A stretch of DNA of 64,000 nt from an uncultured Chloroflexia bacterium (GCA_963810095.1 CAWEMM010000007.1:416001-480000), one strand, 5' to 3'. Positions 1 through 64,000 are shown, numbered from the stretch's first letter. The notes: generated by a model from the letters alone, not told the origin. Made by a program: numbers and translations.

Positions 1-2351
1 TGCGAAGCATGCTGGCGCGGCTGTCGGCCACCTCGAACGCGGGGCTCGGCCGTCTGCAAACCCGCGAAGCCGACGATTTCACGGTCGCGCTGCTCGACGC
101 ATTTGCGACGATGGCCGACGTGCTCACGTTTTACAACGAGCGCATCGCGGAAGAGTCGTACCTGCGCACGGCGAAGGAACGGCTGTCCATCCTCCACCTT
201 GCGCGGCTGATCGGGTACGAGCTGGCCCCCGGCGTTGCGGCGGCGACGCCCGTCGCCTTCAACCTGGAGACCGCGGCAGGCGCGCCGGAAGAAATCACGC
301 TCGATCCGGGTGTCCGCCTGCAGAGCATCCCGGGTCCGGGCGAGACCGCGCAGATCTTCGAGACCGTCGAGACGATCACAGCACGGGGTGCGTGGAACGC
401 AATCAAACCCCGGCTCACCGCACCGGCCGCGCCCGACCCCGCCGCTTCCACCGTGTACCTCCAGGGCACGGACGCTAATCTCAAACCCGGCGACCGGCTC
501 CTGATCGCCGGTTCAGCGACGAGCTGGGCCGTGCGCCGGATCGCCGCAGTGACTCTCGAGAATGACCCGGGCCGCACGAAGCTGACGCTCGAAGGTGCGA
601 CCGGGGGGAACGGCGCGGCGCCCGCGGGCCTCGCTGCGGGCGTCTGGGCGCTGCGGGTCAAGGCGACCCCGTTCGGCAGCAACGCGCCGCTCAAGCCCGA
701 CCCGGAGACCCCGGGAGATCTCGACGCGGCGACCGAGTGGGATTTGTCTGAGACGGCGGGCGTCCTCAGCCTTGACTCGGTCCAAGACAGCATCAGCACC
801 GGCAGCTGGGTGGTCGTCGACCGCATCTGGTACTACTACGGCTACACACTGGGACTGCCCTACCCCGCGAACGGGCGCATCGACCTGCTGCTCAAGGCGA
901 ACCAGGTGCAGACGTTGGCTCGCGCCAACTACGGCATAGCCGCCCGCGTCACGTCTCTGACTCTGAGCGGCGGCTGGCTCGATCCGCTCGAGTGGTCGCT
1001 CTGGTGGGTGCGGAACACCGTCGTCTACGCGGGCAGCGAGCTGCTGGCGCTGGCCGAGGCGCCGCTGCCCGACGCGCTGGAGCCGAACACCATCACGGTC
1101 GCCGGCGATGTCTCCGCTCTTCCTCCCGGCCGCAGCCTCGTCTTCTCGGGCCGCTTGCTCGGGCAGGCGCCTGACGCGCCCCTTACGATTGAGTTGGCAG
1201 CACTCAAGTCCGTCAGCGTCGTCGACGCTAACAGCGTCCTGACGCTGGAAAAGTCGCTGGTCAGCGCCTTCGACCGGCGGACCGTGGCCATCAATGCGAA
1301 CGTCGCGGCGGCCACGCAAGGTGAGACGGTGAGCGAAGTGGTGGGCGGGGGTGATCCCGCGCGGGCGCACCAGGCCTTCGTCCTGAAACAGGCGCCGCTA
1401 ACCTACACGACCGGCGCGGCCGGCATCCAAAGCTCGCTCTCGGTGCGGGTGAACGATGTGCTGTGGCACGAAGCGCCGACGCTCTACGCGACCGGGCCGC
1501 GGGACCGTATCTACGCTGCCCGCACCGAGCCGGACGGCCGCACCACGATCCGATTCGGCGACGGCGAAGCGGGCGCACGCCTGCCCCGCGGCACAGATAA
1601 TGTCCGGGCCATCTACCGCAAGGGCGCAGGCGTCGCGGGGAACGTCAAGGCGGGCCAGGTCAGCATGCTGCTGACCCGGCCGCTCGGCGTCAAGGATGTA
1701 GTCAACCCGCTGCCCGCGAACGGCGGCGCCGACCCGCAAAGCCAGGAACAGGCGCGCGCAAATGCGCCCATCGCCGTTCTGACGCTGGGCCGGGTCGTGT
1801 CCCTGCTCGACTACGAGGACTTCGCCCGCGGCTACCCCGGCATCGCGAAGGCGCTGGCAACGTGGACCTGGGACGGGCGGCGCCGCGGCGTGCTGCTGAC
1901 CGTCGCAGGCCCGGAAGGCGCACTCATCGAGGAGGAAGGCATCGCGTGGCCCGGCTTGCTGAGCAGCCTGGTCGGCGCAGGCGACCCGCATGTGCCCCTC
2001 CGCCTGCGAACGCACCGCCCGGTCGGGTTCGTGCTGACCGCGTCGCTGGCCGTCGCGCCGGATTATCTGCCCGAAAAGGTCGTCACAGATGTCGAGACCG
2101 CCCTTCTTGCCGCGTTCTCGTTTGACGCCCGTCAGCTGGGGCAGGCGGTCGCGCTGAGCGAAGTGTTGGCCGTGATGCAGGCAATCCCGGGCGTGCTCGG
2201 GGTGGATGTGGACCGCCTGCACCGGCCCGACCAACCGCCTGGCGCCTATCCGCGGCTGCGTGCCGCCGTGCCGCAGCCCGGTGCGGCCGACGGACCCGGC
2301 GCCGAACTCCTGACCCTTGACGCGGCCGCGTTGTCGCTGGCGGCAGGCTGA
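1..2351 (+). CDS. Putative baseplate assembly protein (baseplate J/Afp11-like) of an eCIS; 5'-truncated by the window edge
   Basis: 780-aa ORF open to the window start. Motifs 'DVLTFYNERIAEESYLRTA..R.S...LARLIGY', 'IRFGDGE.GARLP.G..NVRA.YR.G.G..GNV' and 'R.VSL.DYEDFA' are typical of eCIS/phage baseplate J proteins. Confidence 0.9.
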   Translation, partial: RSMLARLSATSNAGLGRLQTREADDFTVALLDAFATMADVLTFYNERIAEESYLRTAKERLSILHLARLIGYELAPGVAAATPVAFNLETAAGAPEEITLDPGVRLQSIPGPGETAQIFETVETITARGAWNAIKPRLTAPAAPDPAASTVYLQGTDANLKPGDRLLIAGSATSWAVRRIAAVTLENDPGRTKLTLEGATGGNGAAPAGLAAGVWALRVKATPFGSNAPLKPDPETPGDLDAATEWDLSETAGVLSLDSVQDSISTGSWVVVDRIWYYYGYTLGLPYPANGRIDLLLKANQVQTLARANYGIAARVTSLTLSGGWLDPLEWSLWWVRNTVVYAGSELLALAEAPLPDALEPNTITVAGDVSALPPGRSLVFSGRLLGQAPDAPLTIELAALKSVSVVDANSVLTLEKSLVSAFDRRTVAINANVAAATQGETVSEVVGGGDPARAHQAFVLKQAPLTYTTGAAGIQSSLSVRVNDVLWHEAPTLYATGPRDRIYAARTEPDGRTTIRFGDGEAGARLPRGTDNVRAIYRKGAGVAGNVKAGQVSMLLTRPLGVKDVVNPLPANGGADPQSQEQARANAPIAVLTLGRVVSLLDYEDFARGYPGIAKALATWTWDGRRRGVLLTVAGPEGALIEEEGIAWPGLLSSLVGAGDPHVPLRLRTHRPVGFVLTASLAVAPDYLPEKVVTDVETALLAAFSFDARQLGQAVALSEVLAVMQAIPGVLGVDVDRLHRPDQPPGAYPRLRAAVPQPGAADGPGAELLTLDAAALSLAAG

Positions 2352-2362
2352 GGTTGATGCTC

Positions 2363-4409
2363 ATGGATGCGAAACAGCTTTTAGATCTGCTCCCCGCCAT
2401 TTACCGCCTGCGCGATGCAGAGCAGGGCGGTCCGCTGGAGGCCCTGCTCGAGGTTCTGGCCGAGCAGCTGGCCGGGCTCGAGGAGAGCCTGGACCAGATG
2501 TACGACGACCAGTTTGTCGAGACGGCGGCGCCCTGGGTGCTGCCGTACATCGGCGATCTGATCGGCTACCGGGCCGTCAACCTCGATGCGTCGCCGGTGC
2601 TGGGCAGCCCGCGCAGCGAGGTGGCGAACACGATTGGCTACCGGAGGCGCAAGGGCACCGCGGCCATGCTCGAGCAACTGGCTCGCGACACGACGGGGTG
2701 GGACGCGTCCGTCGTCGAGTTCTTCGACCGGCTCGCCACCACCCAGACCATGAACCACATCCGACCCGCTAACCTCTACGCGCCGCATCTGCGCCGCATC
2801 GGGGAGCTTCCGCCGGTAGACTCGCCGTTTGACCGGATCAGCCACACCGCCGACGTGCGCCGGATCGGCGCGGGCCGCACCGGCCGGGCGGCCGGGGGCC
2901 AGGGCAAATACAACATCCCGAATATCGGGCTGTTCCTGTGGCGAATCCAGGAGCAGCGTCTCACCCGTTCGCCCGCGGTCGCGCTCGGCGGGGGGCGCTA
3001 TCTCGTTCATCCGCTCGGCGTCGACGCAGCGCTCTACAACGACGCGCGGCCGGTGCCCGATTTTGCGGGGCTCGCCACGCCCGCCAATGTTCCCGCAGCC
3101 GATCGGCCGGCGCCATTTGTCGCGGCAGCCGGCGGAGTACTACGGCCTTGGTCAGAGCTTGCTCGTCGAACTGCACCCCGTGGACGGCGGCGGACTCTTC
3201 GACCCCGCCGCTTCGCCCACTGCCGTCCCGGTTGGGGACATCGTCGCCTGTGACCTCTCGGACGTGCTCGACGGCTCGGGTGGGACCACCTGGGCACATC
3301 TGCCCATTCCCGGGGGCCGGGTCGCGGTGGACCCCGTCCTCGGCCGGCTCGCGTTTGGCACGGCGCCGGCCGAGATGGTGCTCGTCACCTTCCACTACGG
3401 CTCCCCGGCGGAGATTGGCGGCGGCGAGTACGAGCGGGCGGCGACTTTCCAGGCGAAGCTCGAGCCGCTCACGCCGGTCAGCATGCCCGGTCCGTTGCAA
3501 GCTGCGCTGGCGGGGCTAACGACGGGCGGCGTCGTCCAGGTCCAGGACAGCGGGCGCTATGCCGAGACGTTGTCGCTGTCGCTCGACGCCGGCGCACACG
3601 TCGAAATTCGGGGGCGGAACGGCGCGCGGCCCACGCTCGAACTGGGCGCGGAGTGGATCGTCGACGGCGGCGCGGGCAGCGAGCTGACCTTGAACGGCCT
3701 TCTGATTGCGGGCGCAGGGCTGCGGGTGACGGGCAACCTGGCCCGGCTGAGCCTGGTTCACTGCACGCTGGCCGGACCGCTCACCGTGGAAGCGGCCGGA
3801 GTGCAAGTCATGGTCGAGTCGAGCGTCACGGCGGGGCTGTTCGTCCATAAAGAGAGCAGCATGTCTGTCGAGAACAGCATTGTCGACGCGGGGGCCGACG
3901 CCGGCTGGGCCTATTCCGGCTCGGGGGCAGCTGCGGGAGCGGCGCCGGGCGGCCCGTTGACCGCGACCGGTTCGACGGTGATCGGGCGGGTATGGACGAC
4001 GGAGATGCCGCTGGCCTCAAATGCGATCTTTGACGCGCGCGTGCCCGAGGATGCGCCGGACACACCGCTCCAGTACCCGGTACGCGTCGACCAGCGGCAG
4101 GAAGGCTGCGTGCGTTTCTCTTACGTGCCGCCCGGCTCGCGGACGCCCCGGCGCCACCTGTGCCAGCCGGCCGGCGACGTGGACCCTCGCCGGGTGCAGC
4201 CCGACTTCACGTCCCTGCGCCTTGGTGATGCGGGCTACGGGCAGTTGAGCCAGCGCGGGCCCGTCGAGATTTCGACCGGCGCGGACGACGGCGGCGAGAT
4301 GGGCGCTTACCATCACCTGCTCGGCCAGCAGCGCGTCGCGAATCTGGGCGTGCGCCTCGACGAGTACCTGCGCTTCGGCCTCGAGGCCGGCATCTTCTTC
4401 GTTTCGTGA
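2363..4409 (+). CDS. eCIS baseplate wedge / tail protein I-like (phage P2 gpI-like N-terminus); one frameshift near 3092
   Basis: N-part 'LLDLLPAIYRLRD...QMYDDQFVET...WVLPYIGDLIG...R.EVANTIGYRRRKGT' joins the C-part ending 'DDGGEMGAYH...RLDEYLRFGLEAGIF'. Removing one C in ttcccg restores the frame. Lies between the baseplate J and DUF6519 genes. Confidence 0.8.
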
Positions 4410-4418
4410 GGTGAGAGT

Positions 4419-7199
4419 ATGAAGGGCGATTTCAGCCGGCAAACGTTTGACCCCCGCAGGCACCACAGCGCCGTGCTCATGCAACAGGGCCGGGTGCAGC
4501 TCGATGCGGACTGGAACGAACAGGATGCCATCGGCCGCTACCGGGACGAGAAGGAAGCCGTCGACACGATTGGACGCTGCGGGGGCCCCCTGCACGCGGC
4601 CGGCTTCGAGATCACCTCTGACGGCCAGCAGTTGTTCATCGGCCAGGGCCGCTACTGGGTGGACGGCATTCTCGTCGAGAACGATCTTGGCGACCTCCGC
4701 TATGACCAGAGCGGCGCCGGCGAGACTGCGGCCGTGGCGTTCGACGTCCAACCGTACTTCGCCGGCCCCACGCTGGCCGACCAGCTCGCGGCGATGAAGG
4801 AAAATGGCGCGGCGGCCGCGCTGGCCTATCTCGACGTCTGGGAGCGCCATGTGACGGCGCTCGAGGACCCCAGGCTGCGCGAAGTGGCGCTCGGCGGTCC
4901 CGATACGACGACCCGGCGCCAGGTCGTGTGGCAGGTCAAGCTGCTGGCCATCAGCCGGGACGACCAGGACGAGCGCACCGCGCTGCTGGAGCGGCGCAAG
5001 TCGCTGCAAGTCGACCTGGACGGGGTGAAGCAGGCCTCAGAGCAGCTGGCGGGCCAGATCAAGGAGCTGGAGGACAAGCTGGCCGCGGCACCGGCCGGCG
5101 GCGCCGCGGCCAGGAAGCTGCAGGCGCAAATTGCCAGGCTGCAGACCCAGCAGAAGGAACTGGACGCGAAACAGGCCGAGGTCGGGGCGGCATTGGCCGA
5201 GGTCGACAAGGAATTGCAGGCGCTGGGCGGCGGCAGCGAACCGGCCTGCGACGGCGAGATCCCCGGGTGGGCCGAGCTGTGGCCCCAGCCGGGCACGCTC
5301 AACGCACGGGCCCAGCCGGGCGACCCGGCAGACGACCCCTGCGAGCTTCCGCCGGGCCGCGGCTACCGGGGACTGGAGAACCAGCTCTACCGGGTGGAGA
5401 TCCAGCGAGGCGGCGCGGCCGGCGTTGCAACGTTCAAATGGTCTCGCGACAACGGCACGGTCGTGGCGGGCATCGAGGAGATCTCCGGCTCGACCGTCCG
5501 GTTGGACACCCTCGGCCCCGACGACGTGCTCGGCTTTGCGAGCGGGCAGTGGGTCGAACTGCTGGATGACCGGGTGGAACTCGGCGGGCAAGGCGGCCAG
5601 TTGGCGAAGATCACGGGCATTACGACGGCCACCCGCGAGTTGACCCTTGACCCTGCACCCCAGCCGCTGGCCGCGAGCGCAGGCGGGATCGACCGCTCGC
5701 TGCATCCCCGTTTGCGGCGGTGGGACCAGGCCGGCGACACCGCAACCGCGGACGGGGTCCTCACGGGCGGCGGTTGGTTGGAGCTGGAAAACGGGGTCGA
5801 GGTCCAGTTTGGCGGGGAGCCGGGTGCGGCCTACCGGCCCGGCGACTACTGGACCATCCCGGCCCGGGCCGCCACCGGCGACCTCGAATGGCCGCCCTAC
5901 GAGACGCCGAATCTCAATCCCGTGCCCCAGGAGCCGGCCGGCATCGAACACCACTTCTGCCGCCTTGCCCTGATCCAGTGGGAGGGCGACAAGCTGAGTG
6001 TCTCGGATGACTGCCGCCAGATCTTTCCGCCCCTGACGGAAATCTGCTGCACCCGCGACGCGCTGCACGTGACGGCCATCAACTGGACGAACGACGGGGC
6101 CGCGCCGGCAAGCCTCCTCACGGACCCCGGGCTTCGCATCACGCTGGACGCGGCGCCCGAACCGGCTTCAGTCAGCAACGACAGCCTCCTGGTCACGCTC
6201 GACTTCCCGTTCAATACGGGGAACACGACCGTCCCAAACATCCGGCAGCGGCTGGTAATTCTGGGAAGCACGGTGGGCGTCGACCCGAACGATCCGCGCA
6301 CCATCGTCTGGCAGTTCCGCGAAGCGAATGTTGGCACGACGAACGGCGGTGCGCAGCCACCCACGACGGGTGGGACGGCTCAGCCGCCCACGGGAGGCAC
6401 GGCGCAGCCGCCGGCCGGCACGCCCACGACGCCGCCGATCGGGATATTCCATCCCCCGATCTTTGGCGGGCTCAATCCCGGCATCCTGAATCCCGCCATC
6501 GTCGTCGAGCGAGCGGTGGCGCCCGCACAGTCGCAGCTCCGGCTCAACGTGACCCTGCGGGGCAGCTTCATCTGGCGCGCAGAGGGGCGCAAGCGAATCT
6601 ACCTGGACGGGGAGACGCTGGGCGTGCCGGTGACCGACCCGGGGAGCCAGCAGGTGCGGACCGGGCTCGATCTCCCGTCGGGCGACGGCCGGCGGGCAAG
6701 TGACTTCGAAAGCTGGTTCTTCCTGGGCACGGGCCGGCCGGCGCCGCAGCCGTTGCAGGTGGCTGCGGTGACCTTCCGGACGACGTTTGGTGCGGCGCCG
6801 CGCGACGTGGTCACGGTGAAGGAGTTCACCACCGATCCGGCCAAGTTCCAGCCGATCCAGTCAAAGGACGCGGTGAACGTGCTCGATCTGCAGTTCAACC
6901 GGGCCGTAAATCCGGAAGGCGATTTCGCCAGCGACGCGCCTGCGCCAGTCTTTGTCGAGTTTCTGGGTCCGAACGGCAGGCGCTGTTTCGGAGATCTGAC
7001 GGTGAAGGGCACCCGGGCGCTGTTCACCGCCCGGCAACCGGAGGTCTTCAAGCAGCCGGGCGACTACCGGCTCACCGTGTTCGCCGCGACGGGCAACGGA
7101 GGCATCGGGGTCACGGCGCAGGACGACGGCTCAGCCTTGGATGGCGATTTCGACGGCCAGCCCGGGACGAATTTCTTCCTGATGTTTCGGGTCGCTTAG
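4419..7199 (+). CDS. DUF6519-domain protein, putative eCIS tail fibre/receptor-binding protein
   Basis: Diagnostic N-terminus 'MKGDFSRQTFDPRRHHSAVLMQQGRVQLDADWNEQ', then 'GYRGLENQLYRVEI', 'ATFKWSRDNG', 'LENGVEVQF...YRPGDYWTIPAR', 'DCRQIFPPLT'. C-terminal beta-rich Ig-like domains. Confidence 0.85.
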   Translation: MKGDFSRQTFDPRRHHSAVLMQQGRVQLDADWNEQDAIGRYRDEKEAVDTIGRCGGPLHAAGFEITSDGQQLFIGQGRYWVDGILVENDLGDLRYDQSGAGETAAVAFDVQPYFAGPTLADQLAAMKENGAAAALAYLDVWERHVTALEDPRLREVALGGPDTTTRRQVVWQVKLLAISRDDQDERTALLERRKSLQVDLDGVKQASEQLAGQIKELEDKLAAAPAGGAAARKLQAQIARLQTQQKELDAKQAEVGAALAEVDKELQALGGGSEPACDGEIPGWAELWPQPGTLNARAQPGDPADDPCELPPGRGYRGLENQLYRVEIQRGGAAGVATFKWSRDNGTVVAGIEEISGSTVRLDTLGPDDVLGFASGQWVELLDDRVELGGQGGQLAKITGITTATRELTLDPAPQPLAASAGGIDRSLHPRLRRWDQAGDTATADGVLTGGGWLELENGVEVQFGGEPGAAYRPGDYWTIPARAATGDLEWPPYETPNLNPVPQEPAGIEHHFCRLALIQWEGDKLSVSDDCRQIFPPLTEICCTRDALHVTAINWTNDGAAPASLLTDPGLRITLDAAPEPASVSNDSLLVTLDFPFNTGNTTVPNIRQRLVILGSTVGVDPNDPRTIVWQFREANVGTTNGGAQPPTTGGTAQPPTGGTAQPPAGTPTTPPIGIFHPPIFGGLNPGILNPAIVVERAVAPAQSQLRLNVTLRGSFIWRAEGRKRIYLDGETLGVPVTDPGSQQVRTGLDLPSGDGRRASDFESWFFLGTGRPAPQPLQVAAVTFRTTFGAAPRDVVTVKEFTTDPAKFQPIQSKDAVNVLDLQFNRAVNPEGDFASDAPAPVFVEFLGPNGRRCFGDLTVKGTRALFTARQPEVFKQPGDYRLTVFAATGNGGIGVTAQDDGSALDGDFDGQPGTNFFLMFRVA

Positions 7200-7257
7200 C
7201 GCGAGCGTGGGCGGCAAGCGGCGTCCGCCGGACGCCGCATGCCGCCCACGCTCGCGC
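7199..7257. terminator. Near-perfect 59-bp palindrome between convergent genes (REP-like / bidirectional terminator)
   Basis: gcgcgagcgtgggcggca-a-gcggcgtccg-c-cggacgccgc-a-tgccgcccacgctcgcgc: 29-nt arms with one A.A mismatch. Confidence 0.65.
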
Positions 7258-7278
7258 GAGGAAATCCCCTCGCGGTTC

Positions 7279-9910
7279 CTACTTGCGGATGATGGGCAGG
7301 AAGAGGTATTTCAACACGATAGGCTGGGCGCCGGGCGCGCTGATCGTCAGGCTGCCGCCTGCGACCTGGCGCACCGGCAGGCTGTCGCTCAGCGAAACGC
7401 CGGCACTCGCTGCCACGCCCGGCGCCGGCTGCGCGGCCCGCACCAGGTAACGGCCCGCGGCGTTCCCCGTCGTATCCAGCACCACCACGAAACTCCCGCT
7501 GTCGGTGGGGTCGGTCGCTAACGTCAAGCCGGCCGGCACGTCATTCAGGGTGAAGGTGATGGGCTGTCCGGGCGTGAACCGGAACCCGGTCACCAGGAAC
7601 TGGCTTCCGGGCTTGCCGTTGGCGGGATCGACCGTGACCGTCGCGGGCATGAAAGCCTGGCTCGCCACGGGCGCCAGCCGGCGCGTCGTCGTGCCCTGCC
7701 CGAGTTGGCCGCTGCCGTCCCAACCCCAACACGCCGTAGCCTGGTCGCTGAGCTCCGCGCACGTGTGCGATTGGCCCAGGGCCAGCGCGGTGGTCCCGGC
7801 GCTGGCACCCTGGATGGCGACGGGCTTGTTCTGGTTCTTTAGCCCCCAGTTGCCCAGCTCGCCCAGGCCGCCGCTGCCCCAGCAGTAGAGCGTCGCACCC
7901 GTCGAGCTCACCGCGCAGGTGTGCGGCCCGCCGGCTGCGATCTTCGAGACGGGCGGCAGGCCCGACACCGCTACCGGCGTGGTGCTGCTCGTGAAGGTCT
8001 CGTTGCCCAGCTGCCCCTTGTCGTTCAGGCCCCAGCAGCGCACCGTGTCGTCGTTGAGCAGTGCGCAGGTGTGCGCGCCGCCCGCGGTGATCGCCTTCGC
8101 AGCGGGTAGGCCCAGCACGCTCACCGGCACGAGCGAGCCCGTCTGTGTGCCGTCGCCCAGCTGGCCGTTGTCGTTCGAGCCCCAGCACTTCACACTACCA
8201 TCGCTGCCGAGCGCGCACGTATGCTCTGCGCCCAGCGCCAGCATGGTTGCGTTCGACACCCCCGACACATTCACCGGCTGGTAGCGGGTCTGTCCCGCAC
8301 CGTCGCCGATCTGTCCCTTTGTCCCATTGCCCCAGCACTTCACGCCGCCGCCCAGGATGGCGCAGCTGTGGCCGAGGCCGCTGGCAACGCTTGTGACCCC
8401 AATCAAGGGCGGGTTCGTGGGGCCAGGGGTGGGGCGATCCGTCACCGTGCCGTCCCCCAGCTGACCTTCCTGGTTGCGGCCCCAGCACGAGACCGATCCA
8501 CCGGCCAGGGCGCAGGTGTGAGCGCCGCCCGCTGCCAGTTGCGAGGAGCCCTTCATCTGTGGCACCGCCACCGGCGTGCTGCGCTGCACCTTCGTGCCAT
8601 CGCCCAGCTGGCCCCCAAAGTTGTTGCCCCAGCACATGACGTCGTCGTTGGCCTTGATCGCGCACGTGTGGCTATAGCCGGCGGTCAGCTGCTTCACCGG
8701 ACCGAGCCCGGCGATGTCGCTGCGGACCGCCCGGAAAATCATGCTGCCGTCGGCGAGTTGGCCGGTGGCGTTGTCGCCCCAGCAGCTCAGCGCACCCCCG
8801 CTCAGCGCGCAGGCGAACGTGCCGCCGGCCGCGACATCCGAGACGCCTGCCAGCGACGCGACCGCGACGGGCTTCAGGCTGTCCGCACCGGTTCCATCGC
8901 CCAGCTGCCCTTCCTGGTTGCGTCCCCAGCACGATACCGTGCCCCCTGCGAGCACCGCACACGAGGACGCGCCGCCCGCGGTCACGCGGGTCGCAGCAAG
9001 GCCCGGGACGGTCTGGGGCTCGTTCTGGTCTGCCGTGCTGTCGATGCCCAGTTGACCCTGGCCGTTTTCGCCCCAGCACTTGACCCCGCCGGCAGCGACG
9101 GCGCACGTGTGTTGGTCGCCCGCCGCAACGTCGGTCACGCCCGAAGCCAGGCCGATGACGTCCTGGGGCGTCTTGCTGGAGAAGTCCGAGAAGGTGCCGT
9201 TGCCCACCTGGCCGCTCAGGTTCGCGCCCCAGCACTTCGAGCGCGCCGCCCGAGACGACCGCACAGGTGTGCTTGGCGCCGGCCGCGATGGCCGTTGCAC
9301 CTGAAATACCCAGCACTTGCTGGGGGACCAGCCGGCGGGTGGTGCTGTTATCGCCCAACTGCGACTTATCGTTGGCGCCCCAGCACTTCACCGTGCCATC
9401 CGAGAGGAGCGCACACGTGTGAAGGCTGCCGGCCGCAACGGCCGTCGCGCCTGAGGTCAGGCCGCTGACCTGCACGGGCGAAAGGCGGTTCGTGCCGCGC
9501 TGGTTGTCGCCCAATTGGCCTTCGCTCGCATCGCCCCAGCACTTGACCGCGCCGCCCGAGGTCACCGCGCAGGTGTGCGCGGCGCCCGCCGCGATATCCA
9601 CCACGCCCGTACCGAGCGCGGTCACCTTAACCGGGAGATCCCGGCTGCCGGTGCTGCCGTCGCCGATCTGGCCCGAGCTGTTCGAGCCCCAGCAGCTAAC
9701 CGAGCCGTCGCTTTGATTGATCACGCAGGTATGCGCGCCGCCCGTCGCAAAGGCCTTGACGCCGGTCAGCGCGGCTGCGGGGGCCGCCGCAGCGGGCGCA
9801 GCCGGCTCGCTGCCGGCCAACCCGCTGGCCCCGGCAACGAGAGGCGCACCGGCAAGCACGACCAGTGCGAGCGCGAGCATCGATAGGAGACAGAGTGAGC
9901 GATATTTCAT
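7279..9910 (-). CDS. Secreted RCC1-repeat (double beta-propeller) protein; frameshift near 9240
   Basis: Signal peptide 'MKYRSLCLLSMLALALVVLAGAPLVAGA' after a GGAGGAG RBS. 14 repeats of 'G..HTCA....G.V.CWG.N..GQLG.G'. Ig-like C-domain and terminal 'YLFLPIIRK'. Confidence 0.9.
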
Positions 9911-10058
9911 GCGAGACTCCTCCTGGTGTGGGGAGAAATGTGGTGTATCCGAGGCGCCAGTATAACACACGCGAGCGGATAGCCGCGACAAAACCCGGGC
10001 GCCGAGTTGGCAGCTCCAGGCGTGGCTGGGGCAACAGAGACCCGGCCCGATCTGGAGC

Positions 10059-10838
10059 CTACCGGCTCGTCGTCCCCTCAATCGAGAGCCAGAACGGGCC
10101 CGGCGCGACGTGCCAGCCCGTGAGCCTGGAAGCCTGTGCGAGCCCGGCGGCCTCGGCTGGCGTGTAGGACGCGTCGCGGCTGCCCATTGGCTCGCCGATG
10201 TAGCGAAGCGCCTTCGGGACGATGAAACGTGAAGCGAACCAGATCAGGAGATAGAAGGGCGGAACCATGTCCCTGCGCAGGTCGAAGATGACGAAGTGTC
10301 CGCCCGGGCGCAGGATGCGGCCGACCTCATTCAGGACGGCAATGGGGTCATCCCAGTGGTGCAGCGAGAGCGTGCTGATTACGAGGTCGACAGATGCGTC
10401 CGCAAGCCCGGTCGCGCTCGCGTCGCCGGTCCGGAACTCGGTCTGGTAGGTCAGCCCGGCCTCGATCGCCCTGCGCTGTGCATCGCCCAACAGGGGAGTG
10501 GACAGGTCAATGCCCATCACCCTCAGCCCCGGCGCGGCGGTTGCCAGCTCGACCACCAGGTGCCCCGGGCCGCAGCCCAGGTCCACCGCGCGGCCGTCGA
10601 CCGAGCCTTCTCCCAAGAGTGCCAGGGCGCGGCCAATCGCGAGGCTTCGCAGCAGGCGCATTTGGGGCATGGAGGCGATGCGGGCAAACGCAGCCGACAC
10701 CTCGCGCGACTCGATCGCCTCCGCGCTGCTCACCCGGTCAAGCGCCCGCTCGCCATAGATCTGTGAAGCTGCCGCGACAAGCGCGCCCACCGCAGCCCCG
10801 CCCAACGCTCCAAGCACGACAAAACGACGTCCGGACAT
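10059..10838 (-). CDS. Class I SAM-dependent methyltransferase with N-terminal hydrophobic segment
   Basis: 'AVDLGCGPG', 'GIDLS', 'GDA', 'VDLVISTLSLHHW', 'ILRPGG' motifs. Confidence 0.9.
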   Translation of the reverse strand: MSGRRFVVLGALGGAAVGALVAAASQIYGERALDRVSSAEAIESREVSAAFARIASMPQMRLLRSLAIGRALALLGEGSVDGRAVDLGCGPGHLVVELATAAPGLRVMGIDLSTPLLGDAQRRAIEAGLTYQTEFRTGDASATGLADASVDLVISTLSLHHWDDPIAVLNEVGRILRPGGHFVIFDLRRDMVPPFYLLIWFASRFIVPKALRYIGEPMGSRDASYTPAEAAGLAQASRLTGWHVAPGPFWLSIEGTTSR

Positions 10839-10894
10839 GGGTCGTCTCCCTTCGGCCAGCGCGTCTGCCGATGGCTGACGCTGCCTGTCAAACC

Positions 10895-11386
10895 CTACTG
10901 GTGAACCGGCACGTTGAGGGTGATGTCGCCCGCCTTCTCGAAGCTGAGCGTGATCTCGATCTGCTCGCCTTGCTTCAGCGCCGACGACAGCCCGACGAAC
11001 ATCATGTGCCCGCCGCCCGGTTTGAGTTCCAGCTTGCCCCCGGCCGGCACCTCAAAGCCACCAGCCACGGGGCGCATCTTCATCACGCCGTTTTCTTCGA
11101 TCGTTTCGTGCAGCTCGACCGCTTGCGCCACGGACGTGCGTGCGCCCACCAGCCGGTCGGGCGTTTGGCCTGCGTTACGCACGGTCAGAAACGCGCCGCC
11201 GATGCCCCCTGCCGGCGCGGGCCGGGCATAAATGTCGTCCACCGTCAGCGGCCCCACCGAGCGGCCGGCCGGCGTCGGGCTTCCCGCACACCCGACCAGC
11301 AGCAGGGCGCTTGCCAGCAAGACGACGCACGCGGCAGCAATCGGATGCCAGCCCTCGTACCTTCGCGCTTCGTGCACTTGGCTCAC
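10895..11386 (-). CDS. Copper chaperone PCu(A)C family lipoprotein
   Basis: Lipobox 'LLVGC'; 'VELHET...GVMKMR...LKPGGGHMM' is the H-Xn-M-X22-H-X-M copper motif. Confidence 0.9.
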   Translation of the reverse strand: MSQVHEARRYEGWHPIAAACVVLLASALLLVGCAGSPTPAGRSVGPLTVDDIYARPAPAGGIGGAFLTVRNAGQTPDRLVGARTSVAQAVELHETIEENGVMKMRPVAGGFEVPAGGKLELKPGGGHMMFVGLSSALKQGEQIEITLSFEKAGDITLNVPVHQ

Positions 11387-11430
11387 CTTTCACCGCCAGC
11401 CAGGCCGGCGTCTTCGCGTCCGAAAACTCG

Positions 11431-12021
11431 CTACCGGATCAGGTACTCGAGATCCTTCTGGATGCTGGCGATGTCCGTCCCGTAGGGGTATGACGTGGCC
11501 AGCCGGCCCTTCGGACCGACGAGGTACGTGCGCGCCGTGTGGTCGACCGTGTAGCCTGCGGACGGATTGGCCGGGTCCGTGTACACCTTCTCCGCTACAA
11601 CCCCATACCCTTGCTTGATGGTCTCCAGGTCAATGCTGTTGACATGGATGCCGTTTATGGCGGGGTCGAACGGGGGGATGTATTCCTTGAGCCGGGCGAC
11701 CGTGTCGCGCTCGGGGTCGACGCTCACGTACACAAAGGCCGCTTTGTCTGCCTTTGCGCCCAGGTTCTGGCGCAGCTGCCGCCACTCGGCCAGGGTGGTG
11801 GGACATACGTCGGGGCAATTCGTATAGCCAAAGAACACCAGGACGGGCTTGCCCTCGAGCTGGGAGAGGTTGAACTGGGAGCCATCCCAGTTCAACCCGC
11901 TGATGGCGGGTGCCGTCTGCGGCGGCTGGTAGGGCGTGCCGTGGAGTTCGTAGCCCTTGCACCCGGCCAGAAGAAGGGCGACGAGGGCTATTGCGGCGAG
12001 CAGCTTGACATGCTTATGCAT
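11431..12021 (-). CDS. SCO1/SenC family copper-binding lipoprotein
   Basis: Lipobox 'LLAGC'; 'FFGYTNCPDVCP', 'VSVDPERDT', 'YTVDH' motifs. Confidence 0.95.
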   Translation of the reverse strand: MHKHVKLLAAIALVALLLAGCKGYELHGTPYQPPQTAPAISGLNWDGSQFNLSQLEGKPVLVFFGYTNCPDVCPTTLAEWRQLRQNLGAKADKAAFVYVSVDPERDTVARLKEYIPPFDPAINGIHVNSIDLETIKQGYGVVAEKVYTDPANPSAGYTVDHTARTYLVGPKGRLATSYPYGTDIASIQKDLEYLIR

Positions 12022-12066
12022 CGATCATTTCTCCCGGATAAGTAATGCCGTAAGCCGGCTTGCGGC

Positions 12067-12549
12067 TTACCTGAGCGTGTGATAGGCGCGGTTCCAATAA
12101 ACCAGGGGCGGCTCGTCGGCGTGCGGGACGGAGGAGGCCTGCACCTCTCCGACGTAGATGGTGTGGGTGCCGGCGCGTTTGTGGCAGAACACCGTGCAGT
12201 CGAGCCAGGCCAGCGCGTCCGCAAGCACCGGCGCACCTGTCGCTGCCGTGGTCCACGTACCCAGCGCGAACCGGTCCTCGTCCTTGAGGTAGGCGAAGCG
12301 GTTGGAGAGCTCCTGCTGGTCTTCGCGCAGGATGTTGACCGCAAACGTCGCGCCCTCTTCTCGCAGCAGGTCGTGCGCATGGTGCCGGTGGTCGATGCAC
12401 ACCATGATCAGCGGCGGCTCGGGCGACACGGACGCAAACGCGGATACAGTCAGCCCGTGGACCTCCTGGCCCGACCGGATGGTGACGATGGTGACGCCTG
12501 CCGGGAAATGGCGGAGCGCGTCGCGGAAAGCGTCTGAAGTAATGGACAT
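12067..12549 (-). CDS. Flavin reductase family protein (DIM6/NTAB/HpaC-like)
   Basis: 'FRDALRHFPAGVTIVT', 'SVSPEPPLIMVC', 'AGTHTIYVGEV', 'PLVYWNRAY'. Confidence 0.9.
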   Translation of the reverse strand: MSITSDAFRDALRHFPAGVTIVTIRSGQEVHGLTVSAFASVSPEPPLIMVCIDHRHHAHDLLREEGATFAVNILREDQQELSNRFAYLKDEDRFALGTWTTAATGAPVLADALAWLDCTVFCHKRAGTHTIYVGEVQASSVPHADEPPLVYWNRAYHTLR

Positions 12550-12700
12550 GCAAAGACCTGCGCGAAGCGAACAGAGCAACGCCCCTGTTATACCCGATAA
12601 TGCCGGGGAGTACAAGCACGGTTGACCGCGAAAGGCGGGCTGCCGCGAGCAAGGCGCCCGTTCTTCGCGCCCTGGTGTGTTTGTGGTAAGCTTTTGGCCT

Positions 12701-14065
12701 ATGCTTCGCGAACTCTTCGCCGACCGCAAATTCTATTCCGTCATGCTGAAGATTGCGCTGCCGATTGCGGCGCAGTCGCTCGTCTTTAACCTGCTGAACG
12801 CCGTCGACGTGCTCCTGATTGGCCAGTTGGGCGCGACCTCTGTGGCTGCGGTCGCCCTGTCCAACCAGTGGACCTTCCTCATGAACCTGTTCCTCTTCGG
12901 GACGGGCAGCGGCACGGCCATCTTTACCGCGCAGTTCTGGGGCCGCGAGGATGTGCCAAACCTTCGCAGGGCCGCGGGCATCGGCCTGGGGGTTGGCCTC
13001 GCGGGCAGTGCGCTCTTCACCCTGGTGGGGCTGCTGGCCCCGGCCCAGGTGCTGACCGTTTACACGAATGACCCGGCCGTGGTCATCCTCGGCGCGCCCT
13101 ACCTGCGCATCGTGGCGCTCTCATACGTCTTTACCGCGCTGACCACGCTCTTCGGCATCACGCTACGCACGACCCGCAACGTCAAGCTGCCCGTGGGCGT
13201 GAGCATCGGTGCACTGATTCTGAAGACGGCCCTCTCCTACGTCCTGATCTTCGGTTACCTGGGTTTCCCAAGGTTGGGCATCGAGGGTGCGGCCATCGCA
13301 ACCGTCATCGCCAGGGTGCTGGAGTGCGGGGTGCTGCTGGCCCTGACGTACCGCTGGCGGCTGCCGGCTGCACTTCGGCCGCGCGATCTTCGCGGTCTCG
13401 AGCGGGCCTTTACTCGCACGTTCGCAGTTACGGTCGTTCCGGTGGTGCTCAACGAGTTGTTCTGGGCGCTGGGCACCTCTGTCTACGCCGCGATCTACGC
13501 TCGCATCGGCACTGATTCCATGGCCGCCGTGAACATCGCGAGCACGATCGAGGGGGTCGCACTCGTGCCGTTGTTCGGGGTCGGCAACGCGTGCGCAATC
13601 ATTCTCGGGAACGCGATCGGCGGGGGCGACAGCCCGCTCGCCCGCGACTACTCCCGGAAGTTCCTGGCGCTGGCGATCGCGCTCGGCCTCGGACTGGGCA
13701 CGCTCATCTTCGCGGCGTCCCGCTTCATCCTGGACGCGTATAACATCTCGCCCCAGGCGAAGCTCGACGCGCAGGGGGTGATGACCGTGATGGCCTGCGC
13801 CCTCTGGCTAAAGGCCGCGAACCTGTTGATCGTGGTCGGCATTCTGCGCAGCGGCGGCGACACCAAGTTCAGCCTGGCCATCGACGTCGGTCCCATGTGG
13901 CTCCTGGGCATCCCGCTCGCGCTCCTCGGCGCATTCGTGCTCGATCTGCCCGTCTACACGGTCGTCATGATGGTCTTGGTGGGCGACGAGTTCACCAAGT
14001 TCTGCCTTGGCATGTGGCGCTTCCGCTCGGGCCTCTGGATCCGAAACGTGGTGCAGGCGATCTAG
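12701..14065 (+). CDS. MATE family efflux transporter
   Basis: About 12 TM segments; 'IALPIAAQS...D.LLIGQLG', 'FPRLGIEGAAIATVIAR', 'GILRSGGDTK'. Confidence 0.92.
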   Translation: MLRELFADRKFYSVMLKIALPIAAQSLVFNLLNAVDVLLIGQLGATSVAAVALSNQWTFLMNLFLFGTGSGTAIFTAQFWGREDVPNLRRAAGIGLGVGLAGSALFTLVGLLAPAQVLTVYTNDPAVVILGAPYLRIVALSYVFTALTTLFGITLRTTRNVKLPVGVSIGALILKTALSYVLIFGYLGFPRLGIEGAAIATVIARVLECGVLLALTYRWRLPAALRPRDLRGLERAFTRTFAVTVVPVVLNELFWALGTSVYAAIYARIGTDSMAAVNIASTIEGVALVPLFGVGNACAIILGNAIGGGDSPLARDYSRKFLALAIALGLGLGTLIFAASRFILDAYNISPQAKLDAQGVMTVMACALWLKAANLLIVVGILRSGGDTKFSLAIDVGPMWLLGIPLALLGAFVLDLPVYTVVMMVLVGDEFTKFCLGMWRFRSGLWIRNVVQAI

Positions 14066-14094
14066 GAGCGGCTGCGGCGCACACGTGGCACCTG

Positions 14095-14180
14095 GGCAAG
14101 ACGCTGACGCTGCATGCCTCATATCTACAGGATCTCTGCCTGTCAGGATCACGTAAATCAGTTCGGTCAGCGTCCCGTTC
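14095..14180. repeat. Junction palindrome, family C (degenerate copy)
   Basis: gacgctgac...ggatcacgtaaatcagttcggtcagcgtcccgtt; the right arm matches the other family C copies. Confidence 0.6.
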
Positions 14181-14181
14181 C

Positions 14182-14973
14182 CTACCGCATCTCCTGGCCG
14201 CCGGTGACGTTGAGGGCCTGGCCGGTCATGTAGCTCGACTGGTCAGAGGCGAGGAAGACTACGACGTTGCACACGTCGTCATACGTGCAGCCGCGCTTCA
14301 TGGGCACCTGGTCGACGTACTTCTGGCGCACCTGTTCGGGTGTGAGCCCCTGGTTGCGCGCGTACTGATCGAACAGCGACTGCTGCCACAGCGTGCCGTC
14401 CAGCAGGTTGCCCGGGCAGATCGCATTCACCCGGACGCCCTGCTCGGCCAGCTCCAGCGCCAGCGACTGGGTAAACCCGATGCCGCCGAACTTCGACGCC
14501 GCGTAGGCGGAGTTCTTGAAGCTGCCCTTCTTGCCCGACTTGGAGTTGATCTGGACGATCGCGCCGCTGCCTTGCGCCTTCATGATGCGGGCAGCCTCGC
14601 GGGCGGTCAGATAGTAACCGAACAGGTTGACCATCATCACGGCCTTCCACTTGCCCGCGTCCGACTCGGCCACCTCTTCCGCAATCAGGATGCCCGCGTT
14701 GGAGACGAGGACGTCCACCCGGCCGAATTCCCGGACGCACGCCGCGAACCCCTCGGCCACCGACGCCTCGTCTGTCACGTCCATCCGCACCGCGAGGCTG
14801 CGCTTGCCCGTCTCCGCGCACACCTGCTCGGCCGTTGCCTGCGCCTGCTCGATCTTGACGTCTGCCACAACGACGTCACACCCCTCGCGCGCCAGCCGCA
14901 GGCAGATCGCCTGGCCCAGCCCCTGCGCGCCCCCCGTCACCAGCGCCACTTTGCTCGTGAGTAGTTCTGCCAT
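14182..14973 (-). CDS. Sorbitol-6-phosphate 2-dehydrogenase-like SDR (SrlD/SorD-like polyol-phosphate dehydrogenase)
   Basis: 'VTGGAQGLG', 'QINSKSGKKGSFKNSAYAASKFGGIG', 'VPMKRGC.Y.DV', 'TGQALNVTGGQEM' match the SrlD subfamily; exact substrate uncertain. Confidence 0.85.
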   Translation of the reverse strand: MAELLTSKVALVTGGAQGLGQAICLRLAREGCDVVVADVKIEQAQATAEQVCAETGKRSLAVRMDVTDEASVAEGFAACVREFGRVDVLVSNAGILIAEEVAESDAGKWKAVMMVNLFGYYLTAREAARIMKAQGSGAIVQINSKSGKKGSFKNSAYAASKFGGIGFTQSLALELAEQGVRVNAICPGNLLDGTLWQQSLFDQYARNQGLTPEQVRQKYVDQVPMKRGCTYDDVCNVVVFLASDQSSYMTGQALNVTGGQEMR

Positions 14974-14989
14974 GAGAGAAACCCCTTCT

Positions 14990-15075
14990 GCCACGAATTA
15001 CACGAATTCTCACGAATTTTCAAAGGACCTGCAGAGCAGTTCGTGTCAATTCGTCGAATCCGTCGAATTCGTGGC
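14990..15075. repeat. Junction palindrome, family A (CACGAATT subrepeats)
   Basis: gccacgaattacacgaattctcacgaatt...ttcgtgtcaattcgtcgaatccgtcgaattcgtggc. Confidence 0.85.
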
Positions 15076-15082
15076 GACCTCG

Positions 15083-16869
15083 TCAATCCTTCAGCATGAC
15101 GCGCAGCAACTCGGCTTCGGCCTCGTTGGTCCACTCGCGGCCGTCTTTCAGCTTGGCGTACACGGTGGGCAGCACCGGCTCCAGGTCCATGATCGCGGTC
15201 AGCTGCAGCGGCTTGATGTGCGGGTAGATGACGACCTTGCCGGGATAGACCGTGTCCATCACCGACTTGATGCCGTCCTTCACCGCCTCGAGCGAGCCGA
15301 TCGCCGCCACCGAGCGGTTGGGCGAGAGGACCCCGGTTTCTGCATAGTGCAGCATGAGGCGCAGGTCGTCGATGCTCGACGCCGAGTGCCCGATCACCCG
15401 CACGCCCCGCAAGTACGCGTCCGAGAGGTCTAGGCTGACGAGCGTCCCGCGCCCCACCCCGGCAAATACGTTCATCACCCCGCCGGGCGCCAGCCAGCGT
15501 GCGGAGTCCGCGATCAAGGCGCCGACAGGTGCGAGCACCACGATGTCGTCAAACCCACCGGCGCCGTCCGTGCCGCCCTCAAAGCGTGCCATGCCCGGCC
15601 GCGTAGGCGTCCTTGTTCTGCGGGTTCAGGCAGATGAACTCGACGCCGTTCGCCTCGGCCTCGGCCCGGTAGGTGTCTGCCAGGTCTTGCAGGCGCAAGT
15701 CGCTCACGTCGGTCGAGATAACGACCTTGGGCCCCTCGGCCACCTGCAGCGCCCGCTGCACGTGCATGCGCCCCATCGGCCCGCCTGCACCGACAAACCA
15801 TGCCCGTCCCCCCGGCTTCAGGGTCGACCGCACCGGCGTCTGCAGGTAAGCCGCGGCTGCCGTCTGTGCCCATAGCGCCGACGAACACCCAGCGGTTGTA
15901 GTGCACCCGGCCCACGTCGACGTTCGCCGGCCGGTCGAGCGGCTCGTCGCCCAGCAGCGCGCAGACGCCGAAGTCCGCCAGGTGCGGGCTCACCGTCTCG
16001 ATGAGCTCCGCCGTCGGCCGGAGGAGAATGATGTCGTCGAAGTGATTGGACGCCGGCTTCCCGTCGTAGTTCGTGCGCAGTGCGGCGATTTCGGCGGGAA
16101 TCCGGGGCTGCGCGGGGTCGTCGACCATCACGACGGGCACGCCCAGCTCGGCCGCCCGGGCCTTGATCCAGGTGGCGAAGGCCGGCGGCACATTGCTCAG
16201 GCACACCACGGCCGGGTGCGACTCCGCGTCGAAGCCGCAGCCGATGGTGTACAAGCGGTCTTCGACCTCGGGGCCGCCTGCGATCCACAGGCTGCCGCCC
16301 GGCTTGATCCCGCCGCGATACTTGAGCTCATACGCGGCCGTCACGCACGCCCACGGCTCGGTCAGCGCGCTCTCGGCGTACCCCGTACCCGGCTGGACCG
16401 GAATCAGGTAGTTGCCGTCGTCGCCGTTCAGGATCGTGTCGGTCATCAGCCCGTACTCGGACAGGCCGCCTCGAATCATGTAGCCGTAGGACAGGTTGAT
16501 GCCGTTCTTGAAGATCTCGGCCTGAACGATGAAGCGGTCGCCCGGCCGGTACTGCTCTCGCAGCGCCTCGCCCACCTGCACGACGGTCACGGAAACCTCG
16601 TGGCCCAGCACGACCGGGTCCGTCTGCATGTCTTTGAAGATGCGCGGGTGCTGCTGGCCCAGGCGGATGACTTTCACGTCGGAGAAGCACAGCCCGCACG
16701 CATCATGCCGCACGAGCAATTGGTCCGCCCCAATGGCCGGCAGCGGCGAGTCCAGCGGCTTTCCGTCGACCCCCAGGTTGTCCAGCCCCGCCCCATAAAG
16801 CGGCCAGATGCGGTACGTGTCCTTCTTCGGGGCCTCGCCCCGGCGGTAGGTCTCGAGCTTATCGGTCAT
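15083..16869 (-). CDS. Zn-dependent MDR, L-sorbose-1-phosphate reductase (SorE)-like, with duplicated Rossmann domain; frameshifts near 15860 and 15595
   Basis: 'CGLCFSDVK', 'VLGHE', 'LTEPWACV', 'GAGGPMG', 'GFDDIVV', 'GKVVIYP', 'WTNEAE..LL'. Three ORF fragments join to about 595 aa; AGGAG RBS. Confidence 0.8.
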
Positions 16870-16891
16870 TGTGTTCTCCTGACAGACTTGA

Positions 16892-16965
16892 ACCACGAAG
16901 CCACGAAGACACAAAGTTTCACGAAGACGTCTTGGTGAACCTTCGTGTCTTCGGTTCTTTGTGGT
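16892..16965. repeat. Junction palindrome, family B (CACRAAG subrepeats)
   Basis: accacgaagccacgaagacacaaag...cttcgtgtcttcggttctttgtggt. Confidence 0.85.
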
Positions 16966-17793
16966 GAGCACTACCTGCCGGCAGCAGATCTGCCAGCTGT
17001 CGCAGCGCATACGTCGGGCGGATCGGCGACGTCACCAGGGCCGACTCGGGCGTCGCGCCGGTCAGCGCAAGGGCCGCGTCCATCCCCGCGTTGAGCCCCA
17101 TCAGCACATCCGTTTCCAGCCGGTCGCCCGTCATGATGCACTCGTTCGCGGGCAGGTCGAGCAGGTCGAGCACGGCCTCCACGGTATAGCGCGACGGCTT
17201 GCCCACCACCGCCTCGACCGTCGTCGCCGTGCATGCCTCGATGGCCGCAATCACCGCGGCCGCGTCGGGCTGGCCGCCGCCGGGGACAGGGCAGTACCGG
17301 TCGCCGTTGGTGGCGAAGAAGCGTGCGCCGGCCCGGATCGCGTCAAACGCGGTCTGTAACTTGGCATAATGGAAGGTCCGGTCGAAACTGGCGATGACGG
17401 CGTCCACGTGGGGCGAGTCGACCACGGCGAAGCCCGCCGCGTCGAGTTCCTCCTTCAGCGGTTCCTCGCCCACCACGAAGAGGCGCGCGCCGGGCATGCG
17501 GTGCTGCAGGAAGTTCGCCATGACCAGCGACGAGTGGATGATGTCGCGCTCGGTGACCGCGAGTCCGAGCCCGTTCAGCCGCGTCCACGTATGCCGCCCG
17601 GGTGTGCGTCGGGTTGTTCGAGAGGAAGGCGACGCGGCTGCCCATGGCCCGTAGCGCGGCGATCGTGTCCCCAACCGTCGGAAGCAGGCTGTCCCCGAGA
17701 TACGTGGTGCCGTCGAGGTCGAAGATGTAGCCCCGGTACAGCGCGGCGAGCGCGGGTGGGGATGCCGTGAATCAGTGCAGGTGTCGTTGGCAT
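16919..17793 (-). CDS. HAD-IIA sugar-phosphate phosphatase (NagD/AraL-like); frameshifts near 17755 and 17585
   Basis: 'YIFDLDGTTY', 'FLSNN', 'ATNGDR', 'VVGKPS', 'MTGDRLETDV' across the fragments. Confidence 0.85.
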
Positions 17794-17834
17794 AGACTCA
17801 GTCGCGACAGGGAATCCACGATGAAGGTACTTTC

Positions 17835-17863
17835 ATTATACTGCGATACGAAAGCAAACGCAA
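17835..17863 (-). promoter_or_regulatory. Sigma70-type promoter for the HAD-SorE-SrlD genes
   Basis: Minus strand TTGCGT-N17-TATAAT about 40 bp upstream of the HAD start. Confidence 0.6.
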
Positions 17864-17868
17864 GTTGA

Positions 17869-19124
17869 CTAAAGCCCCAGGTAATGCGCGAGCTTCTTGC
17901 CGGTAAAGCGCGGCCGGTAGTAGTGGCCCACGGCCAGGCCTTGCCGGTACTCATCTTCTGTCAGCCCCAACGCTTCGGGCGTCGTTGCGCCCCCCAGCTT
18001 CTCCAGCCATCCGCGCACCTCGCCCGCGGGTGGCACCTGGGCGAACACTCGCGCAGGTCGTCCCAGCGCGCCACAATGCGGTCGCGGAGCGCCGCGTACT
18101 GCTCGTCCGACATGCCGAGGAAGGGCTGTTGGATCGCGATCACCTGGTCGGCCAAGGGGCCGTAGCCTGCGCGGATGACCGCCTCTTCTCCTGCTTGCTG
18201 CCACCGCCGTACCTTCAGCCGCGCCTCGACCTCCTGCTTCGAGAGGGAACGCAGGGACTCGTACACGCCCGCGCTCGCCAGCACCGCCACGCCGACCTTT
18301 GCCCCGTGGAACACCGAGTGGCGGCCCTCGCGCAGCAGCTTCATCTCCCAGAAGTGCGACACGTGGTGCTCGTAGCCCGATGCCGGCCGCGTCTCGCCAA
18401 AGTCGAGCATGCAGAAGCCGGATTCGATCAGCCCGGCGAGGAGGGCTTCGACGCCGTCGCACTCGGCCGCGGCCAACTCGTCCAGCTTTGCCACGCTGTC
18501 GAGCACGGCTTGCCGGGCGCGGCGGGCAATCTCGGCGTCGAACGGCTCGTCCCACACGAGGTGCCCGATCTCCCAATCCGCCACCGAGGTCAGCTTGGCG
18601 ATCAGGTCGCCGAAGCCCGCCGCGGTCAGCGCCCGGGGCGCGGCGCAAAGCGTCGGCAGGTGTGCGATGACCGCCAGCGGTCCCTGGCAGACCACGGTGA
18701 CCTTGGCGCCGTCCAGGATCATCGGCGCGCCGATGGAGGTGTAGCCATCCACCGATGCCGCGGTGGGCAGCGAGATGAAGTCGGAGTTCGAGCGGTGGCT
18801 TGTGAAGCGGGCGACGTCGGTGACGGTGCCCGACCCGACGGCGACGAAGGTGCGCGGGGCCTTGTCCAGCGCCATCAGCACCTGGTAGACCGACTGCGCG
18901 TCCGCGCCGATGTCGTCACCCTGCAGGATGGCCGTGCGAACGTCCAGCCCGGCCGCCACGAGCGCTTCTTCGGCCGCCCGCCCCAGGGCCTCGTAGGTGT
19001 TCGGGTCGGCCACGAGCGCGAGCGAGCGCAGTCCGCGCTCGGCGCAGAAAGCGGTCAGGTTGGCTAGTGCGTCGCCCCCAATGTAGACGGGCAGATGGGC
19101 GGGAGCGGTCGTGTCTTGATGCAT
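17869..19124 (-). CDS. sn-glycerol-1-phosphate dehydrogenase family (AraM/EgsA-like); frameshift near 18040
   Basis: 'VAVGSGTVTDVAR', 'PTAASVDGYTS', 'AGFGDLIAK', 'RPASGYEHHVSHFWE', 'HGAKVG' metal/NAD motifs. Confidence 0.9.
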
Positions 19125-19166
19125 TTCGGGCGCCTCCTGAGCAGATAGTGGCAGTGTAGCACCTTA

Positions 19167-19180
19167 TGAAATCGTTGCCA
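19167..19180. promoter_or_regulatory. Putative LacI-family operator in the divergent promoter region
   Basis: TGAAATCGTTGCCA has 11/14 identity with TGGAATCGTTATCA upstream of the LacI gene and a central CG typical of LacI sites. A TATAAT lies at 19232-19237. Confidence 0.5.
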
Positions 19181-19314
19181 ATTGTCGGCCCGTTTTGTGT
19201 CCTGAACTACACAACGGTGCGTCCCTTGCACTATAATTCCATTGTCTTCCGATCCGGCGCCCACCGCTGCGTGCCCCTCTTCCGTGTTTGCGGCTCAGAT
19301 AAGGAGTAAGGCGA

Positions 19315-20273
19315 ATGGCCCTGGCCCAGGAACGTCTCCTAGAGATTTACCGCATGATGCTGTTGATCCGCCGCTTCGAAGAGCGCGCGACGCAGTACTT
19401 TCTGAACGGCCAGATCCGCGGGTCGTTCCACCCCTGCATCGGCCAGGAGGCTACTGCGGTTGGCGCGGTCTTCGCACTGCGGCGCGACGACTATCTCCTC
19501 TGCACCTACCGCGGCCACGGTCACTCGCTGGCGAAGGGACTGGACCCTAAAGAGGCCATGGCCGAGTTGCTGGGCAAGCGCACGGGCTGCAGCAAGGGCA
19601 AAGGGTCCTCCATGCATTTCACCGATCCCCGCGTCGGGCTGCTGGGCGAGAACGCGATCGTCGGGGCGGGCGTTCCGATCGCGGCCGGCGCGGCCCTGCG
19701 GGCGCAGCTCGACCACACCGGCCAGGTCGCCATGACCGTCTTCGGCGACGGCGCGCTGAATCAGGGTTCGCTCCTCGAGGCCCTCAACCTCGCGGCGGTC
19801 TGGAAGCTCCCACTGGTGATCGTCTGCGAGAACAACCTCTACTCTGAAATGACTCCGATTCGCGACATGGTCGCACACGACCGGTTGCTCGACCGCGCGG
19901 CCGGGTTCGGCATCCCCGCGGTGGTTGCCGACGGATATGACCCGGTGGCGATGCTCGCAACGACGCAAGCCGCCGTCGACCGCGCCCGAGTGGCGCGGGC
20001 CCCCAGTTCATCGAGGCCATGACTTACCGGCTGGTTGGCCACATGGTGGGCGACTCTGAGCCGTACCGCACCAAGGAAGAGGTGGGTCAGTGGCGCGCAA
20101 AGGACCCCGTCGCCCGGTTCCCCGAGCGCCTGGTGGCCGAGTTCGGGGCGCCTGAGGCCGTCGTGGACCAGGTGAAGGAGTCCGTCGAAGCCGAGCTTGC
20201 CGAGATCACCCGCTTCGCCGAGGAGAGCCCTTGGCCTGAGCCGGAAGAAGCCTTCGAAGACGTGTGGGCATGA
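19315..20273 (+). CDS. TPP-dependent dehydrogenase E1 alpha subunit (acetoin/pyruvate dehydrogenase-like); frameshift near 19990
   Basis: 'GQEA', 'YRGHGH', 'GSSMH', TPP motif 'FGDGA..QG...ENN', 'TYR..GH..GD..YR'. Confidence 0.92.
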
Positions 20274-20280
20274 AAGGCCG

Positions 20281-20360
20281 AATGGCACGCAGATCCGCCT
20301 GATTCGACATGATTCTTTACGAGACAAGATCAGGAAGATCAGTTCGATCAGCGGGCCGTT
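20281..20360. repeat. Junction palindrome, family C
   Basis: aatggcacgcagat...tgat...tgat...aagatcaggaagatcagttcgatcagcgggccgtt. Confidence 0.8.
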
Positions 20361-20375
20361 CCGTTGGAGGACGCG

Positions 20376-21218
20376 ATGATTATCGACACGCACCAGCACT
20401 TGTGGGACCTGGACCGGGTGGCGTACCCCTGGCTGCTGCCCGAATTTGGGCCGATCGCGCGCACGTTCGTGCCTGCCGACCTCGAGCCGCAGTTGGCCGC
20501 CGCGGGCGTAACTCACACGGTCCTCGTCCAGTCGGCCAACAGCTACGCGGACACCGAGTACATGTTCGAGCAGGCGGCGCTGCACCCGTGGGTGACCGGG
20601 GTAGTCGGCTGGGCGCCGCTGCTCTATCCCGACGTCGCGGCCCGGGCCTTCGATCGTTTCGGCGCGAACCCCCTGTTTGCCGGCATCCGCCACCTCATCC
20701 ATAACGAGGCCGACCCGCACTGGCTGCTGCAGGACCGGGTGATCGAGAGCCTCAAGCTGCTGGCGGCCCGCGGGCTGACTTTCGACGTGGTCGCCACGCT
20801 GCACGAGCACCTGGCGTGCATTCCGATGCTGAGCGAACGCGTGCCGGGCCTGAAGATGGTCATCGACCACCTGGGCCAGCCGCCCATTTCGAGCGGGACG
20901 CTCGGCCAGTGGGGCGAGGATGTGCGGGCGGCTGCGCAGAACCCGAACGTATACGCCAAGATTTCCGGGCTGGGCACGGCCAGCGGCCTGCCCGACACCT
21001 GGAGCGCCGGCGACATTCGCCCCTACCTCGACTTCGTGCTCGAAGTTTTCGGGCCCGAGCGCTGCATGACCGGCGGCGACTGGCCCGTCTGCGTGCTGGC
21101 CGGCGGGTATGAAAAGGCGTGGCGCACCTACCGGGAGGCATACGCAGCTTACGGCGCGGATGTCCAGGACCAACTCTTGTACAAAACCGCCATCGCATTT
21201 TACGGACTGAAGAGATAA
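20376..21218 (+). CDS. Amidohydrolase_2 family, L-fuconolactonase-like sugar lactonase
   Basis: 'IIDTHQHLW', 'VLVQ', 'GIRH', 'VIDHLGQP', 'NVYAKISG', 'FGPERCM.GGDWPV'; GGAGG RBS. Confidence 0.88.
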   Translation: MIIDTHQHLWDLDRVAYPWLLPEFGPIARTFVPADLEPQLAAAGVTHTVLVQSANSYADTEYMFEQAALHPWVTGVVGWAPLLYPDVAARAFDRFGANPLFAGIRHLIHNEADPHWLLQDRVIESLKLLAARGLTFDVVATLHEHLACIPMLSERVPGLKMVIDHLGQPPISSGTLGQWGEDVRAAAQNPNVYAKISGLGTASGLPDTWSAGDIRPYLDFVLEVFGPERCMTGGDWPVCVLAGGYEKAWRTYREAYAAYGADVQDQLLYKTAIAFYGLKR

Positions 21219-21286
21219 CAGAAAGCACCGAAGAACAGAAGGCGCGAAAGGCTTTGCGAATCTTTGGTTCTTCGATTCTTCCTGTG
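21217..21286. repeat. Junction palindrome, family B-like (degenerate)
   Basis: acagaaagcaccgaagaacagaag...ctttggttcttcgattcttcctgt. Confidence 0.6.
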
Positions 21287-21312
21287 CCATCAGAGTCTCG
21301 GGAAGGTCTTAC

Positions 21313-22300
21313 ATGCGGGAATTGACGTACAGCCAGGCGCTCCGCGAGGCGCTCGCCGAGGAAATGGCGCGCGACCCCAACATCATCCTCCTGGGTGAGG
21401 ACATCGGCGTCTACGGCGGCGTGTTCAAGGTGACCGAAGGCCTGCTGGCGAAGTTCGGCCCGGAGCGCGTGCGCGAAACGCCCATCAGCGAGTCCGCGTT
21501 CGTCGGCGCGGGCGTGGGCCTCGCCATGACGGGCAAGCGCCCCGTCGCCGAGCTGATGTTCATGGACTTCATGTGGGTCACGTCCGACCAGATCATCAAC
21601 CAGGCGGCCAAGATGCGCTACATGACCGGCGGCCGCGTCAAGATGCCCCTGGTCATTCGCACGCAGCAGGGCGGCGGACGAGGCAACGGCGCGCAGCACT
21701 CGCAGAGCCTCGAGGCCGTCTTTGCGGCCACCCCCGGCTTGCAGGTCGTCTTGCCCAGCACCCCCGCCGACGCCAAGGGCCTGCTCAAGACGGCGCTGCG
21801 CCAGGATAACCCCGTCATCTTCATCGAGCACAAGCTGCTTTACAACACGAAGGGCCCCGTGCCGGAGGAGGACTACGCGATCCCGTTCGGCAGGGCGGAG
21901 GTCAGGGCCGAGGGCAGCGATGTCACGCTCGTGAGCTACTCTCGCACGGTGCTCCACGCGCTCGAAGCTGCCGAGGAAGCGCGGGCGCGAAGGCGTTTCG
22001 GTGGAGGTTATCGACCTGCGCACGATTGCGCCGCTCGACCTGGACGCGATCATCAGGTCGGTGAAGAAGACGGGCCGCCTCGTCGTCGCACACGAGGCGC
22101 ACCGGTCAGCCGGCTTCGGGGCCGAGATTGCCTCGCTCGTGCAGGAGCAGGCGTTCGACTACCTGGACGCACCCGTGCTGCGCGTCGGCGCGGCTCACGT
22201 CCCCATCCCGGCCTCCAAGCCGCTCGAGGACGTAGTGCTGCCGGGAAAAGCCCAGATCCTGGAAGCGATCCGGACGATTTGCTTGAGTCGGTTTAGCTGA
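21313..22300 (+). CDS. TPP-dependent dehydrogenase E1 beta subunit; frameshift near 21985
   Basis: 'LGEDIG.YGG.F.VT.GL..KFG.ERV.ETPISE', 'AQHSQS', 'EVIDLRTIAPLD', 'FDYLDAP'. Confidence 0.92.
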
Positions 22301-22369
22301 CCACAAAGTCACAGGATCTCAAAGGTCCACAAAGGTCTTGTTGATCCTGCGTCCTGTTGTCTTCGTGGT
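22300..22369. repeat. Junction palindrome, family B
   Basis: accacaaagtcacagga...ccacaaag...tcctgttgtcttcgtggt. Confidence 0.7.
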
Positions 22370-22380
22370 GAAGGGTGAGC

Positions 22381-23483
22381 ATGTCGGATGATCTGCTGGA
22401 CCTGGACTACAAGCCGCATCTGCCGCCGAAGACCGACTACGGCATCGGCATCATCGGCTGCGGCGGCATCGTCAACTACGCGGCCCTGCCCACATACCGG
22501 AAGCACGGGCTGAATATCGTCGGATGCTATGATGTTCGCCCCGAGGCAGCCGAGAAGACGGCGGCCGAGTTCGGCATCCCGAAAGTCTATCGTACGCTGG
22601 AGGAGGCGCTGGCCGACCCGGCCATGGAGATTGCGGAGATTTCGGTACCTCCCTGGGTTCAGCTCGACATCGTGTGCCAGGCCATCGACGCGGGCAAGCA
22701 CCTGCTGTGCCAGAAGCCCCTGTCGGACACCCTGTCGCATGCGGCCGAGATCGTCCGGGTGGCGCGCGACAAGGGCGTTAAGCTGGCGGTCAACCAGCAG
22801 CTGCGCTGGGGGCAGGGGCTGCGCGCCGCCGCACCCTCATCCGGAAAGGGTGGATCGGGCGGCCGACGGATGCGTCGATCCAGGTGAGCGTCAACACGCC
22901 CTGGGACATGTGGCCGTGGCTTGCCGCGCAGCCCCGGCTCGAGATCCTCTTCCACTCGATCCACTACCTCGACGCCATCCGCTCGCTGTTCGGCGACCCC
23001 GAGCACATCACCTCCCGCCACACCCGTTACCCCCTCCAGGGCGTGGTCAAGGGGGAGACCAAGACGATCACGATTCTGGATTACGCCGACGATATGCAGG
23101 CAATGGTGGCCGACAACCATTACAACCTGAGCGACGACTACTTCGCCGTCTTCCGGTTTATCGGCACCGAGGGGGTCATCACCGGCACGCTCGGCGCGAT
23201 GTACAACTATCCGGACGGACAGCCCGACACCCTCGCCTGGAGCAGTAAGCGCCACTATCCCGATAAGCGCTTCGAAGCGAAGCTCGAGGGCAAGTGGATT
23301 CCCGACTCGTTCATCGGGCCGACCGCCTCGTTGATGCAGGCGATCCAGGAGGACGGCGTGCCCGAGACGGACGGCTACGATAACCTGCAGACGCTGCGGG
23401 TAGTCGAGGCGTGTTATCTGTCGGCAGCCGAGAACCGCACGGTCTACATCGGGGAATGCGAAGCCATTCCATGCCGGGATTAG
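22381..23483 (+). CDS. Gfo/Idh/MocA family oxidoreductase (sugar dehydrogenase); frameshift near 22830
   Basis: 'IGIIGCGGI', 'GKHLLCQKP', 'VNQQLRW', 'HSIHYLD.IR.LFG'. Confidence 0.88.
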
Positions 23484-23484
23484 G

Positions 23485-23575
23485 AATGGGACGCAGATTG
23501 AAGTGATTGAACTGATCTGCATGGTCTCCGCAAGATCAGGTAAATCAGTCCGATCAGTTCAATCAGCGTTCTATT
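23485..23575. repeat. Junction palindrome, family C
   Basis: aatgggacgcagattgaagtgattgaactgatc...aagatcaggtaaatcagtccgatcagttcaatcagcgttctatt. Confidence 0.9.
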
Positions 23576-23588
23576 CAGGAGACACTTT

Positions 23589-24465
23589 ATGCAGAGATTC
23601 ACTGGGAAGGTCGCGATTGTTACCGGCTCGGGGCAGGGGATCGGCAAGGGGATCGCGGCCCGGCTCGCGGGAGGGCGCGCATGTCGTGATCGCCGAGTAT
23701 TCCGCCGAGACCGCTGCCGCAGCGGCGGCGGAGATTCGGGCGGCGGGCGCCGAGGCGACCGACTACCGCATCGACATCTCGGACGTCGAGGCAGTCGCCG
23801 CGATGGTGGCCGCGCTTGCGGAACGCCTCGGGCACGTCGACATCCTCGTAAACAATGCGGGGCTCGCACAGACCAAGCCGATGATGGAGCTAACGCCCGG
23901 CGATTGGGACCCCATCCTCGCCGTGAACCTGCGCGGCACCTTCTTTCTCATTCAAGCGGTTGCCCGGCAGATGATCGCCCAGGCGCCCGCTGCACTGCGC
24001 GAGGCGGGGGCCGCGCCCGCAGACATCTTTGCGACGAAGAAGAGCGATGCCCCGAGCCTCGACACGCCGGCGCTCGCCGGCAGCTACGGCAAGATCGTCA
24101 ACCTCTCGTCGGTGGCGGGCCGGCGCGGACGGCCCCTGCAAACGCACTACGCCGCGTCAAAGGCGGGCATCATCAGCCTGACCCAGTCCGCCGCGCTCAC
24201 GCTCGCGCCGTACCGGATCAACGTCAATGCCGTCTGCCCGGGCATCGTACCCACGCCCATGTGGCAGCGCATCGACGAAGAGCGTGGCAAGCTGTTTGGT
24301 GCGAAGCCGGGCGAGGCGATGGCGGCGTTCATCAACACGGTGCCGCTCAAACGGCCCGCCACCGCCGAAGACATCGCGGGCGCAGTCGCCTTCTTCTGTT
24401 CGTCGGATGCGGACTACATCACCGGGCAGGCGCTGAACGTCGACGGCGGCTTTGAGATGGATTAG
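23589..24465 (+). CDS. SDR family oxidoreductase with ~35-aa insertion; frameshift near 23670
   Basis: 'IVTGSGQGIG', 'LVNNAG', 'YAASK', 'VNAVCPG', 'ITGQALNVDGG'. Confidence 0.9.
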
Positions 24466-24533
24466 GGTGCGTGCACCTTCGCGTTCCAACTTGCTTCGTG
24501 ATATGCTTCTCTGCCAACAGGAGGACGAATTCG

Positions 24534-24980
24534 ATGAACACACCCCAACAGGAACTCCCGCTCGAAGCGACCATCTCCAGCCTGGAGCGCAAGTGGGCGG
24601 CCGCTTTCGCACGGAAAGACATCGCTGCACTGCAAGAGATGATGGCCGACGGTTACTCCCTGGTCATCGCGGTCGAAGGCCTGCCCCTGCAGGTGGTGGG
24701 CCGCGACGCGTGGTTGGAGGCGCTCGAGCATTACGAGGTGCAGGAAGCGTCGGTCGACCACATCCACGTTCGCATTTATGACTGCGTCGCGGTCGCGCTC
24801 ATGCTGTGGCGCCAGAAGGCCACGCTGGAGGGCGCAGACCGGTCGGCCGTCTTCATGCTGACCGATATCTGGGTGGACGTCGGCGGCGAGTGGAAGCTGG
24901 CGGAACGCCACTCCTCGCGGCCCGAACACCCCGGCGCGGCGCGGCCGCGTACCGCCCCGCTCGAATGCGACGTGTGCTAG
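24534..24980 (+). CDS. NTF2-like / DUF4440 family protein
   Basis: 'LERKWAAAF..KD...L', 'VRIYD.VAV', 'TDIWV...GEWKL..RHSS'; AGGAGG RBS. Confidence 0.75.
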   Translation: MNTPQQELPLEATISSLERKWAAAFARKDIAALQEMMADGYSLVIAVEGLPLQVVGRDAWLEALEHYEVQEASVDHIHVRIYDCVAVALMLWRQKATLEGADRSAVFMLTDIWVDVGGEWKLAERHSSRPEHPGAARPRTAPLECDVC

Positions 24981-24993
24981 AGGTAAGGACGAC

Positions 24994-26043
24994 ATGCTCA
25001 CCTACCAACCCGGCGAACTCCCCCTGATCCCGACACAGGTTATCGGCTCATCCGGCGTCCCCGGGTGGATGTGGGTTGTCCGCGACGCCGTCGCGGCCGG
25101 CAAGATGGGCCCGTACGATATCGACGAGGCGTTGAAGGACGCGGTGCGACTGGCGGTGCTCGAGATGGAGCAGGCCGGCGTCGACATCATCTCGGACGGC
25201 GAACTGCAGCGGGCCGACTTCACGTGGCACTTCCACGGCAAGGTGAAGGGCCTGCAGCCGGTCGAGTACGCCCGCAAGCTAGGGTACCCCGGCCCCGACC
25301 AGCTCGACGCGTTCCTGGTCGTCGAGCCGCTGACCGTGCCCGAGGGTTACGGCCACGCGGAGGAGTTCCGCTACGCCCGCACCCTCACGGATCGCCCGCT
25401 GATCTCCCCCATCCAGAGCCCGCTTACCCAGGCCTTCCGGATCAATCCGGGCAGCGTGTACAAGTCCAAGAGCGAGGTCGCCTGGGCGCTCGTCCCATTC
25501 ATCAACCAGGAGCTCAAGGACGTGGTGGCGGCGGGCTGCAAGCACATCCAGTTCGACGAACCGGCGTATTGGATCGCGGACGGCGGCCCCGAGGAGATGG
25601 TCGAGATCTTCAACGCGTGCGTCGAGGGCGTCGAAGCGACCATCGGGTTCCACCTGTGCTTCGGCAACTTCCGCGGCCGGCCCGCCACCTCGCATCGCTC
25701 CTTCGCAGCGTTTGCGCCCTGCTTCAAGGACCTTAACGTCGACGTGATCCACATCGAGTTCGCCAACCGCAACATGTACGAGGTCGAGCTGTGGGAGAAG
25801 TACGGCGGCGACAAGATCCTCTGTGCCGGCGTGATCGACGTCAAGGGTCGCAGCCTGGAGCCCGTCGAAGTCGTTGCGGACCGCATCCGGGCGTGCCTGC
25901 GCCACTGCGGAGCCGATAAGCTCTGGGTCGCGCCCGACTGCGGCTTCTCGCAGACACCCCGTGCCCTGGCGGTCGACAAGATGCGGGTGATGGTCGAAGC
26001 CGCGCGGTTGGTGAGAGAGGAAATAGGACGCGGATCGAACTGA
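24994..26043 (+). CDS. Cobalamin-independent methionine synthase II family (single-barrel MetE-like Zn thiol-activating enzyme)
   Basis: 'GVDIISDGE..R', 'IQFDEP', Zn ligands 'HLC.GN', 'IEFA', 'APDCG'. Confidence 0.88.
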   Translation: MLTYQPGELPLIPTQVIGSSGVPGWMWVVRDAVAAGKMGPYDIDEALKDAVRLAVLEMEQAGVDIISDGELQRADFTWHFHGKVKGLQPVEYARKLGYPGPDQLDAFLVVEPLTVPEGYGHAEEFRYARTLTDRPLISPIQSPLTQAFRINPGSVYKSKSEVAWALVPFINQELKDVVAAGCKHIQFDEPAYWIADGGPEEMVEIFNACVEGVEATIGFHLCFGNFRGRPATSHRSFAAFAPCFKDLNVDVIHIEFANRNMYEVELWEKYGGDKILCAGVIDVKGRSLEPVEVVADRIRACLRHCGADKLWVAPDCGFSQTPRALAVDKMRVMVEAARLVREEIGRGSN

Positions 26044-26114
26044 TCGGACTGATTTGCCAGATCTCTCGACAAGATCATGAAAATCAGTTCGATCAGTCTG
26101 ATCAGTGTCCCATT
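26022..26114. repeat. Junction palindrome, family C (overlaps the MetE-like stop codon)
   Basis: aataggacgcggatcgaactgatcggactgat...aagatcatgaaaatcagttcgatcagtctgatcagtgtcccatt. Confidence 0.9.
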
Positions 26115-26134
26115 CCTGTTCGAGGAGTACGGGC

Positions 26135-27167
26135 GTGCTGAAGCTGGAGTACAGTCCTGTTCTTGGCCGGGTGATCCGGCTGGACGACCTGGACACCCTG
26201 GGCGTCTCTACCCAGACGCTGGCGGAGGAGGCACTCGCGGCGGAGCAGTGGGATGAGGCCGCGGCGCTCGTCGATTACTTCTATGACGAGATGCTCCGCA
26301 TGCACGGCATCCTCACCACCTGGATCAAGGATATCCTGCGCTACACGGTCGCCCGGGTGAGTGGGGTGCATGGGGGCGCGCCGGATGAGGCGGCTCGCGG
26401 CGGCATCGGCCGGCATGACCCGCATGTTGGAGACGTACCCGCTTGGCCTTGCGCCCCGCCACCAGTGCCAGGCCGCGATCTTGCAGCGCGACCCCCAGGC
26501 GGCCGCCGGCTGGCTCGACAAGATGCGGCTCGAGTTCAAGAATCCGCACGAGATGCTGGTGGCTTGGGTGCAGGACCTGCTGGCCTACATCGCGAAGACC
26601 TGGGGCGAGGATGCCGTCCTTGAGTCAATCCTCGAAACGCATCAGAGCATCTGGGGCGACCGGTACGCGGCCTGGAATCAGATGACCCCCCACGAGAAGC
26701 TGGCGCTGACCGTCGAGGGGATGCGCGGCGGGCACTTCTCGGGCGCGCGGCGCCGCGGCGACATGCTGCTGCGCGACGAGGGCGACCGGCTGGTCATGGC
26801 GATGGACCCGTGCGGCTCGGGGGGCGTGCTCCGCCGCGGCGACCCGGAAACGGGCCGCGAGGCGTACCCCATCACGGCGGACGGGGTGAACCAGGAGCCG
26901 CACCTGTGGACGTGGCGCAAGACGGGCGTCCACTGGTACTGCAGCCACTGCGCGATCTCCATGGAGTGGCTGCCGGGCCGCCGCCGGGGACACCCTCTGC
27001 GGCCGCTCGACCACGTGATGGACCCGCAGGCCCCTTGCACCTGGTACGTGTACAAGGACGAGGGGCAGACTCGGGCCTACCACTACCCCCGCACCGGGCT
27101 CGACACCCCGCCGGGCGCCCCCGATCGCGGCGAGGACTGGCGCGCCGAGTACCCGGGCGGGAGTTGA
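26135..27167 (+). CDS. Hypothetical Cys/His-rich protein (possible metal-binding V4R/ATC-hydrolase-like C-domain); frameshift near 26375
   Basis: GAGGAG RBS and GTG start; duplicated helical N-terminal unit; 'MDPCGSGG', 'YCSHC', 'PCTW'. Confidence 0.7.
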
Positions 27168-27176
27168 GAGAGACGG

Positions 27177-27762
27177 ATGCCAAAACTGGAATACACCTTC
27201 CTCGATTCGCAGGACCTCTACCGCGGCGACCGGATGGCGCTGCGCGGCGAGACTTATCGCCTGCCCGACGGCCGCACCTACGGCCCGTACCGCGTCCTCG
27301 ATTATCCGGACTGGGTCAACGCGCTGGCCATCACCCGCGAGGGCCAGGTCGTCCTTGTGCGCCAGTTTCGACCCGGGCCCGAAGAAGATCACGCTCGAGC
27401 TGCCCGGCGGCGCGGTCGAGCCGGGCGAAGAATCGCTCGATGCGGCCATGCGCCGCGAGCTGGAGGAGGAAACCGGTTACGGCGGCGGCGAGATCACCTA
27501 CCTTGCCAGCTTTTCGCCCAACTCCGCCAGCCACACGAACCGCGTCCACAGTTTCCTTGCCACAGGTGTCGAGCGCATCGGGGATCTCCGGCCCGACGAC
27601 ACCGAGTTTCTGGAGGTCGTGCTCATGCCGCTGCAGGAAGCGTTCGAGGCGGCGGTGACGGGCGGGCTGGACCAGGCGATGCACGTCGCGACGTTGCTCC
27701 TGGCCCTCGCCAAGCTCGCCCCGCCCGGTTTGACTGACCTCCGAGGGCCCGTAGGGCCATGA
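27177..27762 (+). CDS. Nudix hydrolase (ADP-ribose pyrophosphatase-like); frameshift near 27375
   Basis: Nudix box 'GGAVEPGEESLDAAMRRELEEETGY' preceded by 'LVRQFR'. Confidence 0.9.
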
Positions 27763-29172
27763 ATGCCCACGTCGTCGACAACCGTTTTCTGAAAGACCTG
27801 TTCGGGTCTCAGCCATTGCGCGAGGTTTTCTCTGACACTGCACAGCTGCAAGCCTGGCTCGACTTTGAGGCGGCCCTGGCTCGCTCGGAGGCCGCTGAGG
27901 GGCTCGTGCCGCCCGAGGCGGCTGCGGAGATCACGCGCAAGGCAAGAGCCGAGCTCATCGACGTCGAAGCGCTCCATGCCGGCGTCAACTTCACCGGGCA
28001 CCCGCTGATCTCGCTGGTGCGCCAGCTCGCTGGACTGTGTGAGGGCGAGGCGGGCCGCTACGTCCACTGGGGCGCGACGACGCAGGACGTGACCGACACC
28101 GGCCTCATGCTCCAGGCGAAAGCCGCGCACGGGATCATTTTGGGGGACCTGCGCGAGCTCGCCGGCGCGCTGAGCGCCCTCGCGCGGCGTGAGCGCGATA
28201 CGATCGAGGCAGGCCGGACGCACGGCCAGCATGCCACGCCCATCACCTTCGGCTTCAAGGTAGCGGTCTGGCTTGACGAAGTGCGGCGGCACATCGAGCG
28301 GCTGGAGCAGGCTGCGCCCCGGGTGCTGGTCGGGGAGTTCGCGGGCGCCTCTACCACGCTGGCATCCATCGGCGCGGAGCCGGAGCGCGCGCTGGCCGTG
28401 CAGCGCCGGCTGATGGCCGACCTGGGGTTAGGCGTGCCGCTGATCGGCTGGCATGCCGCCCGCGACCGCTTCGCCGAGCTGGGGCTGCTGTGGGCCATGG
28501 TGGCCGGCACGATGGGCAAGATCGCCCACGAGGTCATCCTATTGCAGAAGAGCGAGGTGATGGAGCTCGAGGAGCCGCACCATCACGGTAAGGTCGGGTT
28601 CGAGCACCATGCCGCACAAGCGCAACCCGATGGGATGCGAAGGCATCATGGCGCTCTCGCGTCTCGCGCGGTCGCTTGCGCCCGCACTGCTCGAGTCCAT
28701 GGCAACTGCGGAACACGAACGTGACTGGGCCGCGGTCCACACCGAGTGGTCCGCGTTGCCCGAGATCGCAATCGCGGCGGGCGCGGCGGTGAGCCAGACG
28801 CGCGACGTCATCGCCAAGCTGGTCGTCTATCCCGAGCGCATGCGGGAGAACGTCGACGCGCTGCACGGCCTGATCCTCTCCGAAGCCGTTATGCTGGCCC
28901 TGGGCGAGCACGTCGGGCGGCAGGTCAGCCATGAGATCGTGTACGAGGCGGCGATGACCGCCTTCGAAACCAGGCGGCCGCTGAAAGAGATCCTGCTGGC
29001 CGACCCGCGCGTCACGGCGCACCTGTCGGCCGGGCAGATCGACGCCCTGCTGCAGCCCGCGGCCTACACCGGCTTGGCCGGGGTGTTTGTCGATCGAGTC
29101 ACCGAAGTGCGCGGAAAGCGTAGAAGCCGGAGTTTCTTCGGAGAAACCTGGCTTCTGGCTCCTGAGGAGTAG
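27759..29172 (+). CDS. Adenylosuccinate lyase / 3-carboxy-cis,cis-muconate cycloisomerase family (fumarase superfamily); frameshift near 28600
   Basis: 'YVHWGATTQDVTDT', 'GRTHGQHATPITFG.K', signature 'GSSTMPHKRNP' across the shift, 'EHERD'. Confidence 0.9.
29122..29156. repeat. Short REP-like palindrome (AGAAACC-GG-TTCT type)
   Basis: agaagccggagtttct-tcgg-agaaacctggcttct; each half is roughly self-complementary. Confidence 0.65.
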
Positions 29173-29174
29173 GC

Positions 29175-29690
29175 ATGCTGGTACAGGTCTGGCATTTCAG
29201 CTTCACCATCTCAGACATCGAGCAGTCGGTGGCGTTCTACCGCGATGTGCTGGGCCTCGAGCTGGTGCACCGGCAGGAGCAGGCGAACGAGTACACCCGC
29301 AAGTTCGTCGGCTATCCGGACGCGCACCTGAAGGTCGCGCAGTTTCGCATCGCGGGCGCGCCGGTTAACCGTTCGGGGCACATGCTGGAGCTGATCGAAT
29401 ACGTCGCGCCGCGGGGAGAGAAGGTCGACACCCGCACGAAGAACACGGGGACCGCCCACCTCGCGTTCGAGGTGGACGACATTTTCGTGGAGTATCAGCG
29501 CATGAAGGGGCTCGGCGTGCGCTTCCGCAGCGAGCCCGTCGCCATCGAGGCAGGCATCAACAAGGGCGGCTACACCTGCTACTTCCTCGACCCCGACGAC
29601 ATCACCCTCGAGATCATCCAGCCACCCCACAGAAACGGGACGCAGATTTTACTGATCGAACTGATATGCCGATCCACAGGAGATCACTAA
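29175..29690 (+). CDS. VOC (glyoxalase/methylmalonyl-CoA epimerase-like) family protein
   Basis: 'HFSFTISDIEQSVAFYRDVLG', 'LELIEY', 'HLAFEVDDI', 'YFLDPDDITLEIIQ'. Confidence 0.9.
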   Translation: MLVQVWHFSFTISDIEQSVAFYRDVLGLELVHRQEQANEYTRKFVGYPDAHLKVAQFRIAGAPVNRSGHMLELIEYVAPRGEKVDTRTKNTGTAHLAFEVDDIFVEYQRMKGLGVRFRSEPVAIEAGINKGGYTCYFLDPDDITLEIIQPPHRNGTQILLIELICRSTGDH

Positions 29691-29723
29691 AATCCGCGGT
29701 CATTCTTCGATCTGCGTTCTATT
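29634..29723. repeat. Junction palindrome, family C (overlaps the VOC 3' end)
   Basis: aacgggacgcagattttactgatcgaactgat...gagatcactaaaatccgc...gatctgcgttctatt. Confidence 0.85.
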
Positions 29724-30649
29724 CAGCCAATTCCGTCGAGGATATCCCCCAGTTCGTCCTCCCACATGTCGTCGAGCGGCATGAAGGGGGTTTCCTCGAA
29801 GTCTTCGGTCATCCGGCCGAGTTGTTCCTTCACCTTGAGGCCGGGCATCTTGCGGTCCAGCCGGTCAAGCTGCGCTTGCATGTCCAGCGTGAGCTCTTCC
29901 CCGCGGCGCTCCAGGTCTGCCAGGTCGATCCAGACGCCGAACATGGTGTTGAGCCGGTGCATGATCTCGGCCCAGGCCCGGTAATCGTCTTCCACCCGCA
30001 CGCCGTCGACTTCCTGGTGTTGCGTGGAAAAGTCATACGCGGGCACGAAGCCGTACAATGACAGGGCTTCGATTCCCTCGTGCTCGGCCCGATCCAGCAG
30101 GTACGTCCCGATCGTCACGCCGCCTTCGTAGCTCGAGAACTTGAGGGCGTACTTTTCCAGCTTCTCGCGCAGAAAGGGCAGGCTGTAGACGGCGTGAATG
30201 TCGCGGGCCTTGTCGTACGGCACCGGGCCGTAGACCCGCCCGAGCATGACCACCCGCTTGACACCCAGCCGCTTGACTGCGGCGAAGAACGCCTCCGCGT
30301 ACCGGTCCGCATCCAGGTGCGGCTCGTCGCCCGTAAAGATGATCAGCCCCTTGCCTTGCAGCTCGGCGTAGTACAGGTCATTTGCATGGCGGGTCAGCGA
30401 CTCGCGATACCCGTCGTTGAGCTTCACTTCCGGCCGCAGGAAGTGATGTGTGCCCGGCACCTGGAACAGGTAAGAGCCGCCGACGTTCAGCTCGCCGATC
30501 TTTCGTGCGTCGGTGGCTTCGATAATGTGCTTCGGCAGTCCGGAGGAAATGCAACCCGCGTCGGCCCACTGCTGCCAACCGGCGATCATGAAGAGCTCGC
30601 TGACGTCGGGCTGTTCCCAGAGGCGGACGAGATCAGAATTGGATGCCAT
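29723..30649 (-). CDS. PAC2 family (proteasome assembly chaperone-like) protein
   Basis: 'MIAGWQQWADAG', 'RPEV...DG', 'GDEPH', 'SSYEG', 'IDLADLE'. Confidence 0.8.
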   Translation of the reverse strand: MASNSDLVRLWEQPDVSELFMIAGWQQWADAGCISSGLPKHIIEATDARKIGELNVGGSYLFQVPGTHHFLRPEVKLNDGYRESLTRHANDLYYAELQGKGLIIFTGDEPHLDADRYAEAFFAAVKRLGVKRVVMLGRVYGPVPYDKARDIHAVYSLPFLREKLEKYALKFSSYEGGVTIGTYLLDRAEHEGIEALSLYGFVPAYDFSTQHQEVDGVRVEDDYRAWAEIMHRLNTMFGVWIDLADLERRGEELTLDMQAQLDRLDRKMPGLKVKEQLGRMTEDFEETPFMPLDDMWEDELGDILDGIG

Positions 30650-30693
30650 GTCGATGATGTCCCCTTTCCAGAAGTGTACGTTCTGGCACTGGA

Positions 30694-30702
30694 ATTATAC
30701 CA
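30694..30702 (-). promoter_or_regulatory. Extended -10 promoter for the PAC2 gene
   Basis: Minus strand TGGTATAAT about 45 bp upstream of the start codon. Confidence 0.45.
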
Positions 30703-30719
30703 TCAACAGGCGCAGGGGG

Positions 30720-30811
30720 AATAGGACGCAGATTTAACTGATCGAATGGAATCTCATGATCCTGTCCGGAAATCATGAAGGGCCGTTCGATCAGTCCGAT
30801 CAGTGTCCCAT
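30720..30811. repeat. Junction palindrome, family C
   Basis: aataggacgcagatttaactgatcgaatgg...catgat...atcatg...ccgttcgatcagtccgatcagtgtcccat. Confidence 0.9.
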
Positions 30812-30816
30812 CCCGC

Positions 30817-32129
30817 TCACATTGCCGCGAGGATCTCTTCCGCACTGGGGCGCTGGGGGGCGGCGGGGTCGGCGAGGCGGCCGGCGGCCTCGTAGAAGGC
30901 GTTGCGCGACGCCCGGTCGGGGAACTGGGCCCGGGCCCACTCGCTCTGGTAGCCCGTGCCCGCAGCCCGCTGCCAGAACCGTGTGGCCGTAGATAAAGTA
31001 CGCGCCAGCGAAGAACGCGGCGTTGACCGGCGCCAGGAAGGGCGAAGAGAAGTCGTCGACAAGGCGGTTGCCGGGGCTGTTCATCTCGGTGCCGACGTTC
31101 AGCGGCAGGCTGCGCTCGCCCGCGATGCGTACGACCTCGTACAGCTTCTGCACCTTCCGGTAGCGCAGGTCCGGGTCCGAGAGGTTCCAGTTGCGGTCGG
31201 GGATGATGTTGAGGGTGACCGCGCCTTTCGCCATCAGCAGATCGAGCAACTCTTCGATCGCCTCTTCGCCCGCGCTCAGCCCGTCGAGCCACGCCGCACA
31301 GGGCAGCGCGCCGCACGCGGTAATCAGCGCGGTTCACCTCGTCCAGGGTGGGGAAGGAGTCGGGACTCGGTTTTACATAACCGACACCCCCCTGTTTCAT
31401 CAGCTTCCCCCGCACGAGGTTGGAGAACTTCGCATCGTCTTGAAGGGCCGCGGCAACCTGTTCGGGCGCCAGGCTCAGCTTGCCCGCCCAGAACGCCGCC
31501 CGGTCGTCCGCTGCCGGGAACCGGCGCTCGGCCGCGGCCAGGTAGGCCGCCAGCATGTGGCGCTCGGTGGCGTTGCCCGACGGGGTGAGGGGCAGAACGT
31601 CGGCCTCGTAGTCGATCTCGAGCGGGGCCAGGTGCGCGTTGATGCGCTCCAGCATGGCACGGTTGCGCCGCGCGGCCCGTTCGCGCATGGACGCGAGGAT
31701 GGGGGCAACCTCGGGGGGCACGTTCCCCGATGTGAACCCGATGCCCATGTGGTAGTACACGCCCGGCTCGCCCGGAGAGTTGATTTCTCGCGTCGCGAAC
31801 TCGGGGACGAACACCCGTGTTTCGATCCCCGCGCTGCCGCGCACCCCGAGCAGCTCACACGCGTCGAGAAACTCGTCGACCCCGTCAAGCACGTCGAAGT
31901 CGACAATGCCGATGGCCGCGTAGCCGTTCTTCTTCGCCAGCCAGGCCAACCCCGAAGGGGAGTAGCCGTAGGCGTTGTATGAGAAGAACGTGTGACAGTG
32001 CATGTTGACCGCCCCCCGCAGCGGGGCCACTTCAACTTGGCCGCGCGCCACCAGGCTCGCCAGCTCATGCAGCGCCGCGTCCCGCACACCCGCGTCGAAG
32101 TCGTTCAACCGAGCTTCCAACTCGTGCAC
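30817..32129 (-). CDS. PHP-domain metal-dependent phosphoesterase-like protein; frameshifts near 31330 and 30960
   Basis: 'NMHCHTFFS', 'GIVDFD..DG', 'GIETR', 'TERH', 'NIIPDRNWN', 'VGTEMN'. Start approximate. Confidence 0.75.
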
Positions 32130-32160
32130 ATTCGTGTCGATATTGCACCTCGCTTGGGAG

Positions 32161-32254
32161 AATGGCACGCTGATTCAACTGATCGAACGGATCTTCATGA
32201 TTCACAAAGGAGATCACGTCAATCAGTTAAATCAGTCCGAATCCGCGTCCTATT
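32161..32254. repeat. Junction palindrome, family C
   Basis: aatggcacgctgattcaactgatcgaacggat...gagatcacgtcaatcagttaaatcagtccgaatccgcgtcctatt. Confidence 0.9.
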
Positions 32255-32259
32255 TCAGT

Positions 32260-33759
32260 TCAGCATCCTGCGCAGTATCGTCCGTAGGCTTCTTCCCACC
32301 GGGCGACGTCCTGCGGTTCGAACGTCTCGACCGGGAAGGAGCGGCGGACGACCTCGCGCCCCTCGCCCAGCGACCCGACCGCGCCCGTCGCCAGCATCTG
32401 CATCAGGATATTGCCCGCGGCCGTCGCCTCGATCGGCCCGGTGATCACAGGGCGCCCAATGGCGTTGGCGGCAAACTGGCTGAGCAGGCGGTTCTGCGTG
32501 CCGCCGCCCACGATGTTCAGCGCGTCCGTCCGCTTTCCGGTCAGTTGCTCGGTCATGTCGAGCACCGCCCGGTATTTCAAGGCGAGGCCCTCGAACACGG
32601 TGCGGGCGAGGGCGCCCTTGTCTTGCGGGGACGCCTGTCCCGTGCGCCGGCACTGCGCGCAGATGCGGGCCGGCATGTCGCCGGGCCGGGTGAACGTTTC
32701 ATGGTCGACGTCGATGAACGCGCTGAAGGCGGGCGCGGCCTGGGCCAGCGCCACGATCTCGTCCCACGCCAGCCGTTCACCTTCCAGCGCCCACTGCCGG
32801 CGGCACTCCTGGATGATCCAGAGGCCGGTGATGTTCTTCATCAGGCGGATCGTGTCGCAGACGCCGCCTTCGTTCGTGAAGTTGAAGGCCAGCGCGGCGT
32901 CGTTGACCACGGGCGCCGGGCTTTCGACGCCGAGGATCGACCAGGTGCCCGAGCTGACAAACGCCCGGTCGGGCCCCTCGATGGGGACTGCGGCGACCGC
33001 GGAGGCCGTGTCGTGACAGCCAACTGCGACCAACTGGAGGTCGCGCGCGCCCGTCTCTTCGGCCACCCAGGGCAGCAGCGGCCCCAGGACGGTGCCGGGC
33101 CGGACGATGTCGCCGAAGATGTGCGTGGGGATGTCGAGGCGTTCGAGCAGGTCGTAGGCCCAGGTGCGGCTGAAGGGTTCCAGGCACTGGCTCGTGCTGG
33201 CGATGCTGTACTCGTTGACCGCCCGGCCCGAGAGCCAGTAGTTGAGCAGGTCAGGCGTGAACAGCAGGGTGCGGGCCTTTTCGAGTGCGGCGCTGCCGCG
33301 GGCCGCAAAGAGCTGGTAGAGCGTGTTGAGGTCCATGAACTGGATGCCGGTGCCGCGGAAAACTTCTTCGCGGGGCACGATCTCGAAGACCCTTTCCACC
33401 ATGCCCACTGTGCGCTCGTCGCGGTAGTGGAACGGATTCCCCAGCAGCTCGCCCGCGCCATCCAGCAGCCCGTAATCCACGCCCCACGTGTCGATGCCCA
33501 CGCTGACCAGCGCACCGCCCGACTGCGAGCCGCTCCCGCAGCACTCGGCGGCCTTCGCGATCCCTGCCTTCACCTGGGCGAACTGGTCGAGGCTGTCCCA
33601 ATGGATGCTCGAGCCCGTGGCGCTTGGCAGGCGCACCGGGCCGTTCGCGAACCGGTGCACTTCCTCGAGCGCAAGCCGCTCGCCATCGAACCGCCCGATG
33701 ACCGCCCGGCCGCTCGACGCGCCGAGGTCCAGGGCCAGGAAGTTACGCGTGGCCGCCAT
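32260..33759 (-). CDS. Rhamnulokinase/fuculokinase family (FGGY) kinase
   Basis: 'LALDLGASSGR', 'GIDTWGVDYGL', 'HYRD.RT', 'TGIQFM..NTLYQL', 'HDTASAV', 'SSGTWS', 'NFTNEGG', 'GPIEATA.GN' (RhaB-like); AGGAGG RBS. Confidence 0.92.
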   Translation of the reverse strand: MAATRNFLALDLGASSGRAVIGRFDGERLALEEVHRFANGPVRLPSATGSSIHWDSLDQFAQVKAGIAKAAECCGSGSQSGGALVSVGIDTWGVDYGLLDGAGELLGNPFHYRDERTVGMVERVFEIVPREEVFRGTGIQFMDLNTLYQLFAARGSAALEKARTLLFTPDLLNYWLSGRAVNEYSIASTSQCLEPFSRTWAYDLLERLDIPTHIFGDIVRPGTVLGPLLPWVAEETGARDLQLVAVGCHDTASAVAAVPIEGPDRAFVSSGTWSILGVESPAPVVNDAALAFNFTNEGGVCDTIRLMKNITGLWIIQECRRQWALEGERLAWDEIVALAQAAPAFSAFIDVDHETFTRPGDMPARICAQCRRTGQASPQDKGALARTVFEGLALKYRAVLDMTEQLTGKRTDALNIVGGGTQNRLLSQFAANAIGRPVITGPIEATAAGNILMQMLATGAVGSLGEGREVVRRSFPVETFEPQDVARWEEAYGRYCAGC

Positions 33760-33774
33760 AAGCACCTCCTGAGC

Positions 33775-33834
33775 AACACAAAGACACAAAGACACGACGA
33801 ATGAAGGGTTTCGGTGTCTTGGTGTCTTTGTGTT
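33775..33834. repeat. Junction palindrome, family B
   Basis: aacacaaagacacaaagacac...gtgtcttggtgtctttgtgtt; near-perfect 21-nt arms. Confidence 0.9.
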
Positions 33835-33843
33835 AAGAGCGAG

Positions 33844-35565
33844 CTAAAGCTTCTTGCCCAGCATGAGCTTGGCGTTGTTCTCGCCGCCGTTCGCCGCATA
33901 CAGCAGGGGCAGGGGGCGGTCGACGCCCTCGACGTAGGCTGGCCGCGCCGCCCAGTTAGCCTGCGAGAGCACGCAGTTCAGGTCCATCCAGTACTCGAGC
34001 CGCGCCGGCGTCAGGCCCTGGATCATGTGGAAGTGGTTCGCCGGGGGCAGGTGCTTGTATTCGCTCATGGTCGCGTACTTCGGCACGACCCAGGTGTGGG
34101 GCCAGGTCGCATTGGTCAGGCCGGCCAGCGCGGCGGCCAGCGGCCCGGGCACGTCGGCGGTCTCGGCCTCGTCCCAGCTCAGGCTGAAGAGGCCGCTCAG
34201 GCTGCTGTAGGTCAGCCGGCCCGCAATCCCGCTCAGGCCGCCCGGCGAGGTGAACGTGACCGAGTTGCCCATGCCGGGGAAGTAGTCGGGGTCGCCCAGC
34301 GGCATGCTGACGCCCGCCAGCATTTCCTCCACGCTCGCGCCCGGCTTCGCCGCCCAGTCGAACGAAGCGGAGCCCGAGTTGTCGCCGTCGACCAGGCCCT
34401 TCTCGGCCCAGGCCGCGCCCGCCGGCAGCGCCATGCCGATCCCTTCGGCCAGCCGCTTGAGCTCCCACGGCTCCCATACCTTGCGGAAGTCCATGAAGAG
34501 CGGCGGCTGTCCCGCGGTCAGGCTCGAGAAGACGAGCATGGTGAGCAGGCCCTGCACGTCGGCCTCGGTGGCGAAGGGGACCACCTGCTTGCGCCCGGTA
34601 TGGTCGAAGCTCGAGTTGAAGAACGATTCCATCGCATCCGCGACGGGCAAGGGCAGGCCGCGCTTGTCCGAGCCCCATTCGAGCTGGCTCATGAAGCCGC
34701 CGCCCACCGCGTTGAGGTCCTTAAGCAGGTTGCGGGTGATCAGGTACAGCGCCAGGCTCTGGTCGAAGCGGCCCGAGTCGACGTCGTCGCGCAGCTCCAG
34801 CCGCTTGCCGAGATGCCGGTCGACGAACGCCCGCAGCGCCTTGAGTTCCTCTGCGTCGTACGCCTTCTTGTTCAGCATGTCGGCCAGCAGCTTCATGTCG
34901 AGCCGGGTGATCTCGATGCCGAACTGGAGGCGGGTGGGGATGACGTGCGCCAACGCCGTCTCCATGCCCATCGAGTCATGGCCGAAGATGACAACCCGGC
35001 GGCCCTTGAGCGCCTGGGTCGTCAGCGCGGCGTGCGCCCAGTCGACGAGCGCTTGCGCCGTCCCCTCGGTCATTTCCGGGTTCATCCCCGTGTCGGGCCA
35101 CGTGCCGACGTTCAGGTGCGACATCCTGCCGTACTGGGCCAGGGCCCCGTTGACCGCATGGGCAAACACCACGCCCGGCTTGGGGCCCGAGTTGCCGCAC
35201 GTGAAGTTAATCGGGGTGTCCTTGGGGAACTGAGACAAGAGCGAGATCACGCTGAGCTGGGGGAAGGCCCAGGTGTCTGGCGCAGCGACAATCACCTTGA
35301 CGTTCGCATCCTGGAACTGCTTGGCGACGATATCGGCCTCGCGCTCGCCGTCGACCAGGATGGGCGACCACACGACCTTGGCCGGCGAGCCGTCGGGCAG
35401 CTTCACCCGCTCGGCCAGCGTGTTCGCCACCATCTCACAAATGTTGCGGCACCGCTGCCGGCTGTCCTGATCGATACGGGGGTCGCCAGGCAAAAACACG
35501 CCAATGGCCGGCGCGTTCCGCTCGAACGTGCCCACCCCATCCGACAAAGCGATCGCTTGACCCAT
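33844..35565 (-). CDS. L-fucose/D-arabinose isomerase family (FucI-like, divergent)
   Basis: 'SMGMET', 'ATEADVQGLLTML', 'FMDFRKVW', 'DNSGS', 'YFPG.G.S', 'TWPHTW', 'ANHFH'; 573 aa. Confidence 0.82.
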   Translation of the reverse strand: MGQAIALSDGVGTFERNAPAIGVFLPGDPRIDQDSRQRCRNICEMVANTLAERVKLPDGSPAKVVWSPILVDGEREADIVAKQFQDANVKVIVAAPDTWAFPQLSVISLLSQFPKDTPINFTCGNSGPKPGVVFAHAVNGALAQYGRMSHLNVGTWPDTGMNPEMTEGTAQALVDWAHAALTTQALKGRRVVIFGHDSMGMETALAHVIPTRLQFGIEITRLDMKLLADMLNKKAYDAEELKALRAFVDRHLGKRLELRDDVDSGRFDQSLALYLITRNLLKDLNAVGGGFMSQLEWGSDKRGLPLPVADAMESFFNSSFDHTGRKQVVPFATEADVQGLLTMLVFSSLTAGQPPLFMDFRKVWEPWELKRLAEGIGMALPAGAAWAEKGLVDGDNSGSASFDWAAKPGASVEEMLAGVSMPLGDPDYFPGMGNSVTFTSPGGLSGIAGRLTYSSLSGLFSLSWDEAETADVPGPLAAALAGLTNATWPHTWVVPKYATMSEYKHLPPANHFHMIQGLTPARLEYWMDLNCVLSQANWAARPAYVEGVDRPLPLLYAANGGENNAKLMLGKKL

Positions 35566-35592
35566 GACACATCCTCCTGATGCTTAAGGCGG

Positions 35593-35684
35593 AATGGCAC
35601 ACAGATTGAACTGATCGAACCGATCCCCTTGTCTTCGATAAGGATCATGTGAACCGGTTCAATCAGTCCGATCTGCGTCCTATT
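35593..35684. repeat. Junction palindrome, family C
   Basis: aatggcacacagattgaactgatcgaaccgat...aggatcatgtgaaccggttcaatcagtccgatctgcgtcctatt. Confidence 0.9.
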
Positions 35685-36606
35685 AACCTTTCGTTGCTCC
35701 GGAAGCCAGGCCGGCCACCAGTTGGCGCTGGACGAGCGCGACGAAGATGACCGACGGAATGAGCATCATAATCGACATGGCGGTCATCCCGCGCCAGTCC
35801 GACACGAACGAGCCCGTGAACTCGTAGAGCGCCGGCGGGAAAGTACGCGAGGCCGGCGTACGCGTGATCTGCGTGGCGATGGCGAACTCGTTCCAGCAGG
35901 TCAGGAACGCAAAGATGCCGCTCGCAGCCACCCCCGGCATGGCCAGGGGCAAATCCACCCGGATCAGCGCGCCCCACCGCGAGCAACCGTCGATCACCGC
36001 CGCTTCCGCCAGTTCCTCGGGGATGGCGCGGAAGAAGCCGTCCATGAGCCATGCCGTGAAGGGGATGTTGAGCGCCGTGTACGCGATGATCATGCCCGGG
36101 ATCTTGTTGATCAGGCCCACCCGGGCGAAGAGGATGAACAGGGGCAAGCTCAGCGCGACCCCCGGCACGGCGCGCGCGAGCATCATGCTTAGAAAGATGC
36201 CATTCTTCGCCCTGAACGACCACCGGGAGAACACGTATCCTGCCATGGTGCCAAGCACGAGCGAGAAGAATGTGCTGGAGAGGGCGATGACCGTGGAGTT
36301 GCGAGCGTATTCGGCAACGGGGATTTCTGAGCCCATTCCGAACGCGCCCTCGGGCGTCGGCATGCCCAACAGGATTTTGTACGAATCCAGATCAAGCGCA
36401 CGCGGGATCCAGACGGGCGGTCGCGCGTTGATCTCCACGTTCGGCCGGATCGACGTCATCAGGAGCCACAAGACCGGGACGAAGAACAGGAAGATGATGA
36501 AATAAAGCAGGAGGTCGCGCGCTGTGTCGCTCCAGTAGCGCCGGCGACCCGATTTGTCGAACTTGCCTGAAGTCTTAGCAGGGCGGCTGGTCGTGACGGC
36601 GCTCAT
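35683..36606 (-). CDS. Carbohydrate ABC transporter permease (MalG-like)
   Basis: EAA motif 'FFRAIPEELAEAAVIDGCS', 'WNEF'. Confidence 0.95.
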   Translation of the reverse strand: MSAVTTSRPAKTSGKFDKSGRRRYWSDTARDLLLYFIIFLFFVPVLWLLMTSIRPNVEINARPPVWIPRALDLDSYKILLGMPTPEGAFGMGSEIPVAEYARNSTVIALSSTFFSLVLGTMAGYVFSRWSFRAKNGIFLSMMLARAVPGVALSLPLFILFARVGLINKIPGMIIAYTALNIPFTAWLMDGFFRAIPEELAEAAVIDGCSRWGALIRVDLPLAMPGVAASGIFAFLTCWNEFAIATQITRTPASRTFPPALYEFTGSFVSDWRGMTAMSIMMLIPSVIFVALVQRQLVAGLASGATKG

Positions 36607-37541
36607 GCTTTACCCTCCCACCGGCTCTTCATGACGTTCCGGAACAGGTACCATGTAAAGATGAAACTGATCGCTACGGTGACGTAGGACATGGCACTGC
36701 CCAAGGCGTAGTTCTGGCGCTGAAAGGCCAGACTGTTGACGTAAGTCCAAATGAGTTCGGTGCGGTTGCCGGGGCCGCCGTTCGTCATGATCCGCACCAC
36801 ATCATAGGCGCGGGCGAGGTCGAGCGAGCGGATGGCCATGGCCGTGTAAACGAACGGCATAATCATCGGCAGGGTGAGCATGCGAAATTTCTGCCAGCCC
36901 GACGCCCCATCTACTTCGGCGGCCTCAAAAGGCTCCGTGGGCAGTGAAAGAATACCGGCTTCCAGGATGATGACCATAAAGGGCGTGCTCATCCAGATCT
37001 CCGCGACGAGCAGCGAGATGAAGCCCAGCGGCACCTTGACCAGCCAGGGGATAATGACGAGTTGGCCGGTGATTGTCGACAGGAAGCTGTTCACCAGCCC
37101 GACTTCGGCGTTGAACACCCACTTGAACATGAACCCCACGAGGATGGGTGCGAACATCATGGGCATCATGAGGACTGTGCGGAGCCCGCCGCGCCCGCGA
37201 ACGGCCTTAGCCATCAACTGGGCGATTCCCATCCCGATCAGGAACTCGATGTTGACCGCCAGGGTCATGAAGAGCACCGTGCGCCCGAAAGCCTGCCAGA
37301 AAATGGGATCCTGGAGAAGGGTGATGTACTGCTCGAGTCCGACAAAGTGAAAGTTCTGCGCCGTCATGAGCGTGTAGTTCGTAAAGCTCAGGTAGAGCGA
37401 GTAGAGCATGGGGAAGCCGACCACGGCAAGCAGAACCAGGACGCCGGGCAGCAGCAGTGCGACAGGAAGCAGGCGGGTCTCGTTGGCTCGCTTGCTCCGG
37501 CCCTTGTTGACCCTACCCGATGCGAGTGCAGGTGCAGTCAT
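36603..37541 (-). CDS. Carbohydrate ABC transporter permease (MalF-like)
   Basis: 'IW..TPF', EAA motif 'EPFEAAEVDGASGWQKF..LTLP', 'MTNGGPG..TE'. Confidence 0.95.
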   Translation of the reverse strand: MTAPALASGRVNKGRSKRANETRLLPVALLLPGVLVLLAVVGFPMLYSLYLSFTNYTLMTAQNFHFVGLEQYITLLQDPIFWQAFGRTVLFMTLAVNIEFLIGMGIAQLMAKAVRGRGGLRTVLMMPMMFAPILVGFMFKWVFNAEVGLVNSFLSTITGQLVIIPWLVKVPLGFISLLVAEIWMSTPFMVIILEAGILSLPTEPFEAAEVDGASGWQKFRMLTLPMIMPFVYTAMAIRSLDLARAYDVVRIMTNGGPGNRTELIWTYVNSLAFQRQNYALGSAMSYVTVAISFIFTWYLFRNVMKSRWEGKA

Positions 37542-37575
37542 AGACCCTCCAGGCGCCATCCCCTCATCACCGGAC

Positions 37576-37624
37576 AGACCTGACAGGTCTCCGCCGCCAC
37601 AAAGTGGCGCAACCTGTCAGGTCT
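37576..37624. repeat. Short REP-like palindrome (ACCTGWCAGGT type) between the SBP and permease genes
   Basis: agacctgacaggtct-ccgccgccacaaagtggcgc-aacctgtcaggtct, with an inner gccac/gtggc stem. Confidence 0.75.
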
Positions 37625-37654
37625 TTCGCTATGAGCGGATGGACGAGATACCGG

Positions 37655-39037
37655 TTAGGACTTGTAGTAACCGGCGTCGGCCATCATCTTCTTGGTCTCC
37701 GCCGCGGCGGCATCGAGGCCGGCTTGCGGCGCGACGTCGCCGAGGATGATCTTCTGCATCGTGGGGTAGAACAGGTTGGAGAACGGCAGCCATTCCGCGA
37801 TGAGCGGAGGCGTCCGCAGGTCTTCCTGCGCGGCCTGGAGCACGAGATCCAACCGCTTCTTGTCAAGCGGCACGCTGGACTTGCTCGCTTCCTCGAGGAC
37901 CTTGTTGAACACGCTCTGCCGAGCGACCAGCAGGCCGGTCGCGGCCTCGACTGTCAGGCCTTCGGGGCTCGTCAGCTGCTTGATCAGGGATGCGGCCAGC
38001 TCCTTTTGCTTGCTCGCCTGCGTGATCGAGAAGCCGTGCGCGCCGGCCCAGCCGCCGCGAACCTTGCCGTCGCCCATCGGCTGGCGCTCGTAGTCAAACT
38101 TGCCGGCGACCTTGCTGCTCTTCGGGTCCTGGAAGAACCCGTACCAGCCCGGCCACTCGGTGTAAAGAGCGATGGTGCCGTTGGCGAAGTTCTTGGCCAC
38201 ATCGTCCCAGACGTAGTTCGTCATTTCGGCCGGCATCGCCTTGGCCTTGTAGAGGTCCGCGAACATCGTCGCGGCTTTGACGCCTGCCTTGTCGTTGAAG
38301 ACTGGCTCCCACTTATCGTTGAAGAGGTTGCCGCCTTCGGCCGTGAGGACTTCGTAGAAGCGGCCGGTGAGGGCTTCTTCCTTGCCGGCGAACTGCGTGC
38401 CGTAGATGCCCTTCGCCGGGTCGGTATACTTGATCGCGGTCTCCTTGAACTCGTCGAACGTCGCGGGCGCCTTCAACCCCTCGAGGCCGGTCTGGAACTG
38501 CATCAGCGAGATGTCGTAGTGCCGCGGGATCAGCCACAGCTTGCCGTCCTTGCGGGCGGCGTCGACCAGCCGTGGGATGAAGTCCTTGAGTTCTTCTGCC
38601 GTGAAGTAGCCGTCGAGCGGCTCGAGCCCATTGACCTTCACGTACTCAGAGAAGAAGCTTGTGTGGTCCCAGGCCACGTCGTAATCGACGGTATTCGCGG
38701 CCAGGTCCTGCACGAGCCGCTTGTCCGTCTCGAAGCCGTTGCCCTTGAAGACGATGTTGACCTTGTTGCCGGTCGCTGCTTCCCAGACCGGAATCATCGC
38801 TTCGTACAGCTTTTCGTAGTTGCCGCCGCTGATGGCCAGCATGTTGACGGTCGACCCGCCGGTCTTTGCGGCGGGCGCGGCGGCCGGGGCTTCGGTCGGT
38901 GCGGCCGCAGCAGCAGGGGCAGCCGTCGGGGCCGGGGCCGGGGCGGGCTGCGCACAGGCTGCGAGGGCTGCTGCGCCGCCCACGAGGCCGCCAATCCGCA
39001 GAAAACTGCGGCGGGAGATCTTCTTTTCCTCGGACAT
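37655..39037 (-). CDS. Sugar ABC transporter substrate-binding lipoprotein (Tat signal)
   Basis: 'MSEEKKISRRSFL...AALAAC' twin-arginine lipoprotein signal, Ala/Pro linker and family 1 SBP features; AGGAGGAG RBS. Confidence 0.92.
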   Translation of the reverse strand: MSEEKKISRRSFLRIGGLVGGAAALAACAQPAPAPAPTAAPAAAAAPTEAPAAAPAAKTGGSTVNMLAISGGNYEKLYEAMIPVWEAATGNKVNIVFKGNGFETDKRLVQDLAANTVDYDVAWDHTSFFSEYVKVNGLEPLDGYFTAEELKDFIPRLVDAARKDGKLWLIPRHYDISLMQFQTGLEGLKAPATFDEFKETAIKYTDPAKGIYGTQFAGKEEALTGRFYEVLTAEGGNLFNDKWEPVFNDKAGVKAATMFADLYKAKAMPAEMTNYVWDDVAKNFANGTIALYTEWPGWYGFFQDPKSSKVAGKFDYERQPMGDGKVRGGWAGAHGFSITQASKQKELAASLIKQLTSPEGLTVEAATGLLVARQSVFNKVLEEASKSSVPLDKKRLDLVLQAAQEDLRTPPLIAEWLPFSNLFYPTMQKIILGDVAPQAGLDAAAAETKKMMADAGYYKS

Positions 39038-39203
39038 GGGTGAACTCCTCCTTGGGTTAGGAACCGTGTCTCGGATTGGTCTTTCTTGAGATTGCTGGCT
39101 GGCCAGTGCGCTGCAATGCTGAGGCACTGCGATACCGGCGTCCTGGCGGAGATGACCGCAACCACCCCCTTTCGTATGCACGATGTCGGTCTTGGCACCG
39201 AAG

Positions 39204-39980
39204 CTAGAACAAGCCGGTGATCGTTACATCACTCGGCGTAGGGCGCTTGGGTCGGGTCAGCAGGGCCAGCTTCTCGACCCATGCATCGACCATGGCAGCC
39301 CACATGCGCTCGCCTGCCTCTTGCGTGGCGCGGCGAGCCTTGGATGCGTCGGTGTGCGTGTACCACGGCGCGTCGATGCCCAGCCGGTCCTGGTCGACCA
39401 ACTCGGGCCACGCGCCGAGCACGAGCGCGGTCTCGTAGAAACCGGCGTGGTCGGCCAGCGTCACGACCTTCGCCGCGGCTGGCAGCACCGAAGGCCATGT
39501 CTGGATGCGTTCGAAGACGTTGTCCGTGATCGGCAGCGGGGATCTTCCCCACCATGCGGCGCCGCGCTCGCCCAGCGATTTCTCGAAGGTGACTTCAACC
39601 GCGGCCTGGCGCAGCGCCAGCGCCTCCGGTCCCTCGAGCTGTTGGTGGTGAATGCAGATCACGATCCACTTGAAGCCCAGGTCCCAGAAGCTGCCCAGCA
39701 CGTCCTTGGCGTGGCGTCCGAAGCGCTCGGTGGAGACGTCGACCGTCCCCATGTCGGGCCCGGTGACGGCATACCCGGTCGGGCCGTACCAGAAGGGCGG
39801 GGCGACCACGGCTTTGGCGCGGGCCGCCGCTCGCCGGCAGAGCTCTTCCACGACGAGCGTGTCGACGCCGAGCGGCAGGTGCGGCCCATGATACTCGACG
39901 CAGCCCGCAGGCACAAGCAGCGGCCAGCCCTCGTCGATCGCGAGCTTGAGTTGGTGTGGAAGCAAATGCTGTAAGTGCAT
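39204..39980 (-). CDS. Creatininase/mycofactocin-peptidase family amidohydrolase
   Basis: 'G.VEYHGPHLPLGVD', 'DHAG..ET'. Confidence 0.88.
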   Translation of the reverse strand: MHLQHLLPHQLKLAIDEGWPLLVPAGCVEYHGPHLPLGVDTLVVEELCRRAAARAKAVVAPPFWYGPTGYAVTGPDMGTVDVSTERFGRHAKDVLGSFWDLGFKWIVICIHHQQLEGPEALALRQAAVEVTFEKSLGERGAAWWGRSPLPITDNVFERIQTWPSVLPAAAKVVTLADHAGFYETALVLGAWPELVDQDRLGIDAPWYTHTDASKARRATQEAGERMWAAMVDAWVEKLALLTRPKRPTPSDVTITGLF

Positions 39981-39992
39981 AAAGGACTCTCT

Positions 39993-40080
39993 GCCACGAA
40001 TTACACGAATTGGGCGAATTTCCCGAAGCTAGACCAAGAAGCAATTCGCTGCAATTCGTTGAATTCGCGCAATTCGTGGC
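39993..40080. repeat. Junction palindrome, family A
   Basis: gccacgaattacacgaattgggcgaatt...aattcgctgcaattcgttgaattcgcgcaattcgtggc; the first 19 nt are identical to the 14990 copy. Confidence 0.88.
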
Positions 40081-40087
40081 GGCCTCG

Positions 40088-41272
40088 TCAATGGATGTCC
40101 GGGAGGTCCCACTGGCCGAGCTGCAACGGGTAGCAGCCGTACTGGCGGACCAGGTTGACGACGAACTCATAACGCTCGGCGGAGACGTTTGACGGCACGC
40201 TGTGGTCCGACTGCACGATGTAGCCGCCACCCTTCGCGGCGTTGAGCTTGGTGAGCACCATGTCCTTCAGCTCGTCCATCGTCCCATAGGCCCACGTGAG
40301 CACATCCAGGTTGCCGCAAAAGCCGATCCGGTGCCCGTAGCGCCGGCGCAGGTCCACGACGTCCAGGTTGGCCTTGGCTTCCAGCGGATTGTACGCGTCG
40401 ACCTTCGTCTCGATGTAATCTTCGAAGATACGGTTCACGTTGCCGCAGCCGTGGTAGATCACGGGGATGCCGGCATCGTGGCAGACCTTGGTCATCTCGG
40501 TCACGACGGGCTTGAAGTAGCGCCGCCAGTACTTCGGCGAGAAGAAGACGTCCTTGCGATACGCCACATCGCCCCAGATGACCATGCCGTCGATCAGGGG
40601 CCGCCCGTCGGCGGCCATAGCCGCCTTGACCTGTGCCTTGGTCAGCTCCACGCACCATTCGCCCAGCCGGTCGATGAAGCGGCCGATCTCGTCGGGGTAG
40701 AGCCCGATCCACAGCATGACGTTCTCGGAGCCGATGATCCGCCACAGCATTTCGTGCGCCTCGCACGCACTGCCGTACACGGGGATGTCCGGGTGCTTCT
40801 CCTTCACCGTTTCGATCCAGGCCGGCGAGTTGAACGTGAAGCCGTCGCCCACGCCCCCCAGCTGGTTATCGCCGGCGGCAAACCAGCGCCGGTCGTCCCA
40901 CGGGTCGTCGAACTCGAACGCGGCCATTTTCTCGGGCGTGTCCGTTTCGAAGTGCAAGAAGGCGGGCATCGGGTCTTCGAACTTCTTCCGCAAGACCGCC
41001 TCGAAGCCGGTGCGAACCGTGATCTCGCTGTCGCTCTGTGAGATCACCTCGAACGGCTTGATGTGGGGGTCCATGTTCGGCACGGTCACGAGCCAGTCGA
41101 GATCATAGTGCTTGTAGATGTCGGCGTCTGCGGGCAGGCCCATTTCCGTGCGCCAGCGTTCCAGGAAGCTGCCCCAGTAGAAGTCGCTGATCGGGACGCG
41201 GTCGGCTTCTTCGTGGCGCAGTGTCTTGTTAATCCGGTCGAGCTTGAGCAAGCAGTTGGGGGTGCGGTCCAT
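40088..41272 (-). CDS. Uroporphyrinogen decarboxylase (URO-D)/MtaA-CmuA-like family protein
   Basis: 'HEEADRVP', 'WGDVA', 'FSP..WRRYFKP', 'YHGCG', 'NPLE', 'GGYIVQSDH'. Confidence 0.85.
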   Translation of the reverse strand: MDRTPNCLLKLDRINKTLRHEEADRVPISDFYWGSFLERWRTEMGLPADADIYKHYDLDWLVTVPNMDPHIKPFEVISQSDSEITVRTGFEAVLRKKFEDPMPAFLHFETDTPEKMAAFEFDDPWDDRRWFAAGDNQLGGVGDGFTFNSPAWIETVKEKHPDIPVYGSACEAHEMLWRIIGSENVMLWIGLYPDEIGRFIDRLGEWCVELTKAQVKAAMAADGRPLIDGMVIWGDVAYRKDVFFSPKYWRRYFKPVVTEMTKVCHDAGIPVIYHGCGNVNRIFEDYIETKVDAYNPLEAKANLDVVDLRRRYGHRIGFCGNLDVLTWAYGTMDELKDMVLTKLNAAKGGGYIVQSDHSVPSNVSAERYEFVVNLVRQYGCYPLQLGQWDLPDIH

Positions 41273-41281
41273 ACGAGCTCC

Positions 41282-41605
41282 TCAGTCCTGGTGGAAGACT
41301 TCGTCGAGATTCGCCCACCATTCGCCCTCGGCGCGGGTGGGCAGGGGACGCTGGAGCGGCATCTGGATGTCCCACCATTCCTGCGTCTTCGGGTGCGCGG
41401 CCATCTTCGCCATGTCCGCGGCGTAATCCTCGCCCACGTACTCGAAGTAGGCAAAGAGCAGGCCGTCTTTGTGATAGATCGAGTAGTTGCGGATGTTGCA
41501 CTGCGTGATCATGTCGGCCACCTCGGGCCAGACGGCCGAGTGCCAGCGCTTGTACTCCTCCAGGTTCTCTGGGGGCATGCCGATGATCTGAGCGACGCGC
41601 ATCAT
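41282..41605 (-). CDS. L-rhamnose/L-fucose mutarotase family (RhaM-like)
   Basis: 'EEYKRWHSAVWPEV......NIRNYSIY....LFAYFEY', 'TQEWW', 'EVFH'. Confidence 0.92.
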   Translation of the reverse strand: MMRVAQIIGMPPENLEEYKRWHSAVWPEVADMITQCNIRNYSIYHKDGLLFAYFEYVGEDYAADMAKMAAHPKTQEWWDIQMPLQRPLPTRAEGEWWANLDEVFHQD

Positions 41606-41650
41606 GTATGACCTCCCTTGGTTGCCGTTCTAGCGATCAGTTACGGACCT

Positions 41651-41719
41651 AACACGAAGTCACAAAGTCACAAAGACGGCTACTCTCTGCCCGCAATTGT
41701 GCCTTGGTATCTTTGTGTT
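41651..41719. repeat. Junction palindrome, family B
   Basis: aacacgaagtcacaaagtcacaaag...ttgtgccttggtatctttgtgtt. Confidence 0.85.
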
Positions 41720-41747
41720 GGCGTTTCTTCTCCGAACGATACCCATC

Positions 41748-42827
41748 CTAACGATACCACCCACATTCTTTGATCGTCTCGTACATGACGATCACGTTCT
41801 CGACGGGGGTCTCCGGCAGCAGGTAGTCGTGGCTGGGCGACGCGATGAACCCCCCGCCCGGCATCATGGTGGTGAGCGTGTCGATGGTCAGCTGGCGGGC
41901 CTCGGCCTGCGTTCCCTCGATCAGGGCCTGAGTGTCCACGCAGCCGAAGAAAGTCATCTGGTCGCCAAAGTCCGCCTTCAGGCCGTCGAGCGCCATCCCG
42001 GTGCAGTAGGGCTGCACGGACTGGATACCGTCGAGGCCCATGGCGATCATATCGGGGATGAAGTGGCGGATGGAGCCGTCGCAGTGGAGGACGACCACCT
42101 TCCCGAACTCGTGCCCCAGGTCCACGAAGCGCTTAAGATGCGGCAGCACGTACGTGCGGAACTGGCGCGGCCCGACCATGGGTCCGTTCTGCGCGCCCAG
42201 ATCGTTCCCGATGAAGAACACGTCGACCGCATCGCCCGAGGCTTCGAAGATGCGCCGCGAGACCGCCAGGTAATAGTCGGCACAGCGGCCGATCACCTCG
42301 TGCGCGATGTCGGGCTGATCGTGCATTGCGTAGATCAGGCCGTCGAACCCGAGCAGATCGATCGCATCGTGCCAGAAGGGGGACCACTCGCCACCCAGGA
42401 TCGCGTATTCCCGGTCGTATTTCAGCGCGTCCGCCCGGACCTGCGACACGTCGATCCACTCGGGGTCGGGCCACCACTCGTAAGCCTGCACTTCGGCTAA
42501 CGTTTGAGCATCCTTCAACGGTTCGTGCAGGGGCATCCCATAACCATAGCCGTAGCGCTCGACGCCGAAGGGCGTGCGGTACGTGGCGTCGGGCCGCGAC
42601 AGATTCCTGCTGGGGTGCGTGCGCTCGGGCCCGGCGTAGCTGCTGAAGACCCGGCGAAAATCGTCGCCGAGGTAGACGGACAGCGCCTCGTCATCCGGCA
42701 GACTCAGGTAGTCGCACGCAATCGCGCGCCATTCGGGCGAGGCGCCGAGCCAGCACGGCACCCGATCCGGCTCGCGGTGCCCAAATGCGGTCAACACGCG
42801 GTCTCGGGAAGAGAGAGTTGGTTTCAC
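41748..42827 (-). CDS. Second URO-D/MtaA-CmuA-like family protein
   Basis: 'SSRDRVL.AF.HREPDRVP', 'GNDLG.Q.G', 'LHCDG', 'VQP', 'GGFIASPSH', 'TPVEN'. Confidence 0.85.
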   Translation of the reverse strand: MKPTLSSRDRVLTAFGHREPDRVPCWLGASPEWRAIACDYLSLPDDEALSVYLGDDFRRVFSSYAGPERTHPSRNLSRPDATYRTPFGVERYGYGYGMPLHEPLKDAQTLAEVQAYEWWPDPEWIDVSQVRADALKYDREYAILGGEWSPFWHDAIDLLGFDGLIYAMHDQPDIAHEVIGRCADYYLAVSRRIFEASGDAVDVFFIGNDLGAQNGPMVGPRQFRTYVLPHLKRFVDLGHEFGKVVVLHCDGSIRHFIPDMIAMGLDGIQSVQPYCTGMALDGLKADFGDQMTFFGCVDTQALIEGTQAEARQLTIDTLTTMMPGGGFIASPSHDYLLPETPVENVIVMYETIKECGWYR

Positions 42828-43937
42828 GACGCCTCCGACAGAGACAGGGGTCGCACATCGCCGGGATCATGGGCGACGGCAGGCTGCGGCGTGACCGCCG
42901 CGGGCGCGAGGGGCAGGGAGAGCGAGCCTTCATCGAGCCGGCTGCCGCAGGAGTGGCGCACGATGAGCCGCGTCGGCAGCATGATGTGTCGCGGCGCCAT
43001 GGGCGTCTGGGCGGCCAGCGTGCCCAGCAGCAAGCGGGCGGCCTCGAATCCCATCTCGTAGGCCGGCTGCTCGGCGACGGTCAGAAACGGGAACAGCTGC
43101 GATGTGGGGGCCAGGTCGTCGAAGCAGACGAGCGCGACATCCTGGGGCACCCGCAGGCCAGCCTCGCCGATGGCCTCTACCGCGCCGAGCGCGATAGCGT
43201 TATTGGCGGCAAAAACGGCAGTGATGTCGGGCCGCTCTTGGAGCAGGGTTTCCATCATCTGCCGGCCCGAGCCCTCGCGAAACTCCCCATAACGCACCAG
43301 CGCCGCGTCGATTGGGAGTCCGGCGTGCATGAGGGCGGCCTCGTAGCCGGCTACACGGTCCTGCGAGGTGGAGGCGTCGGCCGGGCCGGTGATCATGGCG
43401 ATCTTGCGGTGACCGAGCAGGATCAGGTGTCGCACCAGTGCGTGGGCGCCGCCCACCGAATCGCCGCGCACCGTGTCCACGTCCCAGCGGTCGATGCGCC
43501 GGTCGATCACGACGGTCGCTACGCCCCGGTCGCGCAGGAGGGCCAACTTGCCCGGGTCCGAATCACAGGGCGCGATGATGACGCCGTCGACCTGCTGGCT
43601 GACGACCACTTCGAGGTAGCGCGCTTGCTTCTCCGCGTTCTCGTCCGAGTTGCAGAGTAGAACCGAGTAGCCGCCCTTCTGGGCCGCATCCTCGACGCCA
43701 CGCGCGACGGTGGGCCAGAACGGATTGGTGATGTCGGGCAGGATCAGGGCGAGGGAGCGCGTGCGCCGCGAGCGCAGGCTGCGGGCAACCACGTTGGGCA
43801 CGTAACCCAGTTCGGCGATGGCCACGTTGACGCGCTCGCGGGTCGCGGCGTTAACGTTTCGGCGCGCCGTTAAGCACCCGTGAAACCGTCACGGGGGACA
43901 CGCCTGCACGCCTGGCCACATCGGTAATCGTGGTCAC
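42824..43937 (-). CDS. LacI family transcriptional regulator; frameshift near 43862
   Basis: HTH 'TTITDVARRAGVSPVTVSRVLN' (GTG at 43937) joins 'LGYVPN..ARSL', 'PDITNPF', 'VPQDVALVCFDD'. Confidence 0.92.
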
Positions 43938-44003
43938 GCCTTGCTCCGAGCCGGAAGTAGATGCGGGGAAGGGTCTGGTACGCATCACACGATAGCGCGT
44001 TTG

Positions 44004-44031
44004 TGATACGCATATCATGGAATCGTTATCA
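44004..44031. promoter_or_regulatory. Putative LacI operator(s) just downstream of the LacI promoter
   Basis: Tandem imperfect palindromes TGATACGCATATCA (44004-44017) and TGGAATCGTTATCA (44018-44031). Confidence 0.55.
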
Positions 44032-44058
44032 TTATAGTGGGCCGGGTGGATTTGTCAA
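44031..44058 (-). promoter_or_regulatory. Consensus sigma70 promoter of the LacI-headed operon
   Basis: Minus strand TTGACA-N16-TATAAT. Confidence 0.75.
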
Positions 44059-44309
44059 GCCTGAGTTTTTAGAGCGAACTATCCAGCCAGGAGGCGGTGA
44101 GGGCCGGCGTCTGGAACCATTTCCCCAACGGTAAGCCAGCGTACGAAGCGGAGCCGCCTGGCAGGCGTATAGAGCTTGTGGTGAATTCGTGATGTTCTTG
44201 TGCGTATGAATCGCGCACGGGGTGTTCGGACCGCCCTCCGCACGCTTTCGGGCGTGAGAGCACAGACCCGGCTCTCACCCAGCGCCAGACTTGTTCGAGG
44301 AGCGAATGT

Positions 44310-46688
44310 ATGAATGAGCGTGATCCGTTGCCGCTGCAGGGCGACCGCGTCCCCCTGGGCGGGGACTACTGGCGTTCTGATCCCGGAGTGCCGCTGTGGG
44401 GCTTTGCCGACACGCACGCGCACCTGATGGCGCACCTGGCGTTTGGCGGCGAGGCCTTCTGGGGCCTGCCCTACCACCCCGAGTATCCGAGTGGGCCGGC
44501 CGGGCTCGAGCACGCGCTGCCCACATGCGAGCCGGTGCACGGGGGCTTGCTCGACATCAACCCGGAGATCGGGCATCCTGCTGCGGGCGGATGGCCAGAA
44601 TTCATCATCTGGCCGCGATTCACGACGCTCGTCCACCAGCAGGTGTACATCGACTGGTTGTACCGGGCCTACCAGGGCGGTCTGCGCCTCATCACGTGTC
44701 TCGCGGTCAACAATGAGCTGCTGGCGACCAAGACCACGCCGGGCGGGCACGACAACGACGACCGGTCGGCCATCGAGCGGCAAGTCAAGGCGATGCAGGA
44801 AATGGGCGCGTGGGTCGAGAAGCACGACGGCGAACCGGGCCGCGCCTGGCTTCAGGTTGTCTACTCGCCCGAGGAGGCGCGGCAGGTCATCGCAGAGAAC
44901 CGGCTGGCCGTCGTCCTGGGGGTCGAGGTGGACTCGCTTGGCAACTGGCGGAGACCCGAGGACCTGGAGGAGCTTTCGGGCGGCGATATCGACCGGGCCC
45001 GGGCGATCATTCGTGCCGAAATCGAGTGGCTCCATGGGCTGGGCGTCCGCCAGATCACTCCGATTCACCTCACCAACAACGCGTTTGGCGGCACCGCGAT
45101 CTACATGCACTTCCTCGAGACCGTCAACATGTTCGTGACGGGCGAGCCGTGGGAGGTCGAGAACCGCTGGGAAACCGGCGTGCGCTACCGGCTCGATCGC
45201 GACGGCGACGACTTGCTCGACGAGTTCGAGCGGGCCGTCGCGGTGATGGGCCGCAAGCGCACGATGAACCGGAAGAGCCTGGTCGACCACATTCCCGGAA
45301 TCAGTGGCCTGCTCGAGGGCAGCCGCATTCCGAAAGTGGGCGGCGGGCACGCGAATGTGCGCGGGCTGAACAAGTTTGGCGTCGTGATGATCCAGGAACT
45401 GATGGCCCGCGGCTTCCTGATCGACGTCGATCACATGTCGGAGAAGGCCCTGGACGCCGCCTTGGCCCTGGTCGAGGCGGTAGACTACCCGGTGATGTGC
45501 TCGCACACCTGGTTCCGCGACCTGCTCTACAGCGCGGATGTGGACATGGACGTGCCCGGCTGGGACAATCAGTATGGCACCGACGACGTCCAAAAGGTGG
45601 CGCACGAGGCCGGGAAGCGCGGGGACCAGGTCGAAAAGATCGCGAAGTTGGGCGGCATCATTTCGCCCATCATCAACCAGGGCGACATGGCCGGGCTGAA
45701 GCGCACCCTGCCCGAGTTGGCGCAGAAAATCCCGGTGCTCTGCACGGGCTCGAGCACCGCCTGGGCCCAGGCCTACCTCTACACGCTCGCCAAGTCGGGC
45801 GGACGAGGGGTTGCGATCGGCTCGGACGTCAACGGTGCGGCGGGACTGCCCGGCCCGCGGTTCGGGCCCTACGCCGCCTTCGGCGCAAAGGATGATGCCC
45901 GGCGCATGGCCGAGCGCCGCCGGGAGATCGACGAGCAGGTGAACGGCGTCGCGTACGACACGCCCATCAAGGATTACCGCTGGCACAGGTTCGATGCCGC
46001 CGATCCGGGCGCCTACGACGAGGAGGAGGAGGATATCTGGCAAGCCATAGCGCAGTACGAAGCCGGGTTCAACCCGTGGATCCTCCATCACCACTCGAGT
46101 GACTATCCCGAACCTTCCGTGCAGCGGGCGATGGAGCTGGCCCGGGTTATCCATGACCAGGATGAAGTGGACGACATGACCAAGGGCTTCATCGCGGCGG
46201 ACCTCCGCATCCCGGTTGCGGACGATCAGATCGACGACTGGTCTCTCGAGCTTCGGGCGGGCTACCTGGCGCGCAAGCAGGGCCTGGGGCCCGCCAAGTG
46301 GCAGAACGAGGCGGCCCGCAAGCTGGCTGCCCGCATCAATGCGATCTGGATCAAGTGGAATCAGATGCACGGCAACAACGCGCCACTGCAGCGGGCGACC
46401 GCGGGCGAGCGCCGCGACTTTGACTACAACATCGACGGCATGGCGCACTACGGGCTGATGCCCGACTTTCTGCAGGATCTGCGGAACGTGGGCCTGAGCC
46501 CGGACGACCTGGCGCCCTTGTTCCGGGGCGCGTACGACTACATTGTTATGTGGGAGAAGGCGGCCGACCGGGCGCAGGCGTTTGCGCAGGCGCGTGAAAT
46601 CGCCGCCGCGCAGGACAACAAGGAGCCGCCGCTCGCCAGGGACATCCGCGAGAACCTGGGCCTGGAGGCCGCGGGCGAACAGGGCTAG
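44310..46688 (+). CDS. Membrane-dipeptidase (M19)-like amidohydrolase, large, no signal peptide
   Basis: 'GFADTHAHL', 'HQQ.YIDWL.RA..GGLR', 'LGVEVD', 'PIHL..N.FGG', 'IDVDHMS', 'SHT', 'GSD.NG', 'G.AHYGL.PDF'. Confidence 0.75.
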   Translation: MNERDPLPLQGDRVPLGGDYWRSDPGVPLWGFADTHAHLMAHLAFGGEAFWGLPYHPEYPSGPAGLEHALPTCEPVHGGLLDINPEIGHPAAGGWPEFIIWPRFTTLVHQQVYIDWLYRAYQGGLRLITCLAVNNELLATKTTPGGHDNDDRSAIERQVKAMQEMGAWVEKHDGEPGRAWLQVVYSPEEARQVIAENRLAVVLGVEVDSLGNWRRPEDLEELSGGDIDRARAIIRAEIEWLHGLGVRQITPIHLTNNAFGGTAIYMHFLETVNMFVTGEPWEVENRWETGVRYRLDRDGDDLLDEFERAVAVMGRKRTMNRKSLVDHIPGISGLLEGSRIPKVGGGHANVRGLNKFGVVMIQELMARGFLIDVDHMSEKALDAALALVEAVDYPVMCSHTWFRDLLYSADVDMDVPGWDNQYGTDDVQKVAHEAGKRGDQVEKIAKLGGIISPIINQGDMAGLKRTLPELAQKIPVLCTGSSTAWAQAYLYTLAKSGGRGVAIGSDVNGAAGLPGPRFGPYAAFGAKDDARRMAERRREIDEQVNGVAYDTPIKDYRWHRFDAADPGAYDEEEEDIWQAIAQYEAGFNPWILHHHSSDYPEPSVQRAMELARVIHDQDEVDDMTKGFIAADLRIPVADDQIDDWSLELRAGYLARKQGLGPAKWQNEAARKLAARINAIWIKWNQMHGNNAPLQRATAGERRDFDYNIDGMAHYGLMPDFLQDLRNVGLSPDDLAPLFRGAYDYIVMWEKAADRAQAFAQAREIAAAQDNKEPPLARDIRENLGLEAAGEQG

Positions 46689-46708
46689 CCGCATCGTCCG
46701 TCGTAATG

Positions 46709-46742
46709 AGGGCCGGTGGAGACCTGCGTCCGCCGGCCCTTT
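46709..46742 (+). terminator. Intrinsic terminator-like hairpin
   Basis: agggccggtgga-gacctgcg-tccgccggccct followed by ttgtt. Confidence 0.7.
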
Positions 46743-46805
46743 GTTGCCTCGGGATATGTTCGGGGCCGGTAGTGGACTAATGCGTCACGAGCTGTTTCTT
46801 TGGGT

Positions 46806-46834
46806 TTGCACTCTGTTCATTCGCCTGATACAAT
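46806..46834 (+). promoter_or_regulatory. Sigma70-type promoter upstream of the S8 protease (about 240-nt leader)
   Basis: TTGCAC-N17-TACAAT with extended TG. Confidence 0.55.
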
Positions 46835-47076
46835 CGCCACGGTTAATCGTTCTCCATCATGCTTGGTTGTGACCCACTCCCGCGTACGGCCCGGTTAGGA
46901 AGTCGCCGGGGCGCGAGATCCAGAGAGGAGGTTCCTGCCCACCAGTTCCACCTGACTCGGACAACCGCATTCCCTCATGCAACGCGCGCGTGCCCTGCCC
47001 CTGGTCCATTCGCACCCGCGTGCTGCCGCCGGTCCAATGATTAGTAAAGCCACTTGATTCGGTATGGAGGTCCAAA

Positions 47077-50043
47077 ATGTCCGGTCGGTCCTCGCGAGCG
47101 CGGCTCTCGGTTGCGCTTCGCCTCGCCCTTGTCGTCATCTTCGCGCTCGGCGCCTTTGCACCCCTGGCCAGCGCCCAGCGGGAGTTTCCCTCCTCCGCTG
47201 AGCCCGTCAAGAGCCCCAACGGCATCTACATTGTTCAGCTGACGGGTGCCCCTGTCTCGGCCTATCGCGGCGGCGTTGCCGGCCTTCGCGGCACGGCAGT
47301 CCCGGAAGGCACGCGGCCTGACCGCGACGCCGCGGATGTCCAAGCCTACAGCGCATTCCTGGTCGAGCGCCAGAATGAAGTCATGCAGGCTGTGGGCGCA
47401 TCCGAGAGCGTCTACAACTACACCTACCTGTACAACGGCTTTGCGGCCAAGATGACTCACGAGCAGGCGCTTGCTGCCGCCGCCATGCCTGAGGTCGTTG
47501 CCGTGACGCCCGATACCATCGTCGAGGCGGACACGACCACTACGCCGCAGTTCCTCGGCCTCGATGCGCCCGGCGGCCTCTGGGCCCAGCTGGGCGGCCC
47601 CAGCCGGGCGGGTGAAGGCGTCATCATCGGCGTCATCGACTCCGGCATTTGGCCCGAGAGCGCCAGCTTCACGGACGACGGCAACAACCGGCCGCTCCCG
47701 CGCTGGAAGGGCAGCTGCGTGCCCGCCGGCGAAGAGTGGACTTCCGCACTGTGCAACGGCAAGCTGATCGGCGCCAAGTACTACAATGCGGGCATGGGCG
47801 GCAACGCCGGCATCGACGCGACCCGGCCCTGGGAATACAACTCGCCCCGTGACTACAACGCTCACGGCACGCACACGTCGAGCACTGCGGGCGGCAATTA
47901 CCATGTCGCGGCCAGCGCGCAGGGCAACTCCCTGGGCTACACCAGCGGCATGGCGCCCCGAGCCAGGATCGCGATGTACAAGGCGCTCTGGAGCACGCAA
48001 GACGCTTCGACCGCTAGCGGCACCACCAGCGACCTGGTCGCAGCCATCAATGACGCGGTCGCAGACGGCGTCAACGTCATCAACTACTCGATCAGCGGCT
48101 CCACGAGCAGCGTGACCGACCCGGCCGAGCAGGCGTTCCTGCAGGCCGCCGGCCTCGGCGTGTTCGTCTCCGCGTCGGCGGGCAACAGCGGCCCGACCGC
48201 CAGCACCGTCGCCCACAACAGCCCATGGCTCACCACCGTCGCGGCCGGCACGCACGATCGCGGGTATGAGGCCACCATCACGCTTGGCAACGGTGCCACC
48301 TACAAGGGTGTGTCGCTGGGCAACGGCGCGGGCCCCGCACCACTCATCCTGTCGACCGCCGCGGGTCTGGCGGGCGCGGACGCGACCGCAGTACGGCTGT
48401 GCTACAGCGGCAGCTACCTCGACCCAGCCAAGGTTGCCGGCAAGATCGTCGTGTGCGACCGCGGCACAAATGCCCGCGTCGACAAGAGCCTCGCGGTGCA
48501 GCAGGCAGGCGGCGTCGGCATGATCCTGACCAACGTGTCGCCGAGCACGCTGAATGCCGACATCCACTACGTGCCCACGATCCACGTGGACGAGGTGGCG
48601 GGCGCGGCGATCAAGACGTATGTCAACGCCGACGCGGCCGCTGCGACGGCGACCTTGGGGCCCGCGGTCGTGATCAAGACCGAGGCGCCCTTCGTCGCGT
48701 CCTTCTCCTCCCGCGGCCCGGCCATCGCGATTTCCGGCAACTTGCTGAAGCCGGACATCATGGCGCCCGGAGTCGACATCATCGCATCCGTTTCGCCCTC
48801 GGTCGGCGGCTACAACTTCAACTTTATGAGCGGCACCTCCATGGCCGCGCCGCACATCGCGGGTATCGCGGCCCTGCTCAAGGCCCGCCAGCCCGCCTGG
48901 ACGCCTGACATGATCAAATCCGCGATCATGACCTCGGCGGGCCAGAAGACCAACTGGGGCAACCCCCTGACGGGCAATCCGTTCGGTTACGGCGCGGGCC
49001 AGGTCAACCCCAACGGCGCGATCAACCCCGGCCTGGTGTACCGGATCGCAATGCAGGATTACGTCGCGTTCCTGTGCGGCCAGGGCATCTACCCGAACAA
49101 GAACCCGAACGTCTGCAACATCCGCAAGATCGGCGCCAGCGATCTGAACCTGCCCTCCATCGCCATCGGAGCCATGCCCGGCACGCAGACGGTGAAGCGC
49201 ACGGTCCTCAATGTGACCAACAAGACCTTGACCTTCACGGCGGCCGCGAGCGTGCCCGGGATGACGGTCGAGGTGACGCCCGCGAAGTTCACGATCGGCC
49301 CGTCCGGCTCCGCGACCTTCACGGTCAAGTTCACCCGCACGACGGCTACGTTGAACAGCTACGCGTTCGGCTCGCTGACGTGGTCGAGCGCGGGCTACAC
49401 GGTTCGCAGCCCGCTCGCAATCCGGCCGGTCGCCATCGCGGCGCCTGGCCAGGTGACCGGCGCGGGCGCGAGCGGTTCGGCGTCGTACGGCGTCCAGTTC
49501 GGCTATGATGGCCCGTTCGCGGCGCTGCCGCACGGCCTCGTAGCCTCCACGTCGTTCAACAGCACGATCAGCACGGGTGAGACGCAGTCGTTCTCGGTGG
49601 TCGTCCCTGCGGGAACGAAGCTCGCGCGCTTCTCGCTGTTCGACGCGCAGGTCAGCCAGGCGAGCGACCTGGACCTCGAAGTGTACCGCGGCTCAACCCT
49701 CGTCGGTTCCAGCGGCGGGGGCACCTCCGAGGAAGAGGTCAACCTGGTTAACCCCACCGCCGCCACCTACACCGTACGGGTGGTCGGCTTCGACACGGGC
49801 GCGACGCCGAGCAACTACACCCTCTTCACCTGGGCCGTTCCGGCCACCGACGCGGGCAACATGACCGTGAGTGCGCCCGCGACGGCGACCACCGGCGCGG
49901 CGGGCTCGGTCACCCTCAACTGGGCTGGCCTGACCGCAGGCACGAAGTACCTGGGCACCGTGACCTATCACAATGTCGCGGCGCCGGCCAGCTATGACGA
50001 CGGCCGCATCGGCTCGTCCGTCGTGCTCGTGAACACCGACTGA
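47077..50043 (+). CDS. Secreted S8 subtilisin-like serine protease (I9 prodomain, PA domain, Fn3-like and PPC-like C-terminal domains)
   Basis: Signal peptide; triad 'VIDSG', 'HGTHT', 'SGTSMAAPH'; 'CNGKLIGA', 'KIVVCDRG', 'LNLPSI'. Confidence 0.95.
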   Translation: MSGRSSRARLSVALRLALVVIFALGAFAPLASAQREFPSSAEPVKSPNGIYIVQLTGAPVSAYRGGVAGLRGTAVPEGTRPDRDAADVQAYSAFLVERQNEVMQAVGASESVYNYTYLYNGFAAKMTHEQALAAAAMPEVVAVTPDTIVEADTTTTPQFLGLDAPGGLWAQLGGPSRAGEGVIIGVIDSGIWPESASFTDDGNNRPLPRWKGSCVPAGEEWTSALCNGKLIGAKYYNAGMGGNAGIDATRPWEYNSPRDYNAHGTHTSSTAGGNYHVAASAQGNSLGYTSGMAPRARIAMYKALWSTQDASTASGTTSDLVAAINDAVADGVNVINYSISGSTSSVTDPAEQAFLQAAGLGVFVSASAGNSGPTASTVAHNSPWLTTVAAGTHDRGYEATITLGNGATYKGVSLGNGAGPAPLILSTAAGLAGADATAVRLCYSGSYLDPAKVAGKIVVCDRGTNARVDKSLAVQQAGGVGMILTNVSPSTLNADIHYVPTIHVDEVAGAAIKTYVNADAAAATATLGPAVVIKTEAPFVASFSSRGPAIAISGNLLKPDIMAPGVDIIASVSPSVGGYNFNFMSGTSMAAPHIAGIAALLKARQPAWTPDMIKSAIMTSAGQKTNWGNPLTGNPFGYGAGQVNPNGAINPGLVYRIAMQDYVAFLCGQGIYPNKNPNVCNIRKIGASDLNLPSIAIGAMPGTQTVKRTVLNVTNKTLTFTAAASVPGMTVEVTPAKFTIGPSGSATFTVKFTRTTATLNSYAFGSLTWSSAGYTVRSPLAIRPVAIAAPGQVTGAGASGSASYGVQFGYDGPFAALPHGLVASTSFNSTISTGETQSFSVVVPAGTKLARFSLFDAQVSQASDLDLEVYRGSTLVGSSGGGTSEEEVNLVNPTAATYTVRVVGFDTGATPSNYTLFTWAVPATDAGNMTVSAPATATTGAAGSVTLNWAGLTAGTKYLGTVTYHNVAAPASYDDGRIGSSVVLVNTD

Positions 50044-50083
50044 GTGAGCGCTGGCTGACGGCCGACGCTCGGTAGCTAACTAG

Positions 50084-50115
50084 AAGGGCCGGCGGACACT
50101 TGTCCACCGGCCCTT
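50084..50115. terminator. Hairpin between convergent genes, same arms as the 46709 hairpin
   Basis: aagggccggcggaca-ct-tgtccaccggccctt. Confidence 0.65.
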
Positions 50116-50144
50116 GCCGTTTATGGCAACCACCCGCGGCAGCA

Positions 50145-50465
50145 TCACATCGCGGGATATATCTCGTACAGCGTCACCGAGCCGTTTGCGGCCAGGTGGG
50201 GGCAACTCTGGGCGAACCGAGTGGCTTCGTCCAGGGATTCGGCCCGGAGGATGGAGTAGCCGGTCACCGGGGCCGCAGGTCCGGCCTCGGAGACGCGGCC
50301 GTCGGGCGAAATGGTCTTGGCGCCCGAGTTCGTGGGGTTGCCCGGATCGACAACTGCGGGGCCGATCTGCGTAAACCAGTCTACCCACAACTTGGTGACC
50401 GCCGCGCCTTCGGCTGCGCTGGTGGGTGGGTTGCCGCCCGTGTATAGGAGTAGAAAATTGGCCAT
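50145..50465 (-). CDS. YciI/DGPF-like small protein
   Basis: 'FLLLY.GG', 'W..WF..IG..VVD.GNP', 'TGYSIL.A.SLDEA...A..CPH'. Confidence 0.7.
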   Translation of the reverse strand: MANFLLLYTGGNPPTSAAEGAAVTKLWVDWFTQIGPAVVDPGNPTNSGAKTISPDGRVSEAGPAAPVTGYSILRAESLDEATRFAQSCPHLAANGSVTLYEIYPAM

Positions 50466-50656
50466 CGGAAACTCCTTCGTGCTTGAGTCGCGTCATACTG
50501 GCGGATCTGACGACCTCAGTATCGCGCTCTGCCCCTGTACTACTGTAGGCGAACTTCCGTTCGATTCTTCACGCAGCCTCCCCGCCTGCACTGCACGGGG
50601 GCTCGGGGGTGGGCGATGACAGGCGCCGGCAGACCAGGGGAGCGGGGAAGGGCACG

Positions 50657-51371
50657 ATGAGCGTGGTAAATGGCGGCACGCCGCTGGACGAGCGCCTTTT
50701 GCTCGAGGCCGCCCGGGAACTGGGGGAACGTGATGCCCGGCTCGCAGCCGTACTCCGGCAGTATGGGCCGCCCCCGCTGTGGGCCCGAGCGCCGGGTTTC
50801 CCTACGCTCGTCCAGATCATTCTCGAGCAGCAGGTGTCTCTTGCGTCGGCACGGGCTGCGTTCGAACGCCTGGAGGCGCTCGCGTCTCCGCTCACTCCCG
50901 AGCGCTTCCTGGAGCTGGACGATGTGACGCTGAAGGCCGCGGGTTTCAGCCGGCAGAAGACGCGGTACGGCCGGGAGCTGGCGCTCGCGGTGCTGTCGGG
51001 CCGGCTGGACCTCGAACGCCTGCCCGCGCTTGACGACGACGCGGTGCGGGCGGAACTGACTGCCATTACCGGGATCGGCCGTTGGAGCGCCGACATCTAC
51101 CTCCTGATGGCGCTCGGCCGGCCCGACGTCTGGCCGTTGGGCGATCTCGCACTGGCGGTCGCGGCCCGCTCGGTGCTGGCGCTCGACGCGCTGCCCACCC
51201 ACGCCCAGCTATTGGAGCTGGCGGAGGGCTGGCGGCCGTGGCGGGCTGTCGCGCGCCCGGCTGCTCTGGCATGCCTATCTGAGCGAGCGCGGGCCGGCGA
51301 AGCGGGCGAACGGCAGCCCGCGCGCCGCCGACAAAGCTGGCGGGGGTGACGCCGTAGGGGAGGAAGCATGA
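50657..51371 (+). CDS. DNA-3-methyladenine glycosylase II (AlkA-like HhH-GPD); frameshift near 51255
   Basis: 'ILEQQVSLASA', HhH 'ITGIGRWSA', 'RPDVWP.GD', 'WRPWR..AARLLW'. The restored frame stops in an ATGA overlap with the next gene. Confidence 0.88.
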
Positions 51372-51943
51372 TCACGCACGAAGCTAAGGGTGACGGGGAG
51401 TTCGCATTGGGTGAGGTGGCCGGGCTGCGGATCAGCATGGGCCGTTCGAGCATCGCCGCGTCGCTGCTGCTGTGGGGGCTGGCCGCGCTGGCCGGCCGGC
51501 GGCTGGCGCGCTTCACCGTCCCGACCGCGGCGGTCGGTGGCCTGCTCGCGGTGCTCCTGCATTGGGCCGCAGAATTGGTGCACCAGCTCGGGCACGCGCG
51601 GGCGGCTGCGAGCACCGGCTACCCGATGACGGGCATCCGCTTCTGGGGCGTCTTCGGCCGGTCGGAGTACCCAGCTGACGAGCCCGAACTGCCGGCTGCC
51701 ATCCACGTGCGGCGGGCGCTGGGTGGGCCGCCGGTCACGATGGCCGTGGGGCTGCTGGCCCTTCCGTTTGCGCTGAAGGCGCGGCGCGGTAGCCTGTTGC
51801 AGGCCGTCGCGGCCCTGGTGCTGCTCGAGAACTTCTTTGTGTTCGGGTTGGGCGCGTTCGTGCCGCTGGGGTTCACGGACGGGAGCACGCTGCTGCGCTG
51901 GCTGCCGAGGCTGCGCAAGGAGCGCGAAGAGACGACCGTGTGA
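51368..51943 (+). CDS. M50-like membrane protein with HQxxH instead of HExxH
   Basis: TM segments; 'ELVHQLGH', 'RALGGP', 'PLGFTDG'. Confidence 0.6.
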   Translation: MITHEAKGDGEFALGEVAGLRISMGRSSIAASLLLWGLAALAGRRLARFTVPTAAVGGLLAVLLHWAAELVHQLGHARAAASTGYPMTGIRFWGVFGRSEYPADEPELPAAIHVRRALGGPPVTMAVGLLALPFALKARRGSLLQAVAALVLLENFFVFGLGAFVPLGFTDGSTLLRWLPRLRKEREETTV

Positions 51944-51967
51944 TGAGCAGGGGAGCTCGCGCCGGTG

Positions 51968-54268
51968 TCACCGGGCGAGCCGGGCCACTTCCAGGCGCTG
52001 GCCGGCCGCAGTCTCTTCTGCCCATGCGATCACGACATTGCCGGCGGCGTCCACCCCCAGCCCGGGCTGCATGAGCGTTGTTGTCCTGGCCCGGACCGCC
52101 GTCAGCGCGGGCAGCCACTGACCCGAAGGCTGGCGGCGCGCCACGTAGAGCGCGATCCCCGCACCCTCGTATTCCTCCCAGGCGACGTACACGAGCCCTT
52201 CCCGGTCGACCGTAATGGCGGGCAGCGATTCCGCGCCGCCGTCGACGTGATCGGCCAGCATCAGCGGACGCTGCCAGGCTGCACCGGCGGGGCGCTCCGC
52301 GACGAAGAGCTGGCCAAACCCGCCGCCCTCCCAACACGCCAGAGACTCAACCCACGTGGCATAGCTGTTCCCCAAGCTGTCCGTCGCCAGTGCCGGGCTG
52401 GTCAGGAGGTGGGTCGATTGGGCGAGGCGCTGGTTGGCCGCCCACTCGCCGTTGGCCGAACGGTATCCCGCCAGGATTTCCTGTCGTTCGGGCCGCTCGT
52501 CCACCCACACGATCTGCACGTTTCCCGGGCTGTCGATCGCGAGCGCAGGGACGCCGCGACACCAGCGCGCGCCGGGATCGCTGACGCGTTCCACGGGATT
52601 CCAGCGCCCGGGTGCCTGCTCGGACCTGAAGACGAGGTACCAACCGTCCGTCGCGTACTCGCACCAGGCAGCCGCCAGGTGCCCGTCAGGGGCCAGGACC
52701 AATGCGGGGTTGTCCTCCATCGGCCTGTCTACTTCGGGGCTGAGGCAGAAAGGCGGCCCCCAGACGCCGTGATCGCCGCGTCTCACGACCCAAAGGTCGG
52801 GCCATCCCACCCGGCTCAAGGGCAGAACGTCGGATGACCGCGCCCAGCCCGACCAGGCGACCGCCAGGTCATCGCCGCCGGCTGCGAGCGCGGGTCTCGC
52901 ACCCGGACTCGCCGTCCACGCAGGATCGAGCGCTTCGACTGCCCACCGGCCTGCAGAGCTCCAACTGACCGCTGTCAACGTGCACCTGAACCCTAAACCC
53001 ATGCACCCGCCAGGGTTCGAATACACTGCCGCTCCATCGGCCGGCGCGAGGCGCATCATTACCTGCTCGGGCAGCAGGGCGCCCAGCTGGGCCGGGCCGT
53101 CCAGTAGGGCCAACGCCGGCCCTCGCAGGGCTTCGGCTATGATCGTCTGCGCGGCGAGGCCCGTCCGCACGGTGACCCGGAACCCCGCGGCCACGGGCTC
53201 TTCGACAGAGACGGAGATGCCCGCCGCCGCATCGATAAAGACATCACCCGGCGTCCAGGCGGATGCCCCTGCCCCGGTGCGGGTGTCACCGGGGTGGGTG
53301 ACGAGGTGCGCCGGATGCTCCGTGCAGGCCGGATCCACGAGGTGGATGACCACCGCATCGACCGGCAGCGCGGCGTCGTATCCTGTGCGAAGCCGGGCTT
53401 CGACCGTGTAGTAGGTTTGGGCTAAATCGCCGCGCGGGATCACTGCCAGCAGGTAGCCACCACCAGGCGGCTGCGCGAGACGCTCAAGCGTGATTGTCGC
53501 GGTCGCGCCGGGGGCTGCCAGGTAGGTCACGGACGGTGGTATCCAGCCGAGCTGCGCCTTGGCCTGTGCAAGGACGTGTTGCGCGGTGATGCCGTGCGCC
53601 ATGTCGCAGGCACATTCGCCTGCCTCGCCCATCGGGTCCCAATCATCCGTGTACAGGGCGCCTGCCGCGCTCGCCGAATGCTCGATGCCGAAGACGTGCC
53701 CCATCTCGTGGACCCAGTCCGCGAAGGAGCTGAAGGCCCACAGCCACACGGTGTGACCACACCACTGGCCGGCATCTGTCTCCACACACGCAGAGCCGGC
53801 ATAGATCTCCTTGTTGAGCCACTTGTCGAACACGAGAATGACTGCGGGGTACGGCGTCAGGTCCGCCCCTGTCGCGGCTGCGCCGGCGCAATCCCGGGCC
53901 AGACCCTGAATATCCAGCACTCCCTGTGCCTGGAAATAGGCCTCCGAGCTCTTCCCAAGGTCGTGCCACCCCGCGACCCGGCTGCCGGCCAGGCTTATCT
54001 TGCCGTACGAGACCTCGCGCCAGTAGTCGTCCAGGCTGGGGGCTGGGCCGAACAGCAGGTCCTCGAAGACTGCAGGCGAATCGGCCGTTCGGGCAGCGTC
54101 CGACAGGTGACACAACACGACGAGAAAGGGCTGCGCTCCCGATACGACGTGAGGTGCTGGATGAGGCTGTGGTGTGGGGGTTGGCACCAAGCCGCCCGCG
54201 AAAGGTGAGGTCTCAGCACCGAGCAGCAGCAATAACAGCGACACTGCCGCGGAACAGAGGCGGAGCAT
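51968..54268 (-). CDS. Secreted M6/M11-like zinc metallopeptidase with C-terminal beta-propeller-like repeats
   Basis: Hydrophobic N-terminus; 'YWREVSYG', 'HEMGHVFGIEH', 'WDPMG', 'K.QLGWI', 'YYTVEAR...GYD'; C-terminal 'P.LA.D..GN....W' repeats. Start uncertain. Confidence 0.75.
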   Translation of the reverse strand: MLRLCSAAVSLLLLLLGAETSPFAGGLVPTPTPQPHPAPHVVSGAQPFLVVLCHLSDAARTADSPAVFEDLLFGPAPSLDDYWREVSYGKISLAGSRVAGWHDLGKSSEAYFQAQGVLDIQGLARDCAGAAATGADLTPYPAVILVFDKWLNKEIYAGSACVETDAGQWCGHTVWLWAFSSFADWVHEMGHVFGIEHSASAAGALYTDDWDPMGEAGECACDMAHGITAQHVLAQAKAQLGWIPPSVTYLAAPGATATITLERLAQPPGGGYLLAVIPRGDLAQTYYTVEARLRTGYDAALPVDAVVIHLVDPACTEHPAHLVTHPGDTRTGAGASAWTPGDVFIDAAAGISVSVEEPVAAGFRVTVRTGLAAQTIIAEALRGPALALLDGPAQLGALLPEQVMMRLAPADGAAVYSNPGGCMGLGFRCTLTAVSWSSAGRWAVEALDPAWTASPGARPALAAGGDDLAVAWSGWARSSDVLPLSRVGWPDLWVVRRGDHGVWGPPFCLSPEVDRPMEDNPALVLAPDGHLAAAWCEYATDGWYLVFRSEQAPGRWNPVERVSDPGARWCRGVPALAIDSPGNVQIVWVDERPERQEILAGYRSANGEWAANQRLAQSTHLLTSPALATDSLGNSYATWVESLACWEGGGFGQLFVAERPAGAAWQRPLMLADHVDGGAESLPAITVDREGLVYVAWEEYEGAGIALYVARRQPSGQWLPALTAVRARTTTLMQPGLGVDAAGNVVIAWAEETAAGQRLEVARLAR

Positions 54269-54455
54269 CAGTTTTGCAGGCGCGGGCACCGTCGGCCTCC
54301 TCGGGTGTGAGGCCGTCGAGCCGGCCGGAACCCGCTCCGCGGGCTGCCTCACACTCCTTGGGGGCAAGTCTAGCAGGCGCGCGTTTGCCACCGTTCCGTA
54401 CGCGTTAATCAGCGTCCAGGGGTCCCGAGTTCTGGCGAATGGGCGCGTTCCGGCG

Positions 54456-55244
54456 CTAATCCGGGCGCCTGGGCTGCCCGAGAACGTACGTCAGCCGGCC
54501 GGGGGTGCGCGGGATCTCCTTCTGGCCCACCTGCCACGTGTACCCGGGCGTCTCCGCGGCCTTTGACATGCGCGCCATCTCAGTCGTGTTGTAGGCGCGG
54601 AGCTGCGACACGATGCCGTCCCACCAGCAGGTGAGGCCGACCAGGGGGATGAAGTAGGTCCAGAAGAGGCGGCCCCAGCGGAACGGGCGGATGAGTGGCG
54701 CGGTGAACTGCACCAGGATGGGCGTCAGGAACATGATTCCGAGCAGGCTGGCCGCGCGGCGGTCCGCGGTGTCGATCACCGCAATGGGCTGGCCTGCCGC
54801 CGCCGCGTCCCGCAGGATTGCCTCCGCGTCGGCAGGGCGGAAGTGGTGGAACGCGTTGAAGAGGGTGCGGAAGCCCGGCAGGCCCTGCGGCACCGCGCGC
54901 ATCCACCGGCTCGGTCACGTAGTCGATACTGCCCGCCGAGGCCCGGGCCGCGGCATCGAAGGCGGCCAGGTTCGGATAGCGATCGGTCAGCGTGAAGCGA
55001 ACCGGCAGGCCGTTCGCCGCCAGGTCCTGAGCGAGCGATGGAATGGGGCCGGCCCCGCCCGAGCCGAGATCGACGATCCGTTCCGCACGGGTGGCGCGGA
55101 GCGCGCCGGCCAGAATCTCCGCGATGGGCCGATGCATCGCCATCTTCGCCTCGACAAACTGCAGGTAGTCCGTCGCATAGTCACGGATCCGCGCGGGAAC
55201 CAGGACTCGTCCTCAAGCTCGAACAGGTGCAGCCTTGGGATCAT
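54456..55244 (-). CDS. Class I SAM-methyltransferase-like protein; frameshifts near 55185 and 54900
   Basis: 'RLHLFELED..WFP', 'IVDLGSGGAGP', 'LTDRYPN', 'RTLFNAFHHF', 'WDG.VS.LR.Y'. Confidence 0.75.
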
Positions 55245-55294
55245 CGCGTACCTCTCGATTCGTATAGTCAACTGAGCGCCAACAACACAACGGT

Positions 55295-57188
55295 CTACTC
55301 GCCGATCGATGCCCCGAGAACCACCATTCGCTCGAATGGGTTACCGGCATTATCGCTGCCTCCTGCCCGGACCACGATCGTATACTCGCCAGCTGCAGGT
55401 GGGGTCCACGAGTCAGTGTACTGATCCCCCTGCTGCTGCAGGTCGACAACGTCCGGCTCGGCCCTAAGCGCAGCGTCTCGGATCAGAGCCCGCATGGTTA
55501 CGCCCTGCAGGGGACCGGGACCGCTGAGGCCAGCGGTGATCGAGACCGGCTGCCCGGCCCGTGCGGCCGGTGGGGAGAGCTCGGCCGTCATGCCTAAGTC
55601 GGTATCCATCGTCGCCAGCACGGCGAACGGCCCTCCGCCCGGCGGCGTCTCCTTCGCGGTCAGCCCGATCTCCCACGCTCCCGCCTTCGGACTCACCACT
55701 CCGTACCCCAGCGTCAGCGGCTCGCTCGCGTCGAGCACGCGCTCGAAGGTCACGTTGGGATTCGACTTCGGCGTCTCCTCGGTCAGGATCTTCCCCGCGA
55801 CCGTCTTGATGGTCATGCTGACCTGGCTGCCGGGCGCGAGGAGGATGAAGCTGGCGCTCCGCGCCTGGTCGATGGTCAGGGTCACCGACACCGTCTCTCC
55901 CGCCTTGAGCGTCCCCGCCTGCACCAGCGTGCTCTGCACCTGCTCGGGCTCGGTGAGCGGCGTGGTTTCGTCCACCATGCGGATCGGGTAGTCGCGCGGC
56001 GAGCGGGCGAGCGATGCGAAAATGCGCTGGAAGCTGTCCTGCCGGTTGTTGAGGTCCGAGTGGATGCCCGAGATGTGGTCGGGCGAGACCGAAACGCCCT
56101 GCAGGACGCTGCGCACCGACACGTAGCGGTCCGTGGGCAGCTCAGTGCAGCGGATCGCGATAGCCTGGCGCACGGCGTCGCCCGCAATGGCGAAGAAGGG
56201 CACCCCGCGGCGGTCGCGCACGGTCTGGTTGAAGACCGCGTTCAGGTACTCGGGCGTGATCTGCGTGGAAGCGGGCGAGAAGAGGCTGACAGCCGCCGGG
56301 ATGCGGCCGCACGGCGTCCCGCCGTTCGGGGTGCCCGCCATGAAGAGCTGGTTGGCGGCTGGGACGTCGGGCAGGCCGGGCGAGGTGACCATAGGCATCA
56401 GGTTCTGGACGTAGTCAGCGCGAAATGAGACCACCCAGGCTGTGGGCCACCAGGTCGACCCGCTCCGCGCCCGTGTTGGTGCGCACAGCCTCCACATATT
56501 CGGCCAGGATCTCCGCGTTCTCGCTGATGCTGAAGGTTGGCGTCGTCGGCTTAGACGGGATGCCCGTGTTCATACGCCGCGTGCCGAACTGCTTGTCGTC
56601 GACCGCATAAGGGGGCATCCCGTGCGCCTCCAGGTAGCCGCCGGGCTTGATCCAGTTGATCCAGGAGTTCTCGTCCGAGTTGAGGCCGTGGACGAGCACG
56701 ACCGGCTTGGGGACGACCGCCACCGTCTTCTCAGCCTTCTCGCCGCCAGTAAGAGCGGCCGTCACCGTGCGCGTGCCCACCTGTTTCTGCGCTTCCCACG
56801 CCCAGCCATTGGCTCGAAGGGGCAGTTCGCAACCGCTCGCACCCTTGGCGACGACGCACTCACCCAGTCCCGACGAGCTGTCAGCAAGGGCAAACGTCAC
56901 GGTCACGTCGCTTGCGGCCGGATCACTGAGGGTGGCGCTTAGTCCCAGAGCGTTGCCGTCCACCGTGCGGTCGACCGGCTGGCCCTTCGAGTCCAGGACC
57001 TGGATGGTGAGGTCAGGCGGCGGCGCACCGGTCGAGCCGGCGGTGGCGCTGGGCAGGGGCACGGGGGTAAGGGCCGGCCGGGGGACCGCGTCGGCCAAGG
57101 AGCCGGACCCCGCCGGGCTGCAGCCGGCGACAAGCACCGCGAGGGAGAGCAAGCAAGCGGCGGCTAACAGCCGGCGTAAGGGTGGCAT
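55295..57188 (-). CDS. Lipoprotein alpha/beta hydrolase (lipase/PGAP1-like) with Ig-like domains; frameshift near 56420
   Basis: Lipobox 'LVAGC'; 'PVVLVHGL', nucleophile elbow 'AHSLGG', 'GTPNGG', 'D.YV', 'HSDL'. Confidence 0.8.
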
Positions 57189-57390
57189 GAGCGACCTCCG
57201 CGACAAACTACAATGGAGGCGATTCTAACCGAGAATCACATGCAGCGCAAGGGATACACAAGCATGATACAGTACGTTTAGTTACATTGTACTCCCGGTT
57301 TCGCCTGTATGATGCGCAAGCCCGCCTGGCCTGTCCGCGCATAAGAACCCCAGGGGCACGCATCCTTCCAACGCCATAGGAGGCCCACCC

Positions 57391-59677
57391 ATGAAGGTGA
57401 AGTGGCTCACAACCCTTCTGGTCTTCGTTTTACTCCTGGCTGCCGTCGTCCCGTTTGCTTCGGCTCAGGGAACCGTCCAGGGCACAGATGACGTGCCGAA
57501 CGTCGGTGCAAACACCGACAATCCCTCGCATCCACTGGGAGACCAACAAGCGGCCGAGCGCGCCAAGGGCGTCGAGGCGAAGCTGAACGGCAAAGCCCAG
57601 GGCAAGGTCCACGAGGTTGCCCGCGGCCAGTATGTCGAACTGCAGCGCCTGGGCGAAGACAGCATTTGGACGGTGCTGGCCCAGTTCGGCAACCAGGTCA
57701 ATCCCACCTACGGCGGGACGGCCGGTCCTGTGCGCAATCAGATCCCGCAGCCCAACCGGGCGGTCGACAACACGACGATCTGGGCTCCCGATTTCAGCCA
57801 ACCCTATTTCCAGAATCTCCTGTTTGCGGATGGCGCGGGCGCCATTTCCATGCGCAACTTCTACAAGGAGCTTTCTGCCAACCGCTATACGGTGAACGGC
57901 GATGTGACCGATTGGGTCCAGGTGCCGTTCAACGAGGCGAACTACGGGTCGAACTACTGCGGCGGCATCGTCTGCGCCCGCACGTGGCTGTTTGTCCGGG
58001 ATGCGGTCAACGCGTGGTATAACGCACAGATTGCAGCGGGGAAGAGCCCGGCCGACATCGCCGCGTACCTGGCCAAGTTCGACGTCTGGGACCGGTACGA
58101 CTACAACGGTAACGGCAACTTCAACGAACCGGACGGCTACATCGATCACTTCCAGGCCGTCCATGCCGGTGAGGGCGAGGAGACCGGTGGCGGCGCCCAG
58201 GGCACGGATGCCATCTGGAGCCATCGCTGGTACGCCTTCTATAATAACATCGGCTTCACGGGCCCCGCTTACAATCCGCTGGGCGGCGTTAAGATTGGCG
58301 GCACGGATCTCTGGATCGGCGACTACACCGTCGAGCCCGAGAACGGCGGCGTAGGGGTCTTCGCGCATGAGTTCGGCCACGACCTGGGCCTCCCTGACCT
58401 GTACGACACGTCGGGAAACACCGGCGGCGCGGAGAACTCGACCGGCTTCTGGACCCTGTATTCCTCTGGCTCGTACGGCAACTCGGGCAAGCCCGAGGAC
58501 GGCATCGGCACGAAGCCCATCCACATGGGTGCGTACGAGAAGCTCTTCCTGGGCTGGTCCAACTACCAGGTTGTCGCGGCCGGGCAGTCGGCTTCGCTCA
58601 AGATCGGGCCCTCGACGGCCAACACCAAGCAGGCGCAGACGCTCGTCGTCCTGCTGCCCGACAAGCAGATCGAAAGCTTCATCGGCAACCCCTATGCGGG
58701 CAGCTACTTCTACCACTCCGGTTCGGGCAACGATCTGGACAACAGCATGACCCGCAGCGTGACCTTACCCGCGGGCGCAGTGTCGCTGTCGGCGAAGGTG
58801 CGTTACGATGTCGAGCTTGACTGGGACTACGCCTACCTGACGGTCAATGGCGCACCGGTTGCCACCAATCTCTCGTCGGGCACCAACCCGAACGGGCAGA
58901 ACTTCGGTAACGGCATCACGGGCTCGTCCGGCGGCAACTGGGTCGACCTGACGGCCGACCTGTCCGCCTTCGCGGGACAGACGGTGACGCTGGGCTTCCG
59001 CTATTGGACGGACGGCGCGGTGGCCGAGGCCGGCTTCGGCGTCGACGATATCGCGATCACGGGGCTCCCGATCGACGATGCGGAGAGCGACTTTGGCTGG
59101 TCGTATGCTGGCTTCAGCCGGACCACCGGGACGACCGCACAGTCGTTCTCCAATGCCTACTTCGCAGAGTTCAGGCAGTACAAGGGCTATGATGATTCGC
59201 TGCGGACGGGTCCCTACAACTTCGTCTGAACTGGCGACTGGGCCGAGCGCTTCCCGTACCAGGACGGCTTGCTCGTCTGGTACTACGACACCTCGTTTGC
59301 CGACAACAACGTGGGCGACAACTGCGCTTCGGGGCGCTGCGGGGGCCTGATGCTGCCCGTCGACGCACATCCCGACCTGTTGATCCGCCCGGACAACGGC
59401 AAGGTGTGGCGGCCGCGCGTCCAGTCTTACGACTCCACCTTCGGGTTGGACAAGACGGACAAGATCTCGCTTCAGGCTGGCGGCGCGACGGCCAGTACGG
59501 CGGCCTGCCGGCAAACCCGCTGTTTGACGACACGTAAGCTACTGGCGCGCGCCCGACGCGTCGATTGGGAACTTCGGCTGGTCGAGCGTGCCCCTGCCCG
59601 CCACCGGCACGACGATTCGCGTCGTCAGCGTGTCGGCTCAGGGTGGCTTCATGCAGGTCCAGGTAGGCAAGAAGTAA
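57391..59677 (+). CDS. Immune inhibitor A (M6) metalloprotease; several indels at 59225-59580
   Basis: Signal peptide; 'HAGEGEE.GGG', 'IWSHRW', 'HEFGHDLGLPDLYD', 'GYDDSL', 'YQDGLLVWY', 'LPVDAHP'. The restored frame ends 'QVQVGKK' at TAA 59675-59677. Confidence 0.9.
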
Positions 59678-59700
59678 CGCCCGGCTGCGCCTGACGATGT

Positions 59701-59735
59701 CACGAGGCCGCCCGCACGTGTGAGGCGGCCTCGTG
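59701..59735. terminator. Hairpin between convergent genes
   Basis: cacgaggccgcc-N11-ggcggcctcgtg, perfect 12-bp stem. Confidence 0.65.
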
Positions 59736-59737
59736 CA

Positions 59738-60244
59738 TTATGGGGGCGCGCTAGCGCAGCGCCTGTGCCAGTTGCGCGCCCCACTTTCGACGCGTTCGAT
59801 CTCCCCGTCCTTCAGCGGCCCGTACCTGTCCTTAACGATGAACTTCTCTGGCCCGCCGGCCGCCGCGTAGCCCTTCTCGGCGAGTGCCTTGCCGATGGAC
59901 TTCGCCGCGCTGCCCGGCGACCACCAGATCCGCGTCTCGAACCCCGCGCTCCGGCCGCTGCCTGCGGGCAGTTGCTCGAGCCAGGCGCGCATGCTCGGAT
60001 GCGACAGGTCGGGTGGGATGCGGTGCTGCATAGGGTTGTTCAGCGACTTGACCATGCTCTCGGTGGGCAAACTGAAGCCGAGCAGCGGCGCGCCGGCCAC
60101 GATCAGGTCGACACCGGCCAGGGCGCCGCCCATTGCTTCGGCCGTCGACATCGCTTGCGCCTCCGGGCCGATCCCTTCCGCAATCGCGCGCGCAATGGCC
60201 GCGGTGTTTCCCCAGTGGGACTCATAGACGATGATTGCTTTCAC
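59738..60244 (-). CDS. Flavodoxin-like protein
   Basis: 'IVYESHWGNT..IARAIAEG', 'DLIVAGAP', 'FETR', 'GPL.DGEIER'. Confidence 0.85.
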   Translation of the reverse strand: MKAIIVYESHWGNTAAIARAIAEGIGPEAQAMSTAEAMGGALAGVDLIVAGAPLLGFSLPTESMVKSLNNPMQHRIPPDLSHPSMRAWLEQLPAGSGRSAGFETRIWWSPGSAAKSIGKALAEKGYAAAGGPEKFIVKDRYGPLKDGEIERVESGARNWHRRCASAPP

Positions 60245-60339
60245 GATGCTTGCCTTTCTTCACGGGCTGCTGTGTAAGTGGCCTGCCGGCTCGAACTCAC
60301 AAACCTGCCCAACGCCCCATCGAGTCGGTTTGAATGTGC

Positions 60340-61149
60340 TTAAGCCAGCGCAGGCGCCCGCTTCTCGACCGGCTTCCCTGCGTGCTTGCGGTAATAGCGC
60401 GTCGCCAACCAGATGAAGAGTACCATCACGGCGAAGACTTCCAAAAAGCCTAAGGTTGCCAGCACGGGCAGCGTTAGCCCGTCCTTTACCAGCGTCACGA
60501 GCTGGCCCATGGGCTGCAATAAGGGCCAGAGGATGAAGACGTTCTTGGTCAGGCGGAAGACCACGGCATACATGACGCCGACGAGGAAGAGGAACCCGAT
60601 TTCGCTCAGCGGCATGCCGTAGCCGATATGGTAGGCCGCGTAAATCAGCGCGCCGACCAGGATCGCAGGGATGATGCCAAACGCATCTTCCAGCCGCAGC
60701 TGCACCCAGCCACGCCAAAACACCGCCTCGAAGAAGCCGATGGCGAGGGACAGCGCGACGAGCGGCACAAACTGCGTAGGCGCCGGCAGCTGTGTTACGC
60801 GGAGCGTCGGCATGAACTGCAGTGCGGCGAAGACGAGCTGCAGCACAAGGCTCACGCCGAGCAGCCGGGTGGTGATACCCAGATCGGACACCGGCCGGCG
60901 GCGCACCGCAACGGTCCAGTACAGCGGGATGCCCAGGCCAAAGACCGTGGCCGTCAGAACGCCGTAGAGGAAGAAATACCCCATGCCCCCGGCCACGCTG
61001 GAACCGACCACGTTTGTCGCAAGGTACAGCGATCCGGTGACGAGGATCCAGGAGACGGCAACCGCGGCGAGGTCCCGGCCGGGCCGCCAGCGGAAGGTAA
61101 AGATCTGCCTGATGGTGGATGCGAGCGACGGGCCGAACGACTGAGCCAT
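60340..61149 (-). CDS. CPBP (Abi/CAAX) family intramembrane metalloprotease
   Basis: Multi-TM; 'FFEAVFWRG', 'YAAYH'; AGGAGG RBS. Confidence 0.75.
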   Translation of the reverse strand: MAQSFGPSLASTIRQIFTFRWRPGRDLAAVAVSWILVTGSLYLATNVVGSSVAGGMGYFFLYGVLTATVFGLGIPLYWTVAVRRRPVSDLGITTRLLGVSLVLQLVFAALQFMPTLRVTQLPAPTQFVPLVALSLAIGFFEAVFWRGWVQLRLEDAFGIIPAILVGALIYAAYHIGYGMPLSEIGFLFLVGVMYAVVFRLTKNVFILWPLLQPMGQLVTLVKDGLTLPVLATLGFLEVFAVMVLFIWLATRYYRKHAGKPVEKRAPALA

Positions 61150-61468
61150 GGCGACCTCCTTTGACGATACCAGACCGTAGTAACGTTGCCACAATCGCAG
61201 CGGCGGGGGCCGATGCGTATTATCCGCGGCCTGAGTATGAATACGCTTCCACCATACCCGGGTTGCGCTCGCTTGGAAGCACGGTAATGGGCCGGCAGCC
61301 ACACAAAGGATCGTTCGAATAGGTCCGCCATGCCTGCATTTCGAGATTCGCCGGGTCCGTGATACAATGGGCACTTGGTCACCCATTGCGACCTGTGGTC
61401 CACCGGTGTTCTCGACGGGGCCGCTCTTTGGACGGGTGAAAATCCATGCGATCTGGAGTGATGTGCTG

Positions 61469-61915
61469 ATGAGTGCCGTTGAGACCAAAACCCAACTACC
61501 CAAGGAAGGCCCACGGCCTTTCAGCAAGCAGCCTCTGGCGCACCCCTTTGAGGTTGGCGAGACCTACGCCAATCGTAACGGCAGCTATGAAGTGGTCGAG
61601 ATCGCGCCGCCCAAGATGACGATCCGCTACGCGAACGGCCGGACGGACGTGGCCGATATCGCCATCCTCGCCCGCATCTGGGAGAACCTGCAGCTCCCGC
61701 CTGAGGTGCCGGAGGAGGAGCCGCGCAGGCGGACGCCTGCTAAGGCAGCCGCCAAGACGACCGACGCGCCCGCGGCTAAGACTCCGGCCGCTAAGCCGGC
61801 CAAAGCGCCGGCCGCCCCGCGCACGACCAGGGCCCGCCGGCAGCCGAAGGCCGCGGCGGCGCCCGATCTCCCCGCTTCGCCCGAGAGCGACACGCCGGCC
61901 GTAACGGGCAGCTAA
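61469..61915 (+). CDS. Hypothetical protein: small beta-rich domain plus Ala/Lys/Pro-rich basic tail
   Basis: GGAG RBS, upstream TGATACAAT at 61360-61368, GC-biased codons, downstream hairpin. Confidence 0.65.
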   Translation: MSAVETKTQLPKEGPRPFSKQPLAHPFEVGETYANRNGSYEVVEIAPPKMTIRYANGRTDVADIAILARIWENLQLPPEVPEEEPRRRTPAKAAAKTTDAPAAKTPAAKPAKAPAAPRTTRARRQPKAAAAPDLPASPESDTPAVTGS

Positions 61916-61936
61916 GTGTCGATCCGAAAGCTCGCC

Positions 61937-61959
61937 GGGGGCGGTCTCTGACCGTCCCC
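61937..61959 (+). terminator. GC-rich hairpin after the hypothetical gene
   Basis: ggggcggtc-tct-gaccgtcccc; no clear U-tract. Confidence 0.4.
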
Positions 61960-62063
61960 ACTGGCTCCGTTGGGGACTGCCCGAGCATTCCTCGCATAGA
62001 CCCTCAAGCCCTTCTGTCCGGGCTTCACCCCCGGTCCTCCGCTCGTCAACATGCCTTGCCGGC

Positions 62064-62093
62064 TTGACGCCATGTGTTGCCCTGTGCCATAAT
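62064..62093 (+). promoter_or_regulatory. Putative sigma70 promoter for the second S8 protease
   Basis: TTGACG-N18-CATAAT with extended TG. Confidence 0.45.
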
Positions 62094-62220
62094 CTCCCCG
62101 CGCAGTCAGGGTGACGCGAGCGCAGTGTCGGCACTTCAGGCGTCTCCCTTGCCAGGCCGGATCTTGCGCAACTTCAGGTCTTCCTCATTCAATTTGGGGC
62201 ACACCGAAAGGGGAATTCGA

Positions 62221-64000
62221 ATGCCTCGTCTTCCACCGCGTGTTGTCGATCCTCCTCCTCGTCGTTCTTGTCCTGAGCAGTGCTCTTAACGCGAGCGCGG
62301 CTCCGCAAACGCTGCCGGCGGCTCGAACCGCAGCAGTGGACCAAGCGGACAGCATCCCCGTCCGATTGGCCAATTTCGAGTTTGATCCGCTGGCAGCCGG
62401 TGGGCTGGCTGCTGTGCTCCCTGAGGGCCAGGCCGCGGCCGCGGGCGCCGCTCTGGCGGGCGGCGGCTACTACCTCGTACAGTTCGACGGACCCATTACG
62501 AGCGACAGGCTGGCCGCGCTGGAAGGCGCAGGCGCGGCAGTCTTTGACTACGTCCCCGACTTCACGTTCATCGTCCGCATGGACCCGGCGCAGCGGAGCG
62601 CGGTCGAGGGGCAGTCTGGCGTGCGCTGGATCGGCCCGTATCTCCCGGCCTTCCGGCTCAGCCGCGACATTCTCGCCTCTAGCGTCGCTGCCGAAGGGGC
62701 CGCGCTCCCGGCCACCGCCACGGGTGACGGCAAGCAGTCGATCCCCATGACCCGCACCTCGCCCGAGATCATGGTCGACCTGTTCCCCGGCGAACCCGCC
62801 GCCGGCGTCGAGGCCGCAATCGAGCGGTGGGGCGGCTCGGTTTCTGACCGCAGCACGAACGAGTGGGGCACCAAGCTCAAGGTGAGCGTGGCTGCGGATT
62901 ACCTGGCCGAACTGGCCGCGCTCCAGGGCGTGCGCTGGATCGAAGCCGCGCCGCAGTGGAAGCTCGACAACAACAAGGCCGCCGACGCCATGGGCGTGCG
63001 CAGCGTCTGGAATGCGCAAGCCTTGCGCGGGGCCGGCCAGGTGGTGGCCGTGGCCGACACCGGCCTTGACACCGGCTCAACCGCCCCGGCTCAGCTGCAC
63101 GACGACTTCGAAAATGGCGGCGGCGCCTCGCGCGTCTCTGTCATTTACGACCGGGTGGGCGATGGCGGCAGCGACGTCAACTCGGGTCACGGCACACATG
63201 TGGCCGGCTCGGTGTTGGGCAACGGCAGCCGGTCGGGGTCGACGCCGGCCTCACACACCTACCCCGCGACGTCCTACGCGGGCGTGGCCCCCGAAGCAAC
63301 CCTCGTCTTCCAGGCCGTCGAAAACAACAGTTCGGGCGCGCTCTCGGGCATCCCAGCCGACCTGAATCAGCTGTTCTCGCAAGCCGAAGGCGCGGGGGCC
63401 AAGATCCACACAAACAGCTGGGGCAGCGCCACGGCTGGCATTTACACCGACAATGCCGCCGAAGTGGACCAGTATTCCTGGAACCACAAGGACTTCACCA
63501 TCCTCTTTGCCGCGGGCAATGAGGGCGTCGACCAGAATGGCGACGGCGTGATCGACCGCTATTCGATTGGCTCGCCGGCCAGCGCCAAGAACGCGATCAC
63601 GGTCGGCGCGAGCGAAAACAACCGGCCCAGCGGCAGCTCGCCCACGCCCGGCTACAACACACCGTGGGGCACAGGCAGTTGGCTGCGAGTATATCCGGCC
63701 AACCCCGTGCGCGACGATCACGTCTCGAACAACATCAACGGCATGGCGGCCTTCAGCAGCCGCGGCCCGACGGTCGACGGCCGCATTAAGCCGGACATCG
63801 TCGCGCCGGGAACAAACATCATCTCCACCTTTTCGTCGCTCGCACAGCCGAACGAGAACTGGGGCGCGGTCAACGCTTACTACGTCTACCAGGGCGGCAC
63901 CAGCATGGCAACGCCGCTGACCGCGGGCGCGACGGCGCTCGTCCGCCAGTTCTACACCGACGTCAAGCATGTCACGCCGTCGGCCGCGCTGCTTAAGGCG
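62221..64000 (+). CDS. Secreted S8 serine protease (KP-43/oxidatively stable alkaline protease-like), runs off the window; probable frameshift near 62235
   Basis: Absent from the ORF track because it has no stop. The frame from 62240 reads 'VLSILLLVVLVLSSALNASA', 'YLVQFDGP', 'VAVADTG', 'GHGTHVAGS', 'IHTNSWG', 'FAAGNEG', 'SSRGP..DGRIKPD', 'GGTSMATP'. Confidence 0.9.

What the first reader, a model, noticed from the sequence alone, without database searches (positions are those of the whole stretch)
14095..41719. Seventeen palindromic junction elements punctuate the catabolic cluster and are absent from the rest of the window
Seen: 17 imperfect inverted repeats of 35-95 bp at gene boundaries (14095, 14990, 16892, 20281, 21217, 22300, 23485, 26022, 29122, 29634, 30720, 32161, 33775, 35593, 37576, 39993, 41651). 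Most are AT-richer than the surrounding DNA and fill the gap between a stop codon and the next RBS. They occur in both the plus- and minus-strand operons. I found none of these families in 1-14 kb or 42-64 kb, and no transposase or nuclease gene is visible in the window. Inference: this is either a post-transcriptional system (stem-loops that set RNase cleavage and segmental stability, hence enzyme stoichiometry, in long operons) or non-autonomous REP/MITE-like elements that target these operons and are mobilised in trans.
Basis: partly seen in the sequence, partly recalled or inferred. Interest (0 to 1): 0.82.

Follow-up and report, generated by a model that had tools for sequence, protein, structure and literature searches.

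The report
Hairpin repeats tied to GxxExxY nuclease
The palindromes between the genes of this sugar-catabolism cluster are real copies of a widespread family of selfish-looking DNA hairpins that, in other bacteria, frame the gene of a small uncharacterised nuclease, pointing to a possibly undescribed kind of mobile element rather than a regulatory device of this operon.

Summary
All 17 sites exist. Fifteen fall into three repeat families: A (8 copies), B (2) and C (5). Each is a 64-102 nt AT-rich hairpin whose arms are stacks of 8-10 nt sub-repeats, packed between a stop codon and the next gene. Two sites (29120, 37570) are ordinary unique stem-loops. None of the families occurs outside 14-42 kb of the window.

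Family A is not special to this cluster. A 28-letter arm pattern found it in at least 49 assemblies of many phyla (local GC 0.27-0.68), always between genes of any function.

In 5 of 94 such loci the two arms frame a 125-150 aa PD-(D/E)XK "GxxExxY" (PF13366/TIGR04256) nuclease gene. All 8 nuclease genes found blind on plasmids also have tandem 8-10-mer units or short inverted arms beside them. Some resemble families B and C.

Best reading: these are non-autonomous, REP/MITE-like derivatives of a small nuclease-bearing element, mobilised in trans. The association is shown; mobility is inferred. The window has no nuclease gene. No evidence supports a dedicated RNA-level system. I found no description of this association in print.

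The parts
14094..14182 (.). Family A copy, decayed (left arm degenerate); between convergent MatE (+) and SDR (-) genes
   Evidence: nhmmer E 2.8e-14; CM 18.7 bits, E 0.007; fold z -1.98
14990..15078 (.). Family B copy (arms of CACGAATT units); between SDR start and ADH stop, - operon
   Evidence: fold z -5.69, 0 of 200 shuffles; family B profile; family A model 16.7 bits, E 0.026; periodicity p 0.004
16890..16966 (.). Family C copy (arms of CACGAAG/CACAAAG units); ADH|HAD junction, - strand
   Evidence: fold z -4.68; family C profile E 2e-17; periodicity p 0.001
20278..20366 (.). Family A copy, partly decayed; E1-alpha stop | amidohydrolase start, + operon
   Evidence: nhmmer E 4.6e-17; CM 42.5 bits; z -2.23
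21215..21290 (.). Family C-like copy (CCGAAGA/CAGAAGG/CGCGAAAGG units); amidohydrolase | E1-beta
   Evidence: family C profile E 2.4e-14; z -2.04; periodicity p 0.013
22298..22372 (.). Family C-like copy, weak hairpin; E1-beta | GFO/IDH/MocA
   Evidence: family C profile E 6.4e-12; z -0.98; periodicity p<0.001
23482..23579 (.). Family A copy, intact; overlaps the TAG stop of the GFO gene and ends 9 nt before the SDR start
   Evidence: nhmmer E 8e-27; CM 87.2 bits; z -6.19
26019..26118 (.). Family A copy, best preserved; the Meth_synt_2 ORF (24994-26043) ends 25 nt inside it
   Evidence: nhmmer E 4.7e-28; CM 94.6 bits; z -6.60; geometry
29120..29160 (.). Unique 15-bp stem-loop, not a family member, no sub-repeats; lyase | glyoxalase junction
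   Evidence: z -4.80; no periodicity, p 0.95; no profile hit
29632..29726 (.). Family A copy with decayed right arm; between convergent glyoxalase (+) and PAC2 (-); the glyoxalase ORF runs 59 nt into it
   Evidence: nhmmer E 1.3e-21; CM 51.2 bits; z -1.32; geometry
30716..30816 (.). Family A copy; PAC2 start | PHP-like gene stop, - operon
   Evidence: nhmmer E 1.6e-25; CM 81.8 bits; z -4.29
32157..32258 (.). Family A copy; PHP-like gene start | FGGY kinase stop
   Evidence: nhmmer E 3.8e-26; CM 85.6 bits; z -2.90
33773..33836 (.). Family C copy (CACAAAGA units), near-perfect hairpin; FGGY start | FucI-like stop
   Evidence: z -7.75; family C profile E 1.6e-12; periodicity p<0.001
35589..35687 (.). 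Family A copy; FucI-like start | ABC permease stop (the stop lies inside the element end)
   Evidence: nhmmer E 2.5e-24; CM 78.5 bits; z -1.54
37570..37630 (.). Unique 13-bp stem-loop after the solute-binding-protein gene, not a family member
   Evidence: z -5.41; no periodicity, p 0.27; no profile hit; CM 8.3 bits, E 6.4
39991..40082 (.). Family B copy; creatininase start | URO-D stop
   Evidence: z -3.95; family B profile; family A model 20.8 bits, E 0.0017; periodicity p<0.001
41648..41720 (.). Family C-like copy, right arm decayed; RhaM start | URO-D stop
   Evidence: family C profile E 1.6e-16; z -2.46; periodicity p<0.001

Best explanation
Fifteen of the 17 elements (families A, B, C) are non-autonomous, REP/MITE-like members of a broad superfamily of intergenic DNA palindromes. 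Each arm has a short conserved end (G-S-A-C-R-C or CCAC) followed by three or four tandem 8-10 nt units. The two arms are reverse complements joined by a short loop.

The full form of the element, seen in other genomes, carries a 125-150 aa PD-(D/E)XK nuclease gene of the GxxExxY family (PF13366/TIGR04256) between the arms.

Proposed mechanism, inferred and not shown: the nuclease, made from a full copy elsewhere in the genome, binds the tandem units of both arms and cuts at or near the element ends, perhaps on an extruded cruciform. Gene-less copies are thereby moved or copied to new sites just downstream of stop codons, where they are tolerated.

The pile-up in this catabolic cluster would come from local spread and/or tolerance in an accessory region, not from a function for the cluster. 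As a by-product each copy puts a roughly 30-45 bp stem into the polycistronic mRNA. That may alter processing or stability, but this is untested.

Shown: the families, their restriction to the cluster within this window, the cross-phylum spread of A, the strictly intergenic 3'-end-hugging placement, the physical association of arms with GxxExxY genes, and the matching divergence of nuclease and arm type.

Inferred: catalysis, mobilisation in trans, and membership of family C (and more weakly B) in the same system.
For: (1) Family A is widespread and multi-copy. By my count of the listing these come from 49 assemblies. 88 of the 94 are confirmed by the window-derived profile. Local GC runs 0.27-0.68 while the elements stay at 0.25-0.56. 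One MAG gave 17 loci and another 10.

(2) Placement. 0 of 89 places lie inside a long ORF. Of 51 with both neighbours within 300 nt, 34 are co-directional, 14 convergent and 3 divergent. The median distance is 10 nt to gene 3' ends and 67 nt to 5' ends.

(3) Nuclease association, selected by repeat. 4 of 141 flanking ORFs are PDDEXK_3, and all 4 match TIGR04256. A six-frame search finds the gene in 6 of 94 loci. In 5 of these the gene abuts arms: L009 and L043 read arm-ORF-arm in about 570 nt, L038 has a hairpin on both sides, and L001 and L081 have an arm just upstream.

(4) Nuclease association, selected by protein and blind to repeats. tblastn found 8 plasmid records, and all 8 have tandem 8-10-mer units or short inverted arms within about 100 nt of the gene. 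These are inverted arms in Treponema, Bernardetia, Bacteroides and Sphingomonas, a full hairpin after the stop in Gemmatirosa, and same-orientation arrays in 3. Periodicity at the arm positions has p<=0.05 in 5 of 8 (one more at 0.052) against 0 of 10 control junctions. The Gemmatirosa hairpin is itself multi-copy, with 7 and 11 places on two replicons.

(5) Links for B and C. L036 has family A ends with ACGAATT units like family B. The family A model scores the two B sites at E 0.002-0.03. The Bernardetia and Bacteroides arms (CACAGAGA units, CCAC ends) differ by about one base per unit from family C. 3 of 5 distinct sub-threshold family C profile hits on the plasmid loci fall on nuclease-gene arms.

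(6) Enzyme and site diverge together. Nucleases with CTGAT-type arms from five phyla are 49-63% identical. The two with CACAGAG arms are reciprocal nearest neighbours at 56%. Bacteroidota enzymes with different arm types are 31-44% identical.

(7) The protein looks active. E, D and ExK residues are invariant in 27 sequences. The AF2 model has pLDDT 91 with a PD-(D/E)XK fold, and its nearest solved structures are Cas4, lambda exonuclease, MGME1 and Hjc.

(8) The arms co-vary. 89.5% of cells are paired against 81.5% in shuffles (0 of 500 reach it) and 21-39% when slid.

(9) The family is very large (8000 clusters, the cap, at E<=1e-10) and is often found on very short contigs. Steczkiewicz 2012 lists it as function unknown with 'multiple transfers' (passage read).
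Against: No GxxExxY gene or any nuclease or transposase lies in the 64 kb window.

Mobility is not demonstrated. No target-site duplication was evident, and I could make no presence/absence comparison of orthologous junctions for the window. Some copies are shared by two Anaerolineae species at the same site (L053/L093, L014/L064), so they are not all recent.

Only 5-6 of 94 repeat-selected loci hold the nuclease. Three of the 8 protein-selected genes have arrays in the same orientation on both sides (L095, L099, L100), which does not fit a simple inverted-repeat transposon. A 125-aa PD-(D/E)XK protein is not a known transposase type.

Family C is not linked by any significant sequence score (family A model E>1; family C profile E>=0.22 on plasmid arms). 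The link rests on architecture and unit similarity. B and C had no match in plasmids or in the 94 loci.

The covariation alignment holds both strands of each palindrome and was fitted to the model, so its numbers are inflated.

Three pattern hits in Acidobacteriota (L033, L054, L086) show no hairpin and are probably chance or coding matches. All 94 hits are metagenome-derived records, so mis-binning could inflate the list of phyla.
Confidence: 0.62

Rival explanations
1. The hairpins spread by some other route (a host process or an unidentified enzyme). The GxxExxY gene is then a parasite or cargo of the hairpins: a homing-type nuclease gene that invades hairpin loops, not the enzyme that moves the gene-less copies.
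For: Loops of family A copies hold inserts of very different length, from 5 nt to about 200 nt and up to the 450-nt ORF. Other small palindromes are nested in the arms. Three protein-selected genes have same-orientation arrays rather than inverted arms. Only 6 of 94 repeat-selected loci carry the gene.
Against: Nuclease sequence tracks arm type across phyla, as expected if the enzyme recognises the arms. The gene-bearing unit sits in different genomic contexts in different phyla with the same ends. No alternative enzyme recurs next to the repeats: Y1_Tnp once and HNH once among 141 ORFs.
Confidence: 0.18
2. A dedicated post-transcriptional system of this catabolic cluster. The stem-loops evolved, or are kept, to set RNase cleavage sites and segmental mRNA stability and hence enzyme stoichiometry.
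For: The elements fill stop-to-start gaps in two long operons, and every one would form a stem in the mRNA. 37570 follows the binding-protein gene of an ABC transporter, where stabilising hairpins are classical (recalled, not tested here). REP and BIME elements are known to stabilise upstream mRNA (recalled; Di Nocera 2013 passages read say many REPs are transcribed).
Against: The same family lies at unrelated junctions in many phyla, next to genes of all functions. Copies are near-symmetric with both strands scoring alike. There is no G.U over A.C excess on the sense strand. Several copies are decayed as hairpins. They are AT-rich islands in a 66% GC genome. Other operon junctions in the same window lack them.
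Confidence: 0.07
3. Classical REP/RAYT-type elements (REPINs) mobilised by a Y1 HUH transposase, or MITEs of an ordinary DDE insertion sequence.
For: The placement matches REPs: extragenic, after 3' ends, co-directional and convergent junctions (Di Nocera 2013 abstract). One locus (L031) has a Y1_Tnp ORF 98 nt from a copy.
Against: There is no GTAG tag. The units are 64-102 nt rather than 20-40 nt. Only 1 of 141 flanking ORFs is Y1_Tnp, it is not framed by arms, and no DDE transposase appears among them. No Rfam or plasmid match exists.
Confidence: 0.05
4. Arrays of binding sites for a host DNA-binding protein (a nucleoid or regulatory factor, or iteron-like sites). The GxxExxY protein would then be a domesticated binder and not part of a mobile element.
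For: The arms are tandem 8-10 nt units, which is typical of multimeric protein binding. Some copies are conserved at orthologous sites in two species.
Against: The catalytic residues of the nuclease are invariant. Copy content differs greatly between genomes. The protein is found on many short contigs and has a patchy, cross-phylum distribution. Decayed copies are present.
Confidence: 0.05

Closest known systems
REP / REPIN elements with RAYT (Y1 HUH) transposases ('REPtrons')
   Same: Short extragenic palindromes in many copies. They lie after gene 3' ends, between co-directional and convergent genes. A small dedicated enzyme gene is framed by the same repeats. Gene-less copies far outnumber gene-bearing ones.
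   Different: The enzyme is a PD-(D/E)XK nuclease (PF13366/TIGR04256), not a Y1 HUH protein. The units are 64-102 nt long palindromes built of tandem 8-10-mers, not 20-40 nt stem-loops with an unpaired GTAG tag. The nuclease is multi-copy and spread across phyla.
MITEs (e.g. Correia, ERIC, Nezha; names recalled or from Di Nocera 2013 passages)
   Same: Non-coding, 50-150 nt, terminal inverted repeats, intergenic, co-transcribed with neighbours. A longer form with the same ends carries a gene.
   Different: No target-site duplication was seen. The gene in the long form is not a known transposase. The whole element is one near-perfect palindrome whose arms co-vary. Sequence is conserved across phyla.
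CGTC-tagged REPs (Di Nocera et al. 2013, PMC3733652; abstract and passages read)
   Same: The paper says this palindromic repeat class lacks a dedicated transposase and occurs in Chlorobi, Bacteroidetes, Spirochaetes and others. The window's family A ends read GGACGC...GCGTCC, and the paper notes CGTC often changes to TGTC, as in the GGACAC...GTGTCC copies here.
   Different: CGTC REPs have 8-9 bp stems, 4-5 nt loops and an unpaired terminal tag. In family A the motif is base-paired inside a roughly 45-nt arm, and there is no short stem-loop unit. A relationship is possible but was not tested.
Homing endonuclease genes and other PD-(D/E)XK mobility proteins (Tn7 TnsA, Rpn/YhgA 'transposase_31'; recalled)
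   Same: A small nuclease gene behaving as a selfish unit, with a PD-(D/E)XK fold.
   Different: There is no intron or intein context. The gene is framed by repeat arrays that also exist in many gene-less copies. No sequence relative is in the PDB, and fold matches are only distant (TM 0.4-0.6).

Membership tests
REP/RAYT (REPIN) system | 20-40 nt stem-loop with unpaired GTAG (or CGTC) tag at one end | tested here: not met
   Units are 64-102 nt. The ends are GGAAT-GGAC / CCAC and are base-paired, with no GTAG (definition from PMC3733652)
REP/RAYT (REPIN) system | Y1 HUH RAYT gene framed by the repeats | tested here: not met
   None in the window. 1 of 141 flanking ORFs elsewhere is Y1_Tnp (L031), and it is not framed by arms
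REP/RAYT (REPIN) system | Extragenic, downstream of genes, between co-directional and convergent ORFs | tested here: met
   0 of 89 in ORFs; 34 co-directional, 14 convergent, 3 divergent of 51
MITE | Short non-coding element with terminal inverted repeats | tested here: met
MITE | Target-site duplication flanking each copy | tested here: inconclusive
   No consistent direct repeat at the ends of 68 full-length places or the window copies. The exact ends are uncertain because palindromy continues into the flanks
MITE | Autonomous relative with the same ends encoding a transposase | tested here: inconclusive
   The same arms frame a gene (L009, L043), but that gene is a PD-(D/E)XK nuclease with no shown transposase activity
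GxxExxY (PF13366/TIGR04256)-associated hairpin repeats (grouping proposed here) | Arms made of three or four tandem 8-10 nt units in inverted orientation | tested here: met
   Periodicity p<=0.05 in 12 of 17 window sites (A 5 of 8, B 2 of 2, C 5 of 5, unique 0 of 2) against 0 of 10 controls
GxxExxY (PF13366/TIGR04256)-associated hairpin repeats (grouping proposed here) | The same arm type found framing a GxxExxY gene | tested here: met
   Met for family A. For B only through the bridging copy L036 and E 0.002-0.03. For C only by unit likeness to the Bernardetia, Bacteroides and Sphingomonas arms, with no significant score
GxxExxY (PF13366/TIGR04256)-associated hairpin repeats (grouping proposed here) | A cognate GxxExxY gene in the same genome | not testable with these tools
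   Only 64 kb of the genome is at hand and none is in it.
Intrinsic (Rho-independent) terminator | GC-rich stem followed by a T run | tested here: not met
   10 terminator-like sites against 10.1 expected in 14000-33900. None is a whole element; one lies in the loop of 21215 (33901-42000 not scanned). The stems are AT-rich and inside operons
Integron attC site | RYYYAAC / GTTRRRY core sites, one orientation, integrase nearby | tested here: not met
   The ends read GGAAT..GGAC / CCAC (core-site consensus recalled). No integrase is in the window. The elements sit in operons on both strands
Any Rfam family | Match reaching the family's gathering score | tested here: not met
   The only match at E<=1 is MIR3444, 26.1 bits against a gathering score of 80

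The most novel reading that the evidence does not exclude
GxxExxY proteins, a very large family of 125-aa PD-(D/E)XK nucleases with no assigned function, are the mobilising enzymes of an undescribed superfamily of very small bacterial mobile elements (about 0.55 kb). Their ends are arrays of tandem 8-10 nt binding units. Their gene-less hairpin derivatives populate operon junctions in many phyla. Each nuclease lineage has its own unit sequence, and families A, B and C of this window are three such lineages in one genome. Some palindromic repeat classes that 'lack a transposase' would then have found their enzyme.
Probability: 0.4. Interest if true: 0.88.

Novelty: new variant of a known kind. 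Interest (0 to 1): 0.77.

Why it matters
If the association reflects function, it gives a testable role to a very large protein family. It would also add a third enzyme class, PD-(D/E)XK, beside DDE and HUH as a driver of miniature palindromic repeats in bacteria.

It would explain AT-rich hairpins that punctuate operons in Chloroflexota, Bacteroidota, Ignavibacteriota and other phyla, and that break metagenome assemblies.

It also offers cultured organisms for experiments: Gemmatirosa, Bacteroides, Bernardetia and Treponema saccharophilum.

For genome annotation, it warns that such junction hairpins should not be read as operon-specific regulators, and that they can change ORF ends, as two ORFs here run into an element.

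Tried and rejected
- Rfam at E<=1: nothing usable.
- The window (19-43.9 kb) and a family A copy against plasmids: no real match.
- Families B and C against plasmids: no match. B/C motifs and profiles in the 94 loci: none.
- Nuclease against phages by tblastn: no match.
- Nuclease against PDB sequences: none.
I used my own scans instead.
- An exact k-mer detector of tandem units was too strict. blastn self-comparison for inverted repeats returned almost nothing. Both were replaced by a gapless palindrome scan.
- One search used wrong coordinates (inside the gene) and was repeated correctly.
- My frame pick for the Gemmatirosa nuclease failed in high-GC DNA, so L096 is left out of the identity matrix.
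- The 1.34 kb between the A copies at 30716 and 32157 is a host PHP-like gene with a frameshift, not element cargo.
- Intrinsic terminators, integron attC sites and CGTC REPs were considered and rejected (see membership tests).
- Literature: sequence strings, MITE/hairpin terms, 'GxxExxY' (3 papers, and the one passage read, in the reverse-transcriptase paper is unrelated to mobility), PF13366/PDDEXK_3/TIGR04256 (only Steczkiewicz 2012), nuclease plus palindromic repeats, and PDDEXK plus inverted repeats/MITE. None describes this association. Subscription journals, supplements and NCBIfam's free-text comment were not seen.

Full report
**What is there**

The window is about 66% GC. Between 14 and 43.8 kb it holds two long operons of a sugar and organic-acid catabolic cluster. 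Pfam finds SDR, ADH, E1 dehydrogenase, amidohydrolase, GFO/IDH/MocA, lyase, FGGY kinase, fucose-isomerase-like, ABC sugar transporter, URO-D-like, RhaM and LacI genes.

Folded as single strands, 10 of 17 beat all 200 shuffles. Seven are weak.

Profile searches sort them as follows.
- Family A has 8 copies of about 90-100 nt.
- Family B has 2 copies with arms of CACGAATT units.
- Family C has 5 copies with arms of CACGAAG/CACAAAG units.
- Two sites, 29120 and 37570, are unique stem-loops.

The weak hairpins are decayed family members.

The common anatomy is a short conserved end followed by three or four tandem 8-10 nt units, then a loop, then the mirror image. The unit periodicity is significant in 12 of 17 sites and in neither unique stem-loop.

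The elements are AT-rich islands with GC 0.44-0.56. They lie within -59 to +42 nt of the adjoining stop or start. Two ORFs run into an element.

**Restriction to the cluster**

No A, B or C copy lies outside 14-42 kb by profile or covariance-model search. An unbiased palindrome scan agrees.

On my gene map, 15 of 27 cluster junctions carry one against 0 of 21 outside (p = 1.9e-5). Strong hairpins elsewhere (7.2, 46.7, 50.1 and 59.7 kb) are GC-rich and terminator-like.

**The turn in the evidence**

Rfam has no match and the plasmid collection has none.

I spent the one genome-collection scan on a degenerate 28-letter pattern of the family A arm (7 hits in the window, 0 in shuffles). By my count of the listing these come from 49 assemblies.

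The record titles name Bacteroidota, Chloroflexota, Ignavibacteriota, Chlorobi, Planctomycetota, KSB1, Calditrichota, Cloacimonadota, Pseudomonadota and Ca. Vecturithrix.

The window-derived profile confirms 88 of the 94. Three Acidobacteriota hits show no hairpin and are probably chance or coding matches. Three Bacteroidota loci hold left-arm variants only.

Host DNA ranges from 27% to 68% GC while the element keeps its sequence. Subfamilies follow the host. The window's profile scores Chloroflexota copies best, with a median of 56 bits against 41.5 for Bacteroidota. Named relatives of a window protein, at about 80% identity, are Anaerolineae, Thermoflexales and Chloroflexi, with some Armatimonadota.

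**Placement elsewhere**

None of 89 places is inside a long ORF. Of 51 with close neighbours, 34 are between co-directional genes, 14 between convergent genes and 3 between divergent genes. The copies hug gene 3' ends, at a median of 10 nt against 67 nt for 5' ends.

The neighbouring genes are of every kind. One locus has a copy at each of two successive trp-operon junctions (L059). The elements therefore do not target carbohydrate operons.

Local clustering is seen elsewhere too, with five copies in 10 kb of one Anaerolineae contig.

**The partner gene**

Among 141 flanking ORFs, 4 are PDDEXK_3 (PF13366). All 4 match TIGR04256, the 'GxxExxY protein'. A six-frame search finds the gene in 6 of 94 loci and not in the window.

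In L009 and L043 the unit reads left arm, ORF, right arm in about 570 nt. In L038 a full hairpin lies on each side. In L001 and L081 an arm lies just upstream.

Those loci were chosen by the repeat, so I then chose by the protein. tblastn against plasmids gave 8 records from six phyla. Phages gave none. All 8 genes have tandem 8-10-mer units or short inverted arms within about 100 nt.
- Treponema, Bernardetia, Bacteroides and Sphingomonas have inverted arms. In Sphingomonas the right arm lies inside the ORF's 3' end.
- Gemmatirosa has a full hairpin just after the stop codon. That hairpin is multi-copy, with 7 and 11 places on two replicons, and it is hit by the family A profile at E 0.027.
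- The Fusobacteria, Persicobacter and Prevotella records have arrays in the same orientation on both sides.

The periodicity test is significant at the arm positions in 5 of 8, with one more at p = 0.052, against 0 of 10 control junctions.

The genes sit between housekeeping genes, for example fabD | gene | fabG.

**Families B and C**

The unit sequence differs by lineage: CTGATTGAA, CGCGGAT.., CACGGATT, CACAGAGA, CGCGAAGG.

Family B is tied to A by two results. The bridging copy L036 has A-type ends with ACGAATT units and scores 53 bits on the A model. The A model also scores the two B sites at E 0.002-0.03.

Family C resembles the Bernardetia and Bacteroides arms, with about one base of difference per unit and the same CCAC end. 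It also resembles the Sphingomonas arm. No score for C is significant, so its membership is an inference.

**Enzyme and site**

Nucleases with CTGAT-type arms from five phyla are 49-63% identical. The two with CACAGAG arms are each other's nearest relatives at 56%. Bacteroidota enzymes with different arms are only 31-44% identical.

The E, D and ExK residues are invariant. The predicted structure (pLDDT 91) is a minimal PD-(D/E)XK fold. It has only distant solved relatives: Cas4, lambda exonuclease, MGME1 and the Hjc resolvase. No PDB sequence relative exists.

The family is very large and is often found on very short contigs.

**DNA or RNA?**

The arms co-vary: 89.5% of cells are paired against 81.5% in shuffles and 21-39% when slid. 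The alignment holds both strands and was fitted to the model, so these numbers are generous.

Both strands score alike. The sense strand shows no excess of G.U over A.C mismatches (35 vs 25, p 0.25; 33 vs 43, p 0.30). The elements are not terminator-like.

Nothing therefore points to selection on an RNA stem. The test has modest power, and by-product effects on mRNA are untested.

**Reading**

The elements are best explained as gene-less derivatives of a small nuclease-bearing element, comparable in logic to REPs with their RAYT genes but with a PD-(D/E)XK enzyme and tandem-unit arms.

The association is shown. Catalysis, mobilisation in trans and the reason for the local pile-up are inferred.

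The main rival is that the nuclease gene merely parasitises hairpins that spread by other means.

I could not test four things:
- whether the source genome has the nuclease;
- genome-wide copy number;
- gain or loss at orthologous junctions;
- target-site changes.

**Prior art**

Six full-text searches found no description of the association. Steczkiewicz 2012 lists PF13366 as unknown with multiple transfers (passage read).

Di Nocera 2013 defines CGTC REPs as short stem-loops that 'lack a dedicated transposase' (abstract and passages read). Family A does not meet that definition, though a distant relation is conceivable.

Subscription literature, supplements and the NCBIfam comment text were not seen.

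Noticed in passing
window 2354-4409, 7279-10081, 15083-17010, 19315-20273, 22375-23483, 27759-29172, 30800-32168, 57391-59694: Many genes are split into two overlapping or abutting frames with one Pfam family continuing across the break (E1_dh, GFO/IDH/MocA, Lyase_1+ADSL_C, RCC1, InhA, a PHP-like gene). The breaks occur all over the window, not only in the cluster. That suggests indel errors in the assembly rather than pseudogenes.
   Followed up: partly
window 24994-26043 and 29175-29690: Two ORFs end inside a family A copy, by 25 nt and 59 nt. Their last 8 and about 19 codons are therefore element sequence. The insertion seems to have displaced the original stop codon.
   Followed up: partly
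window 3-7199: A phage-tail-like gene set (Baseplate_J, weak Mu Gp48, DUF6519) sits upstream of the cluster. It may be a tail-like particle or prophage remnant.
   Followed up: no
window 7279-10081 (-): A large RCC1-repeat protein gene. Its DNA shows a repeat of about 150 nt in 12 or more copies, which dominates the direct-repeat output.
   Followed up: no
window 19153-19237: Two of the four promoter-like sites found in the 14000-33900 scan face each other here, in the divergent gap between the Fe-ADH (-) and E1-alpha (+) genes. This is one of the few cluster gaps without an element.
   Followed up: no
L005:3076-3201, L057:1922-2035, L064:2097-2165, L070:1903-2034: A second, smaller palindrome (GCCAACC....GGTTGGC) is nested inside arms of family A copies in Anaerolineae MAGs, so repeats are inserted into repeats.
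   Followed up: no
L007:133-243 and L083:296-404: In two copies of one Bacteroidota MAG the palindromy runs 20 or more nt beyond the conserved ends into copy-specific flanks. This would be expected if the element had landed in the loop of an existing hairpin. Other copies of that MAG show only the lineage's longer ends.
   Followed up: partly
L059:1068-1161 and 1996-2090; JAXGYZ010000006.1 96-105 kb (L025-L028): Copies punctuate successive junctions of a trp operon (trpD|trpC|trpF). Five copies lie within 10 kb of one Anaerolineae contig, so local clustering is not peculiar to the window.
   Followed up: partly
L032:2123-2203; L076; L042 and L092: Further unit variants. L032 has a hairpin of AGATTGA/AGACTGA units next to an HNH gene. 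L076, L042 and L092 have composite arrays that join A-type left arms to CAGAGG/CGCAAAG or CACAAATTAT units.
   Followed up: no
L069, L085, L071, L050 (Saprospiraceae): A separate short repeat (TTGGCTTCGCCAAAA and its complement) recurs right next to family A copies.
   Followed up: no
L001-L094: All 94 pattern hits are metagenome-derived records, with no isolate genome among them. The broader superfamily does occur in cultured strains on plasmids.
   Followed up: no
L038:2093-4027: The gene-bearing unit of Ca. Vecturithrix lies directly upstream of a TIR-NACHT (defence-like) gene.
   Followed up: no
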